Below are positions 1 through 64,000 of a DNA stretch of 64,000 nt, one piece after another. The position numbers and the translations under genes are program-made. How positions within the stretch are numbered: position 1 is the first letter of the stretch; each line of letters opens with the position of its first letter. Below the pieces are notes generated by a model, which saw only the letters and a list, made by a program, of their open reading frames with translations, did not search any database and was not told the DNA's origin. Origin of the DNA: an uncultured Alphaproteobacteria bacterium (lineage in GTDB: Bacteria; Pseudomonadota; Alphaproteobacteria; JALCBB01); NCBI GenBank assembly GCA_958267355.1, contig OY279575.1, positions 540,335 to 604,334 of the forward strand, in the 5' to 3' direction.

Positions 1-366
1 GAGTCCGCGAAACATATGGATGAAGACAACGAGAAAGAAAAACGAAGCTCCGTTGGCGTGTATGTAGCGGATAAGCCAGCCGTAATTTACATCGCGCATA
101 ATCCGTTCTACGGAGTCGAAAGCCATATCTACATGCGGCGTGTATTGGGTAGCCAGGACAATTCCTGACAGGATCATAATGACTAGGACAATTCCTGCCA
201 GCGAGCCGAAGTTCCACAGGTAGGAAAGATTTTTTGGCTCGGGAAAATCGCGCAGGGTTTTATTGAAGAGCGACAGGGCGGGAAGTCGTGCTTCCATCCA
301 GCCGTAGAAGCCTTTAGCGGGTGTGGCGTTATGCGAGCCACTATGCGAGCTGTGCGGAGCAGACAT
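1..366 (-). CDS. petB: cytochrome b (bc1 complex), N-terminal part; gene runs off window start
   Basis: Reverse-strand translation from ATG at 366: [44 protein letters not shown]...[28 protein letters not shown]...[15 protein letters not shown], the characteristic cytochrome b N-terminus. Its start overlaps the petA stop (TAATG). Confidence 0.85.
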
Positions 367-899
367 TAGCCAATTAAGATCCGCGTATCGTCTAGGAAGC
401 GATATTCGGGCACGGTCAGATTTTTCGGAGCTGGCCCTTTACGGATTCGTCCTGAAGTATCGTAGTGCGAGCCGTGGCACGGACAAAACCAGCCACCAAA
501 TTCGCCGCGATTATCGCCTGTCTTTTGCCCGAGCGGGATGCATCCAAGATGGGTGCAGATTCCGACAATCACCAGCCACTCTGGGCGGACTGCCCGCGCA
601 GAGTCTGCTTCGGGATCAATTAAGTCTCGTTCTGTGGCTTGGGCGGCTTGGTTGATTTCTTGTTCGGTGCGGTGGCGGACAAAAACGGGCTTACTGCGCC
701 AAACGACGGTGAGTGATTGTCCTGCTTCTATGTTGGCGAGGTTAACTTCAACGGTGGCGAGTGCCAGGACTTCTGCAGATGGACTTAGCGAGTCGATCAG
801 TGGCCAAACTGCAGCTCCTGTGCCGACAGCGGTCATAGCCGTGCCTGTCAGGAGCAGAAAATCGCGGCGGGTTGGTGGGTCTTGTGAAGCGTCTGACAT
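366..899 (-). CDS. petA: ubiquinol-cytochrome c reductase Rieske iron-sulfur subunit
   Basis: Tat-type signal (RRDFLLLTG) and Rieske boxes CTHLGC and CPCHGSHY; 177 aa. Confidence 0.93.
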
Positions 900-1214
900 A
901 ATCGGCTCGTCTGCGGACTATATGCGGCGTGATGCGAAGTTGCAGTCGAGCCCTTCGGAGCTACCCCCCGAATCGCCTCAACCTTTGGCACAAGCCCGAT
1001 AGTAGGCGGAAACGGCGAATTTGGCAAAAATTGGCGTTGGAGATACCGCTATTGGCGGGGCAAGGGTGGGCTTGGGGCTTGTGGCTATTTTGTCTGTGGT
1101 GGGGCTTTAGGGTTGGGCTATGGGGCAGGGATTGCTTGCTGTGGCTTTGGGCTATTGTGGGGTTATGGGGGATAGGCTTGCGGGGTAATTTTGTGGTTTT
1201 TTAGATGGCTGAAT

Positions 1215-2210
1215 ATGGCTGAAAAGGGGAAACAAACAGACGGTCAAAGGCGAACTGCTGAAGCGTCTTTTTTGGGCTTGGCGGACAGGCTAATTGCGGC
1301 TTTGGAAGCGGCTGAGCCTACGGGTGCAAGGTTTGCCCTCAAGCAGTGGGACTCGGCTTCTCTGGAGCGTCCTGAGCCGCCTCCAGCCTGTTCTGATATG
1401 CCTGAAGCCCTAGCAGAGCCAAAGCCCCTTACGGGCGGTGGCAGAAGTGCTGTGCTACGCGCCACCAGAACAGGAGCCACCACAGAAGCAACAATAGAAA
1501 AAGCGGCGGTGAATTTCTCGGCTGTGAGCGGGCAGCTTTCGGGAGCCACAGCCCAGCGTATTGCGGGTACAGATAGCGACTCACCTGCGAAGTTTACGGC
1601 TACGGGTACTTCGGTGATAGTGCATCCGCGTAATCCGCATGTGCCGACTGTCCATATGAATGTGCGCTACCTAGCCACGGAAAGCGAAGCGGGCGAGTCG
1701 CGTTGGTGGTTCGGTGGCGGAGCCGACATAACGCCTGTGCTTCCTGCAACGCCCGAGACAACAAGCGCAGAGTCAGCCGCGAAGTTTCACGCGGCTTTAC
1801 GCCATGCCTGTGAGAGTCATTCGTCCGTTGCTGATTATCCGCGTTTTGCGTCTTGGTGCGACCGCTACTTCTGGATTCCCCATCGTGGCAGACCGCGTGG
1901 AGCAGGGGGTATTTTCTTTGACGCAATGGGAGTCCATAGCCAAAGCCGTGTGCAGATTCCGTCTTGGCAGGCGGGCTTAGACTTCTGCCTTGCTGTTGGT
2001 GCGGCTTTCTTATCTTCGTACACAGAAATTCTGCAAGCCAATAGCGGCAAACCTTACGGCGAAGCCGAACGCCAAGCCCAGCTCCGCCATCGGGCTTTAT
2101 ACGCGGAGTTTAATCTGCTCTACGACCGCGGGACTCGTTTCGGCTTAGAAATCGGCGGCAATGTTGAATCAATCCTTTCATCCCTCCCACCCCTAGCCGC
2201 GTGGGACTAA
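1215..2210 (+). CDS. hemF: oxygen-dependent coproporphyrinogen III oxidase
   Basis: HPRNPHVPTVHMNVRY and WWFGGGADITP motifs typical of HemF. Start placed at the second in-frame ATG (1215); the ORF opens at 1191. Confidence 0.85.
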   Translation: MAEKGKQTDGQRRTAEASFLGLADRLIAALEAAEPTGARFALKQWDSASLERPEPPPACSDMPEALAEPKPLTGGGRSAVLRATRTGATTEATIEKAAVNFSAVSGQLSGATAQRIAGTDSDSPAKFTATGTSVIVHPRNPHVPTVHMNVRYLATESEAGESRWWFGGGADITPVLPATPETTSAESAAKFHAALRHACESHSSVADYPRFASWCDRYFWIPHRGRPRGAGGIFFDAMGVHSQSRVQIPSWQAGLDFCLAVGAAFLSSYTEILQANSGKPYGEAERQAQLRHRALYAEFNLLYDRGTRFGLEIGGNVESILSSLPPLAAWD

Positions 2211-2211
2211 T

Positions 2212-3558
2212 TCACTTCTCACCAAATTCCTTCCGCAAATACTCAAGACAAGCTTCCCTACCAGCTTCACGCTTGCCTAATAGCCACCAGTCTTCCACCG
2301 CTTGTAATATCTCTCCCACTTGGGGGCTAGGCGAAATTTCTAATTCCCGCATCACATCATCTCCCGTAATATGGAAAGAAATTTTCCCCCTATAATATTC
2401 TGTGAGATCTAGGCTTAGTGCTTTATTGTTTCGATTGTCTCGTGCCGCTGTAATGCATAAACGCGCCCGTACAATTTCTTCATCATATTTTTGACTTGCG
2501 CGCAACAAATCAAGGTTTCGCTTGTCCGCTTCCAGTTTTTCTTCTGATTTCTCAGGTAAGCCAACATTAGTAACCTTACGGGGGAGTAAAGGTTCATTTA
2601 GCACCTTAAATGAATTTAATTCCTTGTGTGTAAGTCTAAGTCTTTCTGCCACTTCTTGTATGACTCCATCCCCTTGAGCTAGGAGAGCAGTTAGGTGCAC
2701 AAGTGCGTCAAAGGGTTCAGCTAGTTTTTGCTTGTTCAGTAGCCACTCAACTTCAATTTCGCTGATACTAGGGTGAATTGCCTCTAACACACCCATGGCT
2801 TTCATAACTCGCAGAATTTCACTGCGTATTTTGTTATCGGAAATAGACAGAATTTTCTGTAACTCCATCCATACCCGTTCGCCTGATAGTCTATCTATCA
2901 AATGGGTTTTTGATTGTATTGCCCGCATGCACCAGCGGTTCGGGTCTATATAGCCCGTTTCACCAACTAGCCCACTAAAGCGAAAGAAACGCAGTATGCG
3001 TAGTGCATCTTCTTCAATCCGTTCTTCACGATTGCCGATGAAGCGAACAACTCTTTCTTCTAAATCCCCTATACCGTGATGAAAGTCATGGATTGTACCC
3101 TGTGAATCGCCATAGAGTGCATTGATGGAAAAATCGCGGCGATTGGAGTCTTCTTGCCAATCTTCGGTGAAATCAACTTCGGCATGTCTTCCGTCTGTTT
3201 TTATATCCCTACGCAGGGAAGTAATTTCAAACTGGCGATAATCACCAGAGCTTTCGCTTCGTGGCAAAACTGCAATCACTGTCCCGTGTTCAAAGCTTCT
3301 GCCCTTACGGATTGTTTTAATTCCTGCTTCGTTTAGCAACTGCTCTACCTTGTCAGGACGCAAAGGAGTCGCAAAGTCTAAGTCTTGGCTTGGGTCACGA
3401 ACTTTATCTGGCGCAAGCAACAGGTCACGCATTGTACCACCGACTATCCGCAGAACTTCTAATTCACTTCCTGCCGCTAAAGCCTGATGCACCTTAACAA
3501 CATCAGGAGTCGCAAAAAGCTGGCGTAAAGTTTCACCTGCCGAGTCGTGATTCAACAT
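2212..3558 (-). CDS. CCA tRNA nucleotidyltransferase / poly(A) polymerase family protein
   Basis: PolyA_pol head-domain motifs GGTMRDLLL...DLDFAT and RRDFSINAL. Start at internal ATG 3558, overlapping the stop of the upstream DUF1285 gene by 1 nt. Confidence 0.8.
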   Translation of the reverse strand: MLNHDSAGETLRQLFATPDVVKVHQALAAGSELEVLRIVGGTMRDLLLAPDKVRDPSQDLDFATPLRPDKVEQLLNEAGIKTIRKGRSFEHGTVIAVLPRSESSGDYRQFEITSLRRDIKTDGRHAEVDFTEDWQEDSNRRDFSINALYGDSQGTIHDFHHGIGDLEERVVRFIGNREERIEEDALRILRFFRFSGLVGETGYIDPNRWCMRAIQSKTHLIDRLSGERVWMELQKILSISDNKIRSEILRVMKAMGVLEAIHPSISEIEVEWLLNKQKLAEPFDALVHLTALLAQGDGVIQEVAERLRLTHKELNSFKVLNEPLLPRKVTNVGLPEKSEEKLEADKRNLDLLRASQKYDEEIVRARLCITAARDNRNNKALSLDLTEYYRGKISFHITGDDVMRELEISPSPQVGEILQAVEDWWLLGKREAGREACLEYLRKEFGEK

Positions 3559-4118
3559 TACCCATTCCCCCAAACGGCTTCGGCGGGTTGCGTTGCACAG
3601 GCAGGAGTCCCATGCGCACAATCCAACGGAAAGAAAATTTCTTCGCTAACAATACCCATATGCGACTCGCCGTGCCAATTGTGTCGCTGTGCCATTTCTA
3701 CAAGGTGATAAAACGGCGCGCGTAAAATTCTGGCTTCTAAGCCACGCCACAAAGCAATATAGGGACGCGGCTCGCCACCTGCCCCCAGCTCCATCCGCAA
3801 CGGATGTTCTGCCCCAATCCGCACCCATTGGTCTAGGTTTGTCCGCAGACAGAAGGCGTTGTGGTTTTGCTCCACTTCTACTGCTGTGAAAGCCGAGTCT
3901 TCTACGGCGACTCGTCCGCGTTCAACAGGAGTGATAAGCCAGTGTTGTCCGCTAGCGTCAGCCCGCAGAACCCGTGAGAAAAGCCGCACAAGGGGTTTGC
4001 GTCCGATTGGCGAGCCTTCGTGAAACCAAGTGCCATCGGCAGCAATACGCATAGCCCAATCGCCGCAATCAAGCACTGAGTCTGGGCTTGCTTTTGTCTC
4101 TGCTACTTTACTTGTCAT
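3558..4118 (-). CDS. DUF1285-like conserved hypothetical protein
   Basis: 186-aa ORF with coding-like composition. From memory this family sits beside CCA-adding enzyme in alphaproteobacteria; the family assignment is recalled, not computed. Confidence 0.5.
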   Translation of the reverse strand: MTSKVAETKASPDSVLDCGDWAMRIAADGTWFHEGSPIGRKPLVRLFSRVLRADASGQHWLITPVERGRVAVEDSAFTAVEVEQNHNAFCLRTNLDQWVRIGAEHPLRMELGAGGEPRPYIALWRGLEARILRAPFYHLVEMAQRHNWHGESHMGIVSEEIFFPLDCAHGTPACATQPAEAVWGNG

Positions 4119-4282
4119 CTGCCTATCACCTGCCCGCCACTGGTGTTCTGGAGCCCAGCAAAAGAGCCTAGAAAATCCGAATTCAATTGAGAAAATCAGC
4201 GTTTCGGTCTATCATACACGGGCTTGCCTAGTTTCTCTCGAGCTTTCCGTTGGAGCCTTTGATTTGGCTTTTTCCTGCTCTG

Positions 4283-4380
4283 TTTCTGTGTCCTTGCGTT
4301 TCTGTGTCTGTGTGTCTTTGTCCCTGTGTTTCTGTGTCTGTGCGTCTTTGTCCCTAGCTTGTCCTTTCGCTTGTCCTTGT
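4283..4380. repeat. about 30-bp tandem repeat (2-3 copies, tgtgtttctgtgtctgtgYgtctttgtccc) in the divergent intergenic region
   Basis: Direct reading; lies between the minus-strand DUF1285 gene and plus-strand moxR. Confidence 0.8.
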
Positions 4381-4402
4381 GCTGGCATGATTTCTGTTTC
4401 TG

Positions 4403-5560
4403 ATGACTGCTTCTGCTTCCCCTCCTGATCCGTCTCTCTTGCTGGAAGACCCGCCCGAAGTTGCGCCTACGCTCAACGATGGAGCAGACACTCTAGCAGG
4501 TGAGGCAACGAGTCAGGCAACGAACCAAGACCCAGTTGCAAACGGCGTTGATATGACTCCGTCTTCGGACAAGTTCAACAGCATTGTTGCTCAGCTAAAA
4601 GCTGTACGCGCAGAAATCGGCAAGGTCATCTACGGACAAGAACAAGTCGTAGAACAAACCCTAACCGCTATTCTGGCGGGAGGCCATGCACTGCTTGTTG
4701 GCTATCCGGGGCTTGCCAAGACGCGTCTAGTAGAAACTTTAGCAAACACTTTGGGTTTATCTGAACGGCGAATTCAATGCACACCTGATTTAATGCCGGC
4801 TGACATTCTAGGCAGTGAAATACTAGACCAGGATGACTCGGGCAAACGTTCTTTCCGTTTCTTGGAAGGCCCTGTTTTTACACAGCTGCTTATGGCAGAC
4901 GAGATTAATCGGGCGAGTCCGCGCACGCAATCGGCTTTGTTGCAGGCAATGCAAGAACACCGCGTAACCGTGGCAGGACAAACCCGCCCCTTGCCGACTC
5001 CCTTTCACACGCTTGCGACTCAGAATCCGCTTGAACATGAAGGAACCTATCCCTTGCCTGAAGCCCAGCTAGACAGGTTTCTGTTGCAAGTAGATGTGCC
5101 GTATCCTGCTTTAGATGCCGAGCGCGAAGTCTTGCTACGGACAACGGGGGAAGAAATCCCTGAAGCGGCACAGGTGTTATCAAGTGGCGCACTGTTGGAA
5201 ATCCAAGCCTTGGTGCGGGCAATGCCAATCGGAGAAGAAGTTTTAGCGGCAATCTTGCGCTTGATCCGTGCGGCAAGACCTGCTGAAGAAGGCAATGCAG
5301 AAAACGCCAGCCATGCAGCGGCAATCGCCGAAATCACAGCGGAAATTGCTTGGGGTCCGGGTCCGCGAGCGGGGCAAGCTTTAGTCACGGCTTCTAAGGC
5401 TCGGGCTTTACTTAACGGGCGTTCTGCTCCGGGCATTCAGGACATAGCGGTCTTGGCGGTTCCTGTTTTGAGTCACCGTATGGCATTGCAGTTCCGTGCG
5501 CGTACTGAAGGCGTATCGTTAGCCGAGCGCATTCAAACCCTAGCGGAGTTGACTCTCTAA
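4403..5560 (+). CDS. MoxR-family AAA+ ATPase
   Basis: Walker A GYPGLAKT and MoxR/AAA_3-like core (LLVGYPGLAKTRLVETLANTLGL...FRFLEGPVF...ADEINRASPRTQSALLQAMQE). True start may be the internal ATG near 4550. Confidence 0.88.
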   Translation: MTASASPPDPSLLLEDPPEVAPTLNDGADTLAGEATSQATNQDPVANGVDMTPSSDKFNSIVAQLKAVRAEIGKVIYGQEQVVEQTLTAILAGGHALLVGYPGLAKTRLVETLANTLGLSERRIQCTPDLMPADILGSEILDQDDSGKRSFRFLEGPVFTQLLMADEINRASPRTQSALLQAMQEHRVTVAGQTRPLPTPFHTLATQNPLEHEGTYPLPEAQLDRFLLQVDVPYPALDAEREVLLRTTGEEIPEAAQVLSSGALLEIQALVRAMPIGEEVLAAILRLIRAARPAEEGNAENASHAAAIAEITAEIAWGPGPRAGQALVTASKARALLNGRSAPGIQDIAVLAVPVLSHRMALQFRARTEGVSLAERIQTLAELTL

Positions 5561-5563
5561 GCT

Positions 5564-6871
5564 GTGGCTCTGTTCTCCAAAAGTGCGGCGGATAAGTCTT
5601 CTTCGTGGAAGTTTAACGCGGCTACTCTCAAACGGGCACTGCGGGCTTCGGCGCAGAGGGAAGACTCAATTCACCGTCTTCTAATCGACGCGCAAACCTT
5701 GGCGGGTGGATTTCCGCCACTTAACTTGCATATTGCTGACCGTGCGAATGCTACGCTTGGCAGGCACGGCAGGCGGCGTTTCGGACACGGAAGTGATTTC
5801 TGGCAGTTCCGCAACTATGAATGGGGTGACTCGGTTTCAACGATTGATTGGCGGCAATCGGCGCGGTTTGACAGCTTGCAGGTGCGCGAGCGTGAGTGGC
5901 AAGCGCAGCGGGCATTGTACATATGGAGCGATCCGTCTCCGTCGTGTGATTGGTCTTCGGCGCGTCATTTGCCGACTAAGCGGCATCGGGCGCAGGAAAT
6001 TCTGTTAGCCCTAGCAATCCTAGCTTTGCGCGGAGGCGAGTCGGTTGCGGTACTGCGTAACAGTGCGCGTCTAAAATGGGGTGGAGATCTTGCGGCATCT
6101 TTGGCGCAGGAACTTTTTCAGGAGTCGGCAGATTGGTCAGCCCGTAGAGCGGGTAGAGCGCAGGGTGAGTTACAAGGTGAGTCACAGGGTGCATCACAGG
6201 GCTCGCTACAAGGTGAGTCGCAACAGGAGTCGTCTCGTGGTGCGAGTCCATTGCAGGGAGTGCAGGGGGCTGACAATTTGGAGTCGGCGGCGACGACTCT
6301 GCCTGACTTGCGAATTCCCGATGCGGCGAGCCATGTCATTTTGGCGGGAGATTTCTTAGACCCACCCGAGCCGCTTGTTCCCTACTTAAAAGCTGTATCA
6401 GCTCGTGGAGCTACAGGCACACTTGTGCAGGTGCTAGACCCTGCTGAATGGAATCTGCCGTGGCGTGGCGGAGCCATACTAGATGGAACCGAAGGCGAAA
6501 GCCCATGGAAAGTCCGCCGCTTAGAAGAAATTGCTTCTGCTTACGAAAAACGCCTTGCTGACAGTACTGATAGGCTTCGTGCGATTGCTCGTGGTTCGGG
6601 CTGGGGTTATTTGGCGCACAACACGGCGGATTCGTCTGCCAAGGCACTTTTAGCCTTGCATATTCGGCTTAACCAGCGGGCGGGGCAGGGAGCTACCCAG
6701 GGCTCAGGCGGCTCAGGAAGCTCTGAGAAGAGCCCTGAAGCCGATTCGCCGATGAATCCCACTCACACCACCGCGCCACCAGAAAGAGCCACCAGCGTGG
6801 CTCCTGTGGCTTCTCAGGCAAGCCAACGGACAAGCCCACCCAGTGTGGCTTCATCTACTGGCGCGAGATAG
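5564..6871 (+). CDS. DUF58 domain protein with low-complexity insertions
   Basis: DUF58 hallmark FRNYEWGDSVSTIDWRQSARFD. Contains an in-frame QGE(L/S)QG repeat and a Ser/Pro/Thr-rich C-terminal tail. Confidence 0.78.
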   Translation: MALFSKSAADKSSSWKFNAATLKRALRASAQREDSIHRLLIDAQTLAGGFPPLNLHIADRANATLGRHGRRRFGHGSDFWQFRNYEWGDSVSTIDWRQSARFDSLQVREREWQAQRALYIWSDPSPSCDWSSARHLPTKRHRAQEILLALAILALRGGESVAVLRNSARLKWGGDLAASLAQELFQESADWSARRAGRAQGELQGESQGASQGSLQGESQQESSRGASPLQGVQGADNLESAATTLPDLRIPDAASHVILAGDFLDPPEPLVPYLKAVSARGATGTLVQVLDPAEWNLPWRGGAILDGTEGESPWKVRRLEEIASAYEKRLADSTDRLRAIARGSGWGYLAHNTADSSAKALLALHIRLNQRAGQGATQGSGGSGSSEKSPEADSPMNPTHTTAPPERATSVAPVASQASQRTSPPSVASSTGAR

Positions 6872-6886
6872 GCGATAGCCTTAGCT

Positions 6887-9760
6887 ATGCCACTGGTTTT
6901 TGAATTTCCTTGGCTTCTGGCTGCTTTGGCGGGTTTGCCTGCTTTGTGGTGGCTTTTGCGGGTGATTCCTCCGCCTGTGCGGCGGCGTACCTTTCCAGCG
7001 GTGCGTTTGCTTTATGACTTACGGGATAGCGAAGACAAGCCGCATCGTATTCCGTGGTGGCTTTTGGCTTTGCGGCTTTTGGCGGCGGCGTTGTTGATCG
7101 TTGCTTTAGCGGGTCCGCGGTTTCAGCCTGAGCCTTTACTGAACGGCTCGGACAGCTTGCTTCTAGTGATAGACAATGGCTGGTCGGCGGCACCTGCTTG
7201 GGACAAGACCAAGAGCGAAGCGCGTACTATACTGCTTGCGGCTCGTCGTAAGGGTAGGGCGGTTCAGCTTTTGACGACTGCTCGTGATACGGAAGAAGCG
7301 GCAAGTGCGGTGGGGTTAGAAGTTTTGTCGGCAAATCAGGCTTTGTCGTTGTTGCGTGGCCTTGAGCCGCGGGGGTATCCAGCGGATTACGATTACGTGC
7401 TATCGCGTTTGGCGGCACATGGAGTCTCTCCAGACACGGATGAAGTTGTATTTTTTGCTGATGGTTTTGGTGGTGAGTTGGCGGCCAAGCTGACTCGCCA
7501 GCTTAGAGCGTATGGAAATTTCTCTGTGCGGTATGTTGCGCCACAGGATACGGCGCGTCTTTTGCTGGCTCCGACAATTCGTGCGGAAAATTTTTCTGTT
7601 CGTATTGCTGAGCTTTATGATGAAGCGGCGTTTGATAGGAGTCCACCGATCTTGCAGCTCCACGGACGTGATGGTGCGCTTCTTGCCAAGATTGAAAGCA
7701 AAGAAATCGGGCACGAAGATACGATTCGTTGGTATGAAGCTAGCACGCGCTTACCCCGTCGTTTATTGGACGACACTTCGCTTTTGTCTCTTAACGAGCT
7801 GTCGGCGGGAGCGGTACAACTTCTAGCGGACAGTGACAGGCGGCACCGCGTTCTTCTATGGGAGCAGAGTGCTACGGCGGTGGCGCGTCATCCGTTGCTA
7901 TCGTCGGAGCATTACTTAACGCAGGCGTTTTCGCTTTTTGCTGAAGTCCAGAGCGGCGGCTTGGAGCAGCTTTCTACATTTGCGCCTGACCTTGTTGTCC
8001 TAGACGGAGATATTATCCTCGGCTTGGACGAAACCGAAGCCTTAAACACATGGCTCAACGCGGGCGGAGTTCTACTGCGTTTTGCGGGGGAAGGGCTTTT
8101 GCGTGAGGGACGTGAATCGCGTCTTTTGCCTGTGCGTTTGCGTCCTGCGGTGCGGGCTTTGGGGGGTACTTTGTCGTGGGAGGAACCTGTGTCTATTCAC
8201 CCTCAGCCGCCTGAGACGAGTCCGCTGGCGGGGATAGAAGTTCCGCGTGATTTGCGTATTCGCCGAGCTGTTTTGGCGGAGCCTGGTCCTGACTTAGAAG
8301 AACGCACATGGCTGTGGTTGCAGGATGGCTCACCGTTTATCACGGCGGACATACGTGCAGAAGGGGTATTGATACTGGTGCATAGTGCGGCGAATGCTGA
8401 GTGGTCTAATTTGCCGATTTCGGGGTATTTTGTGCAGATGCTGCGCCGTTTGACCGAACTTGGACGAATTGCTACTGAAAGCACGATTACCGAGTCGGGC
8501 GGACTTGCTGAGCCTGCGTTATTGCTGGATGGTTTTGGTAGATTGCGTGCGTCTAGTAAGAGTCGTTTTCCTATTGCTGAAGCGATACGCCTTTCTGATT
8601 TGGAGCAGATTGTGCCGTCGGCGTATCATCCTGCGGGTTTTTATGGGATTGAAACGGGCAGGTTATCGATTAACCTTGGCGGAAGAATTCCGTTACCTGA
8701 AGCACTTGTCATCCCGCCTGGGGTTTCTGCGGCTCCACTTGGAGCGACTCGTTCTTTTGACCTCCGCCCTCTGCTGTACACCTTGCTTTTACTTCTGGTC
8801 CTTGTGGAGTTCTGGGCGGGCTTGTGGCTTCGTGGTCTTTTGACTTTTCGCCCGTTTGCGCCTGTGGCGAGTCGCCTACTCGGAGCCACGCGCAACAGAT
8901 TTGCGGGCAAGTTTGTGCTGAGTCTTGTGGCGATGTTTTTTCTGGTGGCGGTGTGCTTTAGCTATTCTCCGTACCCAGCCCGAGCGCAGAGTAGCCAGAA
9001 CAACCAGAACAACCTGCAAAGCAATTTTGCCACGGCAGGAGACATAGCCAGTGGCGCGAACATTCAAGAGCCACGAATGGTCTATGCGATTACAGGAGTC
9101 CGTGAAACTGACGAAGCGAGCTTTAAGGGTTTGCGGGCTTTGAACAACATAGTTATTGCGCGGACGAGCGTAACCTTGTCGGAACCGTTTGGTGTGCGTG
9201 TGGGCGTGGACGACATATCGCCCTATCCGCTACTGTACTGGCCGTATGACAAGTCTGCGTCTTTACCAACTGCGGAGTCATCGGCGGCATTGAGCGAATA
9301 CCTAGCGCGTGGAGGTATGGTCTTGGTTGATTTGCGGCAAGCCCCATTCTTGGATTCACTGAGCGAAACGGGTTCGGCATTTGATGCGGGATCACTGGCA
9401 TTTCTGCAGGCGCTACGGGCACCTGCTTTATCACAGATGCGCGAAGACTACGTGCTACGCCGAGCTTTTTACTTACTGGAAGGCACCCCTGGCCGTTACG
9501 ACAGCGAAACTTTCCTGCTATCGGCTCCTGACCCAGCGGCGGACAATGTTTCGTCATTTTTGCTAGGCACGAACGACTGGGCGGCGGCGTGGGCACTAGA
9601 CAGCCGAGGACAACCTGAATACGCCCTCATCCCAGGCGGAGAAGACCAACGCGAACTATCATACCGTTTCGGAGTCAACCTAGTCCTCCACGCTTTATCG
9701 GGCAGCTATAAAGCCGACCAAATCCACCTCCAAGCGATCATCGACCGCCTAAACCGCTAA
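6887..9760 (+). CDS. large membrane protein, BatA-like N-terminal double-TM domain and DUF4159-like C-terminus
   Basis: 957 aa. N-terminus FPWLLAALAGLPALWWLLRV...LLALRLLAAALLIVALAGP shows two TM helices, with another internal TM (LLYTLLLLLVLVEFWAGLWL). Sits directly downstream of MoxR and DUF58, the conserved operon position. Confidence 0.6.
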   Translation: MPLVFEFPWLLAALAGLPALWWLLRVIPPPVRRRTFPAVRLLYDLRDSEDKPHRIPWWLLALRLLAAALLIVALAGPRFQPEPLLNGSDSLLLVIDNGWSAAPAWDKTKSEARTILLAARRKGRAVQLLTTARDTEEAASAVGLEVLSANQALSLLRGLEPRGYPADYDYVLSRLAAHGVSPDTDEVVFFADGFGGELAAKLTRQLRAYGNFSVRYVAPQDTARLLLAPTIRAENFSVRIAELYDEAAFDRSPPILQLHGRDGALLAKIESKEIGHEDTIRWYEASTRLPRRLLDDTSLLSLNELSAGAVQLLADSDRRHRVLLWEQSATAVARHPLLSSEHYLTQAFSLFAEVQSGGLEQLSTFAPDLVVLDGDIILGLDETEALNTWLNAGGVLLRFAGEGLLREGRESRLLPVRLRPAVRALGGTLSWEEPVSIHPQPPETSPLAGIEVPRDLRIRRAVLAEPGPDLEERTWLWLQDGSPFITADIRAEGVLILVHSAANAEWSNLPISGYFVQMLRRLTELGRIATESTITESGGLAEPALLLDGFGRLRASSKSRFPIAEAIRLSDLEQIVPSAYHPAGFYGIETGRLSINLGGRIPLPEALVIPPGVSAAPLGATRSFDLRPLLYTLLLLLVLVEFWAGLWLRGLLTFRPFAPVASRLLGATRNRFAGKFVLSLVAMFFLVAVCFSYSPYPARAQSSQNNQNNLQSNFATAGDIASGANIQEPRMVYAITGVRETDEASFKGLRALNNIVIARTSVTLSEPFGVRVGVDDISPYPLLYWPYDKSASLPTAESSAALSEYLARGGMVLVDLRQAPFLDSLSETGSAFDAGSLAFLQALRAPALSQMREDYVLRRAFYLLEGTPGRYDSETFLLSAPDPAADNVSSFLLGTNDWAAAWALDSRGQPEYALIPGGEDQRELSYRFGVNLVLHALSGSYKADQIHLQAIIDRLNR

Positions 9761-9867
9761 CCTAATTTCCTGCGTAGTTACCAACGGCACACTAGCGAAC
9801 GCGGCGACTGCGCTTTGCCAAACGCGAAGCAGAAGCCTATCCTCACCAACAACCCAAACACAGACAA

Positions 9868-9952
9868 GCGGCTGTGGCGGAACTGGTAGACGCGCAAGAT
9901 TCAGGTTCTTGTGGGAGCTAATCCCGTGGAGGTTCAAGTCCTCTCAGCCGCA
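9868..9952 (+). tRNA. tRNA-Leu (anticodon CAG)
   Basis: Acceptor stem GCGGCTG/CAGCCGC, anticodon loop tTCAGgt, long variable arm, T-arm GGTTCAAGTCC, discriminator A. Confidence 0.85.
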
Positions 9953-10441
9953 CACCCCTTGCGGGGCGGCGTCAATGCCAGCCCTTGTATTCCCCACCAA
10001 CTGTTAAGCCCCATAGTTTTAGTAACGGGTTAATTGAGCCAATACCCCTTTGCGGGGGGAGCGTGAGATTAGGGGGATTAACTGGCTCCCATTTTTGAGA
10101 CGAAGCCCTATAAAGGCTTAACCCACCAGTAAGACGAAGACGGGAGAAATAGCGGCTTGCCCTGCAGGGGGCGAAGCCCCCGCAGGGTTTGCGCGATTGA
10201 GCGCAAACCGCGGGAGATTAACCTTAATGGAACTGCCCACGCCGTAGCTCGTCCGAAGGTACCGCGAAAACGGAGTTTTCGCGGTACGCGCACGGCGAGA
10301 TGCGGCAAATAGCCCGCGCAAGCGGGCGGATTAAATGTTGCGAGAAAGCCCAACCCTAACCCCTTCTTTTTCGGATTAGGAATAAGGGTAATTAGAAGAC
10401 GGGCGAGATGCGGCAACTAGCCTGTATAGGTGCTTTGCGAT
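9953..10441. repeat. mosaic of dispersed repeat elements (left flank of island)
   Basis: Segments recur at 15250-15460 in direct orientation (e.g. ccccttgcggggggagcgtgagattagggggattaactggctccc) and at 14868-14940 in inverted orientation (tttgagacgaagccctataaaggcttaacccaccagtaagacgaagacggg). Confidence 0.8.
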
Positions 10442-11365
10442 CTATCTATCGCGGTTTCTTTTGTGGGCAAGAATGTTCAGCTTTTCTCGGTAGATTGCAA
10501 CAGAGTGATCTTTAAGAAACTTTTTTATCGTTTTTCCTTTTATAAAGATTGCAAGACGCCTTTCCCACGAAACCTTGTAGGTTAACTCTACTTCATCATA
10601 TCGGTTTGGCTTGCAGCTGGTTAAAAATCTTTCGTCTCCGACATGGAAGTAATCTTCAAAGTGGCCGAGATATTTCACAAACTTTCCGACAACAGGAACC
10701 AGCCCTAAGCAAAATTTTATTTTCTGCATCGTCTCCTTGCCAGGAGGTAACATCGTCACGCAATCAATTGCATTGACAACTCTGTAAATCGGCGTCTTGA
10801 TGGCGTACGACCAAGCTTCGTCTCCCACGCGTGGAGCTCCAAAGGTATAGCAAGCGGCAACGCCGCCTTGATGGTTTAATCTTTTTGCGGCGATCGTGGC
10901 TAAAGCTCCGCCTATGCCGTGTCCTGTTATCAATAGGGGCTTGTGGGCAAATGGCTCTTTGTTCAGGCTCGTTTGAATTGCGCTGGCAATTTGTTCGTAG
11001 GCTTCTTTAAAGCCAGCATGCACGCCGCCATTGGTTTCGCAGGAAACTTTGCGAGCGTTTGCTTCTGTTTTTATATCTTTGAAGCGTTTGGCTTTGTGTC
11101 CTTTGAATGCGAGTATTAGTAAGGTGTTGTTTGAAACGAGCAGGGCTTCGGTTCCGTTGGTATCGTATTTTTGTTCTACGGATAGTCCGATCTTTTCGAT
11201 TTCGGCATCTACTTCGTCAAAAGGCATGTAGGCAAGCTCGGACAGGTGCGCCATTAGCCAAGCGATGCGGTCGCTATATCCTTGCCGATAGGTTGGGAGC
11301 TGGTTGCTTTGGATATAATCCACCAGCAGGGCTTTTTTATCTTCGCTACTTGAAGGCTTGCTCAT
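10442..11365 (-). CDS. class-3 (fungal-type) lipase family protein
   Basis: Nucleophile-elbow pentapeptide GHGIG (in ITGHGIGGALA), Lipase_3-like context, AT-rich codon usage. Start at ATG 11365 (MSKPSSSEDKK). Confidence 0.75.
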   Translation of the reverse strand: MSKPSSSEDKKALLVDYIQSNQLPTYRQGYSDRIAWLMAHLSELAYMPFDEVDAEIEKIGLSVEQKYDTNGTEALLVSNNTLLILAFKGHKAKRFKDIKTEANARKVSCETNGGVHAGFKEAYEQIASAIQTSLNKEPFAHKPLLITGHGIGGALATIAAKRLNHQGGVAACYTFGAPRVGDEAWSYAIKTPIYRVVNAIDCVTMLPPGKETMQKIKFCLGLVPVVGKFVKYLGHFEDYFHVGDERFLTSCKPNRYDEVELTYKVSWERRLAIFIKGKTIKKFLKDHSVAIYREKLNILAHKRNRDR

Positions 11366-11461
11366 GGTTCTGACTTCCTTGAGACTTGTTCCGTGCGGAG
11401 TGCATTCTACCACAGCGTGAAGGCGTGGCAGTTGCAGGGGCGAAACGTGTCGGCTGTTCTT

Positions 11462-14260
11462 CTACCTGCGGGTTTTGAAGGGGATATAAAGCCCACCTGC
11501 TACGCCATGGGCGGTTTTGCCTCGCTCAATGGAGCCACAGCTAGAGCTTGCGTAGCAGACTTTGCCTCCTGCGAAGTGGGCGGCATAGCCCGACAGGGTG
11601 AAACGGGTGCCTTGAGCCGTGGAGAAGCCTAAAGCCGCCTGTACACCCCGCTCGGTGCCTGTGAGCGAGCGTAAAAGCGAGCCTGTGCCATGAACCGAAG
11701 CCTGTGTTTGCCAGGCGGTCAGGCTGACTTGCGACACGGGGCGTAGTGTGGCGGTGAAGCGCAGGTTTTCGCTACGGGCGAAGGAAAAGCCTTGGCTTCC
11801 CTGCGAGCCGAAGAAGCCATCGGAAGAAAAGCGTGTGGCGGCGACTTGCCAGCGGATTCCTGCGTGATGACCTGCAATAGCGGCTCCGCTTTCGCCTGTC
11901 TTCTCGGAGACCAAGCCGAGCCGTGTTTTGTCCTGCTTTGTGCCAGTGAGCGGCAGAAAAGCCCGCGCCGAAGGCGGAGTCGGCGCATACGCCACCTGTC
12001 CCTGCGGATTGTAGCCAAAGAAGCGGCTTTCGCCTTCGGGTGCAATTGCCAACTTGCCGTTGCTCTGGGCGGGTAGGGAGAGTCCGCCGAACTGCCGCCC
12101 ATAGAAAGCACTCAAAAAGCGAGTTGCGACTCCGCTTGCCCCCGCAGGAGCTGACCGAGTCGCCTTAGCCACTTCTTTTGCGGTTTCGTCTGCGGCACAC
12201 CACAAATCAAATCGCCCACGGCCTGTGTCTTTGTCTAGCCCGACGGCTCCGATATCCACGGAGCATTTATCAAAGATTGCCATAGCATCGCTGGCGGTGG
12301 CGGAAGCGGGCAGGTGTTCCCAGATCATGGTAAAGGCAGAAATGGCACCGCTAGAAGACGAGAAAGAAGTGCCGCCATGAAATTCGCTATTGTCTTTCGC
12401 GTTCATTAGCTTGTAGCGGTAGGGAAAGCCCACGCACCATTTTTCTACGCCTTCACAGCCGTTTGCCCTGTATCTTCCTCTATGGTCTTCTGTGAGTCCG
12501 TAGATGAATCGCACCCGCTCGCTTGTGTCGGCGATATACTTTTGGTTACGCATACCGCCTTGCATATAGGTATCGTCTTGGTCGGGAGAGTCTAGGTTAC
12601 TATTTCCTGTGCCTACGAAGATATAGGGGCCAGCGGGTTGGTTGGTGTTGGTGTTAAAAATATCTCCGAGCTGAATTCCGTGCTTTGAGAAGATGCGGGC
12701 AGTGGCAATGGAGACAACGCCATCGGTGGGTAACGCATTATAGAGTGGCGGTATGTTGTAGGTTGAAAAATTGCCGACTCTATACCGCCCACTGAGTCCG
12801 TCGTTTGCGTCTTTTGGCAGGAGTCGTTTTGCTAGGTTGGTGACTTGATATCCGTGGGTGGTTTTTGTCGCGGGGTTTGGAATGGGACTGTAATAGAAGT
12901 TTTGCCGAGAGATATCTTCGTGATCATGGAAGCTCACATTCAATCCGCCGTTATCCATAATGAAGATACCGCTACGCTTGGTGCGCTGTGCCTTTGTAAG
13001 CCCGTGGTCGCGGAAGACTTGAGCCAGACAGCTTTCTTCATTGCCGTTTAGGTTTTCGCCGATTTGGCAGGTAACGGTTTTGTATCCTTCGGTTCTTTCT
13101 GCGGCACACCAGAGGTCAAACCGCCCGCGGCCTGTGCTTTCGTCTAATCCTGTTGTGCCGAGATCTACGGCACAGCTATCAAAAATTGACATTGCATCGC
13201 TGGCGGTGGCGGAAGCGGGCAGGTGTTCCCAAATCATCGTAAAGGCGGTAAGGGCTCCGCTTGAGGTGGAGATAGAAGAGCCACCAAAAGTCCTTCCCTT
13301 GACCTTGTACTCATCAGGAAAGCCCACGCACCATTTTTCTACGCCCTTGCATCCGTTGGTTCTGGATCGTGCTGTTTGTGCTTGGTTGAGTCCATAGATG
13401 AAGCGCACCCTGTCGCTTCGCATGGCGACGAGTTCTTGATTGCGTATTCCGACTCCTGAGCGTGTGTAGCCGTTATCTTGGTCAGGAGTCATAACACTGC
13501 CATTATTTCCTGTCGGAGCAAAAATGTAAGGCCCCATAGCTTGTTTTGTGACGCTGTCAAAAACATCGGCGACTCCGATACCGCTTCGTTGGAAAAGCAA
13601 ACCATAGGCAATGGCAACTGCACCATTCGTGGGCAGGTTATTGTAAACCACTCGGAACTGGGCTGAAGATGGCGTAGAAGAAGTTATGTAATGCCCCTTG
13701 AAGCCTTTTGTGGCTGGGCTACGACTATCTTTAGGAAGCAACGCATCGGCAACTGTGGTGACTTGGTGTGCGTGAAGATTTGAAGCTGGATTGCTAACAA
13801 TTTGATCGCTGGTTTGAACATCCGTTTTAACACCAAGGAGCGTTTCCGTGTATGTATTTTGAGTGCCTTGACTTGGGTTTCCGCCATTGTCAACGAGGAA
13901 AATATTGTCGCGCTTGGTGCGTGTGAGTTTTCGCCCTTCGCGGAAAGTGCGCGTGAGGCAACTTTCTGTGCCTGTGTCTAAGTCTTGTCCGTTTTGACAA
14001 GCCAGGACTTGCGCCTGTGTAAGTGCCACAGGCGTGCCCACACCCGTGCCAGGCGTAGGAGGCGTAACCACAGGCGGGTCTTGTGGGTCAGGGTCAGGGT
14101 CTGGGTCTGGGTCAGGCTGGGTAACAGGCGCACCGCCACCACCACCGCCGCCACCGCCACCTCCACCACAGGCAACAAGCGGCACAGTAAGTAGCAAAGA
14201 AAGCAACAAGACAACAAAAACACAGAAACCCCGCACGGAAACAAGCCCCGCCCCACTCAT
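11462..14260 (-). CDS. lipoprotein with two tandem S8 (subtilase)-like domains and autotransporter-like C-terminal region
   Basis: Lipobox LVAC followed by a G12 tract and PDPDPDPDPDPQDP linker. Two ~275-aa tandem repeats each carry D (F[L/I][VM]DNGG), H (HAHQV / HGYQV) and S (GSSISTSSG / GTSFSSSSG) subtilase-like motifs. C-terminal ~250 aa show an alternating beta-strand pattern like an autotransporter beta domain. Confidence 0.6.
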   Translation of the reverse strand: MSGAGLVSVRGFCVFVVLLLSLLLTVPLVACGGGGGGGGGGGGAPVTQPDPDPDPDPDPQDPPVVTPPTPGTGVGTPVALTQAQVLACQNGQDLDTGTESCLTRTFREGRKLTRTKRDNIFLVDNGGNPSQGTQNTYTETLLGVKTDVQTSDQIVSNPASNLHAHQVTTVADALLPKDSRSPATKGFKGHYITSSTPSSAQFRVVYNNLPTNGAVAIAYGLLFQRSGIGVADVFDSVTKQAMGPYIFAPTGNNGSVMTPDQDNGYTRSGVGIRNQELVAMRSDRVRFIYGLNQAQTARSRTNGCKGVEKWCVGFPDEYKVKGRTFGGSSISTSSGALTAFTMIWEHLPASATASDAMSIFDSCAVDLGTTGLDESTGRGRFDLWCAAERTEGYKTVTCQIGENLNGNEESCLAQVFRDHGLTKAQRTKRSGIFIMDNGGLNVSFHDHEDISRQNFYYSPIPNPATKTTHGYQVTNLAKRLLPKDANDGLSGRYRVGNFSTYNIPPLYNALPTDGVVSIATARIFSKHGIQLGDIFNTNTNQPAGPYIFVGTGNSNLDSPDQDDTYMQGGMRNQKYIADTSERVRFIYGLTEDHRGRYRANGCEGVEKWCVGFPYRYKLMNAKDNSEFHGGTSFSSSSGAISAFTMIWEHLPASATASDAMAIFDKCSVDIGAVGLDKDTGRGRFDLWCAADETAKEVAKATRSAPAGASGVATRFLSAFYGRQFGGLSLPAQSNGKLAIAPEGESRFFGYNPQGQVAYAPTPPSARAFLPLTGTKQDKTRLGLVSEKTGESGAAIAGHHAGIRWQVAATRFSSDGFFGSQGSQGFSFARSENLRFTATLRPVSQVSLTAWQTQASVHGTGSLLRSLTGTERGVQAALGFSTAQGTRFTLSGYAAHFAGGKVCYASSSCGSIERGKTAHGVAGGLYIPFKTRR

Positions 14261-14481
14261 CCAGCGATTGCCTTCTAGTTGCACGGATTATCCTCCACCA
14301 CCAACCCAATAATAGCCCATCCTACACCCCCACAGAACAAGCCTGTAATAATCGCAAGCAAACCCAAAGTGGGTTATATTAAGTCCCAGCGGAGGCATTA
14401 GCCAACGTTAATGCGGTGACGCACACCGCCACTTCGTGGTGGCGCACGTCGCCGCTCAGCGGTGGCTGACGCCACCGCTTC

Positions 14482-14567
14482 GCGGTTGTGGCGGAATGGT
14501 AGACGCGCAGCGTTGAGGGCGCTGTGGAGGCAACTCCGTGGAGGTTCAAGTCCTCTCAACCGCACCA
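14482..14567 (+). tRNA. tRNA-Leu (anticodon GAG)
   Basis: Acceptor GCGGTTG/CAACCGC, anticodon loop tTGAGgg, long variable arm, T-arm GGTTCAAGTCC, encoded CCA. Confidence 0.85.
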
Positions 14568-15706
14568 TTGTTACGGCGGCTTGCGCCGCCTTTGGGCGCA
14601 TCTGGCTTGCTATCCGCGTCCTACGGACGCGATACGCAAGACCACCTGCGCCTGTGGGCAGTTCCACCACCCTTGTTCTTCACGGGCGTTTCACGCCCTA
14701 CTTAAACAAACGGGCTTCACAAACTTCATACTTACCGTTCGGCCCGCTGGCTAAAACGCCAGCGGGCACTTTGGCGTGTTGTTACATCCGCTCGCGTTCG
14801 TGCCCTACGGGCACTCGGTGGCTAAAGCCGCCACTTCGTGGTGGGTCTTCATCTCTAAAGTCGGGAAAGGGCAAGCCGCTATTTCCCCGTCTTCGTCTTA
14901 CTGGTGGGTTAAGCCTTTATAGGGCTTCATCTCAAAGTTAATCTGTGCCTTCCCCATCTTTACAGTACCCTGATTTCTAAGCCGCAGAAAAATGGGTAAG
15001 TGTTGGGCTTTCTCGCAACATTTTTTACGCACGCTTGCGCGGGCTTTGGGCGCATCTGGCTTGCTATCCGCGTCCTACGGACGCGATACGCAAGACCACC
15101 TGCGCCTGTGGGCAGTTCCACCACCCTTGTTCTTCACGGGCGTTTCACGCCCTACTTAACTGACGGGCTTCACAAGCTTCACACATACCGTATGTCCCGC
15201 TGGCTAAAACGCCAGCGGGACACTTGGCAGTGCGGCATTCGTGCCAGCCCTTGTTTCCCCCACCAGCTGTTAAGCCCCATAGTTTTAGTGACGGGTTAAT
15301 TGAGCCGATACCCCTTGCGGGGGGAGCGTGAGATTAGGGGGATTAACTGGCTCCCGTTATGGAGATGAAGACGGGAGAAGTAGCGGCTTGCCCCTTTGCG
15401 GGGGGAGCGTGAGATTAGTGGGATTAACTGGCTCCCGTTATGGAGATGAAGACCCACCGAGCACCCGTAGGGTGCGAACGCGAGCGTAGCGGAGTGAAAC
15501 GAGCGGAGCGAAGCGGACACCGCGTAGCGGCGGCTTTAGCCACCGCGAAGCATCTTGCGCGTAGCGCAAGGCTTCGCGGCACTAGGCGGCGTAAGCCGCC
15601 GTAACTTAAACAGTGAGAGAAAGTCCGCCCCTAACCCCTTTTTCTGCGGCTCAGAAATCAGGGTAGTAAGAAGACAGGAGGATAACGGCTTACTCGCGGG
15701 TTAGAT
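14568..15706. repeat. repeat-rich non-coding region (right flank of island), direct and inverted repeat mosaic
   Basis: A ~117-bp perfect direct repeat at 14589-14705 and 15044-15160, extending with mismatches to about 200 bp. Inverted copies of 9953-10441 elements. Palindromic pairs at 14795-14860 versus 15455-15500. Six-frame ORFs here are not protein-like. Confidence 0.8.
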
Positions 15707-16321
15707 TCAAGCAGTCTTGCGGACATAAGCGCGGGAGCGGTGTTCAGGGCAGTAGGGACTGTCTTCAGTCGCTGGCGATCCGCAAAAGTGAAAATCAGGA
15801 GTCTTCGGAGTACCCATCGGCCATTGACACGGCCTGCCACCAGTCCGCACAACAGGCACCTGCTCCGCACCAGACTTCTTCGCCACAGAAGCACTAGAAG
15901 CACCACCAGAAGCACCACCAGAAACCCGCGGACGAAACGCCGCCACTTCCTGACCACCCTTGCCACCAGTGCCACCAGCACCACCAGCTCCAGCCTTAGC
16001 CTTCGCGCCACTCGCACCACCACGAGCATTACGTAAGCTCTGCTCCGCTTCTTGAGCGCGAAGCGAAACCCATTCCTCGCCCGCCGCCCTAGCGTTGCTG
16101 CCATGGGAATCACCCCCACGCCTGCTAGGAGGACTCAAAGCCACTCCAGCCCCAGCACTGCCCCCCGTGTTGCCAGGCACAGCCCGCGCCAAGCCCAAAC
16201 GATGCGCCTTGCCAATCACCGCATTCTTGCTATATCCCAAACGCTCGCCAATCTGGCTCGTGGTCAAACCACTGCCCCAGAGCTCCTTGAGTTCAGAAAC
16301 TTTTTCTTCAGTCCAAGCCAT
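15707..16321 (-). CDS. gcrA: cell-cycle transcriptional regulator GcrA
   Basis: N-terminus MAWTEEKVSELKELWGSGLTTSQIGERLG, Gly/Ala-rich linker, C-terminus CQWPMG...FHFCG...YCPEHR. Start at ATG 16321. Confidence 0.88.
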   Translation of the reverse strand: MAWTEEKVSELKELWGSGLTTSQIGERLGYSKNAVIGKAHRLGLARAVPGNTGGSAGAGVALSPPSRRGGDSHGSNARAAGEEWVSLRAQEAEQSLRNARGGASGAKAKAGAGGAGGTGGKGGQEVAAFRPRVSGGASGGASSASVAKKSGAEQVPVVRTGGRPCQWPMGTPKTPDFHFCGSPATEDSPYCPEHRSRAYVRKTA

Positions 16322-16613
16322 AGTCAGGTCTCTCCAATATCTAGTGCCAGCGATACCTTCGCTGACCAAGTATAGAAGCGATTCGCCACAGCGCATCACA
16401 ACAGCACAACATATTGGGGGAAATCTAACGAATTCCCCAAAAGAGTTTTCTCCCCGTTCCACAAACTGTGGAAAGTCATCCAGTAAATGAACCACCACCA
16501 GCCAAAATAAAACAAAACACGAATCAAATCCTACAAAAACAAATTCACAAACCACAATAAACACCGAAAATATATAAACTTTCAGATTCTTCTTAGATTA
16601 TTACCAGATTCTT

Positions 16614-17930
16614 CTAAGAAATCCGCCGCGAACCCTCGCGCACAAGCTTTTCCAACGCCTCACGCAAGCCAGAAGCAGGAAAACCCTTCAAAATCATATC
16701 CGCTTCAGCCAATAAGCCACTCGCCTCCCCACGAACCATATCACCCACCCCATGCCGCACCAGCAAAGCTTGAGCTAGCTTTAAATTGTCCTTCATAGAC
16801 GCTGTATTGCTCCGTGAAGGCGATTCGTTTGATTCAGGGTGTTGTGGTGCATCTTCGCCACTTTGCTCGCCCACAGCGGCTTTCTGGAAGGCTTTGTGAG
16901 TGGCTTTCTGGATGGCTTTATGGGGGGCTTTGTGAGTGGCTTTCTGGTGGGCTTCGTGAGTGGCTTTATGGGTAGCTTTGTGAGCGGCTTTCTGACCTTC
17001 GCCTGATTGCTCGCCTTCATCGCTTCGCTCACCCCCGCTGGCTCGCCCAATCGCCACAGAATCCGCCAACACAGGGCTATTTCCCTGATTGCTCTCCTCC
17101 ACCAGAACCCGATGCCAAAAAGCCCGCTCAGAATCATCTCCCGCCTGCCACGCAAGCCACACAGGCAAAGTCATCCGCCCATCACGCAAGTCATCGCCCG
17201 CCGCCTTGCCCGTAACCGCACTTCCGCCTTCGTAATCAAGCAAATCATCCACCATCTGGAAGGCAAGCCCAATCGCTTGCCCAAATTCCGCCATCGCCGC
17301 CCGCTTGCTACCCACAGGCGGCTCAGCCAAGTTTTCAGGCTCCACCAAACAAGCCCCCGCTTCACAAGCCGCCGAGAATAAAGCCGCAGTCTTACCCTCC
17401 ATCACGGCAATGATTTCAGCCCGCGTCAGGTCGGTGCGGCGGGTTGTCCGTAGCCCCAGCATCTCACCTTCAGACACAGTAATCGCCGCCCGCGCCAAAA
17501 CCTGCAACGCCGACGGACAGCCAACTTCAACAATCAAACCAAATGCCCGTCCAAGCAAAAAATCACCCGTCAAAACACTCGCCTTGTTGCCCCAGACAAC
17601 ATTGGCGGCAGGCTGTCCGCGGCGGAGCGCACCCAGATCCACCACATCATCGTGCAGTAAAGTCGCAGAGTGCATAAGCTCCACAGCCGCCGCCAGCTTG
17701 TGCGCCTTAGGTAGCTCGTCAGGCGGAGTCCCACACAAGTGCGCCGCCGCACAAGTCAGCAACGGACGTAACCGCTTGCCCTCCGCGTCTAGCAGGTGTC
17801 CCGCAATTTCAGACACCAGCGGCACATGCGAAGCTACCTGCTGGCGCAAAATGTCAGCCACGGCTTCAGTATCAGGGGCAAGCCGCTCGGCAAGTCCTGC
17901 GGTGTTGCGGATTGTTTGCGGGTTCTGCAT
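16614..17930 (-). CDS. ispB: polyprenyl diphosphate synthase (IspB-like) with in-frame repeat insertion
   Basis: First aspartate-rich motif LLHDDVVD, second DDxxD motif FQMVDDLLD, and the substrate-binding Lys-Arg-Leu-Arg motif EGKRLRP. About 90-aa low-complexity insertion (HKATHKATHEAHQKATHKAPHK...) encoded by tandem ~30-bp repeats at 16880-17000. Confidence 0.82.
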   Translation of the reverse strand: MQNPQTIRNTAGLAERLAPDTEAVADILRQQVASHVPLVSEIAGHLLDAEGKRLRPLLTCAAAHLCGTPPDELPKAHKLAAAVELMHSATLLHDDVVDLGALRRGQPAANVVWGNKASVLTGDFLLGRAFGLIVEVGCPSALQVLARAAITVSEGEMLGLRTTRRTDLTRAEIIAVMEGKTAALFSAACEAGACLVEPENLAEPPVGSKRAAMAEFGQAIGLAFQMVDDLLDYEGGSAVTGKAAGDDLRDGRMTLPVWLAWQAGDDSERAFWHRVLVEESNQGNSPVLADSVAIGRASGGERSDEGEQSGEGQKAAHKATHKATHEAHQKATHKAPHKAIQKATHKAFQKAAVGEQSGEDAPQHPESNESPSRSNTASMKDNLKLAQALLVRHGVGDMVRGEASGLLAEADMILKGFPASGLREALEKLVREGSRRIS

Positions 17931-18092
17931 AAGATATAGGGCAGGAGATATAGGGCAGGGCTGGCAGTGTGATTCGGTACGATTCAGTGCGACTCAGTGT
18001 GGCAATCGCTCGCTTCAATCCGTGGTAAGACTAGCGGAAATAGACCACACACAGACTAGCCTAAACCCACAAGAACTAGGGATAAACAAACC

Positions 18093-19019
18093 GTGGCAGA
18101 AGTCGCCAAGCCAGTAGGCACCTTTCAGGAGATGATCTTCCGCCTAGAGCAATTCTGGGCAGGGCACGGCTGTGTGGTCTTGCGTGGCTACGACAAAGAA
18201 ATGGGGGCAGGGACTTTTCATCCCGCAACTGCGCTTTATGCTTTGGGGCCGTACAATCCGTGGCGTTGTGCTTATGTTCAGCCGTCTCGCCGTCCGACCG
18301 ATGGGCGGTATGGAGAAAATCCGCATCGCCTACAACGCTACTATCAGTTTCAGGTCTTGCTAAAGCCCGCTCCTGAAGACTCGCGAGAGCTTTACGAAGC
18401 AAGCCTAGCGTATCTTGGCTTAGATAAACGCCGCCACGATTTTCAATACGCCGAAGACGATTGGGAGAGTCCAACTCTGGGGGCTACAGGGCTTGGCTGG
18501 GAAGTCCGTTGCGATGGGCTAGAAATCACCCAGTTCACCTACTTTCAAAAGATGGGCGGGATTGAATGTAATCCGCCATCGGTAGAGCTTACCTACGGAC
18601 TAGAGCGTATCGCCAGCATTGTGCAAGAACGCGATAGCGTTTATGACCTAGCGTGGAACAAAGACTTCACCTATGGCGAAGTTCATCACCAAGTGGAAAT
18701 AGACTTCAGCAAGTACAACTTTGAACAGGCTGACCTAGAAGCCTTACGCCACGACTTTGACCAAGCCGAAGCCAGCGTCAAGCAGATGCTAGACAGGTTT
18801 GACTCAGCCGAAGCCGAATTCGCCGAAGTGCTAAGGGGTGAAGCTGTGCTAGCGGCTTACGACAAGTGCCTTGAAGCTTCGCATCTGTTTAATCTTCTTG
18901 ACGCACGGGGCGCGATATCTCCACAGGTAAGGCAGGAGATGATCTTGCGCGTGCGCAAGCTTGTCACGCGGGTTTGCCAAGCCTGGAAGGGTCAAGTAGG
19001 AGCACAAGACAATGGCTGA
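18093..19019 (+). CDS. glyQ: glycine--tRNA ligase alpha subunit
   Basis: [18 protein letters not shown]...[21 protein letters not shown]...YYQFQV, conserved across the protein. Confidence 0.95.
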   Translation: [308 protein letters not shown]

Positions 19020-21186
19020 ACTATTCGTTGAGCTTTATGGAGAAGATTTTCCAGGCTGGGCACAAGAAAAAGGGAGTAGGCAACTTTCTGACCTATTGTA
19101 CGAGGCTCTAAAAAAAAGAAATTTGCTTGATAAAAGAGCAGACTCAATTGGTTATGCATCACCACGCCGATTTGCGGTGCAAGTTGAAGGGGTCTTACCC
19201 GAAAGCAAGGCACAAGAAATTGAAACCCGTGGCCCACGCGAAGGGGCAAACGAAAAAGCACTTGAAGGCTTTTTGCGTAAGGCGGGTTTTTCTTCAACCG
19301 AAGACCAAGGGGTAGAGTTACGCGAAACCCCTAAGGGCAAGTTCTGGTTTGCGACCAAGCTTGTGCCACCAAGTTCTGCTGAAAAAGAAGTACCTGAAGC
19401 GATAGTTGAAACACTTCTTGCAACGCGTTGGCGAAAGTCGATGCGCTGGGATGCAAGTGGATTTCGCTGGCCGCGTCCGTTGCGTCGCTACACAATCTTG
19501 CTTGATGGAAACCCTTTATGTCTTCCCGATTCAGAAAGGCTACCCTCACTTAGGGGGGGCACGAATGAAATAGAAATTGGTGAAGAATATATAGCGGTGT
19601 CTAGCAAAGAAGATTGGCTCAAAATTTTAAAAGCCAAAGGTATTGAACCATATGCTCAAACGAATAAGAGAGGCGTACAGATAGTGACAGAGTCACAGGA
19701 AATGTCCACGCCTCGCTACTCTTCACGCTTCCATATTGAAAGACCATCTCTCCTAGTAATTCACCCTAAAGCAAAAAATTTACCCGAATCTTTTGTCCCA
19801 GTTATCTTAAAATATCATCTTGGTGTGTACGAAAGATCCGAAGGTGGGTATTATTACTCAGCTTCCCTGCCATATGGGCTAGAGGGAGGGGCAGAATCCG
19901 AATGGGAGCAGAAAACTATTAAGCAAGTTGAGAAGGTTGCACAGGCGCGCCTAGACGATGCCCGATTTTACTGGGAGCGGGATAAAAAAATTGGAGTAAA
20001 AGAGCTTCAAAACCGCTTAGACAAAATTAATTTCCACCCAAAACTTGGATCAATTCGTATGCGGGCAGAACGCATAGCCAACTTAGCTAAAGAAATTGCA
20101 GGGCTATTAGGAGAACAGGATGAGAAAGAATTAGAGCATATTCAAAAAGTAACTTTATACTCTCTGTGCGACTTAGCTTCTGGGACTGTGGGTGAAATTC
20201 CTAGTTTAGAGGGGTTTGTTGGTGCCAAGCTTTTTGCAGAAGAAAAAGATTTAGCTCCATATGAAAATTTTCCACTTGCTGCTCACCTAGCGTTAAGTAT
20301 TCGCGAGAGAAAATTTGTCGTACAGGAATTTTCTATTTCTTTGGCCTCGTTATTGGATTATTTGGTTGGCTTTATAGCAGCTGGTGAGCAGTCAACAGGC
20401 TCAACCGATCCATATGCTTTGCGTTCTAAGGGTGAACTTATATGTAGCTATCTAATTCATCCTAATTATAGGCTGACAGATTTGAATTTTGATGAGCTAA
20501 TGCTTAATGTAATGAATATTTATCTTGAAAATGCAGATATAAACACAAAAAATTTACCAAACGATGCTCCCGACTTTAGGGGGGGTAGTCGTAAAATTGA
20601 AGAAGATGTAATCAATTTTTTGAAAGATAGATTGGAGCGTTATCTGCAGTGGGCAGAAAAGATTCCTTATGATGTGACTCGTGCGGTGTTAAATACTTCT
20701 GGAAATGAAGATAGGGCTTACTTTGTATCAATTAAAAACTATGCGGTAAATCTAAGAAATCTTCTTTACTCCTCCGAAGAGGAAGAAAGGCAGAAGGTAG
20801 AAAAATTGCTTGTTGCTTGGCGACGAGCACAAGGATTGCTAAGAGGGGTTGAGCTTAAGTTAAATTCTTCTGATAAAGTGCTATCAGAAGAGGGAGAAAA
20901 ATTTAAAATGGCACTCCAGAATGCGAAACAACGCTTAGATGCTAAGCTTAAACCTTCTTTACGAGTGGAGATATTGGCAGAGCTTAGCGAACCTGTGAGT
21001 GCGTTTTTAGACGCAGAAAAAGTCTTGGAAGGCACAGAGCAGGAGCAACAGGCACGGCTGGCACTTTTAGACCGATTTATACAGGTGGTTAAGCAGGTGG
21101 CAGACTTGGATTATATTGAAGGGGGCGATATAACCGCTCGTAAGGACTTTGCTTATTATAGTAAAGTGTCTAACTCTACTGACTAG
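19012..21186 (+). CDS. glyS: glycine--tRNA ligase beta subunit
   Basis: Overlaps glyQ by 8 nt and has a GlyS-like N-terminus. The middle of the gene (~19500-20950) is markedly AT-rich compared with its surroundings. Confidence 0.85.
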   Translation: MAELFVELYGEDFPGWAQEKGSRQLSDLLYEALKKRNLLDKRADSIGYASPRRFAVQVEGVLPESKAQEIETRGPREGANEKALEGFLRKAGFSSTEDQGVELRETPKGKFWFATKLVPPSSAEKEVPEAIVETLLATRWRKSMRWDASGFRWPRPLRRYTILLDGNPLCLPDSERLPSLRGGTNEIEIGEEYIAVSSKEDWLKILKAKGIEPYAQTNKRGVQIVTESQEMSTPRYSSRFHIERPSLLVIHPKAKNLPESFVPVILKYHLGVYERSEGGYYYSASLPYGLEGGAESEWEQKTIKQVEKVAQARLDDARFYWERDKKIGVKELQNRLDKINFHPKLGSIRMRAERIANLAKEIAGLLGEQDEKELEHIQKVTLYSLCDLASGTVGEIPSLEGFVGAKLFAEEKDLAPYENFPLAAHLALSIRERKFVVQEFSISLASLLDYLVGFIAAGEQSTGSTDPYALRSKGELICSYLIHPNYRLTDLNFDELMLNVMNIYLENADINTKNLPNDAPDFRGGSRKIEEDVINFLKDRLERYLQWAEKIPYDVTRAVLNTSGNEDRAYFVSIKNYAVNLRNLLYSSEEEERQKVEKLLVAWRRAQGLLRGVELKLNSSDKVLSEEGEKFKMALQNAKQRLDAKLKPSLRVEILAELSEPVSAFLDAEKVLEGTEQEQQARLALLDRFIQVVKQVADLDYIEGGDITARKDFAYYSKVSNSTD

Positions 21187-21262
21187 CTCTCCAAACCCTG
21201 ACTTGGTGACTTCCGTGGCAAACCTGACCCAGACTGAAACCCGCGTTGATACGGTGGCAGGT

Positions 21263-23986
21263 ATGCGCTCCATCTATAGCTTCGGTGGCGGTAAAGCCGA
21301 TGGCGGGCGTGACGACAAGGCACTGCTCGGCGGCAAAGGAGCCAACTGTGCCGAAATGGCGCGTATCGGCTTGCCTGTCCCCGCAGGATTTACCATTACC
21401 ACGGCGGTCTGTAATGACTATCTGGCGCGTTTTGCCCAAGCCCCTGAACAGGCACTAGCTGATCCTGCTTCGGCGTTTCCTGATGGCTTAGAACAGGCTA
21501 TTGCCGAGTCGCTTGCTGTCCTAGAAGAACAAGAAGGGCGGAAATTCGGAGACGCCAAAAAACCGCTTTTGGTCTCAGTCCGCTCAGGAGCCCAGGCAAG
21601 TATGCCCGGCATGATGGATACAGTCCTGAACCTAGGGCTCAACCCTGACACAGTGCAGGGCTTGGCAGAGCAAGGTAATCCGCGTTTTGCCTATGACTCG
21701 TGGCGGCGGTTTATTCAGATGTTTTCCGATGTGGTGCTGGGCTTGCCCCACGGCGACTTTGAAGAAATCCTTGAAGAAATCAAAGACGAGCAGAATGTCC
21801 TTGAAGACTCAGAGCTTGACGCAGAAGCCCTACAAACCCTGTGCGACAGATATTTAGAGTTAGTCGCTAAGACAGGTACGCCGTTTCCGCAAGACCCCAT
21901 AGCCCAACTCCACGCCGCCATCGGCGCAGTCTTCCGCTCGTGGAGCAACACTCGAGCCAAAACCTACCGCCGCCTAAATAACATTCCCGACAACTGGGGC
22001 ACAGCTGTTACCGTACAAGCCATGGTCTTCGGCAATCTAGGCAATGATTGTGCGACAGGAGTCGCCTTCACCCGCGACCCTTCCACGGGGGAAAACCTGC
22101 CCTTCGGCGAATACCTAATCAACGCCCAAGGCGAAGATGTCGTGGCAGGAATTCGCACTCCGCGTAGCCTAACCATCGCAGGACGCAAAGCCATCGGCTC
22201 AAACGAACCCGCACTAGAAGAAGCTATGCCAGAAGCTTTCGCCGAGCTGATGCGTATCCGCACACTGCTCGAGCAACACTACAAAGATATGCAAGACCTA
22301 GAGTTCACCATCCAATCAGGGCGACTCTATATGTTGCAGACTCGCTCCGGCAAACGCAGTGTCTCAGCGGCTATTCGTATTGCCGCAGAAATGGCAGGGG
22401 AAGGGCTTATCTCCCAAGACGAAGCCCTAATGCGCGTTGAACCCGAAAGTGTGCGGCAGATTTTGCATCCTACCTTGGCTCCTGACTCGGGCGAAACCGT
22501 AGAGCTAACACGTGGCTTACCTGCATCTCCTGGGGCGGCAAGCGGTATCGTGGTCTTTTCCGCAGCCGAAGCCGAACGACTCGCCCCAGAACGCGCCGTA
22601 ATCTTATGCCGCAGTGAAACCAGCCCCGAAGATATTCAGGGCATGTACGTAGCCCGTGGCATCTTAACCACCCGTGGCGGTATGACAAGCCATGCCGCCG
22701 TAGTCGCTCGCGGAATGGGCAGACCCTGCGTCGTCGGAGCAGGAAGTCTGCATATTGACGAAGAGCAGGGGGTTATGACAGGCGGCGGACAGACCATCCG
22801 TGCCGGAGACGAAATCACCGTTGATGGCACAGGCGGGCGAATTCTACTGGGCGAAGCTAAGATGACCGAGCCAAACCTTGGCGAAGAATTTACCCTGCTT
22901 ATGCAGTGGGCAGACTCCCGTCGCCGTATGAAAGTCCGTGCCAACGCCGAAACCCCCGCCGACTGCAAAACAGCAATCCGCTTCGGGGCAGAAGGAATTG
23001 GTTTATGCCGCACCGAGCATATGTTCTTTCAGAAAGAACGCATGCTGGCAATGCGCGAAGTAATCGTCGCCCAAGACGAAACAGGCAGACGAGCCGCTTT
23101 GGCAAAGTTGCAACCTGTCCAGCGTGAAGACTTCGCTGAAATCTTCCGCATCATGGAAGGCAGACCCGTAACCGTGCGTCTGCTAGACCCACCACTCCAC
23201 GAGTTCCTGCCCCGTGGAGCAGAAGAACAAGCCACTCTCGCCGAAGCCTTAGGCATTTCCGCCAGTGAGTTGCGGGGGCGGGTTTCACGCCTGACCGAGA
23301 GTAATCCAATGCTAGGGCATCGTGGCTGTCGTCTGGCGATGACTTACCCCGAAGTCTATGAAATGCAGCTTCGTGCCTTGTTTGAAGCCGCCCATTTGGT
23401 CGCAGGCGAAGGAGTCGCGGTTTCCGTAGAAGTTATGATTCCGCTCGTCGCCTTTGACCAAGAGTTAGCAAGATTGCGCCAACTCAGCGAAGCCGTCGCA
23501 CAGGAAATCGCCAAACAAAATTCAGCAACAGCAGACAAAGTCCAGTACATCGTTGGCACAATGATTGAATTGCCACGGGCGGCTTTGTGTGCCGATACCT
23601 TAGCCAAACAGGCTGATTTCTTCTCGTTTGGTACCAATGACCTAACGCAAACCGCCTTGGGCTTGTCGCGGGACGATACAGGACCATTTCTGCCGTACTA
23701 TGAGTCCAGTGGTGTGATTCCGCGTGATCCGTTTGCTTCCTTGGATCTTGAAGGGGTAGGGCAGCTGGTCAAACTAGGCGTAGAACGCGGCAGGGCAAGT
23801 CGCCCTGACCTAAAGCTCGGAATCTGTGGCGAACACGGCGGAGACCCTGCATCGGTAGAATTCTTTGACTCCGTGGGCTTGGACTATGTTTCCTGCTCGC
23901 CATTCCGTTTGCCGATAGCTCGTCTGGCGGCGGCACAGGCACAAATCCGTAAAGACCGCAAAGACCGTAAAGACACAGATTCGTAG
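21263..23986 (+). CDS. ppdK: pyruvate, phosphate dikinase
   Basis: GGKGANCAEMARIGLPVPAGFTITT, PEP-utilising His domain (TRGGMTSHAAVVARGMG) and C-terminal TIM-barrel motifs. Start at ATG 21263. Confidence 0.93.
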   Translation: MRSIYSFGGGKADGGRDDKALLGGKGANCAEMARIGLPVPAGFTITTAVCNDYLARFAQAPEQALADPASAFPDGLEQAIAESLAVLEEQEGRKFGDAKKPLLVSVRSGAQASMPGMMDTVLNLGLNPDTVQGLAEQGNPRFAYDSWRRFIQMFSDVVLGLPHGDFEEILEEIKDEQNVLEDSELDAEALQTLCDRYLELVAKTGTPFPQDPIAQLHAAIGAVFRSWSNTRAKTYRRLNNIPDNWGTAVTVQAMVFGNLGNDCATGVAFTRDPSTGENLPFGEYLINAQGEDVVAGIRTPRSLTIAGRKAIGSNEPALEEAMPEAFAELMRIRTLLEQHYKDMQDLEFTIQSGRLYMLQTRSGKRSVSAAIRIAAEMAGEGLISQDEALMRVEPESVRQILHPTLAPDSGETVELTRGLPASPGAASGIVVFSAAEAERLAPERAVILCRSETSPEDIQGMYVARGILTTRGGMTSHAAVVARGMGRPCVVGAGSLHIDEEQGVMTGGGQTIRAGDEITVDGTGGRILLGEAKMTEPNLGEEFTLLMQWADSRRRMKVRANAETPADCKTAIRFGAEGIGLCRTEHMFFQKERMLAMREVIVAQDETGRRAALAKLQPVQREDFAEIFRIMEGRPVTVRLLDPPLHEFLPRGAEEQATLAEALGISASELRGRVSRLTESNPMLGHRGCRLAMTYPEVYEMQLRALFEAAHLVAGEGVAVSVEVMIPLVAFDQELARLRQLSEAVAQEIAKQNSATADKVQYIVGTMIELPRAALCADTLAKQADFFSFGTNDLTQTALGLSRDDTGPFLPYYESSGVIPRDPFASLDLEGVGQLVKLGVERGRASRPDLKLGICGEHGGDPASVEFFDSVGLDYVSCSPFRLPIARLAAAQAQIRKDRKDRKDTDS

Positions 23987-24000
23987 GGGCAATAAGCCCG

Positions 24001-24462
24001 CTAGTCGGTTTCTTCTCCCTCACACGAGAGAAGCACCAAGTCGTAAACGGGGTGTTCCACCGAAGACACCGACGGAGACGAAGCATACAACCAGCCGCTA
24101 AATACCTGTCTCTCGCCTTGTCGTGCGTTTTCAGAGCGATTCGCCGTGTTGGTGGTGGTGCCCGTCCGCGCGAAAGAACGCTCTGAGACGCGAAGCCAGG
24201 CGATGGACTCAGGAATTTCCAACGGCAAAGCCCGCCAACAGGCTTCTGCCGTAACCGACAGGGTTTTGTAGGTCAAAGTCCTGCCAATCGGCAGGGTCAA
24301 AGTGCTAACCCGTGCTGTGACCTTGTCCAGCACCTGCACCTTAGCTGGACCCGAAGTGCGGGCTAATCTGCCCGTCGGACTTTGCGCTTCTGTTGCGATT
24401 GGGGCGAAAGCTAGTCCGCAAGCCAAAAGCACCAAGAGACCAGAGAAAACAAGCCGAGTCAC
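24001..24462 (-). CDS. DUF2155-like secreted protein
   Basis: Signal peptide (LVFSGLLVLLACGLAFA) and FSGWLYASSPSVS motif recalled for DUF2155. Start assigned to GTG 24462, which is uncertain. Confidence 0.5.
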   Translation of the reverse strand: MTRLVFSGLLVLLACGLAFAPIATEAQSPTGRLARTSGPAKVQVLDKVTARVSTLTLPIGRTLTYKTLSVTAEACWRALPLEIPESIAWLRVSERSFARTGTTTNTANRSENARQGERQVFSGWLYASSPSVSSVEHPVYDLVLLSCEGEETD

Positions 24463-24472
24463 AAGCGGTTTC

Positions 24473-24751
24473 CTATTCGGACTTTTCAGGCTCTGGTTCG
24501 GGCTTGGCTTCAGGCTTGGCGGCAAAGGGATTCGCCAAGCTGTCAGTCGTCTCACGCAGGGCTTGGCGTAACTGCGTTTCTTCCACGCCCAGCAACAAGC
24601 CATCGGCTAGGGTTTCGCTTGCCATTGTCCGCACTTCGGCGAGTCGCTGTTCTAGAAGCCGCAGTTTGTCTTGGCAGTCTATGGCTTTGCCTGAGCCATC
24701 GCGCCAAACCTTCTGATTTTTCGGCTGATTTTGTGATGAGTCCGCACCCAT
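24473..24751 (-). CDS. hypothetical small coiled-coil protein
   Basis: 93-aa ORF (MGADSSQNQ...LRLLEQRLAEVR...PEAKPEPEPEKSE) with a GGAG 9 nt upstream. No recognised family. Confidence 0.3.
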   Translation of the reverse strand: MGADSSQNQPKNQKVWRDGSGKAIDCQDKLRLLEQRLAEVRTMASETLADGLLLGVEETQLRQALRETTDSLANPFAAKPEAKPEPEPEKSE

Positions 24752-24908
24752 AATAAGCTCCACAGCGGGGTAAGCCCTAAAAACAACAGGAAAAACACAA
24801 GCCACAGCCCAGATTAGCACTCATCTTGCCGCTATGGGTGAAAGGGGTAGGTTAGAAGCGTGGGTGAGAAGTGGGCGGGCGGGCTGTCTTTTGCCTATAC
24901 TGCCGCCT

Positions 24909-25769
24909 ATGGATTTTCTCGCCAACTTGCTCAAGCACATGCAGCTAGACGCAGAATTCTTCTGGGATAGCTTCCTGCCGTGGTTTCTGGAAAAGCTGGT
25001 CATTATCGTTGTCGCCTTACTGGGCGTTTGGGTGGCACGGTTTCTGGTCCGCCGCGCTACCGTATGGATGGAGCAACTACCAGGACTCGCCGAAGACCAA
25101 ACCGCCCGCGAGTTTTTGGGACGATTGGTTTATGTCCTGCTTCTGGTGGTAGTTGGAATCGCCACTTTGTCTGCCTTTGGCGTGAAGACTTCCAGCCTGC
25201 TGGCTCTGCTCGGCGGAGCTGCCCTAGCGATTGGTTTGGCTCTACAGAATACGCTTAGCAACTTGGCGGCGGGGTTGCAGATTTTGATTTTGCGTCCGCT
25301 GGCGATTGGCAGTGTCGTGGAAGCGGCAGGTATCAAGGGCACGGTGATGAGCGTTTCGCTCTTTACCACGGATTTAAAAACCTTTGACGGCGAGCGGATT
25401 ATTGTTCCGAACCGTGCTTTGACCGAAGCCAATATTATTAACTACAACCAGCCGAGCATACGGCGTTTGCGGGCTTTGGTCGGCGTATCGTATGACACCG
25501 ACTTACGAATGGCACGCACGGCGTTGCTAGAACTGGCAGAAGAATTGCCGCAGGTCTTGGATGATCCTGCGCCTTCGGTATGGATGGAACAGCTTGCCGA
25601 TAGCAGTGTTAATTTGTCTTTGCGGGTGTGGGTGCATCAAGATGATTATGTTCCGCTCTTGCGGGAAATTGTAATGCTGGTGAAGGAAAAGTTGGACTCC
25701 CACGGCATAGAAATTCCCTTCCCGCAGAGAGTCGTTATGATCCAGGGACAGAATCCAGAGGAAAATTAA
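24909..25769 (+). CDS. mscS: mechanosensitive ion channel (MscS family)
   Basis: N-terminal TM helices followed by the conserved MscS beta-domain (RPLAIGSVVEAAGIKGTVMSVSLFTTDLKTFDGERIIVPNRAL...NYN). Confidence 0.85.
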   Translation: MDFLANLLKHMQLDAEFFWDSFLPWFLEKLVIIVVALLGVWVARFLVRRATVWMEQLPGLAEDQTAREFLGRLVYVLLLVVVGIATLSAFGVKTSSLLALLGGAALAIGLALQNTLSNLAAGLQILILRPLAIGSVVEAAGIKGTVMSVSLFTTDLKTFDGERIIVPNRALTEANIINYNQPSIRRLRALVGVSYDTDLRMARTALLELAEELPQVLDDPAPSVWMEQLADSSVNLSLRVWVHQDDYVPLLREIVMLVKEKLDSHGIEIPFPQRVVMIQGQNPEEN

Positions 25770-25776
25770 TCTTAAC

Positions 25777-26244
25777 TTATTTTGTTTGTGCGGCTGAAAA
25801 AATAAAGCGGGCAAGCAGGTCTATCAGATTTACTGAGCCTTGGGTTTGGTCTATCTCGGCTCCTGCTTCTAGGTTACTAAGCTCTCCGCCTGGAGTTAGG
25901 CTGATGTAAGCCCCGCCTAGCAATCCATCGGACAAAACTCGTGCCGAAGTGTCTGCGGGCAGAAGAATGGAATCGTCAATATCCAAGGTGACTTCGGCGT
26001 AGAAGGTTTCAGTGTCTAGCTCCATGGATTTGACCGAGCCGATTAGCACTCCCGACAGGCGCACTTCCGCCCCAGGAGCAATTCCCGAAGCGTTATCAAA
26101 GATCGCAACAATCGGATAGGTACCTTCGCCCGACAAAGTCTCCCGCTGGGACAAGCCAAAAAACAGAAAGGCAAGAGTCAGCAGAATCACCGCCACGCCC
26201 GTTAGGGTTTCAACTGTGCGTCTAGAGGGTTGCGCCATTGCCAT
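25777..26244 (-). CDS. mlaD: MlaD-like MCE-domain protein (outer-membrane lipid asymmetry)
   Basis: N-terminal TM then MCE domain (YPIVAIFDNASGIAPGAEVRLSGVLIGSV...DTETFYAEVTLDID). Confidence 0.72.
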   Translation of the reverse strand: MAMAQPSRRTVETLTGVAVILLTLAFLFFGLSQRETLSGEGTYPIVAIFDNASGIAPGAEVRLSGVLIGSVKSMELDTETFYAEVTLDIDDSILLPADTSARVLSDGLLGGAYISLTPGGELSNLEAGAEIDQTQGSVNLIDLLARFIFSAAQTK

Positions 26245-26271
26245 CGGTAGATTTGCCTTATAGCAAGCCAG

Positions 26272-26706
26272 TTAGCACCAGCCATCAAAACGCGGCCGAT
26301 GGCTCGGTAAGGAGTGCATAGACTGCTTATTCGGAAGCCATGCATCATAATCGCCTGTGGCTTGCGCTCGCTTGCCTCCTGCTAGGCGGTGGCCTGATGG
26401 CAGGTAGGGAGACAGGGCAACGGGCTGTTGCTCCGCCAGTGCGCCACTAGGCGGGTTCTGGGTCGTATAGTGGAGCCACGCCCGCCACGCAGGAGGCAAA
26501 GTCGGTACATCGCCCCGCCCGAGTCCACCGAACAAGCCTTTGACAAGGCGATACCGTGGCGAGCGGACATAGACCACCCAGCGGTGTTCTTCCATACCTG
26601 CCTTGACCTGTCCGCGATGGGCACGGCGAATCTGCGAGCGATAGTACCTATTGCCCGCGCCATCGCTGCCAACCAGCTCGCCCTTGCGTGCTTTGAGAAG
26701 ATTCAT
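26272..26706 (-). CDS. NDUFA12-family protein (NADH:ubiquinone oxidoreductase 17.2 kDa subunit-like)
   Basis: SDGAGNRYYRS ... WRAWLHYT ... GDYDAWLPN, a pattern typical of bacterial NDUFA12 homologues. Confidence 0.75.
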   Translation of the reverse strand: MNLLKARKGELVGSDGAGNRYYRSQIRRAHRGQVKAGMEEHRWVVYVRSPRYRLVKGLFGGLGRGDVPTLPPAWRAWLHYTTQNPPSGALAEQQPVALSPYLPSGHRLAGGKRAQATGDYDAWLPNKQSMHSLPSHRPRFDGWC

Positions 26707-27130
26707 AGCCAGCAGTATAGCCCATCCACCACAGACCGTAACGATGGGCTTACCGCAGGAGATTACCGCTTGAGAAATCTTCCAGTGGCTTTATGTGGGT
26801 CTTGGTGCAACTTCACAAGTTAGGTTAACCGTGACGATTTCTCCTGATTCCATTTTTCTTGATTTAAATCTACATCAGGGGGCTATCTGCCCTTGCGGGA
26901 CAAAATATAGTGGGTATATTGGAAGCGCGATGCAACTGTTCCTACGGTGAGTCGCCTTGAAGAAAATTCACAGCTAAGGGCTTTACCTGCTTTGCACGGG
27001 TTTTAGGCAGGCGGGTTTAGCAAAAAAGCCCTATTAGCAAGTTCTGCGTGGCAGAGTACCGACTCACCTCTGTGGGTTTGGCAAGCGCAGGGCAGGGCAA
27101 TAATTGTTTTAGAGGAAAAGGAATTGCGTC

Positions 27131-30100
27131 ATGCGCTTTGAAAGGTTTCACACCGTCGCGGGAGAGTCTCCCTATCGCGGAATAGAATTCAAGACCGTGT
27201 CTTCGGTGATGCGCAATCCTGATGGACAGGTTGTATTTGAAGCCCAGAATATTCAGGTGCCCGAGTTTTGGAGCCAAGTCGCAACCGATATTTTAGCCCG
27301 TAAGTATTTCCGCAAACGCGGTGTGCCGACTGTTCTACGCCGCGTGGAAGAAGAAGGCGTACCTGCCTTCCTGTGGCGGAGTGAAGCAGACGAAGCGGCT
27401 TGCGCTGACCTGCCCGAAGACCAGCAAGAAGGCGGAGAAACCGACGCACGGGCGGTCTTCAATCGCCTAGCAGGGGCATGGACTTATTGGGGCTGGAAAG
27501 CAGGAATTTTCTCCGCAGAAGAAGATGCACAGGTTTTCTACGATGAGCTGTGTCACCAACTCGCACGGCAAATGGCTGCACCCAATTCTCCGCAGTGGTT
27601 TAACACAGGACTCCATTGGGCATACGGCATTGAAGGCCCACCACAAGGCCACTGGTACTGGGACGAAGAAAAGCACCGCTCCGTGCCAAGCGAAAGCGCC
27701 TATGCACGTCCGCAACCACACGCCTGCTTTATTCAGTCTGTTGAAGATGATCTGGTCGGCGCAGACGGAATTATGGATCTATGGCAACGCGAAGCCCGTC
27801 TGTTCAAATACGGCAGTGGTAGCGGCACAAATTACTCGGCTTTGCGCGGGGCGGGAGAGTCTTTATCAGGTGGAGGCGAATCTTCAGGCTTGATGTCGTT
27901 CCTGCAGATTGGCGATAGAGCCGCTGGTGCGATTCGCTCAGGCGGCACAACACGGCGGGCGGCGAAGATGGTGACCCTAGATGCGGATCATCCTGATGTT
28001 GAAGAATATGTCTCCTGGAAGTGGGTAGAAGAGCAGAAAGTAGCGTCTCTGGTCGCAGGAGCTGCTCTGTGCCGTAAGCACTTGAATCGCGTTCTACGAG
28101 CAGCACAGGAAGGCACAGAAGCCACTGAAGGCGCAGGAGGCAATAGAGGCAAAACAGGCAATACAGAAGGCACAGCAAGTGCGTTAGAGACGGCAAGTGC
28201 GTTAGAGACAGCAAGTGCGCTAGAGACAGCAAGCGCGCTAGAGAGAGAGTCGCTCCAGAAGAATCCCGCCCTGCGGAGTGCAGTCCGCCAAGCCCGAAGA
28301 GCAGGAGTGCCAGAAAACTATATCCGCCGTGCCGTGCGTATGGCAGAGCTAGGACAATCCGAGTGGGATTTTCCGCTCTACGACACCGATTGGGATAGCG
28401 AAGCCTACCGCACCGTGTCAGGGCAGAATTCCAATAACTCTATTCGCCTGCCCGACGCATTTCTGCAAGCCGTAGAAACCGACAGCGAATGGCACCTAAC
28501 CCGTCGCACCGATGGAGCAGTTTCCAAAACTCTACGCGCCCGCGACCTGTGGAAACGCATCGGCTGGGCAGCTTGGCATTCAGCTGACCCAGGCGTGCAG
28601 TTTGATACAACGATTAATGAATGGCACACCTGTCCCGCCGATGGACGAATTCGCGCCAGCAATCCCTGTTCGGAATATATGTTCTTGGATGATACGGCTT
28701 GCAACTTGGCTTCTTTAAACCTGTTGCGCTTTCTGGCAGAGCCAAACGAAGCATCACAAGAAGGACAAGAAAAATCAGAAACAGGCGAAGCCTTCCGCGT
28801 TGAAGCCTTTGAACAGGCAGTACGCCTATGGACTGTTGTCTTAGAAATTTCTGTGACCATGGCGCAGTTTCCGTCTGCCCAGATCGCCGAACGCTCGTGG
28901 AGATTCCGCACCCTTGGTCTGGGCTATGCCAACTTAGGGGCTCTGCTGATGTCTCTGGGGCTTGGCTACGACTCAAAAGAAGGTAGGGCATTGGCAGGTG
29001 CCGTAACCGCACTGCTCGGCGGAGTTTCATGGCGCACTTCAGCTGAGTTGGCAGAACAACTCGGCTCGTTTGCTGGCTATGCCGCAAACCGCGAGTCGCT
29101 CCTGCGGGTTCTGCGCAACCACAGACGCGCCGCCGCAGGAGAACAAGAAGACTACGAGTCGCTTTCCATCTTGCCCGTGGCACACCAAGAAGCCGAGTGT
29201 CCGCTTCCAAGTGTGAGTCGGGCAGCCCTGCAGGCTTGGGATGATGCCCTAGAGCTAGGCAACACCTGCGGCTTTCGCAACGCGCAAACCACTTGTATTG
29301 CTCCGACAGGCACGATTGGCTTGGTTATGGATTGTGACACCACAGGCGTTGAGCCAAACTTTGCTCTTGTCAGCTTCAAGCAGTTAGCAGGGGGCGGATA
29401 CTTCAAAATGATTAACCGTGCCGTGCCACAAGCCCTGCAAGCTTTGGGCTATGACGAAGTCGCAATTCAAGAAATGATCCGCTACGCCACAGGACACGCA
29501 ACTCTGGCAGGGGCTCCGGGAGTCAATCACGAAACCCTACGCGCCAAAGGCTTTAGCGACTCGGTGCTGGAAGAAGTAGAACGAATTTTGCCCGGAGTCT
29601 TCTCTATTCGCTTTGCCTTCAATCGTTGGACTTTGGGCGAAGACTTCTGCCGTGAAACCTTGGGCTTAACCGAGTCCGATTTAGCAGACCCATCTTTAGA
29701 CTTGCTGGCGCGTATTGGCTTCACCGCAAGTGATATTGAAGCAGCAAATCGCTTCTGCTGTGGGTCAATGTCGTTGGAAGGTGCACCCGAACTGCGTAGT
29801 GATCATCTAGCCGTATTTGATTGCGCGGTCTTGTGTGGCAGCGAAGGAACGCGGGTGCTGGCTCCGCGTAGCCATGTGGATATGCTCGCCGCTGTCCAGC
29901 CGTTTATCTGCGGCAGTATTTCTAAGACAATTAACCTACCGCCCACCGCCACCGTAGAAGACTGCATGGACGCCTACCACAGGTCTTGGCGTTTGGGCTT
30001 GAAAGCCAATGCACTCTACCGTGATGGCTCTAAGCTGTCGCAACCGCTGGTCTCTGCCTTCTTGGATGACCTAGAAGACGAAGCCGAAGACAGCGACAGA

Positions 30101-31216
30101 GACGAAGCAATAGAGCTAGACCAAGCCCTGCATTTGCCAAGCGAGTCGGTTGATGACGGAGAAGAAGTTCGTGTACCACTGCGCGAGCGTTTGACCGATC
30201 CCGTGCCTGAAAAACGCGCCGAAGCCGTAGCCGAGCTGGCAGCAAAAGCCATTGCCCGTGGCAAACGCGATCCCTTGCCCTCACGGCGTTCGGGCTATAC
30301 ACAAAAAGCTTCTGTCGCAGGACACAAAATTTACCTGCGGACAGGCGAATATCAAGATGGCGCACTGGGCGAAATCTTTATTGATATGCACAAAGAAGGC
30401 GCGGCGTTTCGCTCTTTGATGAATAACTTTGCGATTGCGGTTTCTATTGGCTTGCAATACGGCGTGCCATTAGAAGAATATGTTGAAGCCTTCACCTTCA
30501 CGCGGTTTGAACCCGCAGGAGCCGTGAGCGGTAACAATATGGTCAAGATGGCGACTTCTATTCTGGATTATGTCTTCCGTGAATTGTCCATTAGCTATTT
30601 AGACCGCTACGACTTAGGGCATGTGGCTCCTGAAGACCTGCTTGCCGACACAACAGGCCACGGAGCTAAATCTAAAGGACGCAACGAAGCTGGCGAAGCA
30701 ATTTCAGCCGCCACTCTGGCTGGCGGAATGTCACGCGGCTTCGGACGTGGCGGATTGCGTCTGGTCTCGGGCGGAGCGGGGCAAGACTCGCGACAGGCTG
30801 TTCATAGGGAAGACCAAGAAGGAGAAAAGGTAGCAGAAGCGGTTTCTGGGCAAGCGGGTGCTGTCGCTGGTGCTACAGGTGCGCCAACGGGTGCGCTAAC
30901 AGGCACAACAGCCAGTGTCGCAACAGGAATGCTAACAGGAGCCATAGCAACAGGCGGTGTCGCGGCTACAGGAGCCGCTACGGCACAAGAAGTTTTTATT
31001 GCTTCAGATACTGTTTCTGATACCGCTTCGGCTATTCCTTCAGGTATCGCTTCAAGCGGCGGGGAGGTAATGCACTCCACTGCCAGCCGTTCGGCAAAAG
31101 CCAAACTGCAGGGCTATTCAGGAGACGCCTGCACCGATTGCGGGAATTTCACCCTGATGCGAAATGGCTCGTGCCTGTCTTGTGCCACCTGTGGAGCGAC
31201 TACAGGCTGTTCTTGA
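27131..31216 (+). CDS. nrdJ: ribonucleotide reductase; class II (B12-dependent, NrdJ) inferred from size and C-terminal CxxC tail, with low-complexity insertions
   Basis: RNR catalytic core (NPCSEY, conserved barrel segments) and C-terminal CxxC...CxxC tail. In-frame (ASALET)x4 repeat at 28174-28245 and Ala/Gly/Thr-rich region about 30830-31000. Confidence 0.88.
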
Positions 31217-31244
31217 AGTATCTTGTGGGTGCAAAAAGGCTAAT

Positions 31245-31291
31245 CAGGCACGAAGCCATCTGCTACGGGCAATAACATTTCTTCGTGCCTG
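31245..31291. terminator. candidate bidirectional hairpin between convergent nrdJ and ridA
   Basis: 11-bp stem caggcacgaag/cttcgtgcctg with a ~25-nt loop. No U-tract, so it could be a structural element rather than an intrinsic terminator. Confidence 0.35.
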
Positions 31292-31308
31292 TCTAACGCC
31301 TAAAGCCT

Positions 31309-31779
31309 TTACCCCTTCAAGCGCACGATTAGATCTACTTCAACCGCAACATTAAGCGGCAAGACTGCGACTCCAACTGCTGAGCGGGCGTGTTTGCCTG
31401 CTTCACCAAAAACCTTGCCAAGCAAATCAGAAGCTCCGTTAGCGACTTTTGGCTGTTCGCTATAAGACGGGTCTGAGGCAACAAAGACAGCAATTTTTTC
31501 AATTCGACGGACTTGAGTTAAATCTCCACCGCAAGCGGCGCGGATCTGCGCAATCGCGTTGATGATGCATTGCTCGGCGGCGGCGACTCCTTGTTCGGTG
31601 GTTACATCTTTGCCTAGCAAGCCACTGGCAACGGCTGTCCCATCTTTGAGGGGAAGCTGCCCTGAGATGTAGAGCGTACTGTCGGTCTTCACATAGGGCA
31701 GATAGTTCGCCACAGGAGCAGGGGCTTCAGGCAGGGTAATACCCAGTGCTTCAAGGCGTGAGTCAGGCGTATCAGACAT
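31309..31779 (-). CDS. ridA: RidA/YjgF family protein
   Basis: YjgF/chorismate-mutase-like fold signature (LPYVKTDSTLYISGQLP...NVAVEVDLIV). Confidence 0.82.
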   Translation of the reverse strand: MSDTPDSRLEALGITLPEAPAPVANYLPYVKTDSTLYISGQLPLKDGTAVASGLLGKDVTTEQGVAAAEQCIINAIAQIRAACGGDLTQVRRIEKIAVFVASDPSYSEQPKVANGASDLLGKVFGEAGKHARSAVGVAVLPLNVAVEVDLIVRLKG

Positions 31780-31959
31780 TTGGAGTCTCCATTGTTCAAG
31801 GGCGTAGCGGGCTAAAGACAGGGTTTGTAGAGTCAGCAGGGGTAGCAGGTTTAGAAGTCAGGTTTATAGGCGAAAAACGCGTAGTTGGTAAGATAGTTGG
31901 TGAAGGCAGTTGGTAAGACATTTGGTGAAGGGCAATCGGGGGAGCTGTGTAACCGCTCT

Positions 31960-32300
31960 TTCAACGATTCTTGCCTCCCACACGGCTTGTATGCCCGCTA
32001 CAGGGCTTTATTCCCGCCACAGGCACAAAGTCCCCACAGGGCTTTATAGGGCTTCCACGGGGCTTATAGGGCTTGTACAGGGCTTTTCCACTGCCCCTAA
32101 GGCTTGGTACCGCCACAGGGCTTATAGGGCTTCCACGGGGCTTATAGGCTTCTATATGGCTTCTAGGGGGCTTATGGGGCTTGTGAAGGGCTTGTATGCC
32201 CGCTACAGGGCTTTATCCCGCCACAGGCACAATGATAGCCCTACAGGGCTTATAGGGCTTCTACGGGGCTTATAGGCTTCTATATGGCTTTCTAGGGGGC
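31960..32300. repeat. GGGCTTATAGGGCTT-type degenerate tandem array with two ~100-bp direct repeats
   Basis: 31990-32090 roughly matches 32195-32295, both built from 10-12-bp GGGCTT(A/C)T(A/G)G units. The same motif family appears at 1060-1190, 36285-36300 and 38020-38075. Confidence 0.8.
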
Positions 32301-33338
32301 TTATAAGGCTTCCACGGGGCCTATGGCTGCCGCACGGCTTACCCGCTCGCGTAGGGCTTCAGCAGAGACAGGGAGAGGGGCTACAACAATCGCCGTAGCC
32401 CCAGAGACTTCCAGACGGCGTAGAGCCGCAAACAGGTTATGGGCGGCTTGTTGGGGGTTTCCTGATGGGCTTAAGGTTTCTGCCGCCAGTGGCGTTCCTA
32501 TCGGCTCTGTGGAGCCAAAACCAAGCCAAGCTTCACTACGCTCCACCCGTGGCGATTCGCCCTGCCGTAGAAGCCGCACAGGAATAGCAGGAGCGTAATG
32601 CCTGAAATGTCTCCCTGGGGATAAGGGGCGGGACTCTACCGCTACGGCTTCCGTGGCTTCTATAGCTATAGCTTCTGTGGCTTCTGTGGCTTCAGGCAAG
32701 GCGGCTAGGGGTGCGCCCAAGACTTCTTCTAACTCTGGGCGGGAAATCGCTCCGTAGCGCAAAAGGGTAGGGGCTTTGTCAGGCAGGCACAGGACAATTG
32801 TCGACTCAAGTCCGTGTTCGCTGGCTCCTGCGTCTAGGATGAGTGCAGGGGCAAATTCACTCTCGGCAAAATCATCTGCTACATGCTGGGCTTCGGTAGC
32901 ACTCGGTCTGCCCGACCGATTAGCACTCGGAGCCGCAATAGGACAATGAACCGCTTTCAACAAATCTTGGGCAACAGGGTGCGCAGGAACCCGCACCGCA
33001 AGGGTAGGCAAATTCGCCGTCACCGCAGAAACAATCGCAGAATCCATAAGTGGAGCCACAAGGGTTAAAGCTCCAGGCCAGAAGGCTTCACCAAGCCGCT
33101 TGGCTGTGTCATCAAAGGAACAGGTTTTTTCCGCTTCTGCCCGATTGCCAAGATGCACAATCAACGGATTCACCGCAGGACGATTTTTCGCCGCGTAAAG
33201 ACGGGCAATAGCTTGCCCGTTGGTTGCGTCGGCTCCTAAGCCATAAACCGTTTCGCTAGGAAAGGCGACAAGTGCGCCCTGAGTCAGCTCTTGTGCGGCT
33301 TGGTCTATCGTCTCGGCAGTCGGAGAGACAAGTTTCAT
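32301..33338 (-). CDS. tsaC: L-threonylcarbamoyladenylate synthase (Sua5/YrdC type)
   Basis: YrdC motif AFPSETVYGLGADATN and a C-terminal Sua5 domain. In-frame ATEA(T/I) repeat at 32641-32700. Confidence 0.88.
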   Translation of the reverse strand: MKLVSPTAETIDQAAQELTQGALVAFPSETVYGLGADATNGQAIARLYAAKNRPAVNPLIVHLGNRAEAEKTCSFDDTAKRLGEAFWPGALTLVAPLMDSAIVSAVTANLPTLAVRVPAHPVAQDLLKAVHCPIAAPSANRSGRPSATEAQHVADDFAESEFAPALILDAGASEHGLESTIVLCLPDKAPTLLRYGAISRPELEEVLGAPLAALPEATEATEAIAIEATEAVAVESRPLSPGRHFRHYAPAIPVRLLRQGESPRVERSEAWLGFGSTEPIGTPLAAETLSPSGNPQQAAHNLFAALRRLEVSGATAIVVAPLPVSAEALRERVSRAAAIGPVEAL

Positions 33339-34303
33339 TTCCCATCAGGGGGAGCCAAAGGCGCAGAAAATCGTTCAAGGCTTGGCTCAACTTTAATCGT
33401 TCCGTCAGCAACCGCGTAAGACCAGTAGGCAGATTTTTTAAGCCCGCCCAGCGGGTAGATATGCACGGTCTTCAATAGCGAGTCAGGGTCAGCGGCGACT
33501 CCGTGGGCAATTCCTGCAATCAGCTTGTCAGGCGCATTAACCATAATCAGCCGCGAAACATTTTTCGCCTGCTTAACCAAAAAAGACATAGAATTACCAA
33601 TCCCGCAATTCTTCGCATGCATCAGCAAAGTTTTAATCTGTGCCGGCCCTGGCACGCCAAGGGCAATCGGAAGCCGATTTCCTGCGGCACGAATTGTCCG
33701 CTCCCACGCAAGAACTGGCTCGGCTTCAAAACAGAACTGGGTAATCAAGCGGGTTTCAATCTGCGGATTTTGCTCCGCCCATTCGTTTTTCTGGCGTAAG
33801 GCAAGGGCAAGGTCAGAGTCAGAAATATCAGGGCTTCCTTCAGGGTGTCCTGCCACAGAAATACGCGTGAAGCCGCTGTCTTGAAATGCACCATCAGCCA
33901 GAAGGTCTAGCGAAGAAGTAAAAGAGCCAAGCGGCTTGTCAACAGCACCCGCCAAGACCACAGCTTCTTTGACTCCGACTTTGCTTAAGTCTTGGACAAG
34001 GCTACGAAACGACTCCGCATCAGGAAAAGACCGCGCCGCAAAGTGCGGCACAGCAATAAAGCCTTCGCGCATCAAACGCTCGGCGGTTTCTTTGGTGTCT
34101 TGTAAATCTGACCCAGGCAGAAAAGTCACCATCACCCGACAGCTCGGACGCAATAGATCTGCAAAGCTCTCAATCTTCTTCGCCGAAGCAGGAGTAATCT
34201 CCACCGAAAAGCCCGCAAACAGACTTTGCACAGCAGAAGTCAAAGCTTCCGCCGACTCAATCGCAGGACTCGTTGCCATGGTTTCTGTCATTGCTTCTGC
34301 CAT
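33335..34303 (-). CDS. metF: methylenetetrahydrofolate reductase family protein
   Basis: MTHFR-like TIM-barrel pattern (VEITP...VMVTF..G...VPH...GVPGP..IKTLLMHAKNCG). Overlaps sua5 by 4 nt. Confidence 0.7.
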   Translation of the reverse strand: MAEAMTETMATSPAIESAEALTSAVQSLFAGFSVEITPASAKKIESFADLLRPSCRVMVTFLPGSDLQDTKETAERLMREGFIAVPHFAARSFPDAESFRSLVQDLSKVGVKEAVVLAGAVDKPLGSFTSSLDLLADGAFQDSGFTRISVAGHPEGSPDISDSDLALALRQKNEWAEQNPQIETRLITQFCFEAEPVLAWERTIRAAGNRLPIALGVPGPAQIKTLLMHAKNCGIGNSMSFLVKQAKNVSRLIMVNAPDKLIAGIAHGVAADPDSLLKTVHIYPLGGLKKSAYWSYAVADGTIKVEPSLERFSAPLAPPDGK

Positions 34304-34314
34304 TGTTTGTTTCC

Positions 34315-34626
34315 TTATTCTGGCTTTTCTTCAAAGCCGCTGTTTTGTACAAGCTGTTCTAGCCGTGCATCATCATAAACCTGTTCTAGCCGCGTGGCTT
34401 CAGCTTGGATGACTTTTTCTAAGTCTTCGCTGGTCTCTAGGGTAGAAGTTGTCCGCCGCCATTCTTGTAGGTATTGGTCGGTGCCGATAAGGCGTGCCCG
34501 CATGGCGGCACGGTCTATCGCCTTCTCAAACCGCTCGGATAGCTTGGCGGCAGTGCGGCTGCGTCCGTGGCGGCCATTGACTTGGGCGGGGATATCCCGC
34601 CACCAAAGGGTAATCTGTTCAGCCAT
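34315..34626 (-). CDS. small conserved hypothetical protein (WRDIPAQV motif; recalled as a 'virulence factor'-family neighbour of metF)
   Basis: 103 aa (MAEQITLWWRDIPAQVNGRHGRSRTAAKLSERFEKAIDRAAMRARLIG...). Family assignment is from memory only. Confidence 0.45.
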   Translation of the reverse strand: MAEQITLWWRDIPAQVNGRHGRSRTAAKLSERFEKAIDRAAMRARLIGTDQYLQEWRRTTSTLETSEDLEKVIQAEATRLEQVYDDARLEQLVQNSGFEEKPE

Positions 34627-34662
34627 AGGTATCCTTGGGGCTTAATCTTTGGAAATTAATCC

Positions 34663-35406
34663 TTAGGACTTAATCTGTGATTCGTGCTTGTCGCCGAGAG
34701 CAGGGTTCAGGGCTTCAGCAAACGGAGTCAGCCCTGTGTGTCGCTCTTCATAAGCCAAGCCAAGCTGTTTGGCAATTTCTTGGGCTTGCTGGCGTAGGCT
34801 CGGGATATCCAGCTGCGAAAGATAAACCAGCTTCTGATAGTTGGAGAAATAGGTGTCTAGCAGTTCAGGGTGTTTATCCAAGCCCAAGCCCCGCCACATC
34901 AGGCTATGAAAGTGGCGGACAAGAAAGTCCGTCAGATAAAAGCAAAACGGATTGTCTTCGTGTTCTTGGTCAAACAGCTCTGTGCCACGAAAGAAACCAT
35001 AGCAGTGGGTTCCAGGCAGGGACTCAACGCCGAATTCGTTCAGCACGGGTTGTAAAAGTCCGCCTGTGCCGCAATCCGCATAGCCGACGAATATGCTTCC
35101 CCAGCCACGCGGCTGTTCTTCGCTCAAGACCCGTCGCACTTCGTCAGGAATACGTTTCGGATAATTGTGCAAGATCGCTGGCAAACAGCGCAAAGCCAAA
35201 TGCTGCCAGTTATTCTTCTTGCGCAAAAGCAAAATCTCAGGAGCCAAAGCTCCGCAAGCGATGATCAGAACGCTTTGTGCCGTATCGGTCGCAGACCGCG
35301 CCGATGGCGAGCCTTGAATGACTTCTTCGCTATCAAGGCTATCAGGCTTGCCACGCCAAGGATGCAACAGATTAGCCCGCAGGTGGCTGATTGTGACGGC
35401 GGGCAA
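34663..35406 (-). CDS. DUF1638-like protein
   Basis: 247 aa (VLIIACGALAPEILLL...CGTGGLL), genomically linked to the MttB and corrinoid genes. Family assignment recalled, not computed. Confidence 0.5.
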   Translation of the reverse strand: MPAVTISHLRANLLHPWRGKPDSLDSEEVIQGSPSARSATDTAQSVLIIACGALAPEILLLRKKNNWQHLALRCLPAILHNYPKRIPDEVRRVLSEEQPRGWGSIFVGYADCGTGGLLQPVLNEFGVESLPGTHCYGFFRGTELFDQEHEDNPFCFYLTDFLVRHFHSLMWRGLGLDKHPELLDTYFSNYQKLVYLSQLDIPSLRQQAQEIAKQLGLAYEERHTGLTPFAEALNPALGDKHESQIKS

Positions 35407-36100
35407 TCAGCTCTTTGGCGGTATCTACGGCTACTGCCGCATCACGGCAGTAGGCATCGGCTCCGATGGCTTCAGCGAATTCTTCGTTCAAAGGCGCACC
35501 ACCAACCAGCACAATAATTTCATCGCGCTTTTCGTGTTCTTTGAGTGCTTCAATCACGACTTTCATGTAGGGCATAGTCGTTGTAAGCAACGCCGACATA
35601 CCGAGTATTTCGGGCTCGTGTTCGTCAATTGCCGCCATATAGTTTTCAACGGGATTGTTAATCCCCAAATCCACGACTTCAAAGCCTGCGCCTTCCATCA
35701 TCATGATGACAAGATTCTTGCCGATGTCGTGGATATCTCCCTTGACCGTGCCGATGACCATCGTGCCGATTTTTGGCGCTCCCGTTTCGGCAAGGAGCGG
35801 GCGCAGGATTTCCATCCCTCCCTTCATCGCGTTGGCGGAAAGCAAAACTTCAGGCACAAACAAAATTCCATCACGGAAGTCAATGCCAACAATTCGCATG
35901 CCTTCCATGAGCGAGTCGGTGAGAATTTTATAGGGTGCCCAGCCCCTGTCCAGAAAAATACGAACCGCTTCGCAGATTTCATCTTTGAGTCCGTCGTAGA
36001 GATCATCCATCATCTGCTTAACCAAGTCTTCGTCAGACAGGTCAGCAAGGATAATTTCTTCGTCGTCCTGGCTTGCGCCATTGGCAGGTGTATCGTTCAT
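35372..36100 (-). CDS. corrinoid (cobalamin-binding) protein
   Basis: B12-binding domain DxHxxG (GDIHDIGKNLV), GMSALLTTT and VLVGGAPL motifs. Start at ATG 36100 with GGAGG 5 nt upstream. Confidence 0.88.
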   Translation of the reverse strand: MNDTPANGASQDDEEIILADLSDEDLVKQMMDDLYDGLKDEICEAVRIFLDRGWAPYKILTDSLMEGMRIVGIDFRDGILFVPEVLLSANAMKGGMEILRPLLAETGAPKIGTMVIGTVKGDIHDIGKNLVIMMMEGAGFEVVDLGINNPVENYMAAIDEHEPEILGMSALLTTTMPYMKVVIEALKEHEKRDEIIVLVGGAPLNEEFAEAIGADAYCRDAAVAVDTAKELIARRHNQPPAG

Positions 36101-36347
36101 AACTCCTCCGTAGAAGGTAAAATCAGGGGGAGAATAGGGCGGGCAAGCACATAGAGCAAGACCACCCCGCACAAGAAATAGAATAGCAAGAAAGCCTATG
36201 CGTCCAGATGACTTGCCTTATGGGGCAAGCAAGCCTAAAACTCCCCCTGCACGCCCCCTGCAAGAGCCCTTCTAAATGGGGCGTGCATACGCCATCTAGG
36301 GGGCTTATTCCCTAAGCTAACCCGCCTGGGCCAAGAGGAGAAAAACC

Positions 36348-38018
36348 ATGGCAAAAAGCGATATAGAAATCGCACGGGAGGCGACTCCCGACGCAATAGA
36401 AGTCATCGCCGAGCGAGCAGGAATTCCCGCGGATTCGCTATACCGATATGGCCCCTACAAAGGCAAAGTCGATTCAGAGTGGCTGGCACAGCAAAAAACC
36501 CGCTCCGACTCAAAGCTGGTTTTGGTAACGGCGATTAATCCGACTCCAGCAGGAGAGGGCAAGACAACAACAACCGTTGGCTTAGGCGATGCACTCCGCC
36601 GCATTGGTAAGTCGGTGCATATCTGCCTGCGCGAGCCTTCACTCGGACCCTGCTTCGGAGTCAAAGGCGGAGCCGCAGGCGGCGGCTACGCGCAAGTCAT
36701 TCCAATGGAAGATATCAACCTGCACTTCACAGGGGACTTTCACGCCATCGGTGCTGCCCATAACCTGCTATCAGCAATGGTTGACAATCATATCTATTGG
36801 GGCAACGAACTGGGAATTGATACACGCCGCATCGCTTGGCGGCGGGTCGTGGATATGAACGATAGAGCCTTGCGTAAAATTGTTGGCTCATTAGGCGGCA
36901 TAGCAAACGGATTTTCCCGCGAAGATGGCTTTGACATTGTTGTGGCTTCCGAAGTTATGGCGATTTTCTGCCTGTCGCGTGACCTAACAGACCTGCGCAC
37001 GCGTTTGGGAAAAGTCGTTGTCGGCTACACCCGTGACAAGACTCCGATCACGGCAGAGCAGGTGCAGGCTCCAGGAGCCATGACAGTGCTTTTGCGTGAT
37101 GCATTGGCTCCGAACTTGGTCCAGACTTTAGAAGGCACACCTGCCTTCATTCACGGTGGACCTTTCGCCAATATCGCCCACGGATGTAACTCCGTCGTCG
37201 CGACCAGTGCTTCGCGCAAGCTCGCCGAATACACCGTAACCGAAGCTGGCTTCGGAGCAGACTTAGGTGCCGAGAAATTCTTCAACATCAAATGCCGCAA
37301 AGCAGAATTATCTCCTGATGCGGTGGTGGTGGTAGCAACTGTACGAGCCTTGAAATCACACGGCGGAGTCGCCTTAAAAGAACTCGGCAAAGAAGATCCG
37401 CAAGCCGTAGAACGCGGCGTAACAAACCTTGAGCGTCACCTAGAAAATCTGCAAAAATTCGGCGTACCAGCCGTAGTCGCAATCAACAAGTTTTCGGGCG
37501 ATAGCCAAGCCGAGCTTGATGTTATTTCCGAACGCTGTGCAGCGCTCGGGGCAAAAGCCGTGCTGTGCTCGCACTGGGCAGATGGCGGAGCTGGCACCGA
37601 AGCCCTAGCCAAGCAAGTTGTAGAAGTGGTTGAGTCAGGCACAGCAAGCTTTAAGCCGCTATATGATGACTCACTCTCCCTATGGGAAAAGGTAGAAACC
37701 GTAGCCCGAGAAATCTACCGTGCCGATGGCGTAGATGCCCCCGCCGCTGTGCGCAAGCAGTTTGACGAACTACAAGCCGATTACGGAAACTTCCCTGTCT
37801 GTATGGCGAAGACACAGTATTCTTTCTCCAGTGATCCAAGCCTCAAGGGTGCGCCCAGCGGACACCGCCTGACCGTGCGCGAAGTCCGTCTATCGGCAGG
37901 GGCGGGCTTTATCGTCGTAGTCTGCGGAGAAATCATGACCATGCCAGGCCTACCGCGTGAGCCTGCGGCGAATAAGATTCACCTAGATGACCAAGGCTTA
38001 GTTCAAGGGCTTTTTTAG
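36348..38018 (+). CDS. fhs: formate--tetrahydrofolate ligase
   Basis: Full-length FTHFS homologue ([28 protein letters not shown]). Confidence 0.95.
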
Positions 38019-38019
38019 G

Positions 38020-38125
38020 GGCTACTGCTTAGGGGGTACTGCTTAGGGCTATTGCTTAGGGGCTATTCTATACTCCGTCTTGTTTGCCCGATTCACCGCT
38101 GGATTCACCGCTGGATTCACCGATG
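38020..38125. repeat. two adjacent minisatellites: (CTACTGCTTAGGGG)x4 then (GGATTCACCGCT)x3
   Basis: Direct reading of the fhs-bioY intergenic region. Confidence 0.85.
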
Positions 38126-38220
38126 GGCTTGCATTCTAGCTCTAGCCGTTTAAGGTATTCTTCTTGTTGCTCTAACCAGCCAACGCGATATCCAACACAA
38201 CAAAGGGAAGGGTTCAGACA

Positions 38221-38877
38221 ATGACTTTTCGTTCTTGTAACCCCGCAGGGGTTTTGGTGCATAAAGTTCTGTCCGCAGACGCCACAGAAGCCAAGTTGCT
38301 TTGGCAAACCTTGGGCTTTGCTTTGCTCTTTGTTTCAGCAACAGCTCTGTTAGCTGTTTCGGCACATATGAAAGTGCCGTTTTATCCTGTGCCAATGACT
38401 TTGCAACCGCTGGCAGTCCTGCTGGTCGGAGCTGTCTTCGGTGCACGAGCAGGAGTCGCAGTTATTTTGCTCTACCTAGCCGAAGGGATCATCGGCTTGC
38501 CCGTCTTCGCTAGTGGGGCAGGGCTTGCCTATCTGATGGATCCGACTGCGGGCTATCTGCTGGGCTTCGTCTTGGCGGCAGGCGTAGTCGGATACGCCGC
38601 CGACAGGGGCTGGACTCGCTCCTTGGTCAAGGGAGTCGCTGTTATGACACTCGCCACGGCTACGATATACCTTTTGGGCGTGGCCTGGCTCGCCACAAGC
38701 GTGATGGGCGGCGATTGGCTGAAAGCCGTTCAGGTGGGAGCAATTCCCTTCCTGCTCGGCGATGCTTTGAAAATCGCCATCGCGGCTTGGCTCGCCAGTG
38801 GCTTAGCCCGTGTCGTCTCACGCGCCAACGCGTTGCCACAGGAAGCCGAGCAACAGCCACCAGCGCAAAACGAGTAG
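38221..38877 (+). CDS. bioY: BioY-family ECF transporter S component (biotin transporter-like)
   Basis: MTLQPLAVLLVGAVFG...GLPVFASGAGLAYLMDPTAGYLLGF, as in BioY. Start could be somewhat downstream. Confidence 0.72.
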   Translation: MTFRSCNPAGVLVHKVLSADATEAKLLWQTLGFALLFVSATALLAVSAHMKVPFYPVPMTLQPLAVLLVGAVFGARAGVAVILLYLAEGIIGLPVFASGAGLAYLMDPTAGYLLGFVLAAGVVGYAADRGWTRSLVKGVAVMTLATATIYLLGVAWLATSVMGGDWLKAVQVGAIPFLLGDALKIAIAAWLASGLARVVSRANALPQEAEQQPPAQNE

Positions 38878-38932
38878 TCAGCGAAGTTGATAGCACTCCT
38901 TGAACTTAAGCGCGTAAGGATAGGAAGCAACA

Positions 38933-40543
38933 ATGCAAGCAACAGAATCTACCGCGCCAAGCAAAGCGACAAAACCGCGGCGCAGTGTTCGTTCGCGTGC
39001 CCGTTCGGGTGGGCGTTCGGCAAACCTTGCCGAACGCGGCGGGGGGGGAATTAATCAACTTCCCAAGCGTAAGTTTATGAATCGTTTTCCGCCTGTCGCG
39101 TTTTTGAGCGAAGACGAAATTGAGTCAATTCATCAGGCTTCGCTCACCGTGCTACGCGATATCGGAATGTCTTTTATGCATCCCGAAGCCTTGAAGATTT
39201 TAAAAGAACACGGAGCCGAAATTGTCCCCGATAGCGATGTGGTTAAGTTTGATCCTGCTCTGGTGGAAGAATATATCGCCAAGGTACCGCCAACTTTCAC
39301 CCTACGCGGACGGAATCCCGACTCGGTGCATCAGATTGGCGGCAAAGAAATTGTTGTTGGCACGGTGAGCTCTGCGCCCAACTGTAGCGACTTAGACAAT
39401 GGACACCGTCCAGGCAATCAAAAAGATTACGAAAATCTTCTGCGGTTAAACCAATACTTTAATGTCTTCTCGTTTGTTGGCGGATATCCCGTAGAGCCTG
39501 CTGACCTGCCGCCCGAAACCCGCCACCTAGACGCGTCTGAAGCAATGTTGCGCCTATCGGATAAGCCCTTCTACGGCTATTCGCTCGGGCGGGCGCGTAT
39601 TCTGGACTCAATTGAAATCTGCCGCCGTGGCTTGGGTATCGGGGATCAAGAGCTTTTACAAGACGCCTATTTGATGACCGTGGTGAATACTTCGTCGCCG
39701 ATGCGTTTGGATGGTCCGATGATTGAAGGAATCATAGAAATGGCGCAGGTGCGTCAGCCTGTGATTATTACGCCTTTCACTTTGAGCGGAGCTATGGCTC
39801 CAGCCAGCTTGTCAGGAGCTTTGGTATCGCAAAACGCTGAAGCCTTGGCGAGCATTGCCTTTATGCAGATGGTTAAGGCGGGAGCTCCGCTTGTCTATGG
39901 CACTTTTACCTCCAATGTGGATATGAAAAGCGGTGCGCCTGCTTTCGGCACACCCGAATATGTCAAGACAACTCTCGCCAGCGGACAGCTCGGCAGACGC
40001 TATAAGATTCCGATGCGGGCAAGCAATGCCTGTGCCGCCAACGCCGTAGATGGACAAGCGGCTTACGAGTCTATGTTTTCTCTCTGGTCTTTTGTTTTGG
40101 GCGGAATTCATGTCTGCAAGCACGGAGCGGGCTGGCTGGAAGGGGGCTTAGTGGCTTCGTTTGAAAAGCTCATTATGGATGTAGAAATTCTGCAGAACTT
40201 CTTGGAAATGATGGAGCCAATCGCCATGGACGCAGACTCAATGGCATTAGAAGCCATTCGCGAAGTCGGGCAGGGCGGGCATTTCTTTGGCGCCGCGCAT
40301 ACTATGGCGCGCTACGATACGGCTTTTTATTCGCCTTTGGTGTCCGATTGGCGCAATCATGGAGCGTGGGAAGAAGCGGGGTCTCCGCAGACGGCAGAGC
40401 ATTGCAATCGCGTGTGGAAGCAAGCCCTTGCCGAATACCAGCAGCCCGAGTGGGACCCTGCCTGTGCCGAGTCGGTGCGGGAATATGTAGAGCTACGCCG
40501 CGCACAAGGCGGAAGTGAATCCCTGCCTGACCACGCGGCTTGA
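38933..40543 (+). CDS. MttB-superfamily (trimethylamine-methyltransferase family, non-pyrrolysine) corrinoid methyltransferase
   Basis: MttB-like N-terminal region (FLSEDEIESIHQASLTVLRDIGMSF) and length. AGGAAG 6 nt before ATG 38933. A 48-aa Arg-rich N-terminal extension precedes the alternative start at 39077. Confidence 0.78.
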   Translation: MQATESTAPSKATKPRRSVRSRARSGGRSANLAERGGGGINQLPKRKFMNRFPPVAFLSEDEIESIHQASLTVLRDIGMSFMHPEALKILKEHGAEIVPDSDVVKFDPALVEEYIAKVPPTFTLRGRNPDSVHQIGGKEIVVGTVSSAPNCSDLDNGHRPGNQKDYENLLRLNQYFNVFSFVGGYPVEPADLPPETRHLDASEAMLRLSDKPFYGYSLGRARILDSIEICRRGLGIGDQELLQDAYLMTVVNTSSPMRLDGPMIEGIIEMAQVRQPVIITPFTLSGAMAPASLSGALVSQNAEALASIAFMQMVKAGAPLVYGTFTSNVDMKSGAPAFGTPEYVKTTLASGQLGRRYKIPMRASNACAANAVDGQAAYESMFSLWSFVLGGIHVCKHGAGWLEGGLVASFEKLIMDVEILQNFLEMMEPIAMDADSMALEAIREVGQGGHFFGAAHTMARYDTAFYSPLVSDWRNHGAWEEAGSPQTAEHCNRVWKQALAEYQQPEWDPACAESVREYVELRRAQGGSESLPDHAA

Positions 40544-40559
40544 CTCTAACAAGCTTGCT

Positions 40560-40690
40560 ACAGACGAACCAACAAGCAAGGGTTAATCCACAGGCAAAAG
40601 CGAAACCACGACTCAAAGCGAAAGCTAATTCATAAGCAAAAGCGAATCCACAAGCAAGAGTTAATTCACAAACAAATAAAAAGAAGGAAA
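40560..40690. repeat. degenerate ~24-bp tandem repeats (aagcRaRRgttaatYcacaRRcaaaagcgaa)
   Basis: Direct reading of the mttB-GFA intergenic region. Confidence 0.7.
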
Positions 40691-40694
40691 CAAG

Positions 40695-41138
40695 ATGAGC
40701 GACCAAGCCAAAGGGGAAATGACTGGCTCCTGTGTCTGCGGAGCTGTTGCCTTCCGCACAACAGGCGGAGCCCATCCGATGAGTTGGTGCCACTGCACCC
40801 TGTGCCGCAAATACCACGGCCACGCCCTAGCCGCCGTTGCTGTTCCCAACGATAAGATTGAGTGGAAAGCAGGAGCCGAAGATTCCATCCGCTGGTACCA
40901 CACTTCCGATACAGGACAACGCGGTGGCTGTGCCAAATGCGGCTCGGCTCTGTTCTTTCGGAGTCTCGGCGAAGACCATATCTCCATCGCCGCAGGAATT
41001 TTAGATAATCCAACGCAGCTTGAAACCCGCGACCACATCTACACCGCCGACAAAGGCGATTGGTATGCACTAGAACCCGATAACGCACCCCGCTACGAAC
41101 AAGATTGGCCAAGCGAAGCCCATCCCTATAAGGGCTAA
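40695..41138 (+). CDS. GFA-family (glutathione-dependent formaldehyde-activating / CENP-V-like) protein
   Basis: Zinc-binding cysteine pattern GSCVCGAV ... CHCTLC ... CAKCGSALF. Confidence 0.82.
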   Translation: MSDQAKGEMTGSCVCGAVAFRTTGGAHPMSWCHCTLCRKYHGHALAAVAVPNDKIEWKAGAEDSIRWYHTSDTGQRGGCAKCGSALFFRSLGEDHISIAAGILDNPTQLETRDHIYTADKGDWYALEPDNAPRYEQDWPSEAHPYKG

Positions 41139-41176
41139 TAAAAGCTACGCACTACGGGCTGGGGCAGAAACAAAGC

Positions 41177-41968
41177 CTAATCAGGCAGTACATCTTTTTT
41201 GGGCAGACGGGAGAAGAAACGGTCTGTCCAAGCGGGGGGCAGGGTGGCAAGAAACCACACCACATAGTACAGGCGACGCGGAAAGCCAATACGAGCTTTG
41301 TTGCGAGCCAATCCGCGTTGAATGAAACCCACCGCCTGCTCAGGACGCAACAAGAAAGGCATCTTGTAGCTGTTTCTGTCCGTCATCGGTGTCGCCACAT
41401 AGCCCGGACAAATCACCGAGAGCCGAACCCCCGACCCTACCAAAGCCCCGCGTACAGCTTCGCCCCAGACCCGCACAGCAGCTTTACTGCCACTATAAGC
41501 CGCTGAACCTGGCAGTCCGCGAAACCCCGCCAGAGATGAAATTATGGCGATCTGTCCGTGGCCGCGTGGCTCCATTAGGCGGACAGCTGTTTCCACCGTA
41601 TAACGCACACCATCTACATTGGTGGCGAAAACCTTTGCCGATTGCTCTCCTGACTCAATACGGCTTTCTGTGCCACCCGTGCCAGCAGATATTCCTGCAT
41701 TGGCAAAGACCAAATCCAACGGGCTTTTGCCATCGCAAGCGGTAACCCATTCACGCACCGCCGTAGCATCGGTTACATCAAGGATTCCGCCTTCGGCTTC
41801 AGCTCCCTTGGCTTGGCATTCAGCAACAACTGCCGCCAGCCTTTCAGAATTGCGTCCAGACAAAAACAAACGCACACCCGAAGCGGCATAGCCCAAAGCA
41901 ATGGCTCTGCCGAGTCCGCTACTGCCACCTGTTATCAAAATGGTTTTCGCTGGGGCTACGCGGGTCAT
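41177..41968 (-). CDS. SDR-family oxidoreductase
   Basis: TGGSSGLGRAIA Rossmann motif and the catalytic YSGSK pattern. Confidence 0.88.
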   Translation of the reverse strand: MTRVAPAKTILITGGSSGLGRAIALGYAASGVRLFLSGRNSERLAAVVAECQAKGAEAEGGILDVTDATAVREWVTACDGKSPLDLVFANAGISAGTGGTESRIESGEQSAKVFATNVDGVRYTVETAVRLMEPRGHGQIAIISSLAGFRGLPGSAAYSGSKAAVRVWGEAVRGALVGSGVRLSVICPGYVATPMTDRNSYKMPFLLRPEQAVGFIQRGLARNKARIGFPRRLYYVVWFLATLPPAWTDRFFSRLPKKDVLPD

Positions 41969-42654
41969 GGCTTGTGTCCTAACTTGTCAACAAAGTCCGC
42001 CAAGCCCTGCTGACGAATACGCCGATTGCGCTCCACCTGCAGAATCGTATGGACTTGCTGTACCGTGCGCTCCAAATCTTCATTGACGATGACATAGTCA
42101 TATTCGTTCCAGTGAGTCATCTCTTGTAAAGCCATCTGCAAACGCCGTTGAATATCGTTTCCGCTTTCACGGGCGCGTTTATGGAGTCGCTCTGAAAGAA
42201 TTTCAAAACTCGGAGGCAAAAGAAACAGCGAACAAGTTTCTTGCGGCAACTGCCCACGGATCTGCTTCGCACCTTGCCAATCAATATCAAACAGAACTGA
42301 AATTCCTTGGGCGAGTTTTCCTTGTACTTCTTGGCGTGGTGTGCCATACAAATTGCCGAAGACACTGGCGGTTTCCAAAAACCAGCCTGCTTCTTCACGA
42401 TGGCGAAATTCGGCTTCGTCTAGAAAGTAGTAATCCTGTCCGTCTGTTTCGCCCTTGCGCTGCGGACGAGTCGTAGCAGAAATAGACAAAGCCACCGAGT
42501 CAGCTTCTTGCGTTTCAGCTTCTTGCAAAATCCGCCGTGCCACCGTGGTCTTGCCGCCACCCGAAGGAGAAGACAGAACAAAGCAGAGTCCGTGGCTAGA
42601 CCAGTGCCTAGACCCCTGTCCAAGCATAGGAGCGGTAAAAGATTCTTTCGTCAT
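41965..42654 (-). CDS. gmk: guanylate kinase
   Basis: P-loop SPSGGGKTT and ISATTRPQRKGE.DGQDYYF. Stop overlaps the SDR start (ATGA). Start ambiguous among 42684, 42654 and 42627. Confidence 0.88.
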   Translation of the reverse strand: MTKESFTAPMLGQGSRHWSSHGLCFVLSSPSGGGKTTVARRILQEAETQEADSVALSISATTRPQRKGETDGQDYYFLDEAEFRHREEAGWFLETASVFGNLYGTPRQEVQGKLAQGISVLFDIDWQGAKQIRGQLPQETCSLFLLPPSFEILSERLHKRARESGNDIQRRLQMALQEMTHWNEYDYVIVNEDLERTVQQVHTILQVERNRRIRQQGLADFVDKLGHKP

Positions 42655-42753
42655 AGAGTGCCTAGCATATAGCCCACAGGACACAATTGCGCCAATTGGC
42701 GCACAATTGCGTCAATTGGCGGGGCTTTAGTCCTTCAAGGCTCACAGCTTCGG

Positions 42754-43632
42754 CTAGGGCGCAGGAATACGCTCCGCCAAGACCCGTGCCATAGCACAGA
42801 AATCCGCCAGCGAGACTTCTTCAGCCCGCTCTGTGCCTTCTAGGGCAGTGGCTTCCAGATAGGGCTCTGCGCCGTCAGGCAAGCGCGCCAGGGCGCGGCG
42901 TAGCATCTTGCGGCGTGTACCAAAGGCGGCGCGGGTAATCGCTTCCAGCGTCGCTAAGGACGCGCTGTGGAGCGGTTCTAGACGCGGAGCTAACCGCACC
43001 ACCGCCGAATCAATCTTCGGAGCTGGGGTAAAGGCTCCACGCCCCACCTTGAAGAGCCGCTCGCTGACACAAAGCCATTCACACAAGACCGATAGCCTGC
43101 CGTAGTGGGCTTCACCCTGCCTGCTAAGAATCCGCTGTGCCACTTCTTCTTGGAACATCAGCACAAAGCCGCTTGCGGGTAGGGGCTTTTCTTCTTGGTG
43201 GGCGGTGGCGATTTCTCCGAGCCACAGGGTTAAAAGCTTGGTAGATATGTTGTAGGGCAAATTTCCCACAACCAGAAAAGCCCGATTATCATTCCGCTCA
43301 AGTGCCAGAGTCGTAAGCGGTGTACGAAGTGCATCCGCCTGTACAGCAACAAGGCGCGGATCAGCTTCGCCAAGCTCCGCCAACTTAGGCAAAAAGCGTT
43401 TGTCGCGTTCTAGGGCGATAAGCCGTTTGACTCCGCTCGCCAACAAAGCTTCTGTCAGTCCGCCAGGGCCTGCACCGATTTCCAACACGGTTTGCGTGCC
43501 GCTTGTCGCAATCGTTTCCTCGGCAAGCCGACGCAAGATCGCAGGGTCGTGCAGGAAGTGTTGCCCGAGCGACTTCCGTGGTTGGGGTGTTGTACTAGGC
43601 ACCGTGGATAAAACACACCTTAAACGAAACAC
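42754..43632 (-). CDS. rsmA: 16S rRNA (adenine1518/1519-N6)-dimethyltransferase
   Basis: LGQHFLHDPAIL, VLEIGAGPGGLT and NLPYNIST motifs. Confidence 0.9.
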   Translation of the reverse strand: MFRLRCVLSTVPSTTPQPRKSLGQHFLHDPAILRRLAEETIATSGTQTVLEIGAGPGGLTEALLASGVKRLIALERDKRFLPKLAELGEADPRLVAVQADALRTPLTTLALERNDNRAFLVVGNLPYNISTKLLTLWLGEIATAHQEEKPLPASGFVLMFQEEVAQRILSRQGEAHYGRLSVLCEWLCVSERLFKVGRGAFTPAPKIDSAVVRLAPRLEPLHSASLATLEAITRAAFGTRRKMLRRALARLPDGAEPYLEATALEGTERAEEVSLADFCAMARVLAERIPAP

Positions 43633-43695
43633 ATCCTAGACAAAGCACACTTTAAACAAAATACACTTTAGACAAAGCACACTTTAGACAAAACA

Positions 43696-44727
43696 CTAGC
43701 GAACAGCGCGTGTCTGCGCCACAGCATTAGCAAGATTAAGTGCGGCAATAAAGCTTTCAGGACGCGCCGTGCCTTTCCCCGCCAAAGAAAACGCCGTGCC
43801 ATGGTCAGGAGATGTACGGACAATCGGTAGCCCCAAACTGATTTGACAGCCACTCCAAAAGTCTAAAGTTTTTAACGGGATTAAGGCTTGGTCGTGATAC
43901 ATCGCCAAAACCGCATCGTAGCTACGGCGGGCTTCTTCGTGAAATAGCGTATCGGCGGGGAGCGGACCCACAGCAGGAATTCCCTGTTCGTTCATAGCGG
44001 CAACGGCAGGGGCAATGACTTCTTGTTCTTCTCCGCCAAAGCTACCGCCTTCCCCCGCATGCGGATTCAAAGCCGCAATCGCAATTTTTGGACTAGCAAC
44101 ACCAAAGTCTTGTTGTAATCCTGCATGCAAAATCTTTGCCGCCGAAATAATCGTATCGGCAGCTAAGGCTTCACCAACTTTTGACAAAGGCAGATGCACC
44201 GTTACAGGCGCAACTTTCAATTCCTGCGAGACAAACAGCATTAAGGCTTCAGCGTCTAGGCGGGCTTCAAGCCAGTTGGTGTGCCCTGGGTAGGGAAAGC
44301 CAATTTCTAACAAGACACGTTTTTGAATTGGCAAGGTGACAAGTCCGCGCGTGGCGTTTCTGCGGGTTAGGTCTAAAGCTGTTTCTAAGGAATCAATTAC
44401 CGATTGTGCTGTCTGCACAGACGCTTCGCCTAAAGTGACACTAGCTTCTAGCGGACAATCCACCACCAGAAGGCTCGGGTCTTCGTCATCAGCAAGCAGC
44501 AGATCAGGCTGGTGCGTACTATCTTCAGCAGCAAGAACTTTAAGCGACAAGTCAATCTGCAAAAGGTGTGCGCGGGCGCGCAGGGTTTCAGCGTCTCCGA
44601 CAACAACATAGCGCGGACAAAGCCCACGATTGGCAAGGCGGGCTTGCCAAACATGCACCGCAAGGTCAGGACCAATTCCCGCAGGCTCGCCTAAGCTAAC
44701 CGCAAGCGGACGCAAATCAGCAGGCAC
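43696..44727 (-). CDS. pdxA: 4-hydroxythreonine-4-phosphate dehydrogenase
   Basis: PdxA family (SLGEPAGIGPDL...GHTNWL...NPHAGEGG). Confidence 0.9.
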   Translation of the reverse strand: MPADLRPLAVSLGEPAGIGPDLAVHVWQARLANRGLCPRYVVVGDAETLRARAHLLQIDLSLKVLAAEDSTHQPDLLLADDEDPSLLVVDCPLEASVTLGEASVQTAQSVIDSLETALDLTRRNATRGLVTLPIQKRVLLEIGFPYPGHTNWLEARLDAEALMLFVSQELKVAPVTVHLPLSKVGEALAADTIISAAKILHAGLQQDFGVASPKIAIAALNPHAGEGGSFGGEEQEVIAPAVAAMNEQGIPAVGPLPADTLFHEEARRSYDAVLAMYHDQALIPLKTLDFWSGCQISLGLPIVRTSPDHGTAFSLAGKGTARPESFIAALNLANAVAQTRAVR

Positions 44728-44738
44728 AGAAGCCTTCC

Positions 44739-45992
44739 CTATTCAGAAGCGGTTTCGCGTATAGAAATTTGCGCCACACGCCGTAGCCTACGCAACGCGT
44801 TGCGAACAATGGAATTCAATTGCTCGTTGACAAGGGTATTGTGCGCGGCTTGCCATTCAGCACTGCCCTTGTCAGGCGGACAAAGCACATAGGCAAGTGT
44901 CGTGCCGTCTTGCTGTCTCGCAGGAAGAGTCGGCACACCTGCCGTAGCGTCTCTGATTGCCGCCTGAATGTTGGTGGATAGGTCAGCACGGCGAATAGCT
45001 CCTAGATTGGCAGAAAGCGGACTTGTGCCTTCTTGTTCGGCTTGCCGTGCCGCAAAGTTACGCGCCGCACGGCAGTTGTGAATCTTAGACAGGGCTTCGT
45101 TGATCTCTTCTTCTTCTACATTGACAGTCCACGCTAGGCGGACAAGGTGAATGGTTTTCGCTTCCTCACGGCGTGACTCGCGCAAAAGCAAAAGCGATAA
45201 CCCATTACGCTCGCGCAAGGGCTCGGTGATATCTCCTGCAAAAAGCCCCTGCAGAGCCGCATGGCGGGCAGGGCTTAAGTTTGACTCACGCACCCAGCCA
45301 ATTTCTCCGCCCACCGAAGCCGTAACCGAGCTGGAAAACTGCCGCGCCAGATCATCAAAAGTTGCTTCTCCCGATAAAGCAGAACTACGGAGTCGCTCCG
45401 CCGCCTGACGGGCTTCAGGCAAATCACTCGGACTGACCACAGGCAAAAAGATTTCAGCCAGCCAATAGGCAGGTTCATTTTCTTCATTCAATGCCCGCGA
45501 AAGATATTCTTCCACCGAACTTTCCGAAACCGTCGCTTCGGGTACATAGCGTTGGCGAATAACTTCATTCCACAAAAGTTGCACTTCTAAACTATCCCGC
45601 AAAATTTGTGCAGGCACACCTTGGCTTTCTAACTGCAAGGTAAAAGCTTCTGCTGACAGCTGATTGCGGCGGGCAATTTCTGTAAGGGCTCCGTTAACCT
45701 GTTGGGGGAGAATTGTAATTCCTAAATCTTGTGCGGTTTCTTTTTGAATCCGCTCTTCAATTAGTTGCTCTAAGACACGCCTTTGTAGGTCAGCCCGCAC
45801 TGCAGGTGTGTCCGACAAACCCGAGGCGACAATTCCCATACGCACCCGCAAGGATAAATCCTGCTCGGTAATCGGCAGGTCATTAACCACAGCCACCACC
45901 GATTGCGCAGAAGCCACACCCACAGCAGGCAAGCCCAAAGCCGTAGGAAGTGCCACGCCAACCACAAGGACAAGGAAAAATAGAAAACGCAT
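44739..45992 (-). CDS. surA: SurA-family periplasmic chaperone / peptidyl-prolyl isomerase
   Basis: Signal peptide, SurA N-domain-like region, and its place in the conserved lptD-surA-pdxA-rsmA gene order. Confidence 0.75.
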   Translation of the reverse strand: MRFLFFLVLVVGVALPTALGLPAVGVASAQSVVAVVNDLPITEQDLSLRVRMGIVASGLSDTPAVRADLQRRVLEQLIEERIQKETAQDLGITILPQQVNGALTEIARRNQLSAEAFTLQLESQGVPAQILRDSLEVQLLWNEVIRQRYVPEATVSESSVEEYLSRALNEENEPAYWLAEIFLPVVSPSDLPEARQAAERLRSSALSGEATFDDLARQFSSSVTASVGGEIGWVRESNLSPARHAALQGLFAGDITEPLRERNGLSLLLLRESRREEAKTIHLVRLAWTVNVEEEEINEALSKIHNCRAARNFAARQAEQEGTSPLSANLGAIRRADLSTNIQAAIRDATAGVPTLPARQQDGTTLAYVLCPPDKGSAEWQAAHNTLVNEQLNSIVRNALRRLRRVAQISIRETASE

Positions 45993-46035
45993 AAGCCTAT
46001 TGATAGCAAAAGTTTCAGAAAAAAACCGCGCGGGG

Positions 46036-48342
46036 CTAATCTGCTCGCGCTCCCAGTAGGGGTTTTAGGTCTATCACAAAGAAAACTCCACGGTCTTTCT
46101 CTATGTTTTCGGGCGTGCCTGTGTACTTTTGAAAGAATCCAACATCTAGGCGTAGGCAGTCATCTTCGTAGATAAACACACTTTCCACACGCCGCGTTTG
46201 GTTTGCCGCAGTATCGCGAATGAGTCCAAGCTCGCTAGACAAATTATCATAGAGCGGAAGAGAAAAACGCAAATTAACTTCTTCACGATGGGCTAGGTCT
46301 TCAGGGGGGGGTCTTTCTAAGCCATAAAAATACCCAAGCGTTGCGTGTAATTCATCTTCCCTGCCAACGCGCAATTCAGAGTCGTGTAAGTTAATACGCG
46401 GCGACTCTTCGTCAATCCGCAAGACAGAGTCGAGAGCAATCCACTGATCCCACTCGGCGTTGAACGTTGTAACCCAATCCGTGCGCTTTTCTGCAAACCC
46501 TGCGTAGCGTCGCTTTTCTTGACGGTATTTATTCAAATAAGTACTTTGCCCCAAAAAAGTAGAAAAACCGCGTTGCTCAGAAAAGCGACTTGTCCAGCTG
46601 GCTCCGTAATCAATGCGCGAGCCTTCTTCACTCCTATCAGACCCTGGATAGCGATTGATACGAAAAAGTCGCGCTCTATCTAACGACAAGCTTTGACTCT
46701 CCTCGTTGGGAATATCTTCACGCTCAGGGGAACCCGCCACAGTAACCAACTGAACCCTTGGCTCAAGTAGATGCAAAGCCCGTGTTCCATCCACAGCAGT
46801 AGAGCCAGCGTTTTGCCCTCTAGCCACCACCAAGGGCATACGCCAGCCAAACGCCGCACTTGTATAGCTAACCAAAACCGCGTGTTGTTCTCCACTTGCC
46901 CCCGCCGCCGATTGCGACAAACCCCTTGACGCCAAAAACGCCGCCCGTGAGAAAGAATAGGCACTACTTTGCAGTACGACTTGCCCATCCCAGATATGCC
47001 CGCCCTTGGTGGTAATCGTACGACGCACCGACGGACGCAAACTTATACGGCGACTGTTCCCAAGATTTTTACGGTTTAAGATCCGCGCACTGGCATGAAG
47101 CTCAGGATAAAACCCCCGCTTAGGTGTACCAAACCAATACCAATCGGCTTGCGGCAAAACCACAGGCTGACGAATTTCTTGCGTCGCAATAGATAACGAC
47201 TCTTCGCGCAGGTTTTGATAGCCAATTGTCCGAAGCCGTAAGTACGTGTTGCGTCCGAAACGCTCTAGCCAGCCACGTTGCGAAAGCTGTGCCGCAGAAG
47301 AACGCACACGATATTCACGCAAATACCGCTTGTCACTCGCACTATCAATAGAAACACCAGCCCGCCAACGTTTGTTTAAGTCGCTCGTTGCATCAAAAAA
47401 TACATAGCCACGGTTACGACGGTTTAAAAAATCTCCTGTCGGAGTCTGCGGCTCAGAGCGCGTAAATTGTCCCTGCAAAAATATATGCTCGTGGCGGGTA
47501 CTATGCTCCAAATCTACGCCCAGTCCAGGCCCGCGCTTGGTCGCCAGAAAGGGATGTAACTCCAAATTGGTGTTCGGCTGTAAATTAACAAAATACCGCA
47601 GAAGCGTGAATTGTCCGAGATATTCATCAGCACGAATTTCAGGAGCCAAAAACCCTGTCCGCCGCTCTACAGTCGGATCCGGCAAGGAAATATATGGCGT
47701 AAAAAGAGCAGGAATACCAAAAAGCTTTAACCGCGCATTATGATAACGAACAACACCACGATCTTGATCCCAAGTCGCACGATCCGCATGGAGACTCCAA
47801 CTCAGCTCGTCTTCGCCTTCCAAACCCGTCGGCACGGAATCATCCGCCAGCGCACTAAGCCTGTCACCGCCTTTGGCCTGTGAATCAGCACAACGACACG
47901 CACTATAAGAAATATTGTCCAAGTGCATCTGTCGCGCACCTGTTGCATCTTCTTGCAAAATTGTCTCCCCCGCGAAGATCTGCGAGTCGTCCGACAGAAA
48001 GCCAAAAATCTGTGCCGCTGTGCCTGCCGAAAAATCATCCTGCACAACAAGCTGGTCGGCGTAGTATCTATCTCCTTCAGCCGTAGAAACCACTCCGCCT
48101 GGACTCATCGTTAAGATTCCGTTTTCTAAGTCGTAAAGAATTTCATCAGCCGTGATGGTGCGTCCATTCCAAGAAACCCGTGCCCCACCCGTAGCACGAG
48201 CAAATTTCTCGTTTTCTTCATAGACCAACTGCCCAGCTTCCAAACGCAAGGGAGAGCTTTGCAGATCCTGCGCCCTAGCAAGCCCCGAACCAGTCAAGAC
48301 CACAAAGACACAAAATACAGCCGTACACAGAAAACGAGCCAT
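46036..48342 (-). CDS. lptD: LPS-assembly protein LptD
   Basis: OstA/LptD-like large beta-barrel protein with signal peptide. Start ATG 48342 overlaps the lptG stop by 1 nt. Confidence 0.82.
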   Translation of the reverse strand: MARFLCTAVFCVFVVLTGSGLARAQDLQSSPLRLEAGQLVYEENEKFARATGGARVSWNGRTITADEILYDLENGILTMSPGGVVSTAEGDRYYADQLVVQDDFSAGTAAQIFGFLSDDSQIFAGETILQEDATGARQMHLDNISYSACRCADSQAKGGDRLSALADDSVPTGLEGEDELSWSLHADRATWDQDRGVVRYHNARLKLFGIPALFTPYISLPDPTVERRTGFLAPEIRADEYLGQFTLLRYFVNLQPNTNLELHPFLATKRGPGLGVDLEHSTRHEHIFLQGQFTRSEPQTPTGDFLNRRNRGYVFFDATSDLNKRWRAGVSIDSASDKRYLREYRVRSSAAQLSQRGWLERFGRNTYLRLRTIGYQNLREESLSIATQEIRQPVVLPQADWYWFGTPKRGFYPELHASARILNRKNLGNSRRISLRPSVRRTITTKGGHIWDGQVVLQSSAYSFSRAAFLASRGLSQSAAGASGEQHAVLVSYTSAAFGWRMPLVVARGQNAGSTAVDGTRALHLLEPRVQLVTVAGSPEREDIPNEESQSLSLDRARLFRINRYPGSDRSEEGSRIDYGASWTSRFSEQRGFSTFLGQSTYLNKYRQEKRRYAGFAEKRTDWVTTFNAEWDQWIALDSVLRIDEESPRINLHDSELRVGREDELHATLGYFYGLERPPPEDLAHREEVNLRFSLPLYDNLSSELGLIRDTAANQTRRVESVFIYEDDCLRLDVGFFQKYTGTPENIEKDRGVFFVIDLKPLLGARAD

Positions 48343-49487
48343 CAAAGACGCTCCGAGCGCGAGAGAGCAGCAACAGACAGCAAAGCACAAATCACTAATG
48401 GGCCCCAAATAGCAGCCAGCACAGGCACTTGCCGCGTGAGTCCGAGCGAGCGCATTAGATCAGAAAATCCGTGCAATAGAAGTAAGCTTCCTGCGACAAA
48501 CAAAAACCACTGCAGACGGCGATTCCGCCGCCACGGATAAAGCGAAAACACAGAAGCCAGCAAAGCAAAAACCAAAAGCCGAGCTGGCGTAGCTAGAATT
48601 TCGTGATAGCGATAGGTAAGCGGATGAGTCCCAGAACCCAAGTTATGACGCGCTTCAATCAAAGCAGGCAAACGCCACAGCGAAGTCGTTTCAGGAGCAT
48701 GATCACGACGACGCAAAGCCGCGGGTTCAACTGTGCTAGGCAAACGCAGCTCGGGCAGGGCAGAAGCCTGTGCGCCAAGCGGCACCGAGGAAACATTTTT
48801 CAGCAGCCACGAACCGTCGCGCAGGGAAGCTTCGCGGGCGGATAGGTGCTTTGCAATCTGCCCTTCGGACACCGTGATAACGGTGACTCCTTCTAGTGTG
48901 GTGCCGTCTGCGGAAGCTCGTTCGGCACGAATAAAAATTCGTTGCGCAGGAGTCTCTAAAGTGTCGCGTTGCATAAGCCAGAAACCTGCCTGCCACGCAC
49001 TGGTGTGAAGTGCAAACAAGTTAGACTGCAACCCTGCCGCAACTTGTTGCTTGCGCAAAGTAGAAGCCGCCGCCAGCGGATTTAACACAACGAAGGTTGC
49101 AATTCCCAAGAGTAGAGTTGCTACAAGCACAGGAGCCAGAATTTGCCGATCGGATAGTCCGTGCGAACGCAGGGAAGTCATTTCTCCGTGGTGGTGCAGG
49201 GAGATAAAAAAGTGAATCACTGCAAGAAAAACGATAAAGGGCAGAATGCTCTCCAAAAGAGCAGGCACAGCTAGGACAGCAAGCCACAAAACTTGCGTGA
49301 GTGCTGTGCCGCTGGCGGCTCCGTGGAGTTCATCAACGAAGGCCAGCAATAGCAGTAGGCCTGACAGGACTCCGATAAACAGCCCGCAGGACAGCAGAAA
49401 AAGCCGCGCCTGATAGAGCCACAGAGTGCCACCAAGCTTGCGCCGTGTAGGCACAACTTCAGACGGAGCTATAGAGGCAAGTGACAT
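48342..49487 (-). CDS. lptG: LptF/LptG-family LPS export permease
   Basis: YjgP/YjgQ permease architecture (TM helices at both ends, periplasmic beta-jellyroll). Start at ATG 49487. Confidence 0.78.
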   Translation of the reverse strand: MSLASIAPSEVVPTRRKLGGTLWLYQARLFLLSCGLFIGVLSGLLLLLAFVDELHGAASGTALTQVLWLAVLAVPALLESILPFIVFLAVIHFFISLHHHGEMTSLRSHGLSDRQILAPVLVATLLLGIATFVVLNPLAAASTLRKQQVAAGLQSNLFALHTSAWQAGFWLMQRDTLETPAQRIFIRAERASADGTTLEGVTVITVSEGQIAKHLSAREASLRDGSWLLKNVSSVPLGAQASALPELRLPSTVEPAALRRRDHAPETTSLWRLPALIEARHNLGSGTHPLTYRYHEILATPARLLVFALLASVFSLYPWRRNRRLQWFLFVAGSLLLLHGFSDLMRSLGLTRQVPVLAAIWGPLVICALLSVAALSRSERL

Positions 49488-49539
49488 AAAAATTCTCGCA
49501 GGCGTTTGCTTGAGCCTTCGGGGCGGGCGGGGAGTGGTG

Positions 49540-49680
49540 CATTTGCGTAGTTTAAAGTATGATTGGACTATAGCCCACTGGAGCGCATTGAAATCCACTG
49601 GGAAGCCCACTGGTAAGCCTACTGGGAAACCCACAGGGAAGCGCCCACTGGTAAGCTCACTGGGAGACACACAGAAACCG
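49540..49680. repeat. 12-bp tandem repeat (CCCACTGGTAAGC-like, ~6 copies) in the lptG/pepA divergent region
   Basis: Direct reading. Confidence 0.85.
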
Positions 49681-49714
49681 TAGCAATAAATCCAAGATTC
49701 GGAGGGAAACCCGT

Positions 49715-51325
49715 ATGCCAGCAGTAGCCTCAGCACGCAGTGCCTTGAAAATCACCTTTCACGGGCGCGAAGCCTTGCCTCCGCATGGAGCCGCCATCGC
49801 TGTGCCGCTTGGGGCGGGCGGGAGCTTTCCTGCCGTCACGCGGCGGATTGACGCAAAGCTGGGGGGCTTATTGAAAGACGCGGCTACGCGGGCAGAATGC
49901 ACGGGAGCGGCAGGTGAAGTTCTAGAAGTTTTTACGCCGCAGGAAAGCGGATTGTCGCGGGTCTTTTTGTATGGAACGACTCCGCAGCAGGATTTGCCTG
50001 AAGGTAAGGCGAGTCGTGCTGGACGGAATGAGAAGAAAACTTTTCCTGAACAGCCTGTGTCAAGAATTCCTGCCTTGAGTGCGACTCTGGCGGCTGAAAA
50101 GGCAGGAGCCATTTTGTATGCCAAAGCGGTTGCGGCAAAAGTGCAGGGCAAGGAGTTGTGGCTTGTTTCTGACTCAAGCACGCGGGCTTTGTCTGTGGCT
50201 GAAGGAGCGTTACTCCGTTCGTGGCGTTTTACCACCCACCACACACGCGGAGCCATGCACGGCGAAGCAAAGGTGCAGGCTTTGCGGGTTGTGACTACGG
50301 CGGGCAGGGGGCTTGAGCGTTCGTTTGTTGCTTACAAGGCGCGGGCACGCGGAAATGAAATTGCTAAGGCTTTGGTTTCGGAGTCTCCCAATTGGTTGTA
50401 TCCCGAATCTTTTGTGGCGGTGGCGAAGCGTGATTTGCCGCCTTTGGGGGTTAAGGTTTCGTCCTTGGGTGAAACGGAAATGCGCCGTCTAAATATGGGA
50501 GCATTGCTAGGCGTGGCGCAGGGGTCTGTGCGCAAGCCGCGTCTGCTGGTGATGGAGTACAAGGGTGCACCTGCGAGTGAAAAGCCTGTGCTCTTGGTGG
50601 GCAAGGGAGTCTGCTTTGACACGGGGGGAATTTCGCTCAAGCCCCCTAAGGGTATGGAAGATATGAAATACGATATGGGTGGAGCCGCCGCTGTCACAGG
50701 AGCCATAGCGGCAATCGCAGGACGCAAAGCACGGGCGAATGTTGTGGCGTTAGCGGGCTTGGTGGAAAATATGCCTGATGGTAATGCGCAACGTCCGAGC
50801 GATATTGTTTATTCGGCGTCGGGACAGACAATTGAAGTTCTGAACACCGATGCTGAAGGAAGACTCGTCCTTGCGGATGCGCTTTGGTATGCGCAGAAGT
50901 ATTACAAGCCGCGAGCGATTGTGGATCTAGCGACTTTGACAGGAGCTATGGTCGTGGCTTTGGGTAGTACGCGGGCTGGGTGCTTTGCCAATGATGACAG
51001 GCTTGCTAGGGCTTTGCTGGCGGCGGGCGAGCGGGTTGCTGAGCCTTTGTGGCGGTTTCCGTTGGAGCCCGATTACGACAAGCTGTTGGATTCTCCAGCG
51101 GCTGATATGCAGAATATCAGCCCGGGCTATGGAGCGGGTTCTATTACGGCGGCACAGTTCTTACAGCGATTTGTGGATCGGCGTGTGCCTTGGGCGCATT
51201 TAGACATTGCTGGCGTTGCTTGGCGGCACGGTGGCAGCTTAGAAGCCGCCAAGGGAGCAACGGGCTATGGTGTGCGGCTTTTGAATGAATATGTTTTGAG
51301 TACAGAACGCGGTAGCCGCCGCTAG
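49715..51325 (+). CDS. pepA: leucyl aminopeptidase (M17)
   Basis: NTDAEGRLVLADAL and other M17 active-site motifs. Confidence 0.9.
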   Translation: MPAVASARSALKITFHGREALPPHGAAIAVPLGAGGSFPAVTRRIDAKLGGLLKDAATRAECTGAAGEVLEVFTPQESGLSRVFLYGTTPQQDLPEGKASRAGRNEKKTFPEQPVSRIPALSATLAAEKAGAILYAKAVAAKVQGKELWLVSDSSTRALSVAEGALLRSWRFTTHHTRGAMHGEAKVQALRVVTTAGRGLERSFVAYKARARGNEIAKALVSESPNWLYPESFVAVAKRDLPPLGVKVSSLGETEMRRLNMGALLGVAQGSVRKPRLLVMEYKGAPASEKPVLLVGKGVCFDTGGISLKPPKGMEDMKYDMGGAAAVTGAIAAIAGRKARANVVALAGLVENMPDGNAQRPSDIVYSASGQTIEVLNTDAEGRLVLADALWYAQKYYKPRAIVDLATLTGAMVVALGSTRAGCFANDDRLARALLAAGERVAEPLWRFPLEPDYDKLLDSPAADMQNISPGYGAGSITAAQFLQRFVDRRVPWAHLDIAGVAWRHGGSLEAAKGATGYGVRLLNEYVLSTERGSRR

Positions 51326-51354
51326 GGTTTCGCTGGGGTTTTGCTAGAGTTTTT

Positions 51355-51834
51355 ATGGCTAAGGCAGATACAGCAGGAGCAGAGCTAGGAGTCTATCTTT
51401 GCTCGGCGGGGCGTGAATTTGCGTCTTTGCGCAGTTTGCTGACCCGAGCTTTAGAGTCGGGGGCACGGGCGGTGGTGCGAGTGCGTGAAGAAGAAAGCGA
51501 AGCTTTAGACAAGCGGCTCTGGCACGGCTCGGACTCGGGTATTCTTTTGCCCCACGGAGATGCAACAGCTCCACAGGCTGACCGTCAGCCGATTGTTCTA
51601 ATCACAGAAGGGCAAGCCGAGACCAAGCCTAGCAACGGGGCGCGTTTGTGGTTTCAATATCTTGCTCCGCGTGTGGCTTTGCCTGAAGTGAATCGTTTTG
51701 ACCGTATGTTTGTCATTGCTGTGGAAGGCTCGTTGGGTGCAGTCCAGTTTGACGAATGGCGGGCGAGCGGTTATGTAGTGCGTCTCTGGCGGCAGGATGA
51801 GTCTAACCACTGGCGTGAAGAAAAACCTGAATAG
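51355..51834 (+). CDS. holC: DNA polymerase III chi subunit
   Basis: HolC-like pattern (VYLCSAG...GARAVVRV...EALDKRLW...LLPHGDA) and the conserved position downstream of pepA. Confidence 0.7.
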   Translation: MAKADTAGAELGVYLCSAGREFASLRSLLTRALESGARAVVRVREEESEALDKRLWHGSDSGILLPHGDATAPQADRQPIVLITEGQAETKPSNGARLWFQYLAPRVALPEVNRFDRMFVIAVEGSLGAVQFDEWRASGYVVRLWRQDESNHWREEKPE

Positions 51835-51864
51835 AAGAAACACCTAAATAGAAGGAAAACAACA

Positions 51865-52287
51865 ATGGCGATTGAGCGCACTTTATCCATTTTGAAGCCC
51901 GATGCATGCCTGCGCAATCTAACGGGGCGGATTATGACTGTGATTGAAGACTCGGGCTTGCGGGTTGTGGCGGGCAAACGTCTGCAGCTCACCCAAGAGC
52001 GGGCAGAAGCTTTTTATGCGGTTCATAAAGACCGCCCATTTTTTGGTGATTTGGTTTCCTATATGATTTCGGGTCCTGTTGAAGTCCGTGTTTTAGAAGG
52101 CGAAGGCGCAGTTGCTAAGTACCGTGAGATTATGGGTGCAACCAATCCTGCGGAAGCGGCTGACGGGACAATCCGCAAGCTGTTTGCAGAAAATGTAGAG
52201 CGCAATTCAGTCCATGGCTCCGATAGCCAAGAAAACGCGGCGAAAGAAATCGCCTTCTTCTTCACCCCCGAAGAATTCACAGGCTGA
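51865..52287 (+). CDS. ndk: nucleoside-diphosphate kinase
   Basis: [11 protein letters not shown]...NSVHGSDS with the catalytic His. Confidence 0.95.
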
Positions 52288-52581
52288 AGTTATCCACACG
52301 AACAAATTGGCAATCATTAAAATTCACGAACAATTTACGGCAAAAAATTAAAACTTTTTCACAGATTAAAATTCTTCCACAGAATAGATTTTGCCTTTCC
52401 ACAAGAGAGTAGGGCAGGTCATACCAGCCCAGTGGTTAAGACTCTTACAGTGCTTGCCAAGCATTCTTGAAATGCTTTGTAAGCAGTTCGCATTCCACCC
52501 AATGTTTGCGGATCTGCATGGAGCTACCGCGTCCCTTGCCTCCACCAATAGGCATAGGCATGGACGTACGGGGGGAGGCAG

Positions 52582-53877
52582 ATGGGGCAGGGCAATGCTA
52601 TTGCACACCAAACGGTGTGCCTATGTTTCAGGCAATACGGACTTGCAGTTTTGCTGTTGAGTTTCGTTCCTGTGTTTTTAGCGGGGTGTCAAACCGCGTA
52701 TCTTGGTGAGTCGGTTTTTATTTCTCGTCCGAGTTCTGCGACTTTGCTGGCGATTGCTCTCAGAGAAAAATCTGCGTGGGACGATAATTCTGAAAATCGC
52801 CATAGCAAAAATACGCAAAAACATACTGTCACGAATGGAGTGACTCCTGTTCAGATAGATGAAACCAAACCGCTCACGAAAACCGAAGAAAAATATTTAC
52901 AAAAAATTCTTGACCAAGCTATAACCCCACCACCACCCAAGCCGAATGTTTCGCAGATTCCATCTGAGCCAGTACCAGAACTGCGTGAGCCAGAATTGCG
53001 TGAAAAAGAAGAAGAAACAGTAGGGCAAATCGCACCCCTGTTAGAAAAGCCGATTGACTCCATCGCAATAGATATAAAATCACGCACACAGCCTGACCCC
53101 GAACCTGCAGTCATAGAATTCCGTCCGCCTGAAGTTGAAACCAACACAAGCGAAGTTCAGCTTAATCCCGAGCCCGTATCGGAAAAACTAAAAATGGAAA
53201 CAATACCCAAGCCGCAAACGAACTTTAAACCCATAGATGTGCAGGTAGAAATCCACGAGCCGAAAGTCATAGAAGAAGAATTTACAGCCCAGCAAGTAAG
53301 CGTAAGCTTAAACAAGCCTAGCCCCCAACCCGAACCCGAAGAGCAAGACCCAACAGAAGTGGAGCTAAACAATAGCGTAGTGGTACGCAAAAATATGTTC
53401 GTGCTGGGAGAGCCAGACCCTGACCCTGAAAGAGTAGAAATAGAAATCTACGCACCAAAAATCGTAGAAGAAATATTTACATCACAAAGCATAAGTCTAC
53501 ACCTAGATGAACCTGACCCTGAACGCGATGCACCCGAGACAAGTATATATGAAATCCAGTTTGACAATACAGTCTTCGTAGAAAGCACAGACACAAGTGC
53601 ACCCGATGTGTTAAATGTGCCAAATCCTGACCCTGAAACAGTAGTGGTAGAATTCATACTTACACCCCCTGACCTTGACCTTATAGAAGTCAAAGCAGTG
53701 ATGACAATAGATACTGGCGCACCAAGTCCTAATGACGAAGACCATACAGACGGCGGAGCGGATAGCACCGTAGATGACAGTCCAGAAAGCCTTCACGAAG
53801 TTAGCAAAGACCAGACAGATAAATACGGCTTGGGAGATGCAGAAGACTTATTAAACTCCTTTTTGGGAGGCTTTTAA
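52582..53877 (+). CDS. acidic repeat lipoprotein (unknown function)
   Basis: Lipobox LAGC, very acidic and AT-rich, internal ~40-aa repeats (PDPDPE...IE/VEIYAPKIVEEIFT). Confidence 0.6.
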   Translation: MGQGNAIAHQTVCLCFRQYGLAVLLLSFVPVFLAGCQTAYLGESVFISRPSSATLLAIALREKSAWDDNSENRHSKNTQKHTVTNGVTPVQIDETKPLTKTEEKYLQKILDQAITPPPPKPNVSQIPSEPVPELREPELREKEEETVGQIAPLLEKPIDSIAIDIKSRTQPDPEPAVIEFRPPEVETNTSEVQLNPEPVSEKLKMETIPKPQTNFKPIDVQVEIHEPKVIEEEFTAQQVSVSLNKPSPQPEPEEQDPTEVELNNSVVVRKNMFVLGEPDPDPERVEIEIYAPKIVEEIFTSQSISLHLDEPDPERDAPETSIYEIQFDNTVFVESTDTSAPDVLNVPNPDPETVVVEFILTPPDLDLIEVKAVMTIDTGAPSPNDEDHTDGGADSTVDDSPESLHEVSKDQTDKYGLGDAEDLLNSFLGGF

Positions 53878-53889
53878 GCGCACCTGTGC

Positions 53890-54012
53890 TTAAGCAAAAA
53901 TAAACGCGAGAATAATAAGAACAATTGCCGCAGAAACGAAGCCAATACCCATTCCGCGAATGAAGTTGGTGTAGGTTTGCTTGCGCTCTTCTTCTGAAAC
54001 TTGTGCGGTCAT
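53890..54012 (-). CDS. small membrane protein resembling bacterial aa3-type cytochrome c oxidase subunit IV
   Basis: 40 aa (MTAQVSEEERKQTYTNFIRGMGIGFVSAAIVLIILAFIFA) with GGAGG 7 nt upstream of ATG 54012. The listed ORF 53890..54342 is over-extended through a tandem repeat. Confidence 0.5.
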   Translation of the reverse strand: MTAQVSEEERKQTYTNFIRGMGIGFVSAAIVLIILAFIFA

Positions 54013-54029
54013 GGTGATTCCTCCCGTGG

Positions 54030-54190
54030 TATCGCTTGTGGTTTTAGCCTTGGTCTTGGCTGTGATACTGCCCGTGGTGTTAGCCGTGTTATTGCTCGTG
54101 GCGTTAGCTGTGTTATTGCCCGTAGCGTTAGCTGTGCTACTGCCCGTAGCGTTAGCCGTGGTCTTGGCTGTAGCCCTGCGCAGGTTGGGG
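54030..54190. repeat. 21-bp tandem repeat (about 6 copies)
   Basis: gttagcYgtgYtaYtgcYcgtRgc units, read directly from the sequence. Confidence 0.85.
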
Positions 54191-54226
54191 TTAAGGATTC
54201 CAGTACTTGCGCCAATTGGCAAGACT

Positions 54227-56413
54227 TCAAGATGGCGACTCCTTTTGGTAAAGCCTACAAAGCTCTGCGGCTTCTTTTTGTCCGATTTTGTGGCGGATGG
54301 TAATTTCCGCAAGGCGACGGGCGAGCGGTAGCAAATCACCATGCTCGGGAATTGACACCAAGCGATATTCAGGATCTCCGTGCTGTCGGGTGCCGATTAA
54401 ATCGCCACTGCCACGCAGACGCAGGTCTTGCTCGGCAAGGACAAAGCCATTGTGCTCCTTGCGGATCAGTGCAAGCCGTTCTTTAGAGTGAATCCCAAGG
54501 GGGGCGCGATAGAGTAGCAAACACGAACTTGTTTGACCGCTCCGCCCAATCCGCCCGCGCAACTGGTGGAGCTGTGCCAAGCCAAACCGTTCAGCGTTTT
54601 CTACCACCATAATTTCAGCAGTCGGTACATCTACACCGACTTCTACGACAGTTGTTGCAACCAAAAGCGGGCGCGTACCTTCAGCAAAGGCAGAAATTGC
54701 ATCGCTTTTTTCTTGTGGCTTCATCTTGCCGTGAATGGAACCAACTTGTTGCGGAAAACACTCCGCTAAATATTTTGCTCTGTCTTCTACAGAAGTTAAG
54801 CCTTTGTGTTCTTCTTGCGAGTCTGTTTCCGCCGAGTCGTCTGCCAACAAGCGCGGACAAACCCAAAAGACTCTCGCCCCCTGCTTCAAACGCGGAGCCA
54901 AACGCGCAATCACTTCATCAAAGCGTGTCGCAGGTAGCACTTTCGTAGAAACAGGCGGACGACCATGCGGTAATTCGTCTAGAGTAGAAACCGATAGGTC
55001 TCCGTAGCTTGTCATTAACAAAGTACGCGGAATCGGCGTAGCACTCATCGCTAACAAATCTGCCTTATGCTTCTTACCTGCCTTCGCCGCCAAGGCAGTG
55101 CGTTGGCGGACTCCAAAGCGATGCTGTTCATCAATAACCGCAAAGCGCAAATCTTTAAACACCACCGAGTCGGCATAGAGCGCATGGGTGCCAATGGCAA
55201 GCTGGGCTGTACCATCAGCAAGACTCGTGTGAATCTGCTTCTGTGCCTTGGCAGTCATACCGCCAATCAATAAAACTATCTTCACGCCCAACTGAGTCGC
55301 CAGTGGTTGTAGACGCTCATAGTGCTGGCGGGCAAGAACTTCAGTCGGAGCCATTAAGGCAACTTGTCCGCCTGTTTCTACCACCGCCAAAGCTGCCAAA
55401 AACGCCACCGCTGTCTTGCCACTGCCAACTTCTCCATGGAGCAAACGCATCATACGGTCAGACGAAGCTAAGTCCTTAACAATTTCACCAAGCGCGCGAG
55501 TCTGCGCCCGAGTCAAAGTAAAGGGCAGAGCTTTTTGTCCTTGGCGTAAAAGCGGCGAAGAAGTTTTGGCGTTACTTTGCCCTCCTGTGCGGTTATGACG
55601 GCGGGCTTGCGACAAAACAAGCTGGTGGGCAAACAGCTCGTCCAAAGCCAAAACCCGCCGCTCAGGAGAGTCCGCCGTCAAAGAAGCAAGAGCGGCTTGT
55701 CCGTCGCTAGGCCTATGCAAGCCACGCAACGCCGTAAAGCGACTCGGAAGCCCGCCCAAGATCTCAGCCGCCCGTAGGTCTTCGTTACCACCTTCCGACT
55801 GCAAATGCGTAGCCCATTTGCCATAGGGAGCTTTCGCCGAAGCCTTCGCGTCTTCCTGCGGCAAGAACAACAAAGCTTGGGCAATTGACTCACGGACAAT
55901 GTGCTGCGATAGCTCCTTCACCAACGGATAGACTGGCTCAGGAACCCGCAAAGCAGCAACAGCCGTTTCAGGCTCAACCCGTTTCGGATGGGCAATCCGT
56001 GGCACAACAGCATTGCGCTCCACCTTGCCCGCAATCGCCAAACGCACACGCGGACGAAACGTTTTACGAAGCCAAGCCGCTTGTCCGCGAAAATACAAAA
56101 TCTGCAGGTGCTGGCCTGAATCATCCTGACAGTGAATCACCCACGGCTGACGCGGATGACGCGGCTGAACCACCGACAAGACCTGCACAACAAAGACTCC
56201 ATCTGTGCCGTGTGGCGTGTCAGCAAGCGAAGAAGCCTGACTACGGTCAACAAAGTTAAGCGGCAAGACAAACAGTAAATCCGCAAGCCGCGTGCCGTGT
56301 GCCAAATTGCTTAAGGCTTCACCGCGTTGTGGCCCCACGCCCTTGAGACTCGTCAAGGGAAGCCACAAAGCGTCGGGCAGGATTGTTTGCCGCGGAGTTT
56401 TTTCTTTCGCCAT
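54227..56413 (-). CDS. recG: ATP-dependent DNA helicase RecG
   Basis: Helicase motifs (GEVGSGKT, DEQHRFGV, QLHQLRGRIGRSG) and a wedge-domain N-terminus. Confidence 0.92.
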   Translation of the reverse strand: MAKEKTPRQTILPDALWLPLTSLKGVGPQRGEALSNLAHGTRLADLLFVLPLNFVDRSQASSLADTPHGTDGVFVVQVLSVVQPRHPRQPWVIHCQDDSGQHLQILYFRGQAAWLRKTFRPRVRLAIAGKVERNAVVPRIAHPKRVEPETAVAALRVPEPVYPLVKELSQHIVRESIAQALLFLPQEDAKASAKAPYGKWATHLQSEGGNEDLRAAEILGGLPSRFTALRGLHRPSDGQAALASLTADSPERRVLALDELFAHQLVLSQARRHNRTGGQSNAKTSSPLLRQGQKALPFTLTRAQTRALGEIVKDLASSDRMMRLLHGEVGSGKTAVAFLAALAVVETGGQVALMAPTEVLARQHYERLQPLATQLGVKIVLLIGGMTAKAQKQIHTSLADGTAQLAIGTHALYADSVVFKDLRFAVIDEQHRFGVRQRTALAAKAGKKHKADLLAMSATPIPRTLLMTSYGDLSVSTLDELPHGRPPVSTKVLPATRFDEVIARLAPRLKQGARVFWVCPRLLADDSAETDSQEEHKGLTSVEDRAKYLAECFPQQVGSIHGKMKPQEKSDAISAFAEGTRPLLVATTVVEVGVDVPTAEIMVVENAERFGLAQLHQLRGRIGRSGQTSSCLLLYRAPLGIHSKERLALIRKEHNGFVLAEQDLRLRGSGDLIGTRQHGDPEYRLVSIPEHGDLLPLARRLAEITIRHKIGQKEAAELCRLYQKESPS

Positions 56414-56424
56414 AAACAGACTTT

Positions 56425-56520
56425 ACCAACAGAACAAAACAGACTGTAAAGATAAAACAGATTGTGCAGATTGTAAGGATAAAGCAGACTGTAAAGACAA
56501 AGCAGATTGTAAAACAAGTC
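56425..56520. repeat. 12-bp tandem repeat (CAGAYTGTAAAG-like, ~6 copies) in the recG/sdhE-mfd divergent region
   Basis: Direct reading. Confidence 0.85.
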
Positions 56521-56673
56521 TATACAGACTTGCATTTTTACCAGCGGCGGCGGACTATAAGCTGTCCTGCAGGTTTTCCGCGCTTGCCAGAAACAAGCGA
56601 GCGCAAAAAAGCCACGCGGGCCTACAGCTATTTAATCACCACTTTACACCCCTCAAGCAACGGGCTGTTCTTC

Positions 56674-56961
56674 GTGAATTTGCATCTCTCCCCCACCGCA
56701 CTTGAATCCCTGCGCAAACGGCTGAGACACCAATCAGCACAACGCGGAATGCGCGAGCTAGACCTACTGCTAGGCGCATGGGCAGAAAAACACCTGGCGG
56801 ACTTGTCTGAGCCAGAACTGCTCGCCTACGAGCAGATTTTAACCCTCGGTGAGCCGGTGCTGTGGCACTTCCTACGCGAAGCAAGCGCACCTGTGCCAGA
56901 AGACCTAGACGCAAGCACACAAGCCCTGCTGGTGCGTATCCGTGCGGATTCCATCCCGTGA
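56674..56961 (+). CDS. sdhE: SdhE/DUF339-like FAD assembly factor
   Basis: RGMRELDLLLGAWAEKHLADLSEPELLAYEQIL matches the SdhE core. GTG start inferred, and the gene sits in the conserved recG-sdhE-mfd context. Confidence 0.6.
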   Translation: MNLHLSPTALESLRKRLRHQSAQRGMRELDLLLGAWAEKHLADLSEPELLAYEQILTLGEPVLWHFLREASAPVPEDLDASTQALLVRIRADSIP

Positions 56962-59900
56962 GCAGGCAGGCTGACTTCGCAGGCTCCGAGCCATGGCGCC
57001 TACTGTCACTCACAGAGCACCTAAAGGCACAGCAAACCCGCGCTGTGCTTGTCACGCCCGATAGAGCAGCCCTAGAACGCGCCTGCCTATCGGTACAGTT
57101 TTTTGCTCCTGAGCTTGAAGTTTTACGCTTTCCTGCTTGGGATTGTCGCCCTTACGATTCCCTGTCTCCATCGGCAGAGACAATGGCTCTGCGCCTGTCG
57201 TGCCTGCACCGCCTTAGCGAGTTGCAAAACGGGCAAGACGCGCAAGACACAGGGACTCCGCTTTTGGTGATTACTTCTGTGGCGGCGGTGTTGCAGCGTG
57301 TTGCTCCGCGGACTTGGTTTGCTGGACGCTCGCAAATCCTAAAACAAGGCACAACAAGCGGCTTGGATTCCGTGCGTGAATTTTTACATCGCAATGGCTA
57401 TCGCCGCGTAGAAAATGTTGCACTGGCGGGCGAATATGCTGTGCGGGGTGGCTTGTTAGATGTACTTACGCCTGCGGCTTTTACTCCTGCGGCTTTTGAA
57501 GCTTCAAGCGAAGAAGCCAAGTCCGAAGGCGGACATGCCTTGCGGCTAGATTTTTTCGGCGAAGAGCTAGAGCGCATTCGGGTTTTTGATCCTGTAAGCC
57601 AACGCAGTTTGGCGGAAGTGAATTCGGCGGTATTGCTTCCAGCTTCGGAAGTTTTGGCAGACGCGAAAGCCATAAAGCGGTTTCGCCTTGGCTGGCGCAA
57701 ACACTTCGGAGCCCAAGCCACACGCGATGGTCTTTATCGTCAGATGAGTGCTTTGGCGGACTCAAGCGCAGAGTCCCAAAATCACAATGGACAAACCCAC
57801 GATTCTTTGGGCGAAGCTTCCATCGTTGCGACAGGAGCCGATGGTGTGGGTTTATTTCACCACCTACCGCTTTTGCACGAGTCCATGGAGACCTTGGCTG
57901 ACTTTCTACCGCGAACAAACTTTTACTTAGAGCCGCAAGTTCCTGACTATGCGCGCTTGCGAGAAGATGAAGTGCAACGCGGCTACACGACACGCACGGA
58001 GTTAGAAGCTAGAGAAAATAAGGCGCGGCGAAAGTCTGCTTTGCAGTACGAAGTTTTGGAAGCCGAAACGCAACGGGCTTTGCCAACCGAAGCTCTGTAT
58101 CTAAAACAGCAGGAGCTAGAAGCCACGATCAAGAAGACAGGCGGACAAGTTATCCTTGGCACAGATGAAGTCAAGGGCGATGGTGTAGTTCTTGCGCGTG
58201 ATTTTGCGAGTGCTCGTGGCACGGGCAAGCTACTTGAAGAGTTGAAGCAAGAAATACAGGCGCAAAGGCGGGCGAAACGCCGTGTATTGTTTGCGTGTTT
58301 TTCGGAGAATAGTCTTGAGCATTTGCGTGGTTTGTTGAGCGAAAACGAGCTGACGGAAGTGCAAAAAGTTACAAGCCTTGCTGAACTGGAGTCTTTGCCA
58401 ATTGAAATTGCGGGCTTGGCACTCTTACCGTTGGGACATGGATTTTATCGTGAAGGTTTGTGTATTTTTGGTGAATATGACTTGCTGGGCAAGCGGGTGC
58501 AGACTCGTGGAAAGACTCGCCATGCTGAAGATTTTGTTGAAGCTTTAGCGGGCTTGCATGAGTTAGAGCCGCAGGATTTGGTAGTGCATCACGCGCATGG
58601 TATTGGACAATTTTTGGGTTTAGAGACGCTGGTTGCGGATAAGAAGCCGCACGATTGTTTGCGGGTAGCCTATCGTGGCGGGGATAGCATCTTGGTGCCT
58701 GTTGAGCATATGGATTTGCTTTCACGCTATGGCGGCAAGACGCAAGATGTTGAGCTTGATCTTCTGGGGCGGAGTGGCTGGCAGTTGCGGCAAGCCCGTG
58801 TGCGCGGAAGGCTTCGTGATATGGCGGAGCGTTTGATTGCCTTAGCGGTGGAGCGGGCTGAGTTGCGGGTTGAGCCGACGCTAGCGGACTTGGCTTTGTA
58901 TGAGCGGTTTAAGTCGGGTTTTGGCTGGGTGGAGACTCCAGACCAGCAGGAAGCGATTGCGGCGGTGGAGGAGTCGCTTTCGCTTGCCCATCCGATGGAA
59001 CGTATGATTTGCGGAGATGCGGGTTTTGGCAAGACTGAAATTGCGTTACGGGCTTCTTGTTTGGTGGCGGCGAGTGGCAGGCAGGTTGCGATTGTGGCTC
59101 CGACGACTTTGCTGGCGCACCAGCATTACCGCAACTTCAAGGAGCGGTTTGCCGATTTGCCGTTTCGGGTGGCGCAGTTTTCGCGGTTGGTGCCTGAAGC
59201 CCAGCAGAAGGAGTCGCGTGCGCTTTTGGCGGCGGGGAAGGTGGATATAGCCGTTGGCACGCACGCGCTTTTGGCGGAGCGTATTTCTTTTGCTGACCTT
59301 GGGCTTTTGGTGATTGATGAAGAGCAGCGTTTTGGCGTGAAGCAGAAGGAGCGGCTTAAGGGTTTGCGCTTGCCGCCCAATGAGGGAAAGAGCGAGAGAA
59401 AAGGCGAGGGAAAGAGTGAAAGACAAGGTGAAAAAAAGGGTGAGAAAAAGAGCGCAAGCGAGTCAGAAAACAGCAAGGAGAAAAATAGTTTAGTTAATGC
59501 GCCGCATGTTTTGACTTTGTCGGCGACTCCGATTCCGCGTACTTTGCAGCAGGCGTTGCATGGGATTACGGATATGAGTTTAATTTCCACGCCGCCGCCG
59601 ATGCGCACGGCTGTGCGTACTTTTATTGGCACTTGGGATTCGGCGGCTGTGCGTGAAGCCCTGTTGCGGGAGAAGCGGCGTGGTGGGCAATCGTTTGTTG
59701 TTGTGCCGCAGGTGCGTGATTTGGAGTCGTTGCGTGATGATTTGGAGCGGCTTGTTCCTGAGCTTAGTGTTTGTCAGCTTCATGGTGGTGTATCTGCGGC
59801 TGAGTTGGAAGAAACAATGGTGGCGTTTTTGCGTGGTGATTATGATGTACTGCTATCCACGGACATTATTGAGTCGGGCTTAGATATTCCGCGGGCGAAT

Positions 59901-60836
59901 ACTTTGCTGGTTTGGCGGCCTGATCGTTTTGGCTTGGCGCAGTTGTATCAGTTGCGGGGCAGGGTGGGGCGTGGCAATGAAACGGGCTGGGCGTATTTTT
60001 ATACGCGTCCGCATGAGTCTTTGACGCAGGCGGCGCGTCAGCGGTTTGCCGCCTTACAGCGTATGGACGGACTTGGCGTTGGTTTTTCTTTAGCGGCGGC
60101 GGATTTAGAAATTCGCGGTGGCGGAAATTTGTTAGGCGAAGAGCAGAGCGGACAAATCCGTGAAGTGGGTTTGGAATTGTATCAGCGTATGTTAACCGAT
60201 GCGATGAAGGCGGCGCGAGAAAATCGTGACAGGAAAAATCTTAACAAGACAAATCGCGGTGGAAAAAATCGTGGCGAGACAAATCGTGACAGGCAAAATC
60301 GTAATGAGACGAGTCGTGATACGAAGCACCAAGGCGGCAACAAGCTGCCCCCAGACCTGTCAAGCCAAGACGAGTCGCAGAAGACGATTACGGAGTTGAA
60401 GTTAGATTTAGCGTTACGGATTCCTGAAGACTACATAGAAGGTTTGGGTTTGCGGTTAGATTTGTATCGCCGTCTTTCGCGGTTGGAGTCTCCAGAAGCT
60501 TTTCGGGCTTTTCGCGAGGAGATGGAAGACAGGTTTGGCGTTATGCCTGAAGCGATGGATAATTTGTGTCGTGCGATGGCATTGAAGCGGCGGGCTGAAG
60601 CCTTGCGGATCATCCGCGTGGAGGCGCAGGCGCGTATGATTCGCCTGCATTTCGGAGAAGCGGGCTTTAGCAATCCCTTGGGTTTGGTGCGGTGGCTGGA
60701 AGGGGCGCGTGGAGCTGTGTCTTTGGGGGCGGATTCGGTCTTGGTCTGGCGCACGAGTTCTAGCAATGGTGCGGAATTGCTGGAGAAAATCGGTAAGTTT
60801 TTAGCCAAATTGGAGAAGATAGCGGCGGTAGAATGA
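56958..60836 (+). CDS. mfd: transcription-repair coupling factor Mfd with two low-complexity insertions
   Basis: RecG-like helicase core (GDAGFGKTEIA, DEEQRFGV, QLYQLRGRVGRG) and TRCF domain. GTG start overlapping the sdhE stop (GTGA) is inferred. Lys/Glu repeat at 59383-59460 and an RNR(D/N/E)-repeat at 60226-60330. Confidence 0.88.
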   Translation: MSRQADFAGSEPWRLLSLTEHLKAQQTRAVLVTPDRAALERACLSVQFFAPELEVLRFPAWDCRPYDSLSPSAETMALRLSCLHRLSELQNGQDAQDTGTPLLVITSVAAVLQRVAPRTWFAGRSQILKQGTTSGLDSVREFLHRNGYRRVENVALAGEYAVRGGLLDVLTPAAFTPAAFEASSEEAKSEGGHALRLDFFGEELERIRVFDPVSQRSLAEVNSAVLLPASEVLADAKAIKRFRLGWRKHFGAQATRDGLYRQMSALADSSAESQNHNGQTHDSLGEASIVATGADGVGLFHHLPLLHESMETLADFLPRTNFYLEPQVPDYARLREDEVQRGYTTRTELEARENKARRKSALQYEVLEAETQRALPTEALYLKQQELEATIKKTGGQVILGTDEVKGDGVVLARDFASARGTGKLLEELKQEIQAQRRAKRRVLFACFSENSLEHLRGLLSENELTEVQKVTSLAELESLPIEIAGLALLPLGHGFYREGLCIFGEYDLLGKRVQTRGKTRHAEDFVEALAGLHELEPQDLVVHHAHGIGQFLGLETLVADKKPHDCLRVAYRGGDSILVPVEHMDLLSRYGGKTQDVELDLLGRSGWQLRQARVRGRLRDMAERLIALAVERAELRVEPTLADLALYERFKSGFGWVETPDQQEAIAAVEESLSLAHPMERMICGDAGFGKTEIALRASCLVAASGRQVAIVAPTTLLAHQHYRNFKERFADLPFRVAQFSRLVPEAQQKESRALLAAGKVDIAVGTHALLAERISFADLGLLVIDEEQRFGVKQKERLKGLRLPPNEGKSERKGEGKSERQGEKKGEKKSASESENSKEKNSLVNAPHVLTLSATPIPRTLQQALHGITDMSLISTPPPMRTAVRTFIGTWDSAAVREALLREKRRGGQSFVVVPQVRDLESLRDDLERLVPELSVCQLHGGVSAAELEETMVAFLRGDYDVLLSTDIIESGLDIPRANTLLVWRPDRFGLAQLYQLRGRVGRGNETGWAYFYTRPHESLTQAARQRFAALQRMDGLGVGFSLAAADLEIRGGGNLLGEEQSGQIREVGLELYQRMLTDAMKAARENRDRKNLNKTNRGGKNRGETNRDRQNRNETSRDTKHQGGNKLPPDLSSQDESQKTITELKLDLALRIPEDYIEGLGLRLDLYRRLSRLESPEAFRAFREEMEDRFGVMPEAMDNLCRAMALKRRAEALRIIRVEAQARMIRLHFGEAGFSNPLGLVRWLEGARGAVSLGADSVLVWRTSSSNGAELLEKIGKFLAKLEKIAAVE

Positions 60837-61204
60837 GTGGTATAATATATTTTAAAGAAAGAGTTAGGTATTTTAGTTATTAATTTACTTTAACTTTGTA
60901 TGGCTGGCTGAAATTCGGGCTGTAATTGGACAAAAGCGCGGTAAAAGCCTGTTTTTTGGAGAGGGTAAAGTTTTGTTTTTACCTTATATTTGTGGAGATT
61001 AGGGCGAAAATCCTGCGTGTTTTGTGGTAATATAGGGTTTCCGTAGGGGAGTGCTTCCTGCTTTGCTGTGAAGGCTCTGGGGCGTGAAGGCCCAGATTCA
61101 GGTTAAGGCGAGTTAGGTAGGGCGAGTTAGGTGTGGAGCGGTTGCGTTAGTTCGGGGACTGTACAAGGCATTATTGGTTATCAAGCGGAAGATCTGGGGA
61201 AGCA

Positions 61205-64000
61205 ATGGGGCACTACGGAGACTTAGCGGGACGCGCCCGCTTAAGCGTTCTATTGGCGGCGGCGGCGTCTTTGCTGGTGGCGTTGGTGTTGCTGTCGGGT
61301 CCGCAGGTTGGCGGGGCGCAGGAGCAGTCGTTTAGCGAGCCTTCTGATGCGTTGAATAGCGTTGCGGGTAGCGATGAGTTGCCGGAGGCGAGCGAGCGCA
61401 CGGCGCGGATTGGCACGGGTGGTTCGTCCAATGGTAGGGATTCTGAAGGCTTGCGTGATTGGGTGGAAGGCACGGCAGATTCACGCCTTCGTGAGAAGTT
61501 TTTGTCTTATACGGCGGGACGGGCTGAAGATTTAGGAAAATCTATATATGGTTTGAATTTTCAACTGCAGTCGCGATTGACTTGGGGTAGGCACGACAGC
61601 ATTAAGGGTTCGGTTCGGGCGGTAGTTCCGCTGGGCGGACGCGGAGGCAAGAGCGGTGGCAACTGGGCGTATTTTTTACAGCCCAGCATTAACATTTGGG
61701 ATGATGATTTAGACGAGCGGCGCACTGACTTAGGCTTGGGCTTGGTCGGCAGGTTGCGCACGGGTACGGACTCGTCTTTGGGCTTGGGTGGCTTTCTTGA
61801 GCGTGGTCGCTACGGACACGAACGGGCTTCGCTAGGCACCGAGTGGCGGCACCGCCGTTCGTCGGTGGGTGTGAATGCGTACTTGCCGTTAAGCAAGGAG
61901 CGGGCGGGTGTGAATGGCAGGCGCGAGCAAGTTGTTTCGGGCTATGACATTCAGTTGAAGCAGGGGTTTGGTGACAGGCTGGTGCTGTCGGCTTCGGCGA
62001 ACCGCTGGAACAGTAAGACCAGCGAGTCATTGTCTTCGGGTGGAAGCGCGGAAATTTCTTATGCGCTGACTCCGTCTATTCGGGTTTTGAGTGGCTACAC
62101 TTGGAGCGATAAGTCGTTAACCGAACGCGAATCCTATAATGCGGGTTTTGAATTCCGCCTACCTGCTGACAAGCTTTCGGGCTTCCAAGCGGGGGCGCGA
62201 AACCTGTATGAGCCTTTCGCCCGCAACGAGCGGATAACCACGCAGGTTACGCTTGAGGGCAGGCAAGATGTCCTTCTTTTCCTGCGTACGAAGGTTAAAG
62301 TTATGCAGGGTGGAAGTTTGACGGCTAGTTCTCCCTCCAGTCAGATCCAGCAGCCCACGGGTAGCGAATCCGAAGTTAAAGTACCGATTACTTTGCTTTT
62401 TGAAGATACCTTAACCAGAAAAGTTTGCCTTAGGATGGAGTTCAGCGGCACGGCACAAAGCGGGGAAGACTATCTACCTTTGGCTACATATGTGCAATTG
62501 GATCCGAATACAAGAGTTAAAAAATTTGATGCTTTTGATCTATTGAATGACTCGGGGACAAATCCGCATGAGACTGAAGAGTCGGTAACAATTCATTTTC
62601 TTTTAGAAAATATTGATCAGTGTTCAGGAGAGCACGGCGTAGTGGCATCTTATTATGTTTTGAATATTCCTGACGAAGAAAAAATAGAGCGTAACAAGCG
62701 GCTTGGTAGAGAGGAAGTTTTTTCGATTAGTATGCGGCTTGCTCCGCGGGGGACTCCCACGGTTGCTCAGCAAGGCGATTTTCGTTTGCTCCTAGAACTA
62801 GACGATGACAGCGTGGATGAGACTAATGACAATAATAATACGGTTACTGCGACTGTTACGGTGCAGAAGAAAGATGGCAATGCCTATATTGACGCAACAG
62901 CGAGTGATATAAGCGTGCGTAATTTGCCTGATGGTTTGCCCTATCGTTTGGTTTTGTTGAATCGTTCTGCGACCTACGGAGAAGACTTCACGGCAGAAGA
63001 CAGCGAGGCAGATGGTGGAGTCGGGGGTAGAATTGAAGGTGTTTTTGGCAAGGGTGAAAGTGCTTTATCTGCCACGCATGAAATTGAAATCAGCGAAGAC
63101 GACAAGACCGAAGGTGCAGAGAGTTTTGTTGTACAGCTATTTTCTCGATCTGATGAGGTAAACGCGGAGCCTGCGGCGGGCGTATCGGTTGCGATAGCCG
63201 ATACCAGTACTGACCCAGATGTTGCGACACCGCCGACGCGGGTAACCCTTTCGTTGTCGCAGAACAGTAGAACCGAAGGACAAAGCTTAACCATAACCGC
63301 AACTCTGGCAACGGCGGCGGCGGCACAGGTTGATATTCCGATAACGATTGAAGGGCATAGTCAGACTCCTGAAGCGACTCAGGCTGACTTGGCGGATCCG
63401 ATTCCTGACACGATAGAAGTTGCGGCGAGTGCAACAACAGGCACGGCGACGGTTACGATTAAAGACGATACAGATTACGAAAACCTTGAGCGGTTTATTG
63501 TGGCTTTGGGTGAGATGCCTGAAGGCTATGTAGCGGGAGCGGTTGATGGCACAGGTGCGCGGGCGGTTTTTGAAGTGGCGGTAAGTGATATTCCTGCGAT
63601 TGCGAGCGAGCAATTGCAGGTTAAGGCTTTTACTACGCCGAATGTTTTGACCGAGGCGAGTAGCGGGCGCAGTGCGAATTTGTCCATCACGGTTGAGCGT
63701 TCGTCGCAGGATATGGCGGAGGTTAAGAGCTATGACTTCCCGTTGACTTTCACGGATGGCACGGCACAGGCAAGCGAAGAGGGCAAGGAAGATTATGAAA
63801 CGCCTGAGAAGGTGACGGTTTCGTTTGGGGCGAGCGAAACCGAGAAGACGACAACTTTTGGCATTTCGGCGAAGGATGATGATTTAGCTGAAGGCGCACA
63901 GCGTGAAAACTTTTCGTTTCGTTTGGGTAATCCTGCTGATGCGGAGTCGGTCACTTGGTTAGAGTCGGCGGGTTCGCGCACGCGGTTTGTCTCTATTGTT
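61205..64000 (+). CDS. large secreted repeat adhesin, possible inverse autotransporter (intimin/invasin-like beta domain) with Calx-beta-like repeats; 3'-truncated by window end
   Basis: Stop-free frame from ATG 61205 to the window end by my manual translation; it is missing from the ORF track presumably because it is open-ended. Signal peptide LLAAAASLLVALVLLSGPQVGGAQE. The next ~350 aa have an alternating beta pattern, followed by repeats with a Calx-beta-like signature (ENFSFRLGNP, ESFVVQLFS). Confidence 0.55.
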   Translation, partial: MGHYGDLAGRARLSVLLAAAASLLVALVLLSGPQVGGAQEQSFSEPSDALNSVAGSDELPEASERTARIGTGGSSNGRDSEGLRDWVEGTADSRLREKFLSYTAGRAEDLGKSIYGLNFQLQSRLTWGRHDSIKGSVRAVVPLGGRGGKSGGNWAYFLQPSINIWDDDLDERRTDLGLGLVGRLRTGTDSSLGLGGFLERGRYGHERASLGTEWRHRRSSVGVNAYLPLSKERAGVNGRREQVVSGYDIQLKQGFGDRLVLSASANRWNSKTSESLSSGGSAEISYALTPSIRVLSGYTWSDKSLTERESYNAGFEFRLPADKLSGFQAGARNLYEPFARNERITTQVTLEGRQDVLLFLRTKVKVMQGGSLTASSPSSQIQQPTGSESEVKVPITLLFEDTLTRKVCLRMEFSGTAQSGEDYLPLATYVQLDPNTRVKKFDAFDLLNDSGTNPHETEESVTIHFLLENIDQCSGEHGVVASYYVLNIPDEEKIERNKRLGREEVFSISMRLAPRGTPTVAQQGDFRLLLELDDDSVDETNDNNNTVTATVTVQKKDGNAYIDATASDISVRNLPDGLPYRLVLLNRSATYGEDFTAEDSEADGGVGGRIEGVFGKGESALSATHEIEISEDDKTEGAESFVVQLFSRSDEVNAEPAAGVSVAIADTSTDPDVATPPTRVTLSLSQNSRTEGQSLTITATLATAAAAQVDIPITIEGHSQTPEATQADLADPIPDTIEVAASATTGTATVTIKDDTDYENLERFIVALGEMPEGYVAGAVDGTGARAVFEVAVSDIPAIASEQLQVKAFTTPNVLTEASSGRSANLSITVERSSQDMAEVKSYDFPLTFTDGTAQASEEGKEDYETPEKVTVSFGASETEKTTTFGISAKDDDLAEGAQRENFSFRLGNPADAESVTWLESAGSRTRFVSIV

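Follow-up and report, generated by a model that had tools for sequence, protein, structure and literature searches.

What are the short tandem repeat arrays that fill the gene spacers of this alphaproteobacterial locus, and do they serve as regulatory elements for the neighboring genes? The initial annotation of the window (the whole 64,000-nucleotide stretch of DNA analyzed here) listed six such arrays, described them as concentrated in divergent promoter regions, and suggested that such arrays can act as iteron-like regulator binding sites or phase-variable promoter spacers. The analysis presented here leads us to a different answer: the arrays are probably lineage-specific VNTRs (short minisatellites) that were made from local sequence and resized by replication slippage.

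All six arrays are real. TRF and sequence inspection placed each of them at or near its annotated position, and they exceed chance expectation by far (Table 1). The annotated periods held for array 1 (about 30 bp in two to three copies), array 2 (14 bp in four copies, then 12 bp in three), and array 4 (12 bp in about six copies), while arrays 3, 5, and 6, previously given periods of about 24, 21, and 12 bp, have units of 18, 24, and 18 bp, respectively. Their genomic context required further revision. According to gene calls and Pfam, only arrays 1, 4, and 6 reside in divergent spacers; fhs and bioY point in the same direction, on the + strand, as do mttB and GFA, and array 5 separates two genes of the - strand. 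The proposed match of a 12-bp periodicity to about one helical turn applies to a minority of arrays only: intergenic periods span 10 to 32 bp, and a period of 12 bp was found by TRF in only 4-5 of ~20 arrays. About ten further intergenic arrays (at 14413, 17932, 31883-32312, 34642, 42682, 43610, 51321, 51817, and 52347) had been omitted, as had several in-frame arrays in housekeeping genes (RNR, Mfd, IspB, and DUF58).

Table 1. Tandem repeat arrays and promoter-like elements of the window (positions counted from its first nucleotide).
Feature	Position	Strand	Repeat or motif	Location and remarks	Source
Array 1	4281-4377		30 bp x2.5 (4281-4355); 12 bp x2.6 (4348-4377)	moxR leader	TRF
moxR promoter-like core	4187-4215	+	TTGAGA-N17-TATCAT	outside array 1	motif scan, alignment A1
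Array 2a	38015-38065		14 bp x3.7 (TTAGGGGCTACTGC)	begins at fhs stop codon	TRF
Array 2b	38090-38126		12 bp x3.1 (GATTCACCGCTG)	fhs/bioY spacer	TRF
Array 3	40560-40676		18 bp x3.4 (40616-40676), degenerate 18-bp units back to ~40560; A/C-rich	occupies mttB-GFA intercistronic spacer	TRF
Invariant core, lptG/pepA spacer	49526-49578		TTGCGT-N18-ACTATA (49543-49572)	invariant alignment positions 39-91	alignment A2
Array 4	49575-49665		12 bp x~6 (CCACTGGGAAGC); 12 bp x5.8 (49595-49665)	lptG/pepA spacer	TRF
Array 5	54030-54174		24 bp x4.7 (54059-54174)	recG flank	TRF
Array 6	56425-56517		18-bp units, 9-bp sub-period, A-rich; 18 bp x2.9 (56440-56517)	recG flank	TRF
sdhE promoter-like core	56530-56559	+	TTGCAT-N18-ACTATA	conserved	three-species comparison
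tRNA-Leu(GAG) array	14413-14486		23 bp x3.2	immediately upstream of tRNA	TRF
ispB/glyQ arrays	17932-17999		14 bp x2 and 10 bp x3.5	divergent spacer, adjoining ispB start	TRF
RidA/Sua5 repeat complex	31883-32312		12-bp units (31883-31931), then 10/20-bp GGGCTTATAG-type units within ~209 bp duplication	largest repeat complex	TRF
Array upstream of DUF1638 gene	34642-34676		14 bp x2.5	+13 bp in L088	TRF
gmk/ksgA array	42682-42721		20 bp x2	spacer	TRF
ksgA-pdxA array	43610-43696		16/32 bp	occupies entire intercistronic spacer; unchanged in L088	TRF
pepA-holC array	51321-51353		11 bp x3	occupies spacer	TRF
holC-ndk array	51817-51860		17 bp x2.6	spans holC stop and spacer	TRF
Array downstream of ndk	52347-52383		18 bp x2.1		TRF
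Candidates for a dispersed family	1057-1200; 31978-32312; 38015-38065		GGGCTTATAG-type	also pepA/holC array in L086
DUF58 gene array	6164-6223	+	12 bp x5	in frame; +24 bp in L094	TRF
Polyprenyl synthase array	16878-16994	-	12/24/36 bp	in frame, C-terminal extension	TRF
Class II ribonucleotide reductase arrays	28103-28244	+	9/18 bp	in frame	TRF
mfd array	59382-59454	+	12/24 bp	in frame, between the two helicase domains	TRF, Pfam
mfd second array	60215-60319	+	15/30 bp	in frame	TRF

Arrays of this kind are common throughout the window, and in this alphaproteobacterium with its small genome, roughly every second intergenic gap holds a short tandem repeat that is unique to its locus. TRF reported 17 arrays with a score of at least 50 in 7.07 kb of intergenic DNA (0.02 in dinucleotide shuffles) and nine in 56.9 kb of coding DNA (0.1 in shuffles), documenting head-to-tail unit copies well above chance. 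Repeats cover 16.6% of the intergenic and 1.7% of the coding bases. The density of 4.2 arrays per 10 kb compares to 0.61 per 10 kb in 80 other alphaproteobacterial loci (1.33 Mb), and the 9.6 kb upstream of the window display the same density as the window itself. Overall, units measure 7-36 bp and arrays 30-330 bp, and unit matches of 62-100% reveal the arrays to be imperfect. Considering spacers of at least 25 bp, arrays are present in 4/8 divergent, 11/18 co-directional, and 0/3 convergent ones, and in 15 of the 26 that hold a gene start; the lack of arrays in convergent spacers may point to an association with gene starts, although three cases are too few to judge.

Among close relatives, the arrays change in length by whole units. 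The metagenome of the window provided four contigs of near-identical strains for comparison (55.7 kb aligned, 1.77% substitutions), and 19 of the 20 indels of at least 6 bp between strains are repeat gains or losses: 15 are at least 70% identical to an adjacent segment of the same length and four more fall inside arrays. Four of the six originally noted arrays (1, 2b, 3, and 5) vary by roughly one unit or more. Array 1 is 31 bp longer in L093 and 50 bp shorter in L094, array 2b has one 12-bp unit fewer in L088, array 3 has gained 12 and 18 bp in L088 (30 bp in total), and array 5 differs by +23 bp in the comparison with L084; the RidA/Sua5 complex is 12 bp longer in L088. Array 6 is unchanged in L084, and arrays 2a and 4 differ by only +1 bp (versus L088) and -2 bp (versus L084), respectively. 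All strain comparisons derive from one metagenome assembly, in which some 1-2-bp differences may be errors. Since co-occurring strains differ in most arrays by the gain or loss of whole units, the arrays resemble slippage-made filler rather than regulator sites. Substitutions between strains are likewise more frequent in intergenic arrays (2.33%) than in other intergenic DNA and coding DNA (1.32%).

Comparison to sister species revealed variable arrays between conserved unique flanks (alignments A1 and A2). Invariant blocks of ~35 to 55 bp hold TTGAGA-N17-TATCAT or TTGCRT-N18-ACTATA, and the arrays begin beside these blocks; the moxR promoter-like core, for example, consists of invariant columns in the strains and two sister species (alignment A1). 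The same spacers carry unrelated arrays in L086 and L090, and in L087 and L091 the spacers are minimal and nearly free of arrays. At the position of array 1, L090 has a different array and L091 none; in place of array 4, L086 has unrelated short arrays and L087 none; in place of array 6, L086 has a different 14-bp array and L087 none; and in place of the pepA-holC array, L086 has an unrelated array of ~210 bp. The spacer of array 5 measures 61 bp in L087 and is free of arrays. In L089, mttB abuts GFA without any spacer, and the fhs/bioY spacer lacks array 2b; the CTTGCAT box downstream of this array is also present there.

With respect to the promoter-like cores, the arrays occupy 5' UTRs, gaps between cistrons, or positions upstream of promoters; they do not lie between -35 and -10 elements. 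Array 1, which contains no A on the + strand, is located within the moxR 5' leader, where the promoter-like core precedes it and the ATG at 4403 follows. Array 4 begins where the conserved core ends on its 3' side (CCCACTGG), inside the inferred pepA 5' leader, and given that CCCACTGG both ends the core and opens the array, the unit of array 4 derives from local sequence. Array 5 is found between the recG stop codon (54227) and a 40-aa COX4-like ORF (53890-54012; Pfam PF07835, 21.8 bits), both on the - strand, and array 6 between the recG ATG (56413) and the sdhE promoter-like core. The arrays are unlikely to be binding sites for a common regulator: a search for motifs common to arrays at different loci returned nothing beyond chance-level 8-mers. 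We also considered structured intergenic repeats (REP/BIME-like elements, riboswitches, and sRNAs) and rejected them, as an Rfam scan reported two tRNAs and no other matches, and the RNA fold z-scores of the arrays (+0.8 to -2.1, with only the two weakest cases approaching -2) indicate little or no structure.

Repeat units also enter coding sequences, where they preserve the reading frame. The ribonucleotide reductase arrays split the Pfam barrel domain into two stretches and are 18 bp (6 aa) shorter in L088, the mfd array between the helicase domains is 24 bp shorter in L084, and the Pfam domain of the polyprenyl synthase stops at residue 280 of 438. Coding indels between strains are multiples of 3 bp with a single exception, a 25-bp call, which is probably due to a 1-bp alignment or assembly offset because L093 has 24 bp at this site. 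In-frame insertions were also seen in HemF and RecG.

How might such arrays come about? An array would be born when a local stretch of 7-36 bp is duplicated in tandem and could then grow or shrink by whole units, either by slipped-strand mispairing in replication or by unequal recombination between units. The process may operate genome-wide, and arrays would persist wherever added DNA is tolerated, i.e. in spacers outside their conserved parts (5' leaders, gaps between cistrons, and regions upstream of promoters) and, within genes, as in-frame units in multiples of 3 bp. Slippage as the mechanism, near-neutrality of the arrays, and an elevated tandem duplication rate throughout the lineage are what we infer from these patterns. 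A bolder extension, which we consider speculative and rather unlikely, is that the clade has a heritable mutator bias to short tandem duplications (e.g. by a lost or altered replication or repair function), filling most spacers and essential enzymes with locus-specific VNTRs, some of which would act as graded expression tuners in 5' leaders or between divergent promoters and differ between co-existing strains.

If the arrays were contingency elements in their own right, a change in unit number would alter transcription, mRNA stability, or translation of the neighboring gene, and variability would be kept because it is useful. Length polymorphism between co-occurring strains, the location of arrays 1 and 4 immediately behind conserved -10 elements (in leaders that are presumably transcribed), and the occurrence of arrays in gene-start rather than convergent spacers are all consistent with such evolvable tuners, which we nevertheless consider unlikely. 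The neighbors are housekeeping genes (pepA, lptG, recG, sdhE, moxR, bioY, and GFA) and not surface or host-interaction genes, and in-frame units also enter RNR, Mfd, HemF, and DUF58, which argues for a general mutational process. Moreover, no array changes the distance between -35 and -10 elements, unit matches are incomplete (66-96%), array sequence evolves more rapidly than the spacer around it, and sister species manage without the arrays. The contingency tracts of Neisseria and Haemophilus are perfect 1-7-nt runs that lie between the -35 and -10 elements or shift the frame of ORFs, and they are associated with surface and restriction genes. While the arrays share with these tracts their proximity to promoters and gene starts and length changes attributable to slippage, their units are longer (7-32 bp), imperfect (62-100% matches), located outside the promoter-like cores, and in frame where they are coding, which speaks against the phase-variable promoter spacers proposed initially. 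Iterons, in turn, are conserved units bound by a cognate Rep protein at an origin adjoining the rep gene. The arrays resemble them as tandem direct repeats (12-30 bp here, some near promoters; ~12-24 bp in common with iterons), and units of array 3 resemble DnaA boxes (TAATCCACA, GAATCCACA), but it is very improbable that they form iteron-like binding arrays for DNA-binding regulators or DnaA. The unit differs at every locus, and at orthologous sites the arrays of sister species differ or are absent; units that are not conserved next to invariant cores are the opposite of what iteron-like sites predict. A DnaA box with at most one mismatch occurs once in array 3, and the ten in the window correspond to chance (8.4 expected). 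Furthermore, no replication-initiator gene that could provide a cognate binding protein was seen adjoining any array, and many arrays lie between cistrons or, in frame, within genes. Of the two signs by which the initial annotation proposed to judge the arrays, length polymorphism is present, whereas a sequence relationship among them was not found.

The remaining alternatives concern the origin of the arrays. A subset could belong, as copies or as relics, to a family of short dispersed repeats that was spread by a mobile or recombinational process instead of being born locally. In support of this, the words GGGCTTA, TAGGGCT, and ATAGGGC are 6-16-fold enriched intergenically and found in 6-8 different spacers, 18 7-mers are common to at least six spacers (shuffle mean 4.4, above all 300 shuffles), and a similar 10/20-bp unit is present in L086 at another locus and on the opposite strand. 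GGGCTWT-type words recur across several spacers and arrays and, together with the excess of 7-mer sharing, suggest that some arrays may have a common origin or a sequence preference beyond slippage alone. We nonetheless judge a dispersed family to be quite improbable: terminal inverted repeats, target duplications, and hairpins were not seen, the top single 7-mer (eight spacers) was reached by 16% of the shuffles, and the motif is missing from most arrays (1, 2b, 3, 4, 5, 6, and the one at 43610). That errors of HiFi sequencing or metagenome assembly produced the arrays, or the differences in their length, is hardly credible. Low-coverage haplotigs do contain many 1-bp indels that break lptD, mttB, and ksgA, but the imperfect arrays reappear in contigs that were assembled independently for several strains and species, where they carry substitutions, and the differences comprise whole units of 12-31 bp, unlike homopolymer errors, and keep the frame in coding DNA.

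Locus-specific VNTRs that probably change by slippage have parallels in other bacteria. The MIRUs of Mycobacterium tuberculosis form a related family with 40-100-bp units at ~40 loci. As in MIRU-VNTRs, variable repeats occupy intercistronic gaps of operons here (array 3 and those at 43610, 51321, and 51817), though with shorter units that are unrelated between loci. In Ehrlichia ruminantium, noncoding tandem repeats actively expand and contract (PMC10710844); work from 2005 and Frutos et al. (2006) also dealt with these repeats (cited in PMC10710844 and PMC3287509). E. ruminantium and the window organism are both Alphaproteobacteria with reduced genomes and numerous repeats that are unrelated to each other and mostly noncoding, and in both, whole-unit changes between strains are attributed to slipped-strand mispairing. 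However, the mean repeat period in E. ruminantium is ~139 bp, and the repeats make up 6.3% of a genome with long spacers and ~64% coding density, whereas repeats cover 1.9-2.6% of the window at a coding density of ~89%. Identical TRF settings yielded 1.3 rows per 10 kb for E. ruminantium and 4.8 here, and the window organism, unlike E. ruminantium, falls outside the Anaplasmataceae. The intergenic VNTRs of Wolbachia have been ascribed to slipped-strand mispairing, and VNTR-105 and VNTR-141 are size-polymorphic between otherwise near-identical strains and usable as strain markers (PMC3287509). Wolbachia has few such loci, with periods of 105-141 bp and internal hairpins thought to trigger slippage (PMC3287509), in contrast to the dozens of short-unit arrays with little or no predicted structure described here. 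Marine Beggiatoaceae also carry numerous intergenic arrays, placed immediately ahead of start codons; these consist of one TAACTGA heptamer genome-wide (169 sets), suggesting a common binding factor (PMC4679880), while each locus has its own unit in the window.

Among reduced alphaproteobacterial genomes rich in repeats, the window represents a second style beside that of E. ruminantium, with very many short-unit loci at high coding density, and it offers an opportunity to study what determines the birth and death rates of tandem duplications in bacteria. The arrays provide high-resolution markers for telling strains apart in this clade, of which several strains and species live side by side in one sample. 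In annotation, the arrays should not be labelled regulatory sites or iterons, and they also lead gene callers to extend ORFs too far. Such errors include a spurious 106-aa ORF across array 5, a 464-aa reading of LptG, and a 165-aa version of sdhE, the real start of which is a conserved GTG at 56674 that gives rise to a conserved 95-aa product with an Sdh5 domain.

All six intergenic arrays named in the initial annotation were recovered by TRF. The assigned periods stood for arrays 1, 2, and 4, while those of about 24, 21, and 12 bp given to arrays 3, 5, and 6 were revised (see the table, which also includes about ten intergenic arrays and a degenerate tract that had been overlooked). Tandem arrays are present in large excess over chance: 17 arrays scoring at least 50 occur in the 7.07 kb of intergenic DNA, against 0.02 expected from dinucleotide-preserving shuffles, and nine in the 56.9 kb of coding DNA (0.1 in shuffles); repeats make up 16.6% of the bases in intergenic DNA and 1.7% of those in coding DNA. 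A single TRF run over both sets gave 4.2 arrays per 10 kb for the window and 0.61 per 10 kb for 80 other alphaproteobacterial loci totalling 1.33 Mb; the 9.6 kb that precede the window are equally rich (e.g., 14 bp x12.7).

The window comes from an uncultured alphaproteobacterium and belongs to a 1.86-Mb HiFi-assembled contig (ENA ERZ19433661, hifiasm.ptg000096c); one locus, L081, matches window 39715-61325 exactly. Genes in 1-61325 were taken from the existing annotation of the sequence collection and Pfam, with two calls corrected (the coxIV-like ORF and sdhE). The 40-aa coxIV-like ORF scores 21.8 bits against PF07835, slightly below the Pfam cutoff of 22. N-terminal extensions of sdhE and lptG were rejected as real coding sequence, given that they are not conserved in sister species. 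A search of GTDB species genomes returned no close relative (top PepA identity 46-57%), and useful relatives were found by protein search in the same ENA metagenome. We compared near-identical strains (L084/L085, L088, L093, L094), two pairs of sister species (L086 and L090, with RecG 79% and BatA 86% identical; L087 and L091, with 75% and 81%), and a more distant NCBI MAG (L089, Fhs 81% identity). The lower-coverage contigs of L084, L085, L088, and L093 carry many 1-bp indels splitting lptD, lptG, mttB, ksgA, batA, and pepA; in these strain haplotigs they are probably homopolymer assembly errors and not true pseudogenes.

Tandem arrays and associated features (window positions; L084, L088, L093, and L094 are near-identical strains, L087/L091 array-poor sister species)
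Feature	Position	Period (TRF) or sequence	Size in close strains	Spacer, L087/L091 side vs window
Array 1, DUF1285/moxR		30 bp, then 12 bp	+31 bp in L093, -50 bp in L094	160 vs 284 bp
Array 2, fhs/bioY	38015-38065 (2a), 38090-38126 (2b)	14 bp, then 12 bp	2b: -12 bp in L088	
Array 3, mttB/GFA		18 bp	+30 bp in L088	
Array 4, lptG/pepA		12 bp	-2 bp in L084	107 vs 227 bp
Array 5, recG/coxIV-like ORF		24 bp	+23 bp in L084	61 vs 214 bp
Array 6, recG/sdhE		18 bp, 9-bp sub-period	same size in L084	
Overlooked intergenic arrays (~10)	14413, 17932, 31883-32312, 34642, 42682, 43610, 51321, 51817, 52347			
Overlooked degenerate tract	1057-1200	G/T-rich		
In-frame arrays	28103-28244, 59382-59454, 60215-60319, 16878-16994, 6164-6223, ~1475			
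Promoter-like core	4187-4215	TTGAGA-N17-TATCAT		
53-bp invariant block	49526-49578	TTGCGT-N18-ACTATA (49543-49572)		
Promoter-like core	56530-56559	TTGCAT-N18-ACTATA		
coxIV-like ORF, 40 aa, - strand	53890-54012	GGGAGGAA ribosome-binding site ahead		
sdhE start, conserved in three species	56674	GTG		

Comparing copy number between strains revealed length polymorphism in arrays 1, 2b, 3, and 5, by 12-50 bp. Over 55.7 kb aligned to close strains, substitutions amount to 1.77% and indels of at least 6 bp number 20. For 15 indels, identity to the adjacent segment of equal length is 70% or higher, and four others lie inside arrays; 19 of the 20 therefore represent gain or loss of repeats. Given that substitutions between strains reach 2.33% in intergenic arrays and 1.32% in other intergenic and coding DNA, the arrays are under no more constraint than their surroundings. 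Two larger differences were also seen. L084 carries ~1.04 kb extra between ndk and the 431-aa ORF relative to window 52286-52375, including two small ORFs (117 and 141 aa), and the NDUFA12/RNR spacer (26722-27130) does not align to L088, although its flanks are 98.4% identical. Rfam found no riboswitch ahead of the class II (B12-dependent) ribonucleotide reductase (RNR).

The arrays also turn over between species. L086 and L090 have the same spacers with different arrays: their lptG/pepA spacer holds GGGGTTTCTGTG beside lptG and AGAGACACTC where array 4 would be, a 14-bp array replaces array 6 between recG and sdhE, and the pepA/holC spacer contains an array of ~210 bp. In L087 and L091, spacers are minimal and arrays nearly absent. 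In L089, where mttB and GFA abut, the spacer filled by array 3 is missing altogether. Array density per 10 kb declines from 4-6 in the window strains to 2.7-3.9 in L086/L090 and 1.5-2.2 in L087/L091. Each of the compared spacers retains an invariant promoter-like core, and the arrays lie outside these cores, beginning alongside them. The unit of array 4 comes from local sequence, because the array opens with the CCCACTGG that closes the conserved block. A further promoter-like core is found near 920 (GGACTATAT), and the forms TTGCRT-N18-ACTATA and TTGAGA-N17-TATCAT may represent the housekeeping promoter consensus of the clade.

Contrary to the suggestion that arrays are concentrated in divergent promoter regions, divergent spacers hold only arrays 1, 4, and 6. 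The genes on either side of array 2 and of array 3 are co-directional, on the + strand; array 5 is flanked by two - strand features, the recG stop and the short cox4-like ORF. When spacers of 25 bp or more are counted, those containing arrays number 4 of 8 for divergent, 11 of 18 for co-directional, and 0 of 3 for convergent gene pairs, and we dropped a preference for divergent spacers on the first two of these counts. Since arrays 1 and 4 begin beside conserved cores, we infer that they belong to 5' leaders. Arrays 2 and 6 precede the next promoter, and array 6 is probably part of the recG leader; array 3 and those at 43610, 51321, and 51817 are intercistronic. A 106-aa ORF across array 5 was discarded as coding sequence; it has no Pfam match, and a 23-bp difference in L084 breaks its reading frame.

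Arrays are not restricted to spacers. In-frame arrays reside in class II RNR, Mfd (two), polyprenyl synthase, DUF58, HemF, and a 940-aa ORF, and those of housekeeping proteins vary by whole units among strains. Coding size changes in close strains keep the frame (RNR -18 bp, mfd -24 bp, DUF58 +24 bp, hemF +24 bp, 431-aa ORF +6 bp), and RecG of L086 has its own 21-bp in-frame array.

A motif common to the arrays was sought, and only scattered single 8-mers were recovered; the loci have unrelated units, with most 8-mer sharing confined to the internally related 31978-32312 complex. Many arrays are essentially three-letter: array 1 lacks A over 75 nt, while A makes up ~50% of array 3, the 43610 array, and array 6. 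Folding of seven arrays predicted little or no RNA structure (z-scores +0.83 to -2.06), and Rfam at gathering thresholds returned two tRNA-Leu genes and nothing else in the window; the reading of the arrays as RNA elements was rejected on these results. G-quadruplex-driven instability of GGGCTT-type arrays was likewise rejected (5 G4 motifs in the window vs 4.6 in shuffles).

These data fit lineage-specific variable-number tandem repeats (VNTRs). Such arrays would be born by tandem duplication of a local segment, grow or shrink through slipped-strand mispairing or unequal exchange, and be retained wherever extra DNA is tolerated. They would be nearly neutral, and duplication would be more frequent than usual in this lineage. 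Assembly artefact is ruled out as the source of the unit-sized differences, since the imperfect arrays recur in independent contigs. The iteron-like regulator binding sites proposed initially fail, given that the units are neither conserved across species nor shared between loci; even the DnaA-box likeness of array 3 is at chance level (TTATCCACA with at most one mismatch has 10 window matches vs 8.4 expected, one of them in array 3). Nor does helical-turn spacing hold, as intergenic periods span 10-32 bp and 12 is merely the commonest value. Classical phase variation through promoter spacers fails as well, with unit size, the imperfection of the units, and their position relative to the promoter all contrary to it. 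Of the original interpretation, length polymorphism is thus the part that survives.

Two other readings have a low probability. Array length might tune expression in a graded manner, given that arrays 1 and 4 lie in putative leaders and vary between strains; however, the flanking genes are housekeeping ones and in-frame insertions occur in parallel, both of which favour a general mutational process. A dispersed GGGCTWT-type family may underlie a subset of arrays: 7-mers common to at least six spacers outnumber those in any of 300 shuffles, and L086 carries a unit of similar type elsewhere, but the motif is absent from most arrays. Words of the GGGCTTA and TAGGGCT type recur at 1057-1200, 31978-32312, and 38015-38065, and again in the pepA/holC spacer of the sister species L086 (locus coordinates 16942-17150), where both the locus and the strand differ.

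The window belongs to a VNTR-rich reduced alphaproteobacterial genome, which is a known kind of system. TRF defaults gave 31 rows in the window (4.8 per 10 kb, 1.93% of bases); in published data obtained with these settings, Ehrlichia ruminantium, with 201 rows in 1.516 Mb, reaches 6.3% of bases at a mean period of 139 bp, and E. coli, with 89 rows in 4.65 Mb, 0.38% (PMC3287509). In contrast to E. ruminantium and Wolbachia, units here are much shorter, loci per kb more numerous, coding density high, and in-frame insertions in essential enzymes frequent.

Larger repeats are found as well. A ~5.3-kb block (9954-15678), flanked by ~450-bp direct repeats (9954-10403, 15220-15678), contains a Lipase_3 gene, the 940-aa ORF, which has no Pfam match, and a second tRNA-Leu(GAG). 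In L093, L090, and L091, batA is followed by tRNA-Leu(CAG) only and the block is absent. The block probably represents an insertion or an island beside the tRNA. Within a 1.4-kb gene-free stretch, a ~210-bp segment is duplicated at 14568-15228 (454-bp spacing, 83-96% identity), and three copies of a 62-nt element are present (10046, 15311, 15392); Rfam gave no match to either. Finally, 61205-64000 holds the beginning of a giant ORF running past the window end (10,316 aa here vs 9,717 aa in L084). Its homologues in sister species have Calx-beta and intimin-like IAT_beta domains, and this length-polymorphic ORF probably encodes a surface adhesin.

Follow-up and report, generated by a model that had tools for sequence, protein, structure and literature searches.

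Short tandem arrays in an uncultured alphaproteobacterium are dense between genes and mostly in frame within conserved enzymes

Short tandem repeats are unusually dense in the DNA of an uncultured alphaproteobacterium, and they are concentrated between genes rather than inside them. In the 64-kb stretch of DNA that we analysed (the window), arrays within genes have periods that are nearly all multiples of three, lie in insertions of otherwise conserved proteins and vary by whole units between close strains. The reading that we favour, at roughly three chances in four, is that tandem duplication runs at a high rate across the lineage, that arrays change by whole units and that purifying selection filters what remains. 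The lineage would generate short tandem duplications, with units of 3–36 bp, unusually often, and the arrays would then grow and shrink by whole units, probably through slipped-strand mispairing or unequal sister-strand exchange, slippage being the process that we infer. Generation would act everywhere in the DNA, with purifying selection shaping the survivors: arrays of any period would pile up in spacers, and genes would retain only arrays with 3n periods whose peptide products are hydrophilic, prone to disorder and placed in linkers between domains, in surface loops or at termini.

The source genome is circular and small (1.86 Mb); the window represents ∼3.5% of it, with a G+C content of 53%, a coding density of 89% and 11% non-coding DNA. 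Gene identities were assigned by Pfam (DUF58, polyprenyl synthase, class II RNR, Sua5, Mfd). Tandem repeats were called with TRF, and arrays with a score of at least 50 and a period of at least 6 are referred to as strong. Strains were compared using related genomes, at least 96% identical, from the same HiFi metagenome (sample ERZ19433661); at least seven genomes of the clade co-occur in this one sample. The sister clade, clade B, is 80–83% identical (about 82%). Exact Mfd peptides searched against GTDB genomes found no relative, a profile-based GTDB scan returned only relatives at most 42% identical, which were taken as comparators, and literature searches found no description of the lineage or of the sample.

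The excess of arrays is far above chance. The window holds 27 strong TRF loci against a mean of 0.23 (maximum 2) in 30 dinucleotide shuffles, and its coding sequences (CDS) hold 9–10 arrays against 0.3 in codon shuffles. Density reaches 4.2 per 10 kb, compared with 0.57 pooled (maximum 3.4) across 80 alphaproteobacterial loci that are short (∼23 kb), all built around the single gene mfd, 1.69 Mb in total and mostly of higher G+C. Three ∼22-kb sub-loci of the window (3.5, 4.2 and 5.6 per 10 kb) each exceed all 80 comparators, and mfd itself carries three arrays in the window against 14 summed over the 80 comparator mfd genes. Density is also raised in the relatives (2.4–5.0 per 10 kb). An earlier, sequence-only reading of this DNA had claimed an unusual repeat density, which is thus borne out; its term ‘genome-wide’ is an extrapolation from the scope of our data, the 64-kb window and about 40 kb from relatives.

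The same reading had presented the repeats as a habit of housekeeping genes, and here our results differ: non-CDS DNA has 37.6 arrays per 10 kb and CDS 5.8 (6.5-fold; range 6- to 10-fold), with 17 of the 27 strong arrays being intergenic or at gene edges. Periods outside genes are arbitrary (11–32 bp), only 9 of 26 being multiples of three, which is the neutral third and differs from CDS (Fisher exact test, P = 3e–5), where all 10 strong arrays and 29 of the 33 arrays scoring at least 30 have 3n periods. All seven in-frame repeats listed earlier were recovered in place and in frame by TRF and translation. Their periods are 3, 6, 9, 12, 15, 18, 24, 30 and 36 bp, and so include three of the four first proposed (15, 18 and 30 bp); TRF gave no 21-bp array in CDS of the window. 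That every repeat keeps the reading frame is true of those listed but not of the underlying process, given the non-coding periods, and we attribute the intact frame of the listed coding arrays to a selection filter rather than to a property of the process that generates them.

Between genes, TRF finds arrays upstream of moxR (4281–4377, period 16/30), in the fhs–bioY spacer (38015–38126, 14 bp × 3.7 and 12 bp × 3.1), at the rsmA–pdxA junction (43610–43696, 16/32 bp) and at the recG–sdh5 junction (56440–56517, 18/27 bp). The yjgF–sua5 spacer (31883–32312) carries a dense minisatellite of the GGGCTT(A/T)TA type, with periods of 11, 19, 20, 25 and 31 and a higher-order duplication. Strain L003 differs by a 2-bp indel at the array of the lptF/G–pepA spacer (49595–49665, 12 bp × 5.8) and by a 1-bp indel at the array downstream of recG (54059–54174, 24 bp × 4.7), and is short by exactly one 11-bp unit in the pepA–holC spacer (51321–51353, 11 bp × 3). 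One recG allele (P0433) has a frameshift that leads to reading into array-like sequence.

Among strains whose proteins are at least 96% identical, 15 internal coding indels were compared, of which 14 add or remove whole units of an array. Arrays varying in this manner are those of ispB, DUF58, sua5, mfd (three), gcrA (two), ppdK and a 431-aa lipoprotein, together with the intergenic 11-bp array; short head-to-tail units that differ in whole-unit copy number between close strains are what defines VNTRs. Mixed-strain metagenome assemblies can collapse or expand repeats, so that HiFi or assembly errors might be suspected; yet at least 4–8 independent HiFi contigs from two assemblers (hifiasm and hifiasm-meta) show the same arrays, with only whole-unit differences and with frames intact, and the arrays are not assembly artefacts. 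In-frame copies of a dispersed element are another conceivable source, as Rickettsia palindromic elements, which are dispersed ∼150-bp palindromic mobile copies, do enter unrelated metabolic genes of an alphaproteobacterium in frame and at fold-compatible sites (PMC10969869), as the inserts described here do. Our inserts, by contrast, are locally generated and tandem, not palindromic: when 14 segments were compared by blastn with each other and with the rest of the window, the only non-self match was of 16 bp. Dispersed homologous copies of one palindromic family are not seen, and an RPE- or MITE-like origin was rejected as the inserts share no DNA similarity. We regard artefact or a mobile element as highly improbable. 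Enrichment, whole-unit change between near-identical strains and the outcome of the assembly check support the earlier suggestion of a replication-slippage-prone genome.

Coding arrays fall in insertions that are missing from ordinary orthologues. Mapped against E. coli Mfd, PDB 9d3h (for Sua5), PDB 7b9p (for NrdJ) and a model of IspB, the insertions of these four enzymes lie in linkers or loops. Hydrophobic residues make up 10.8% of the inserts and 31.1% of all window proteins. In mfd (+ strand), a GQD/AQD array (57224–57248, 9 bp × 2.8) has lost one unit in allele P0410, and a TPAAF array (57466–57497, 15 bp × 2.1), part of an insertion in domain D2 relative to E. coli Mfd, exists in alleles of 1, 2 and 3 units. 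The KSERKGEG array (59382–59454, 24 bp × 2; 1 or 2 units) lies in an insertion of 44 aa that falls after helicase motif II and before motif III, between E. coli residues 747 and 750, where the sequence of the sister clade is unrelated. An array of the N-R-x-x type (60215–60319, 15/30 bp, × 5.5/3.5) lies in a 48-aa insertion in the D6–D7 linker, between E. coli residues 991 and 999; the sister clade has another repeat there (TAKTGKTGK / ADTKADT). Clade B carries different repeats at the same sites of Mfd, and does so in IspB as well; its RecG, HolC and DUF2155 also bear repeats peculiar to it.

The class II RNR gene nrdJ (+ strand) has several insertions. The first (28103–28244) consists of imperfect 9-bp repeats followed by an ASALET array (28172–28244, 18 bp × 4.1, 92% matches) and adds about 34 residues relative to homologues and 7b9p. 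The second (28739–28789) is a hydrophilic, non-repetitive insertion of 14 aa relative to five homologues and 7b9p. Alignment further shows an extended acidic linker (30089–30175) and a lengthened C-terminal Ala/Gly/Thr low-complexity linker (30824–31078), the latter with no clean array, TRF detecting only a weak 12-bp repeat at 30878–30900. The sister-clade orthologue was not among the matches of the NrdJ homologue search; P0122 was considered for this role and rejected, as it belongs to another organism, is 58% identical and has a duplicated TSCPD region of its own.

In ispB (− strand) an array of the H-K-A-T type (16878–16994, 12/24/36 bp, 9.8 copies, or about 10) sits inside a ∼100-aa insertion (aa 283–385) that is missing from the usual IspB of 338 aa as well as from relatives with about 52% identity; alleles have about 3, 8, 10 and 11 units. 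The insertion is predicted to be disordered, since residues 285–372 of the modelled structure have pLDDT below 50 and lie between two confident helices, with the core above 90. The QGES-type array of the DUF58 gene (6158–6235, + strand; TRF 6164–6223, 12 bp × 5, score 43) lies in an insertion by which the DUF58 domain is interrupted, and proteins at least 98% identical differ there by −2, 0, +1 and +2 units. The interdomain linker of sua5 (32643–32702, − strand) carries EAT repeats (9 bp × 2.6, TRF 32671–32693) and EA(I/V)A(I/V); the insertion is 11 aa long relative to 9d3h, immediately upstream of the PGxxYRHYAP motif, and two of five alleles lack one unit. The gcrA linker (15892–15992, − strand) has a 12-bp GGAS and a 9-bp AGA array (TRF 15892–15923 and 15961–15992), both varying by whole units among strains, with a 9-bp indel relative to L087. 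Strain L092 is without one unit of the 9-bp C-terminal (RKD)×3 array of ppdK (23947–23974, + strand) and has a 3-bp indel within a GTG trinucleotide run of the DUF2155 gene (24148–24160, − strand).

Repeats are also found in lipoproteins. One of 940 aa (− strand) has a tether of Gly12 (3-bp run) and (PD)5 (6 bp × 5.3) immediately after the lipobox Cys (14085–14169; TRF and translation); its previous label ‘S8’ is unsupported, with no Pfam match at E ≤ 5 and no notable PDB sequence match. The 431-aa lipoprotein (+ strand) has a PELRE array called by TRF (52975–53010, 15 bp × 2, the two PELRE copies at 52975–53003), reduced to a single unit in one allele, and an array of PD dipeptides around aa 363 that is variable too. 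A giant adhesin-like ORF carries repeats as well.

It might be argued that variable disordered linkers are kept as useful, for enzyme dynamics, solubility, interactions or as surface contingency loci. The inserts are uniformly hydrophilic, variation could plausibly matter in the two lipoproteins and the adhesin-like ORF, and clades about 20% diverged have kept insertions at shared sites, which might indicate that such insertions are not easily lost and leave room for some function. We nevertheless consider an adaptive reading unlikely, as non-coding DNA is so much denser in arrays, array sequence and unit differ between clades, copy number in cytosolic enzymes varies among co-occurring strains with no evident pattern, and on/off switching of expression is impossible with 3n periods. 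Selection for disordered linkers, the other suggestion of the sequence-only reading, is neither needed nor shown, the inserts being hydrophilic and in loops but differing in sequence between sister clades and drifting in copy number. On the duplication-and-filter reading, a loop once tolerant of insertion would become a nursery, so that sister clades keep the site and fill it with unrelated repeats. With such nursery loops and a selection filter, the arrays in Mfd, NrdJ, IspB, Sua5, DUF58, GcrA and PpdK would therefore be tolerated by-products and not functional modules, evolving presumably in a neutral way.

Relaxed selection alone, with slippage at an ordinary rate and a small effective population fixing mildly deleterious insertions by drift, is quite unlikely. 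It would fit the small genome, the conserved proteins that are 10–30% longer than their orthologues and the very fast evolution of GlyS in the clade. Coding density, however, is still 89%, arrays between genes, too, are in large excess over the 80 other genomes, and strains 1–4% diverged differ by whole units at about 15 loci, which suggests that each locus changes at a high rate. Relaxed selection can be combined with high-rate duplication rather than replacing it, and the cause may be a raised mutation rate, weak selection in a population that is small and possibly host-associated, or both. More tentatively, the clade might have a heritable hyper-slippage phenotype, for example through an altered replisome or repair component, which would continuously seed disordered, copy-number-variable insertions in essential enzymes. 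A mutator lineage deficient in mismatch repair would be marked by loss or inactivation of mutS or mutL, or of the proofreading subunit; among the repair and replication genes that the analysis covered, the window and its flanks have uvrD, recG, mfd and holC, and relatives have recJ. Were this possible but doubtful phenotype real, the clade would parallel, among bacteria, the low-complexity proteome of Plasmodium, and the co-occurring genomes, at least seven in number, would show how such insertions are born, grow and are replaced.

Slippage filtered by selection is clear here but not unprecedented. The closest precedent is Ehrlichia ruminantium, which has a genome of low G+C and belongs to a lineage unrelated to that of the window, where Mfd shares no more than 48% identity with any named relative. 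In the summary of work from 2005 and of Frutos et al. 2006 given in PMC10710844, the tandem repeats of E. ruminantium are mainly non-coding and expand and contract between strains, and its coding density is about 64%, with long spacers. Both organisms are alphaproteobacteria with small genomes and many repeats that are concentrated in non-coding DNA and change between strains, that is, with repeat-targeted expansion and contraction; the window differs in its 89% coding density, its 53% G+C and its many in-frame arrays in core enzymes.

Contingency loci of Haemophilus, Neisseria and others have units of 1–7 bp, and frameshifts in them turn surface or virulence genes on and off. Our arrays resemble these and other bacterial VNTRs in changing by whole-unit slippage and in being polymorphic among close strains. 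They differ in that coding units are 3n, lie in housekeeping enzymes and leave the frame unaltered: all strong coding arrays are 3n and every allele is in frame, so that in coding arrays repeat number does not switch expression by frameshift. Housekeeping proteins of Plasmodium falciparum have low-complexity loop insertions, usually explained by slippage and tolerance; this is a eukaryote with an AT-rich genome, Asn/Lys-rich inserts and a whole proteome affected. The likeness is in hydrophilic, fast-evolving, repeat-derived insertions in loops of conserved enzymes, although ours is a bacterium and its inserts are Ala/Gly/Ser/Glu-rich.

The lineage is a clean natural case for studying how disordered insertions of low complexity may originate in conserved proteins, mutation supplying arrays everywhere and selection keeping only in-frame, hydrophilic arrays in loops. 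Since several close complete genomes come from a single long-read sample, it is possible to measure directly how fast and in which direction arrays change. The arrays can be used as strain markers for the lineage, and they call for caution when its genes are annotated or assembled from short reads. Finally, glyS shows extreme allelic divergence in the same strains. Transfer from outside the clade was rejected, as the nearest outside GlyS is about 30–35% identical and the divergent alleles are closest to each other; the divergence might be a further sign that mutation or recombination is unusual here.

All repeats named in the sequence-only reading are present and in frame, as seen with Tandem Repeats Finder (TRF) and by translation; the identities proposed there for DUF58, an IspB-type polyprenyl synthase, a class II ribonucleotide reductase, Sua5 and Mfd agree with Pfam. 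The window contains 27 distinct arrays (TRF score at least 50, period at least 6), as compared with a mean of 0.23 in 30 dinucleotide-preserving shuffles, and 9–10 of them lie inside coding sequences versus 0.3 in codon shuffles. Its density of 4.2 arrays per 10 kb is well above that of 80 other alphaproteobacterial loci, all from the single gene neighbourhood around mfd and 1.69 Mb in total (pooled 0.57, median 0.43, maximum 3.4 per 10 kb). Each of the three ∼22-kb sub-loci of the window (3.5, 4.2 and 5.6) exceeds 80 of 80 comparators, and its mfd gene carries three arrays versus 14 summed over the 80 comparator mfd genes.

The window corresponds to bases 545,413–609,412 of hifiasm.ptg000096c (ENA ERZ19433661), a circular HiFi contig of 1,859,045 bp, and has a G+C content of 53% and 45 genes at 89% coding density (public-record gene calls). 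GcrA and the nearest homologues identify its origin as alphaproteobacterial. The closest named relatives, all MAGs, share 48% (Mfd), 54–57% (IspB) and 64–67% (NrdJ) identity, and no Mfd more than 42% identical was found among GTDB species representatives. Several related genomes co-occur in ERZ19433661. The window belongs to clade A, whose proteins are at least 96% identical and whose contigs measure 1.86, 1.87 and 1.90 Mb, with some additional fragments; clade B is ∼80–83% identical and is represented by contigs of 1.58/1.84 and 2.09 Mb and one fragment of 128 kb.

The repeats had been viewed as a habit of housekeeping genes, a speciality that the distribution contradicts. Non-coding DNA makes up only 11% of the window, yet 13 of the 27 strong arrays are intergenic, 10 lie wholly within coding sequences and four run across gene ends; at TRF score at least 30, the density is 37.6 per 10 kb outside coding sequences versus 5.8 inside. 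What distinguishes coding arrays is their period, which is a multiple of three in all 10 strong arrays and in 29 of 33 at score at least 30, the four exceptions scoring 31–39, at chance level. Outside coding sequences only the neutral third (9/26) have such periods, and lengths of 11, 14, 16, 17, 19, 20, 23, 25, 31 and 32 bp are among those present (Fisher P = 3e–5 for coding versus non-coding; binomial P = 1e–10 for coding versus one third). Frame-keeping is therefore the residue of selection and not a feature of the generating process. The yjgF–sua5 spacer (31780–32300) is almost wholly occupied by nested minisatellite repeats of the GGGCTT(A/T)TA type, together with a duplication at a spacing of ∼210 bp; arrays in two related loci (L002, 4027–4235; L087, 4085–4131) contain G-rich units resembling these.

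Comparison of strains shows that the arrays are active variable-number tandem repeats (VNTRs). IspB proteins from four clade A genomes are 96–98% identical outside the array, which has ∼10 (window), 11, 8 and 3 four-residue units, giving 438, 442, 430 and 410 aa; in DNA the differences appear as indels of 84 and 12 bp. Whole-unit differences between proteins sharing at least 97% identity were also found in Sua5 (EAT, ±1 unit), DUF58 (QGES, –2 to +2), Mfd (GQD; TPAAF, 1, 2 or 3 units; KSERKGEG, 1 or 2), GcrA (AGA and GGAS) and a 431-aa lipoprotein (PELRE and PD). A third complete strain, compared at the DNA level, differs in ppdK by a 9-bp RKD unit and in DUF2155 by a GTG unit. Overall, 14 of the 15 internal coding indels among clade A strains add or remove whole array units; the remaining one involves a single Pro, in DUF58. 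Variation extends to intergenic arrays: an 11-bp unit at 51325 is absent from a strain 99% identical, and further indels that are not multiples of three were seen in spacers. The same arrays recur across numerous independent contigs produced by two assemblers, which rules out an assembly artefact.

Coding arrays occupy insertions at tolerant sites. Alignment of Mfd with relatives and ordinary alphaproteobacterial orthologues reveals five insertions, including the 44-residue KSERKGEG insert between E. coli Mfd residues 747 and 750, in the interval between helicase motifs II and III, and, in the D6–D7 linker, a 48-residue N-R-rich insert between residues 991 and 999. NrdJ has four, of which the ASALET insert and one of 14 residues are clean gaps versus the solved structure 7b9p. 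The EAT array of Sua5 adds 11 residues relative to 9d3h and falls within the linker between the domains, directly before the PGxxYRHYAP motif. IspB has 438 aa versus the usual 338, the additional 100 residues lying past the equivalent of PDB 4jxn residue 274; in an AlphaFold model (45 sequences) the core has pLDDT >90, while residues 285–372, flanked by helices 266–282 and 373–392, fall below 50. The inserts are enriched in Ala, Gly, Ser, Glu, Lys, Gln and Asn and contain 10.8% hydrophobic residues versus 31.1% in all window proteins. Since no DNA similarity was found among them or to the rest of the window, an origin as copies of a mobile element is rejected; the Rickettsia palindromic elements (PMC10969869), for example, form a dispersed family, which is lacking here.

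In clade B, insertions stand at matching Mfd and IspB sites with unrelated sequence and repeats of their own: TAKTGKTGK and ADTKADT in Mfd, and in IspB a TP(A/V)EQ-type five-residue unit, itself variable (377, 382 and 387 aa). Clade B further carries arrays of its own in RecG, HolC, DUF2155 and at the Mfd N-terminus. Relatives at ∼50% identity have IspB without the insertion and a short insertion at only one Mfd site. Loci of clades A and B contain 2.4–5.0 arrays per 10 kb, and the one locus from the relative with 48%-identical Mfd contains 1.7. An adaptive role for arrays in the cytosolic enzymes is argued against by their excess in intergenic DNA, by sequences that are not conserved from clade to clade and by the drift of copy number among co-occurring strains. 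Retention of insertions at shared sites still allows slight scope for function. In the lipoproteins and the giant surface protein, array variation could matter.

The simplest account, drawn from the window and ∼40 kb from relatives, is a high slippage rate combined with purifying selection: short tandem duplication and unit slippage would proceed at a high rate on all DNA throughout the lineage, and selection would then clear arrays that disrupt reading frames or folded cores. The slippage proposed in the sequence-only reading is thus supported, given the enrichment and whole-unit variation; selection for linkers, the alternative offered there, is not required. The driver could be weak selection or an elevated rate of mutation; among repair and replication genes, uvrD, recG, mfd and holC occur here and recJ occurs in relatives. 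Low-complexity inserts are carried by Plasmodium housekeeping proteins, of which the protein-level picture is reminiscent. The arrays fit the definition of VNTRs but, as there is no frame switching, lack the hallmark of contingency loci. The nearest precedent is Ehrlichia ruminantium, in which tandem repeats concentrated in non-coding DNA likewise expand and contract between strains; its genome has ∼64% coding density (PMC10710844) versus 89% in the window. The main value of these genomes is as a well-sampled natural system for following the birth and turnover of repeat-derived insertions.

Several loci deserve separate mention. The glycyl-tRNA synthetase beta subunit gene glyS (19012–21186; 6724–8919 in the related locus L092 and 6743–8923 in L088) is extremely divergent: nucleotide identity drops to 40–70% across ∼2 kb, while flanking genes are 93–99% identical between the same genomes. 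The proteins share 52–59% identity overall, with 20–40% blocks alternating with fully conserved ones, and all three alleles fall under the TIGR00211 cut-off. Import from outside the clade is ruled out, since the closest proteins among 1.84 billion representatives are clade alleles (76, 63, 53, 43 and 39% identical) and outside proteins reach only ∼30–35%.

Two tRNA-Leu genes (anticodons CAG and GAG; 9868–10403 and 14482–15678) each have copies of a ∼450-bp repeat after them, and additional copies are inverted; together they bracket the genes for a lipase_3 protein and a 940-aa lipoprotein (10442–14284). In L087, L088 and L092 aspS follows gcrA instead, which makes this a rearrangement or island junction. 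The 940-aa lipoprotein (11462–14284) had been labelled S8, for which there is no support, as it has no match in Pfam or PDB sequences; it contains an internal duplication of ∼300 aa (12181–12560 versus 13090–13454, 72–79% nucleotide identity). The called 285-aa GcrA (15707–16564) begins ∼81 codons upstream of a conserved Met (MAWTEEK) and the clade B call is shorter, at 196 aa, which makes the N-terminal extension a probable annotation artefact.

The cluster at 34663–40543 (DUF1638, a B12-binding corrinoid protein, formate–tetrahydrofolate ligase, BioY and an MttB-family methyltransferase) suggests methylamine or glycine betaine demethylation and biotin uptake. A far larger in-frame duplication was seen in a 1410-aa NrdJ homologue from a different organism on another ENA contig (P0122), where ∼190 aa spanning the whole TSCPD region are tandemly duplicated. 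A 788-aa RecG allele (P0433) has a frameshift near the stop codon, and its translation runs on into repetitive sequence, the likely counterpart of which is the 24-bp array (54059–54174) downstream of the window recG, with its stop at 54227. Finally, 61205–64000 is the start of a gene that continues beyond the window and encodes 10,316 aa (public-record call); in relatives this position has IAT_beta and Calx-beta domains, and the gene diverges sharply, to ∼82% identity, between strains 99% identical elsewhere.

What the first reader, a model, noticed from the sequence alone, without database searches (positions are those of the whole stretch)
9868..14567. Accessory island bracketed by two different tRNA-Leu genes
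The lipase and the duplicated S8-like autotransporter lipoprotein are the only genes between tRNA-Leu(CAG) and tRNA-Leu(GAG), which both lie on the + strand. The lipase is distinctly AT-rich against a ~60% GC background. Both flanks are packed with dispersed repeat elements in inverted orientation. tRNA loci are classic integration and recombination hotspots. This looks like a horizontally acquired secreted-hydrolase cassette inserted into core chromosome, although I see no integrase.
Basis: partly seen in the sequence, partly recalled or inferred. Interest (0 to 1): 0.7.

Follow-up and report, generated by a model that had tools for sequence, protein, structure and literature searches.

The report
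Recombination-built accessory locus between tRNA-Leu genes
Two accessory genes (a probably inactive lipase homologue and a surface protease-like autotransporter) lie between two leucine tRNA genes that are direct neighbours in related bacteria, but the two genes arrived separately, probably by recombination at the tRNA genes and their hairpin-rich flanks, so this is an ordinary kind of variable region and not a mobile island.

Summary
tRNA-Leu(CAG) 9868-9953 and tRNA-Leu(GAG) 14482-14567 bracket exactly two genes. One is a class-3 lipase homologue. The other is a 940-aa lipoprotein with two subtilase-like domains and a C-terminal beta-barrel. Both tRNA 3' flanks are hairpin-repeat blocks.

In two outgroup genomes the two tRNA genes lie 40 nt apart directly after the DUF4159 gene, so the DNA between them here was added. 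It is not one cassette, though, and there is no integrase or att scar.

In sister species from the same metagenome the two genes are unlinked:
- The lipase stays beside tRNA-Leu(CAG). It is old (saturated dS, shared 45-aa deletion). In this species its nucleophile Ser is Gly, and it has no signal peptide.
- The autotransporter gene sits at three different loci. It is far too similar between two species (dS 0.2 against 0.5-1.6 for core genes), which indicates recent exchange.

Strains of one species differ by a breakpoint and by swapped tRNA 3' flanks inside the repeats.

Best reading: an accessory locus built by recombination at tRNA-Leu paralogues and their structured-repeat flanks. It is ordinary in kind. 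The clade-specific, covarying 126-178-nt elements are the only possibly new item.

The parts
6887..9760 (+). BatA/DUF4159 gene, last gene of the deeply conserved cca-DUF1285-moxR-DUF58-DUF4159 block; forms the left core flank
   Evidence: Pfam hits. The block is conserved in up to 80 of 93 loci.
9868..9953 (+). tRNA-Leu(CAG); CCA is not encoded
   Evidence: It is orthologous by its body sequence to the CAG gene of the outgroups. The 3' end sequence is shown.
9954..10441 (.). Hairpin-repeat block in the 3' flank of tRNA-Leu(CAG); its modules recur, direct and inverted, in 14568-15706
10150..10327 (+). E-type structured element, about 178 nt with 6-7 helices
   Evidence: Conserved at about 84% in species B and C. 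Consensus fold. Covariance-model score 201 bits. Covariation statistics. MFE z-score -6.6.
10442..11365 (-). Class-3 lipase homologue, 307 aa (the ORF extends to 11413 from a GTG); it has GHGIGG in place of GHSLGG and no signal peptide
   Evidence: Pfam PF01764. Exact protein P0003. Alignment A8. dS and aa identity. Codon usage.
11462..14284 (-). 940-aa lipoprotein-type, subtilase-like autotransporter with a tandemly duplicated passenger domain
   Evidence: Its dS against species B is 0.205.
14168..14284 (-). Signal peptide with lipobox (…TVPLVAC), followed by a Gly run and a Pro-Asp linker
   Evidence: Read from the translation. The N-terminus varies between strains.
13088..14008 (-). Subtilase-like domain, repeat 1 (aa 93-399)
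   Evidence: HMM domain mapping. Repeat pairs D1/D3.
12170..13078 (-). Subtilase-like domain, repeat 2 (aa 403-705); carries the GTS motif
11498..12127 (-). Conserved C-terminal domain (aa 720-929), predicted outer-membrane beta-barrel preceded by helices
14285..14481 (.). Spacer between the 940-aa gene and tRNA-Leu(GAG); includes 23-nt tandem hairpin repeats at 14414-14488
   Evidence: Repeat D6; hairpin scan.
14482..14567 (+). tRNA-Leu(GAG); CCA is encoded
14568..15706 (.). Hairpin-repeat block between tRNA-Leu(GAG) and gcrA; contains the strain-level rearrangement breakpoint
14575..14700 (-). A-type structured element (126 nt). Its 3' GNRA hairpin lies 8 nt from the tRNA 3' end, in convergent orientation
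   Evidence: Covariance-model score 49 bits. Flank sequence. Fold.
15029..15154 (-). Second A-type structured element, part of direct repeat D2
15707..16321 (-). gcrA, the right neighbour in this strain only
   Evidence: Pfam GcrA. In strain L001 a methyltransferase-HNH gene cluster occupies this position.

Best explanation
The segment is a composite accessory locus, not a discrete mobile island. The genome is a small (1.86 Mb, 53% GC) alphaproteobacterial chromosome from a HiFi metagenome that also holds several sister species.

Shown:
- The ancestral layout was DUF4159, then tRNA-Leu(GAG), 40 nt, then tRNA-Leu(CAG).
- In this clade the pair has been split.
- The 3' flanks of at least three tRNA-Leu isoacceptor genes have filled with a clade-specific family of structured hairpin elements.
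- Gene order around them differs between species, and even between strains that are 97-98% identical.
- The two genes between the tRNAs have separate histories.

The lipase homologue has been fixed beside tRNA-Leu(CAG) since before species A and B split. It looks foreign by its relatives and codon usage. In species A it has lost its nucleophile serine, so it is probably no longer a hydrolase.

The 940-aa gene encodes a lipidated, subtilase-like type Va autotransporter with a duplicated passenger. It was recently exchanged between species A and B and sits at a different locus in each of three species. Species A is the likely recipient.

Inferred mechanism: homologous or illegitimate recombination within the shared 28-nt 3' ends of the tRNA-Leu paralogues and among the repeated structured elements. 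This recombination swaps flanks, inverts or translocates neighbouring DNA, and lets DNA from co-resident relatives be captured, all without an integrase.
For: Ancestral state:
- Two outgroups have the tandem GAG-CAG pair directly after DUF4159: L008/L009 (DUF4159 55% aa identity) and L094/L095 (52%).
- The tRNA bodies are orthologous by anticodon.

The two genes are unlinked in sister species:
- In species B (L003, L011) the order is DUF4159-CAG-lipase-trpE, with no 940-aa gene.
- In L002 the 950-aa homologue lies between a His/Phe/Leu(TAG) tRNA cluster and cdd-acs.
- In species C, L005 has trpE, a 644-aa single-domain homologue, then acs, and L012 has DUF4159-CAG-proline racemase.

Divergence:
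- The 940-aa gene has dS 0.205 between A and B (0.13-0.34 by region).
- Seven core genes between A and B have dS 0.53-1.55, and clpX of the same genome pair as L002 has 0.99.
- Within species A, dS is 0.03-0.06.
- The B and C homologues have dS 1.79, matching acs at 1.76.
- Nucleotide identity collapses at the gene ends.

Lipase:
- A and B share 60% aa identity, pS is 0.77 (saturated), and both lack about 45 aa present in all other relatives.
- The motif reads GHGIGG against GHSLGG in 11 of 11 relatives.
- Named relatives are Gammaproteobacteria, Bacteroidota, Desulfobacterota and Kiritimatiellae.
- Codon bias B is 0.50 against 0.29-0.37 for genes of similar length.

Recombination:
- Strain L001 (97-98% identical) has the same island, but a methyltransferase-HNH cluster and clpX follow tRNA-Leu(GAG) instead of gcrA.
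- In L001 the CAG gene carries the 3' flank that follows GAG in the window. In B the same flank type follows CAG in L003 and GAG in L002.
- The tRNA 3' ends match at 27 of 28 nt.
- The repeat block differs by about 690 nt between two species-B contigs, and the E element is flipped between A and B.

No integrase or att:
-.
Against: - The tRNA order (CAG then GAG) is the reverse of both outgroups. This needs extra steps, such as duplication and loss within the tandem pair, which I did not reconstruct.
- Only about 20-kb snapshots of the related genomes were available. Enrichment of the repeats at breakpoints genome-wide is therefore not shown, and the recombination mechanism is inferred from flank swaps and breakpoints, not observed.
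- L002 and L003 were not proven to come from one genome. Only an equal distance from A was shown.
- The direction of transfer (B-like lineage to A) rests on one shared neighbour (acs) in B and C.
- The low dS of the 940-aa gene could in principle reflect repeated gene conversion rather than a single acquisition.
- How a gene-sized segment without shared flanks was integrated is unexplained.
Confidence: 0.65

Rival explanations
1. Classical tRNA-targeted genomic island. On this view a single cassette (lipase plus autotransporter) was integrated by a tyrosine integrase at a tRNA-Leu gene, and the integrase was later lost.
For: - The accessory genes are bracketed by tRNA-Leu genes whose 3' ends form a 27/28-nt direct repeat.
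- The tRNA genes are adjacent in the outgroups.
- The lipase is compositionally atypical.
- In strain L001 a methyltransferase-HNH cluster with phage-like hits lies next to tRNA-Leu(GAG), which shows that this site does take up foreign DNA.
Against: - No integrase, excisionase or transposase hit was found in or beside the segment.
- There is no partial tRNA copy; both ends are complete and different tRNA genes.
- The two genes are unlinked in species B and C.
- Their divergence differs by a large factor: dS 0.2 against saturated.
- The 940-aa gene has a host-like composition.
Confidence: 0.07
2. Purely vertical history. On this view both genes are old residents of the clade, brought together by chromosomal rearrangement alone. 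The high A/B similarity of the 940-aa gene would then come from interspecies gene conversion or unusual constraint, not from acquisition.
For: - Homologues of the 940-aa gene exist in all three species, A, B and C.
- Its GC, GC3 and codon usage are typical of the window.
- The lipase is a positional orthologue in A and B with a shared deletion.
- Rearrangement is clearly frequent here.
Against: - Synonymous divergence 3-7 times below all eight core genes, across the whole 2.8-kb gene, cannot be explained by constraint. Gene conversion between species is itself horizontal exchange.
- The lipase has no alphaproteobacterial relatives among the named hits.
- The lipase is absent from the site in species C and in both outgroups.
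- The wider 940-aa family is patchy and includes several paralogues in a Betaproteobacteria MAG.
Confidence: 0.2
3. Assembly artefact. On this view the juxtaposition of the two tRNA genes, the repeats and the genes comes from a chimeric metagenome contig.
For: The region is repeat-rich, and the sample contains several closely related strains.
Against: The same arrangement is found on contigs from two assemblers and in three strain-level variants with 94-98% identity. These are hifiasm ptg000096c, hifiasm-meta s103.ptg000112c, s104.ptg000113c and a 29-kb contig.
Confidence: 0.02

Closest known systems
tRNA-associated genomic islands and islets, such as integrase-borne islands at tRNA-Leu or tRNA-Ser genes, and regions of genomic plasticity next to tRNA genes (from general knowledge)
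   Same: Accessory genes lie next to tRNA genes. Their content varies between strains and species. At least one gene was recently exchanged horizontally.
   Different: There is no integrase and no att duplication. The segment is bounded by two complete, different tRNA-Leu genes that are tandem neighbours in the outgroups. The two genes have separate histories. The changes look like homologous or illegitimate recombination at tRNA paralogues and repeats.
Subtilase (S8) type Va autotransporters: Ssp of Serratia marcescens (PDB 8E7F), and the lipidated NalP of Neisseria meningitidis and SphB1 of Bordetella pertussis (PMC9977779)
   Different: The protein itself has no Pfam S8 hit. The passenger is duplicated in tandem, with 1-6 copies across the family. 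The C-terminal domain is short, about 205-235 aa. No beta-helical stalk is evident. The family is uncharacterised and found only in metagenomes.
Class-3 lipases (Pfam PF01764), the roughly 350-aa 'lipase family protein' group of marine Gammaproteobacteria, Bacteroidota and others
   Same: There is a clear family match at 47-57% identity in alignment A8. The Asp and His positions are conserved.
   Different: The nucleophile Ser of GHSLGG is Gly here, and FRGTE reads FKGHK. About 45 aa present in other relatives are missing from both species A and B. There is no signal peptide.
REP/BIME clusters and MITE-like palindromic repeats, such as the E. coli BIMEs, Neisseria Correia elements and Rickettsia palindromic elements (from general knowledge)
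   Same: These are GC-rich hairpin modules in intergenic DNA, in both orientations. Their copy number varies between strains, and they are associated with rearrangement.
   Different: The E/A elements are larger multi-helix units with compensatory changes. Their copy number is low: in 64 kb they occur only at this locus. They tend to abut tRNA-Leu 3' ends at 8 nt. No terminal inverted repeats or target duplications were recognised. There is no Rfam match.

Membership tests
Integrase-mediated tRNA-targeted genomic island | A tyrosine or serine integrase (or a remnant) at one end | tested here: not met
   No integrase or transposase family was found in Pfam, NCBIfam or PHROGs for the ORFs in and beside 9868-15706. 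The flanks are non-coding hairpin repeats.
Integrase-mediated tRNA-targeted genomic island | att direct repeat, meaning a partial copy of the tRNA 3' end at the distal boundary | tested here: not met
   The 28-nt 3' end matches only the two complete tRNA genes, and the 5' half matches only itself.
Integrase-mediated tRNA-targeted genomic island | Present or absent as one unit among relatives | tested here: not met
   The lipase and the 940-aa gene are unlinked in species B and C. Their dS values are 0.2 and saturated, respectively.
Integrase-mediated tRNA-targeted genomic island | Composition distinct from the host | tested here: inconclusive
   Lipase: GC 45.8% but GC3 typical, and codon bias is the highest among genes of at least 250 codons. 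The 940-aa gene is typical. Three core genes deviate more in GC3.
Class-3 lipase (PF01764) | Sequence match to the family | tested here: met
   Pfam Lipase_3 at 2.6e-21, 76 bits against a cut-off of 22.
Class-3 lipase (PF01764) | GXSXG nucleophile serine | tested here: not met
   The motif reads GHGIGG, where 11 of 11 aligned relatives, including the species-B orthologue, have GHSLGG. The same protein sequence is found on at least two contigs.
Class-3 lipase (PF01764) | Catalytic Asp and His | tested here: met
   D201 and H287 are invariant columns in alignment A8. Their assignment as catalytic residues is by position only.
Subtilase (S8) type Va autotransporter (Ssp, NalP, SphB1) | S8 subtilase catalytic domain | tested here: met
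   - The protein itself has no Pfam hit.
- Family member P0252 passes the Peptidase_S8 threshold.
- The family profile hits subtilases 1v6c and 8e7f, aligning GTS and the TG.G motif.
Subtilase (S8) type Va autotransporter (Ssp, NalP, SphB1) | Intact Asp-His-Ser triad | tested here: inconclusive
   Motifs consistent with D (F[IL][MV]DNGG), H (THGYQV / LHAHQV), N (TGN) and S (GTS / GSS) are present in both repeats. Only the Ser and Asn regions aligned significantly. Several family members lack the Ser.
Subtilase (S8) type Va autotransporter (Ssp, NalP, SphB1) | C-terminal 12-stranded beta-barrel translocator with a preceding helix | tested here: inconclusive
   - The confident beta-rich C-terminus follows helices 292-330 of the model.
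- The strand number was not verified.
- The domain is shorter than canonical.
- The terminal residues are ...IPFKTRR, whereas most relatives end in F.
Subtilase (S8) type Va autotransporter (Ssp, NalP, SphB1) | Lipoprotein signal, as in NalP and SphB1 | tested here: met
   A hydrophobic stretch is followed by LVAC and then a Gly run. Lipoboxes are conserved in P0001, P0002 and several family members. Lipidation itself cannot be tested here.
Known RNA families (Rfam 15) | Covariance-model match for the flank elements | tested here: not met
   Only the two tRNAs were found, at gathering threshold and at E up to 5.
REP/BIME or MITE | Many copies dispersed over the genome; terminal inverted repeats and target-site duplications (for MITEs) | tested here: inconclusive
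   In 64 kb the elements occur only at this locus. No terminal inverted repeats were recognised by eye. Whole genomes were not available. No REP-associated (RAYT) transposase was looked for outside the window.

The most novel reading that the evidence does not exclude
The E-type (about 178 nt) and A-type (about 126 nt) elements could be a new, clade-specific family of structured RNA or single-strand-DNA elements. On this reading they home to, or are co-inherited with, the 3' flank of tRNA-Leu genes. Their terminal GNRA hairpin lies 8 nt from the tRNA end, in convergent orientation, at three different isoacceptor genes. They would act as the recombination substrates that shuffle neighbouring genes and let co-resident sister species exchange surface-protein genes such as the subtilase-like autotransporter.
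Probability: 0.25. Interest if true: 0.6.

Novelty: new member of a known kind. Interest (0 to 1): 0.35.

Why it matters
The main result is a correction. A tRNA-bracketed pair of 'hydrolase' genes that looks like a textbook island is in fact two unrelated acquisitions, joined by recombination. One gene is a probable pseudoenzyme. The GC dip that drew attention is an amino-acid effect.

It also gives a clean small case of gene flow between sister species that share one habitat. A surface autotransporter has synonymous divergence several-fold below the core genome.

It also shows tRNA paralogues exchanging their 3' flanks between strains.

If the structured flank elements prove to be functional or mobile, they would be a handle on how small, integrase-poor genomes still rearrange and exchange genes.

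Tried and rejected
- AlphaFold on the whole 940-aa protein with a 3-sequence alignment failed (pLDDT 27.6). It worked only after I built a 15-sequence alignment from remote homologues.
- The canonical S8 lipoprotein next to DUF4159 in outgroup L008 is not a detectable relative of the 940-aa family by BLASTP or family HMMs.
- I tested whether ORF 52582-53877 is the DUF502 gene that follows the tRNA pair in L008. It is not.
- Rfam found nothing in the flanks except the tRNAs.
- A 23-nt core of the E element has no match in JGI metagenomes. A looser E/A motif gave 7 matches, none confirmed by the covariance model.
- The genome-contig scan with a DUF4159 profile returned only distant relatives (38% identity or less), no member of the clade. 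Taxonomy therefore stays at 'Alphaproteobacteria, Rhodospirillales-like'.
- A literature search for the sample and MAG accessions found nothing.
- No anticodon switch explains the swapped tRNA order, because the tRNA bodies follow their anticodons.
- I did not reconstruct the full order of rearrangements. Several scenarios fit the roughly 20-kb snapshots.
Full report
**1. What is in the sequence**

ARAGORN and Rfam agree on two tRNA genes in the 64 kb. These are tRNA-Leu(CAG) at 9868-9953 and tRNA-Leu(GAG) at 14482-14567, both on the + strand. Two minus-strand genes lie between them.
- ORF 10442-11365 (307 aa from the ATG) hits Pfam Lipase_3 at 2.6e-21.
- ORF 11462-14284 (940 aa) has no Pfam hit. 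It has a lipobox (…LVAC followed by a Gly run) and two copies of a domain of about 300 aa.

The left neighbour is a BatA/DUF4159 gene at 6887-9760. The right neighbour is gcrA at 15707-16321.

The non-coding flanks 9954-10441 and 14568-15706 share modules in both direct and inverted orientation. They hold 23 of the window's 66 perfect GC-rich hairpins. Their sequences recur nowhere else in the window. The window is 53.0% GC, not about 60%.

**2. Composition**

The lipase gene is 45.8% GC, but its GC3 is 48.4%, against a gene mean of 50.8 +/- 5.9. The dip therefore comes from codon positions 1 and 2. The 940-aa gene is typical (54.2% GC, GC3 53.8%). Three core genes (cca, glyS and ORF 52582-53877) have far lower GC3, at 34-39%.

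A codon-usage distance normalised for amino acids does single out the lipase. Its B value is 0.50, against 0.29-0.37 for genes of about 300 codons. The 940-aa gene is ordinary at 0.31.

**3. Source and relatives**

The window is part of a 1,859,045-bp circular contig, hifiasm ptg000096c, of ENA analysis ERZ19433661. The same sample holds the following relatives.
- Other strains of the same species (A): L001, L006 and L007, 94-98% identical to the window.
- Species B: L003, L004 and L011, with DUF4159 86% aa identical.
- L002, a locus from a genome equally distant from A.
- Species C: L012 (DUF4159 81% identical), and probably L005.
- One outgroup, L094/L095 (DUF4159 52% identical).

A second outgroup, L008/L009 (DUF4159 55% identical), comes from another sample and from an NCBI alphaproteobacterial MAG.

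Synonymous divergence gives about 1.0 for A-B, and about 2.4-2.8 for A-C and B-C. C is therefore the outgroup of A and B.

**4.

In both outgroups the order is DUF4159, tRNA-Leu(GAG), 40 nt, tRNA-Leu(CAG), with nothing between the tRNA genes. The tRNA bodies are orthologous by anticodon, so the order in the window (CAG then GAG) is swapped and not relabelled.

The upstream block cca-DUF1285-moxR-DUF58-DUF4159 is conserved in the 80 more distant alphaproteobacterial loci. In the 60 of them scanned for tRNAs, no tRNA-Leu lies within 8 kb of DUF4159. None of the 80 has a lipase, a 940-aa gene or gcrA there.

The DNA between the tRNA genes is therefore added DNA. DUF4159 and gcrA are not an interrupted ancestral pair.

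**5. The two genes are not one cassette**

- Species B has DUF4159-CAG-lipase-trpE, without the 940-aa gene.
- The 950-aa homologue in L002 lies between a tRNA-His/Phe/Leu(TAG) cluster and cdd-acs.
- In species C a single-domain 644-aa homologue lies between trpE and acs.
- Also in species C, DUF4159-CAG is followed by a proline racemase gene.

Divergence separates the two genes as well. The 940-aa gene has dS 0.205 between A and B. By region this is 0.13-0.14 in the two passenger repeats and 0.34 in the C-terminal domain.

For comparison, seven core genes between A and B give 0.53-1.55. clpX of the very genome pair that includes L002 gives 0.99, and strains within A give 0.03-0.06. Identity collapses at the gene ends.

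The B and C homologues differ by dS 1.79, like acs at 1.76, and both lie on the acs side. The B position therefore looks older, and A is the likely recipient. This direction is an inference.

The lipase is different. A and B share only 60% aa identity, with saturated synonymous sites (pS 0.77). Both lack about 45 aa that are present in all other relatives. This argues for a single origin before the A/B split.

**6. What the genes encode**

The lipase homologue has no signal peptide. It reads GHGIGG where all 11 aligned relatives, including the species-B orthologue, have GHSLGG, and FKGHK where they have FRGTE. It has lost the nucleophile and is probably not a hydrolase. Its named relatives are all outside the Alphaproteobacteria.

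The 940-aa protein is not an orphan.
- A profile search found 43 proteins at E below 1e-10. They carry 1-6 tandem copies of the 300-aa domain and a conserved C-terminal domain of about 205 aa.
- One family member passes the Pfam Peptidase_S8 threshold.
- The family profile hits subtilases 1v6c and 8e7f in PDB, aligned across the GTS serine motif.
- The Serratia subtilase autotransporter Ssp is the best Foldseek hit for that model (E 3.7e-7).

With its lipobox the protein resembles the lipidated subtilase autotransporters NalP and SphB1 (PMC9977779). The tandem duplication of the passenger is the unusual feature. Some family members occur as several paralogues in a Betaproteobacteria MAG.

**7. 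The flanks and the mechanism**

No ORF in or next to the segment matches an integrase or transposase. There is no partial tRNA copy that could serve as an att site. The 28-nt tRNA 3' end occurs only in the two complete genes, at 27 of 28 identical positions.

What the flanks do contain is a family of structured elements.
- The E type (window 10150-10327) is about 84% identical between species whose neutral sites are saturated.
- A covariance model built from the E copies also finds a shorter A type at 14575-14700 and 15029-15154 on the minus strand.
- Across nine distinct copies, 95% of cells pair, and 23 of 60 pairs show changes on both sides. The slid controls give 2-3 such pairs, and 0 of 500 shuffles reach the observed value. 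The caveat is that the alignment was fitted to the model.
- MFE z-scores run from -4.6 to -8.5.
- The elements are absent from Rfam, from JGI metagenomes and from the outgroups.

Several observations point to recombination at this locus.
- The repeat block differs by about 690 nt between two species-B contigs.
- The E element is flipped between A and B within the same intergenic region.
- In strain L001 tRNA-Leu(GAG) is followed by a methyltransferase-HNH cluster and clpX instead of gcrA. The breakpoint lies inside the repeats.
- In L001 tRNA-Leu(CAG) carries exactly the 3' flank (CCA-TTGTTAC-hairpin…) that follows tRNA-Leu(GAG) in the window.
- In species B one flank type follows CAG in L003 and GAG in L002.

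These flank swaps show recombination within the shared tRNA-Leu 3' ends. That such recombination also captured the 940-aa gene is inferred, not shown.

**8. Verdict**

The finding is real and its interpretation is partly right. The DNA is accessory, it lies between tRNA genes that were once adjacent, and it carries at least one recently transferred gene. It is not an integrase-type island, and it is not a two-gene secreted-hydrolase cassette.

It is a recombination-built variable locus of a familiar kind. The clade-specific structured elements at the tRNA-Leu flanks are the only component that might be new. Their function was not established here.

Noticed in passing
window 2212-3558 (cca), 19012-21186 (glyS), 52582-53877 (ORF of unknown function): Three genes, two of them core housekeeping genes, have GC3 of 34-39% against a window mean of 51%. 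glyS falls to 35-40% GC over about 1 kb. They are compositionally more deviant than the 'island' genes.
   Followed up: partly
window 9940-9960 and 14555-14575: tRNA-Leu(CAG) does not encode its CCA end (…GCCGC-A-CAC…), whereas tRNA-Leu(GAG) does. In strain L001 the CAG gene has acquired the CCA-encoding end together with the GAG-type flank.
   Followed up: partly
L006:5357-6668: In one strain of the same species the cca gene is called as two pieces (185 and 240 aa). This is either a frameshift or pseudogene, or an assembly error. It matters because tRNA-Leu(CAG) needs CCA addition.
   Followed up: no
L006:14761-17793: The 940-aa gene has a 1010-aa allele in strain L006, with the N-terminal signal-peptide and lipobox region present twice. 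The Gly and Pro-Asp linker also varies in length between strains.
   Followed up: no
L001:1289-5956: Strain L001 carries a strain-specific cluster next to tRNA-Leu(GAG). It consists of an N6/N4 DNA methyltransferase fused to an HNH nuclease, a protein with a weak DUF4062 and PHROG match, and two ORFs of unknown function. It may be a defence or mobile module.
   Followed up: partly
L008:6092-9421: The outgroup has a canonical Peptidase_S8 protein of 1109 aa immediately upstream of its DUF4159 gene. It has a lipobox and a C-terminal …RLRF. Its architecture is analogous to the 940-aa protein, but no family-level similarity was detectable.
   Followed up: yes
window 10046-10107, 15311-15372, 15392-15453: A 62-nt repeat (CCCYTTGCGGGGGGAGCGTGAGATTAG…) is present three times at 90-100% identity. 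It is a further module of the flank repeats and was not analysed for structure.
   Followed up: no
window 16614-17930 (polyprenyl synthetase) and 5564-6871 (DUF58): Both core proteins carry low-complexity inserts: HKATHKAT… in one, and QGESQGASQG… in the other. Their lengths differ between strains, 438 against 430 aa and 435 against 439 aa.
   Followed up: no
L005:167-1253 and L012:2590-3931, 5275-5739: In the species-C contigs several core genes are split or truncated (pyrG, cytochrome b, coproporphyrinogen oxidase). This could be gene decay or low-coverage assembly errors.
   Followed up: no

What the first reader, a model, noticed from the sequence alone, without database searches (positions are those of the whole stretch)
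9953..15706. Mosaic of dispersed inverted and direct repeat elements flanking the island
Several 40-120-bp modules recur, for example 9975-10090 with 15250-15360 and 15395-15455 (direct), 10092-10160 with 14868-14940 (inverted), and a ~117-bp perfect direct repeat at 14589-14705 and 15044-15160. Many modules have internal hairpins such as ccgccacttcgtggtggcg and gcccgctggctaaaacgccagcgggc. They resemble REP/MITE-like elements or small-RNA gene duplications, and their inverted arrangement around the island could mediate inversion or excision.
Basis: seen in the sequence. Interest (0 to 1): 0.6.

Follow-up and report, generated by a model that had tools for sequence, protein, structure and literature searches.

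The report
Structured repeat units beside tRNA genes
Two gene-free stretches next to leucine-tRNA genes of an uncultured alphaproteobacterium are built from shuffled, diverged copies of one hairpin-rich unit of about 140-230 bases that looks like a small structured RNA gene; it is a low-copy family private to this lineage, sits at a chromosomal inversion breakpoint, and is not a widespread mobile element.

Summary
The repeats are real (BLAST E 1e-20 to 1e-81; a 116-nt exact repeat). They fill two gene-free stretches, 9954-10441 and 14285-15706, each starting at a tRNA-Leu gene. They are not a dispersed REP/MITE family. Nothing else matches in the 64-kb window, and the searches of genome, metagenome, viral, plasmid and phage collections found nothing. 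One partial copy lies ~100 kb away in the same genome.

One module, the "core" (10143-10332), is the only non-coding segment conserved in a sister species (87%). A covariance model built from it also recognises module d (on the minus strand) and module e as diverged paralogs. They share the same helices, 33 of 61 pairs show compensatory changes, and the GNRA loop of the terminal hairpin never varies.

The mosaic is therefore shuffled copies, in both orientations, of one structured unit, most likely a small-RNA gene family. Transcription is untested and there is no Rfam match. Strains ~97% identical differ here by whole-module indels and paired stem substitutions.

The "island" is not shown to be mobile: lipase next to tRNA-Leu(CAG) is ancestral. 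Region B is, however, one breakpoint of an inferred ~99-kb inversion, and both breakpoints lie just 3' of tRNA genes.

The parts
9868..9953 (+). tRNA-Leu(CAG); region A starts at its 3' end
   Evidence: ARAGORN; Rfam tRNA 53.4 bits
9976..10108 (+). Module a. a1 is 9976-10044. a2 is a two-hairpin unit at 10045-10108, present or absent as a block between strains.
   Evidence: 92% to 15242-15370. A 43-nt block of a2 is missing in strain L013. A partial a1 copy lies in a third spacer of the same genome, L015:13198-13290.
10094..10142 (+). Module b, the sequence upstream of the core; ends in the junction motif GAAGAC
   Evidence: 97% inverted copy at 14868-14936; alignment
10143..10332 (+). Core unit of 190 nt: 5' leader GAAATAGCGGCTTGCCC (10146-10162), a three-way junction, GGAACTGCCCAC (10229-10240), a long helix capped by a 13-bp palindrome (10259-10287), and a terminal 6-bp hairpin with GCAA loop (10312-10327)
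   Evidence: 87% identical to the sister species L003, where coding DNA is 71-85% identical and no other spacer aligns. RNAalifold gives 61-63 pairs, 5 compensatory. MFE -101.9 kcal/mol, z -6.2. No Rfam hit at E<=5.
10333..10403 (+). Module c, the spacer that follows the terminal hairpin of a unit
   Evidence: Copies at 14953-15028 (inverted) and 15601-15678 (direct)
10435..10454 (+). Terminator-like hairpin plus T-run on the + strand, overlapping the lipase stop codon
   Evidence: Consensus scan; not conserved in strain L013
14414..14488 (.). Three 23-nt periodic hairpin units directly upstream of, and running into, tRNA-Leu(GAG). A fourth unit at 14816-14844 is an indel between strains.
   Evidence: Family D6; 23-nt indel at 14817-14839 against L013
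14482..14567 (+). tRNA-Leu(GAG); module d1 starts 7 nt after its 3' end
14570..14707 (-). Unit d1, a 138-nt paralog of the core read on the minus strand. Terminal GCAA hairpin at 14575-14590. The whole repeated block is 14561-14771.
   Evidence: cmsearch 40 bits, E about 1e-9 to 1e-10, full model. Minus strand -73.7 kcal/mol (z -7.1) against -65.7 on the plus strand.
14776..14936 (-). Inverted partial unit: b' (14868-14936), leader (14869-14885), a truncated a2 and e' (14789-14843)
   Evidence: In L013 the stretch from leader to d1 scores as one unit, 42.7 bits.
14953..15028 (-). Inverted copy of module c (c'). On the minus strand it follows the terminal hairpin of d2.
15024..15161 (-). Unit d2, the second 138-nt core paralog on the minus strand. 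Terminal hairpin at 15029-15044. The whole repeated block is 15014-15225.
   Evidence: cmsearch 40.7 bits; folding
15242..15372 (+). Second copy of module a
15374..15605 (+). e-unit of 232 nt: leader GAAGTAGCGGCTTGCCC (15377-15393), a2, e, and a terminal GTAA hairpin (15585-15600). The most diverged core paralog.
   Evidence: cmsearch 23.9 bits, E 5e-5 to 1e-4 with default filters, with orthologs in L002 and L013. With filters off the match splits into two weak pieces of 13.3 and 6.8 bits. Folding.
15601..15706 (+). Module c and a leader-like sequence running up to the stop codon of GcrA (15707-16564, minus strand)

Best explanation
Regions A and B are a locally expanded and rearranged family of one structured non-coding unit of about 140-230 nt.

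Each unit has:
- a 5' (G/T)AAGTAG leader running into a helix;
- a variable 5' hairpin domain;
- a long helix capped by a palindromic hairpin;
- a short linker;
- a terminal 6-bp GC hairpin whose GYAA (GNRA) loop never varies.

A spacer, module c, usually follows. The next unit begins after a GAAGAC junction.

The window holds at least four units: core (+), d1 (-), d2 (-) and the e-unit (+), plus fragments. The core is the conserved, probably functional copy. It is present once per sampled lineage, ancestrally in the spacer between gcrA and tRNA-Pro.

I read the units as genes, and decaying duplicates, of a small structured RNA that is absent from Rfam. Selection keeps the helices, which explains the compensatory changes. 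Duplication, inversion, unequal recombination at the short shared junction motifs and gene conversion between copies shuffle the pieces into the mosaic.

Shown: the repeats, the paralogy, the shared structure with covariation, conservation of the core across species, module-level differences between strains, and the break of synteny. Inferred: that the units are transcribed, which strand is the sense strand, any regulatory role, and the mechanism of the inversion.
For: 1. The core is 87% identical over 179 nt to the sister species L003. There gcrA DNA is 71% identical, other genes are 76-85%, and no other spacer aligns.
2. Orthologs from four lineages keep 61-63 predicted pairs, with compensatory changes in hairpin 2 (TTTGCGC/GCGCAAA, TCTGCGC/GCGCAGA, TTCGCGC/GCGCGAA), in the terminal hairpin (GCCCGC/GCGGGC to GCACCC/GGGTGC), and a paired indel in hairpin 1.
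3. Model R1, built only from cores, finds d on the opposite strand at 40-47 bits (E 1e-9 to 1e-11) and the e-unit at 18-24 bits. In 237 kb searched, the only other matches with E<0.1 were antisense self-matches of the palindromic helix.
4. On the 16-row alignment, 92% of cells pair, against 33-45% when partners are slid. 33 of 61 pairs have changes on both sides, against 5-7 when slid, and 0 of 500 shuffles reach that.
5. GC hairpins capped by GNRA are rare: 4 in 64 kb, and 3 of them are unit termini, each on the strand the model calls sense.
6. Every unit folds 5-8 kcal/mol better on that strand, z -2.6 to -7.1. The d helix GGGUGGU/ACUGCCC needs two G-U pairs, which exist only on that strand.
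7. It is not coding: orthologs differ by 2-3-nt indels.
8. No copy elsewhere in the window, and no transposase or integrase among the Pfam matches and gene tables covering the window.
Against: - There are no expression data.
- No convincing promoter or intrinsic terminator was found for any unit. The tails after the terminal hairpin are A-rich, not U-rich.
- G-U against A-C counts across the family do not settle the strand.
- The family alignment was fitted to the model's structure, which inflates the paired percentages.
- Some paired differences between strains are gene conversion from a paralog rather than independent compensatory mutation. In L013, e equals e', and the 3' part of d1 equals the window's d2.
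- Selection on DNA hairpins, in single-stranded DNA or cruciforms, would leave the same covariation.
- With default filters the e-unit match is weak (18-24 bits); with filters off it splits into two pieces of 13.3 and 6.8 bits.
- Modules a1, b and c are not explained by the unit model. a1 is only weakly structured.
- The family is known from two species in a single metagenome sample.
Confidence: 0.5

Rival explanations
1. The modules are REP/BIME/REPIN-like palindromic elements. They would be non-autonomous DNA hairpins copied by a single-copy HUH tyrosine transposase (RAYT) encoded elsewhere in the genome, piling up at the 3' ends of convergent genes and acting there as mRNA/tRNA stabilisers or terminators.
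For: - The arrangement is a mosaic of hairpin modules in both orientations, placed between convergent 3' ends.
- A GTAG motif sits directly 5' of a GC-rich helix in the units. GTAGCG is about tenfold enriched on one strand. The role of GTAG in E. coli REPs is recalled from my own knowledge, not tested here.
- Whole modules are present or absent between strains about 97% identical.
- A partial a1 copy lies in a third spacer.
- Related alphaproteobacteria show very variable REP copy numbers, for example Br-REP1 (PMC5082802).
Against: - No copy lies outside three spacers in about 86 kb of this genome.
- Copies are old and diverged, with different stem sequences (GCCCGC, GGCGGC, GCACCC). A sequence-specific transposase acting on recently copied elements would not give this.
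- The indels are flanked only by 4-5-nt direct repeats typical of slippage.
- No Y1 transposase domain appears in the window or the fetched flanks.
- The core is conserved in position and sequence across species, like a gene.
Confidence: 0.2
2. The sequence has no function of its own. A palindrome-rich spacer at converging tRNA and mRNA 3' ends would be mutationally unstable, through template switching, slippage and gene conversion. The modules would be debris of repeated local duplication and of the large inversion, and the hairpins ordinary terminators.
For: - Region A is only 87% identical between strains whose flanking genes are 97-98% identical, with block indels.
- The sister species shows independent tandem amplification, 2.9 copies of 131 nt.
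- The repeat region coincides with a break of synteny.
- Gene conversion between copies is evident.
Against: - The core is as conserved as, or more conserved than, coding DNA across species.
- The same multi-helix architecture is kept in paralogs that share little sequence, and 33 of 61 pairs covary.
- The GNRA loop is invariant and always on the same relative strand.
- The hairpins lack U-tracts.
Confidence: 0.17
3. The regions are long structured trailers co-transcribed with the tRNA-Leu genes, or long 3' UTRs of gcrA and the lipase gene. Processing would release fragments, as with sRNAs derived from tRNA 3' external transcribed spacers.
For: - Both regions start at a tRNA 3' end, and a promoter-like site lies upstream of tRNA-Leu(CAG).
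- A + strand terminator-like site closes region A.
- The core shares its direction with tRNA-Leu(CAG) here, with tRNA-Pro in L002 and with gcrA in L003.
Against: - The units next to tRNA-Leu(GAG), and next to tRNA-Pro in L002, are antisense to the tRNA.
- The core is inverted in place between L002 and L003 relative to both neighbouring genes. This argues for an autonomous unit.
- The terminator-like site is not conserved in L013.
Confidence: 0.1
4. The repeats are attachment-site remnants of an integrative island (lipase plus the 940-aa protein) inserted at a tRNA gene.
For: tRNA genes lie at both edges, and repeats flank two genes.
Against: - The two tRNAs are different isoacceptors, not a duplicated att site.
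- There is no integrase.
- Lipase next to tRNA-Leu(CAG) is conserved in a relative that has none of the modules.
- GC content is unremarkable.
Confidence: 0.03

Closest known systems
REP / BIME elements of enterobacteria, and REPIN-RAYT systems (PMC3116915, PMC3337134)
   Same: GC-rich palindromes combined in mosaic patterns and both orientations. They sit in spacers at the 3' ends of transcription units, with a GTAG-like motif 5' of a hairpin, and are known to vary between strains.
   Different: REPs and REPINs are 20-100 nt, occur in tens to hundreds of near-identical copies, and go with a RAYT gene. Here the units are 140-230 nt with several helices. There are few copies, they are strongly diverged with compensatory changes, and one copy is conserved like a gene. 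No RAYT was seen, although the whole genome was not searchable.
Rhizobium-specific intergenic mosaic elements (RIME) and Br-REP1/2 of Bradyrhizobium (PMC5082802; RIME cited there and in PMC2873474)
   Same: Alphaproteobacterial intergenic elements made of several palindromes. They are found between convergent genes and transcribed as part of 3' UTRs, and their copy number changes fast between relatives.
   Different: There is no sequence similarity (blastn against plasmids gave nothing). Those families are dispersed genome-wide. This one is confined to three spacers in the sequence available.
Multi-copy alphaproteobacterial sRNA families in tandem arrays (for example AbcR1/2 and 'cuckoo'-type RNAs; my own knowledge, all represented in Rfam)
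   Same: Paralogous structured sRNA genes clustered in one spacer, with structure conserved more than sequence.
   Different: There is no Rfam match at E<=5. Units occur in both orientations, no Rho-independent terminator is present, and expression is unknown.
Repeats downstream of the E. coli tyrT tRNA genes, and sRNAs derived from tRNA 3' external transcribed spacers such as 3'ETS-leuZ (my own knowledge)
   Same: Repeated or functional non-coding sequence directly 3' of tRNA genes.
   Different: Those elements are co-directional with the tRNA and made by unequal crossing-over or processing. Here the units next to the tRNAs are antisense to them.
BOX elements of Streptococcus pneumoniae (my own knowledge)
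   Same: Modular build (A-Bn-C) with a variable number of modules and stable predicted RNA structure.
   Different: BOX elements are a dispersed family of more than 100 copies in an unrelated phylum, with unrelated sequence.

Membership tests
REP / BIME / REPIN | Tens to hundreds of dispersed, near-identical copies per genome | tested here: not met
   No copy elsewhere in the 64-kb window. One partial a1 copy in 22 kb around aspS. Only about 86 kb of the 1.86-Mb genome (about 4.6%) could be searched, so up to roughly 60 copies cannot be excluded.
REP / BIME / REPIN | An associated RAYT (Y1 HUH transposase) gene in the genome | not testable with these tools
   None among the Pfam matches or gene tables of the window and flanks.
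REP / BIME / REPIN | A conserved tetranucleotide (GTAG in E. coli) directly 5' of an imperfect palindrome | tested here: inconclusive
   (G/T)AAGTAG precedes the first helix in the core orthologs of L002 and L003, in the d units and in the e-unit; the window and L013 cores read AATAG. GTAGCG is about tenfold enriched. The stems differ between copies. The resemblance is recalled from memory, not tested functionally.
MITE | Terminal inverted repeats and target-site duplications flanking each copy | tested here: not met
   Module boundaries fall at shared motifs (GAAGAC, the leader, the terminal hairpin). The 43-nt and 23-nt indels between strains are flanked only by CCC(C/A) and GGTGG direct repeats, as expected for slippage.
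Any Rfam family (4227 models) | Match at the gathering score, or at E<=5 | tested here: not met
   Only the two tRNAs matched.
Structured small-RNA gene family | Secondary structure conserved, with compensatory changes, in orthologs and paralogs | tested here: met
   92% of cells paired against 33-45% when slid; 33 of 61 pairs changed on both sides. Caveat: the alignment was fitted to the model.
Structured small-RNA gene family | Sequence conservation above the neutral level across species | tested here: met
   The core is 87% identical to L003, against 71-85% for coding DNA, and no other spacer aligns. This holds only for the core, not for a, b, c, d or e.
Structured small-RNA gene family | Own promoter and terminator, and a discrete transcript | tested here: inconclusive
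   Consensus scans found no promoter or terminator for the units. There are no expression data.
tRNA-targeting integrative island | An integrase gene, and a direct repeat of the tRNA 3' end at the far border | tested here: not met
   No integrase was found. The two tRNAs are different isoacceptors, 81% identical. The lipase adjacency is ancestral.
Invertible segment or shufflon | A site-specific recombinase gene next to short inverted crossover sites, with alternative orientations in the population | tested here: not met
   No recombinase in the window. The two other contigs that cover this locus (L013, L014) have the same orientation. Read-level data were not available.

The most novel reading that the evidence does not exclude
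The units are genes of a previously undescribed structured small RNA of about 190 nt, ancestrally encoded once beside gcrA. In one alphaproteobacterial lineage it has undergone local paralog expansion in both orientations next to tRNA genes. Its repeat-laden spacer is a breakpoint of a ~99-kb chromosomal inversion that is polymorphic among co-existing strains of a natural population.
Probability: 0.35. Interest if true: 0.55.

Novelty: new member of a known kind. Interest (0 to 1): 0.4.

Why it matters
If the core is a real RNA, it adds a structured RNA family with no Rfam relative, from a deep and almost unsampled alphaproteobacterial lineage with a 1.86-Mb genome. It sits ancestrally beside the cell-cycle regulator gcrA. 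It would also give a clear natural example of an RNA gene family diversifying by local duplication, inversion and gene conversion while its helices are preserved.

Independently of function, the locus shows structural change at strain level: block indels, and one breakpoint of a ~99-kb inversion lying within a few bases of a tRNA 3' end. This matters for assembling and binning such populations.

Intergenic hairpin repeat families are common in bacteria, so the general phenomenon is not surprising.

Tried and rejected
- **Rfam.** Scans at gathering score and at E<=5 gave only tRNAs.
- **Exact-pattern scans.** Two scans of GTDB genomes (an a2 motif and a 23-mer invariant in the core) and one of JGI metagenomes gave 0 hits. 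The lineage is absent there, so genome-wide copy number could not be measured.
- **Viral contigs.** Scans with the leader and with the GGAACTGCCCAC motif gave 4-5 single hits each. None was confirmed by the covariance model, so they are chance.
- **blastn of both regions** against plasmids, and of region B against phages, gave nothing.
- **Coding reading of the core** (an Arg-rich 51-codon frame from TTG at 10157). Rejected because orthologs differ by 2-3-nt indels and by paired stem changes.
- **Promoter and terminator consensus scans.** Uninformative for the units.
- **A GGAAC-N16-CGTC (EcfG-like) match in the core.** Not conserved in L003.
- **Strand test by G-U against A-C counts.** Not decisive.
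- **Integron attC-like reading of the GTTAAGC/GCTTAAC pair,** and the shufflon, prophage-att and parS or dif readings. No recombinase is present and the anatomy is wrong.
- **Undoing an inversion between the b and c inverted repeats.** This does not give a more ancestral gene order, because lipase already has its ancestral orientation.
- **Module a1.** It has only weak predicted structure and remains unexplained.
- **Exact look-up of my first lipase ORF call (323 aa).** It failed because the called gene is 307 aa.
Full report
**Observation.** The sequence between 9954 and 15706 contains two gene-free stretches. Region A is 9954-10441 and region B is 14285-15706. They are separated by two minus-strand genes: a class-3 lipase (10442-11365) and a 940-aa putative lipoprotein with an internal duplication and no Pfam match (11462-14284).

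Each region starts at a tRNA-Leu gene: CAG at 9868-9953 and GAG at 14482-14567.
- a: 9976-10105 = 15242-15370 (92%);
- a2: 10045-10108 = 15311-15372 = 15392-15453;
- b: 10094-10163, inverted at 14868-14936 (97%);
- d: 14561-14771 = 15014-15225 (91.5%), containing a 116-nt exact match, 14590-14705 = 15044-15159;
- c: 10295-10403, inverted at 14953-15060, direct at 15576-15678;
- 23-nt periodic hairpin units at 14414-14488.

E-values run from 1e-9 to 1e-79 for a 64-kb search space. Perfect hairpins cluster here, and region A folds better than shuffled controls on both strands.

**Where it comes from.** Flanking genes (BatA/DUF4159, GcrA, polyprenyl synthase, GlyQS) mark an alphaproteobacterium. 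The window is part of a 1.86-Mb circular metagenome contig, ENA ERZ19433661 hifiasm.ptg000096c, at record positions about 545,413-609,412.

The lineage is isolated. The only close relatives are in the same sample:
- L013, a strain about 97% identical with the same gene order;
- L002, a 34-kb contig whose GcrA is 98% identical;
- L003/L004, a sister species on a 1.84-Mb circle, with GcrA 69% and AspS 89% identical;
- more distant genomes L005 (BatA 86%), L006 (81%) and L007/L008 (55%, GCA_028066975.1).

**Not a dispersed family, as far as could be sampled.**
- Self-BLAST of the window finds the modules only in regions A and B.
- L005-L008 have tRNA-Leu genes after BatA but none of the modules.
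- Exact-pattern scans of GTDB genomes (two) and JGI metagenomes (one) gave nothing.
- Viral hits were chance, and plasmid and phage blastn gave nothing.
- The one extra copy is 90 nt of a1 in the same genome, about 100 kb away, between a 308-aa gene and a DUF502 gene near tRNA-Pro (L015:13198-13290).
- Only about 86 kb of this genome (about 4.6%) could be read, so a modest genome-wide copy number is not excluded.
- No transposase, integrase or recombinase domain occurs in the window or the fetched flanks.

**The key result: the modules are diverged copies of one structured unit.**

In L002 the whole set of modules lies once, in a single 0.9-kb spacer between tRNA-Pro(CGG) and gcrA. The order is d-a-e-c'-b-core-c.

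In the sister species the same spacer holds only the core (window 10146-10322, 87% identical), preceded by 2.9 tandem copies of a 131-nt unit. Each of these ends in the 17-mer GAAGTAGCGGCTTGCCC, which also precedes the core. In that comparison coding DNA is 71-85% identical and no other spacer aligns.

The four core orthologs keep 61-63 predicted pairs, with compensatory substitutions in three helices and a paired indel. The core's minimum free energy is -101.9 kcal/mol, z -6.2.

A covariance model built only from these four cores scores as follows:
- the cores at 203-236 bits;
- module d on the opposite strand at 40-47 bits (window 14570-14707 and 15024-15161, E about 1e-9 to 1e-11; also in L002 and L013);
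- the stretch leader-a2-e at 18-24 bits (window 15374-15605, E about 5e-5 to 1e-4 with default filters; with filters off it splits into two weak pieces);
- in 237 kb, no other match with E<0.1 apart from antisense self-matches of the palindromic helix.

The aligned units share:
- (G/T)AAGTAG followed by a helix;
- GGAACTGCCCAC (core and d);
- a long helix ending in AGATGCGSC, around a palindromic apical hairpin;
- a CAAAG or CACTAG linker;
- a terminal 6-bp hairpin whose stem differs (GCCCGC, GGCGGC, GCACCC) while its loop is always GCAA or GTAA.

On this alignment 92% of cells pair, against 33-45% when partners are slid. 33 of 61 pairs have changes on both sides, against 5-7 when slid, and 0 of 500 shuffles reach that. 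The caveat is that the alignment was fitted to the model.

GC hairpins capped by GNRA are otherwise almost absent from the window: 4 in all, 3 of them unit termini. Each unit folds 5-8 kcal/mol better on the strand the model calls sense, and the d helix GGGUGGU/ACUGCCC needs two G-U pairs. Counts of G-U against A-C over the family do not decide the strand.

**Parsing the mosaic.** With the unit in hand, the regions read as follows.
- Region A: a - b - [core, +] - c.
- Region B: tRNA-Leu(GAG) - [d1, -] - inverted partial unit (e', truncated a2, leader, b') - inverted c' - [d2, -] - a - [leader-a2-e unit, +] - c - gcrA.

The higher-order repeat is (upstream b)-(leader)-(body)-(GNRA hairpin)-(c). 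It occurs on both strands, and junctions recur at GAAGAC and at the leader. Modules a1, b and c are not covered by the model, and a1 is only weakly structured.

**Dynamics.** Between the window and L013, flanking genes are 97-98% identical, region A only 87% and region B 94%. Differences include:
- a 43-nt a2 block absent in L013;
- an extra b-like copy before the lipase gene in L013;
- a 23-nt hairpin-unit indel;
- several paired stem differences (CGCGTCC/GGACGCG to CGCGCCC/GGGCGCG; CACCC/GGGTG to TGCCC/GGGCA; TTTGCGC/GCGCAAA to TTCGCGC/GCGCGAA).

Some of these are clearly gene conversion from a paralogous copy.

**The island and the rearrangement.** The island is not shown to be mobile. In L005 an orthologous lipase (60% identity) already follows tRNA-Leu(CAG) in the same orientation, with no modules. 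L013 and L014 have the window's orientation. The two tRNAs are different isoacceptors.

The gcrA-tRNA-Pro adjacency shared by L002 and L003 is, however, broken in the window genome. There tRNA-Pro and aspS lie at record positions about 659.4-661.5 kb, followed by a 308-aa gene, the a1 copy and DUF502. Module d, which abuts tRNA-Pro in L002, now abuts tRNA-Leu(GAG).

The two junctions fit a single inversion of about 99.4 kb, between record positions about 559,980 and 659,391. Its breakpoints lie within a few nucleotides 3' of two convergently oriented tRNA genes. The ancestral junction tRNA-Leu(GAG)|308-aa gene was not observed, so this is an inference. L007, where DUF502 lies 8 kb downstream of the tRNA-Leu genes in the same direction, is weakly consistent with it.

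Further local events must have followed in the common ancestor of the window strain and L013: duplication of d, inversion of the c'-b-leader block, and transfer of a-b-core-c to the tRNA-Leu(CAG) spacer. I could not order these events.

**Interpretation.** The best-supported reading (confidence 0.5) is a lineage-specific family of a structured small-RNA-like unit, with one conserved copy and several decaying or diversifying duplicates. The copies are shuffled by recombination at short shared motifs.

The rivals are:
- a REP/BIME/REPIN-like element family mobilised by an unseen RAYT (0.2);
- functionless debris of an unstable palindromic spacer (0.17);
- processed tRNA trailers or 3' UTRs (0.1);
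- island att remnants (0.03).

Transcription, the sense strand and any function are inferred, not shown.

**Comparison and novelty.** The unit has no Rfam relative and no sequence match in the public collections searched. In kind it resembles known intergenic mosaic hairpin families: BIME/REP, REPIN (PMC3116915, PMC3337134), RIME and Br-REP1 (PMC5082802). It also resembles clustered sRNA paralogs. It fails the copy-number criterion for REP-type families in the sample available, and it meets the structure and conservation criteria for an RNA gene. I therefore rate it a new member of a known kind, of moderate interest.

Noticed in passing
window 31984-32311: A degenerate tandem array with a period of about 10-11 nt (GGGCTTATAGG / GGGCTTCCACG / GGGCTTGTACA), with larger 100-200-nt repeats. 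It lies between a RidA-like gene (31309-31779, minus) and Sua5/TsaC (32301-33338, minus). Its reverse complement shares the motif GAAGCCCTATAA with module b. Possibly iterated protein-binding sites.
   Followed up: partly
window 9954-10441 and 14285-15706: GANTC (CcrM methylation) sites are strongly depleted in the two repeat regions: 1 observed against 10.6 expected from the window-wide density of 356 sites in 64 kb. The regions lie next to gcrA, whose product acts at methylated GANTC promoters.
   Followed up: no
window 11462-14284 (minus strand): A 940-aa putative lipoprotein: LVAC lipobox, a poly-Gly run, PD repeats, two copies of a domain of about 300 aa (12181-12524 against 13090-13418, 74% DNA identity) and a possible C-terminal beta-domain. 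No Pfam match. Strain L013 encodes a 1010-aa version.
   Followed up: partly
L003:10593-10967: The sister species has 2.9 tandem copies of a 131-nt unit (96% matches) between gcrA and the core. Each ends in the leader GAAGTAGCGGCTTGCCC. This is an independent amplification at the same junction motif.
   Followed up: partly
L013: about 12968-13102: Strain L013 carries an insertion of about 135 nt upstream of tRNA-Leu(CAG). It duplicates the promoter-like TTGCCA-17-TATCCT region and the first bases of the tRNA, and adds new promoter-like sites.
   Followed up: no
L015:11885-13360 (same genome, record about 658-659.5 kb): The other end of the inferred ~99-kb inversion. tRNA-Pro(CGG) is followed by two GCAA-capped hairpins (CCGCC/GGCGG and GCACC/GGTGC), a 308-aa ORF with no Pfam match, and then the partial a1 copy before DUF502.
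   Followed up: partly
L002 against L003 (the gcrA-tRNA-Pro spacer): The conserved core is inverted in place relative to both flanking genes. It shares its direction with tRNA-Pro in L002 and with gcrA in L003.
   Followed up: partly
window 61151-64000 (+ strand): An open frame of more than 950 codons runs off the right end of the window. It is therefore missing from the ORF list, and the apparent 3-kb gene-free stretch there is coding.
   Followed up: yes
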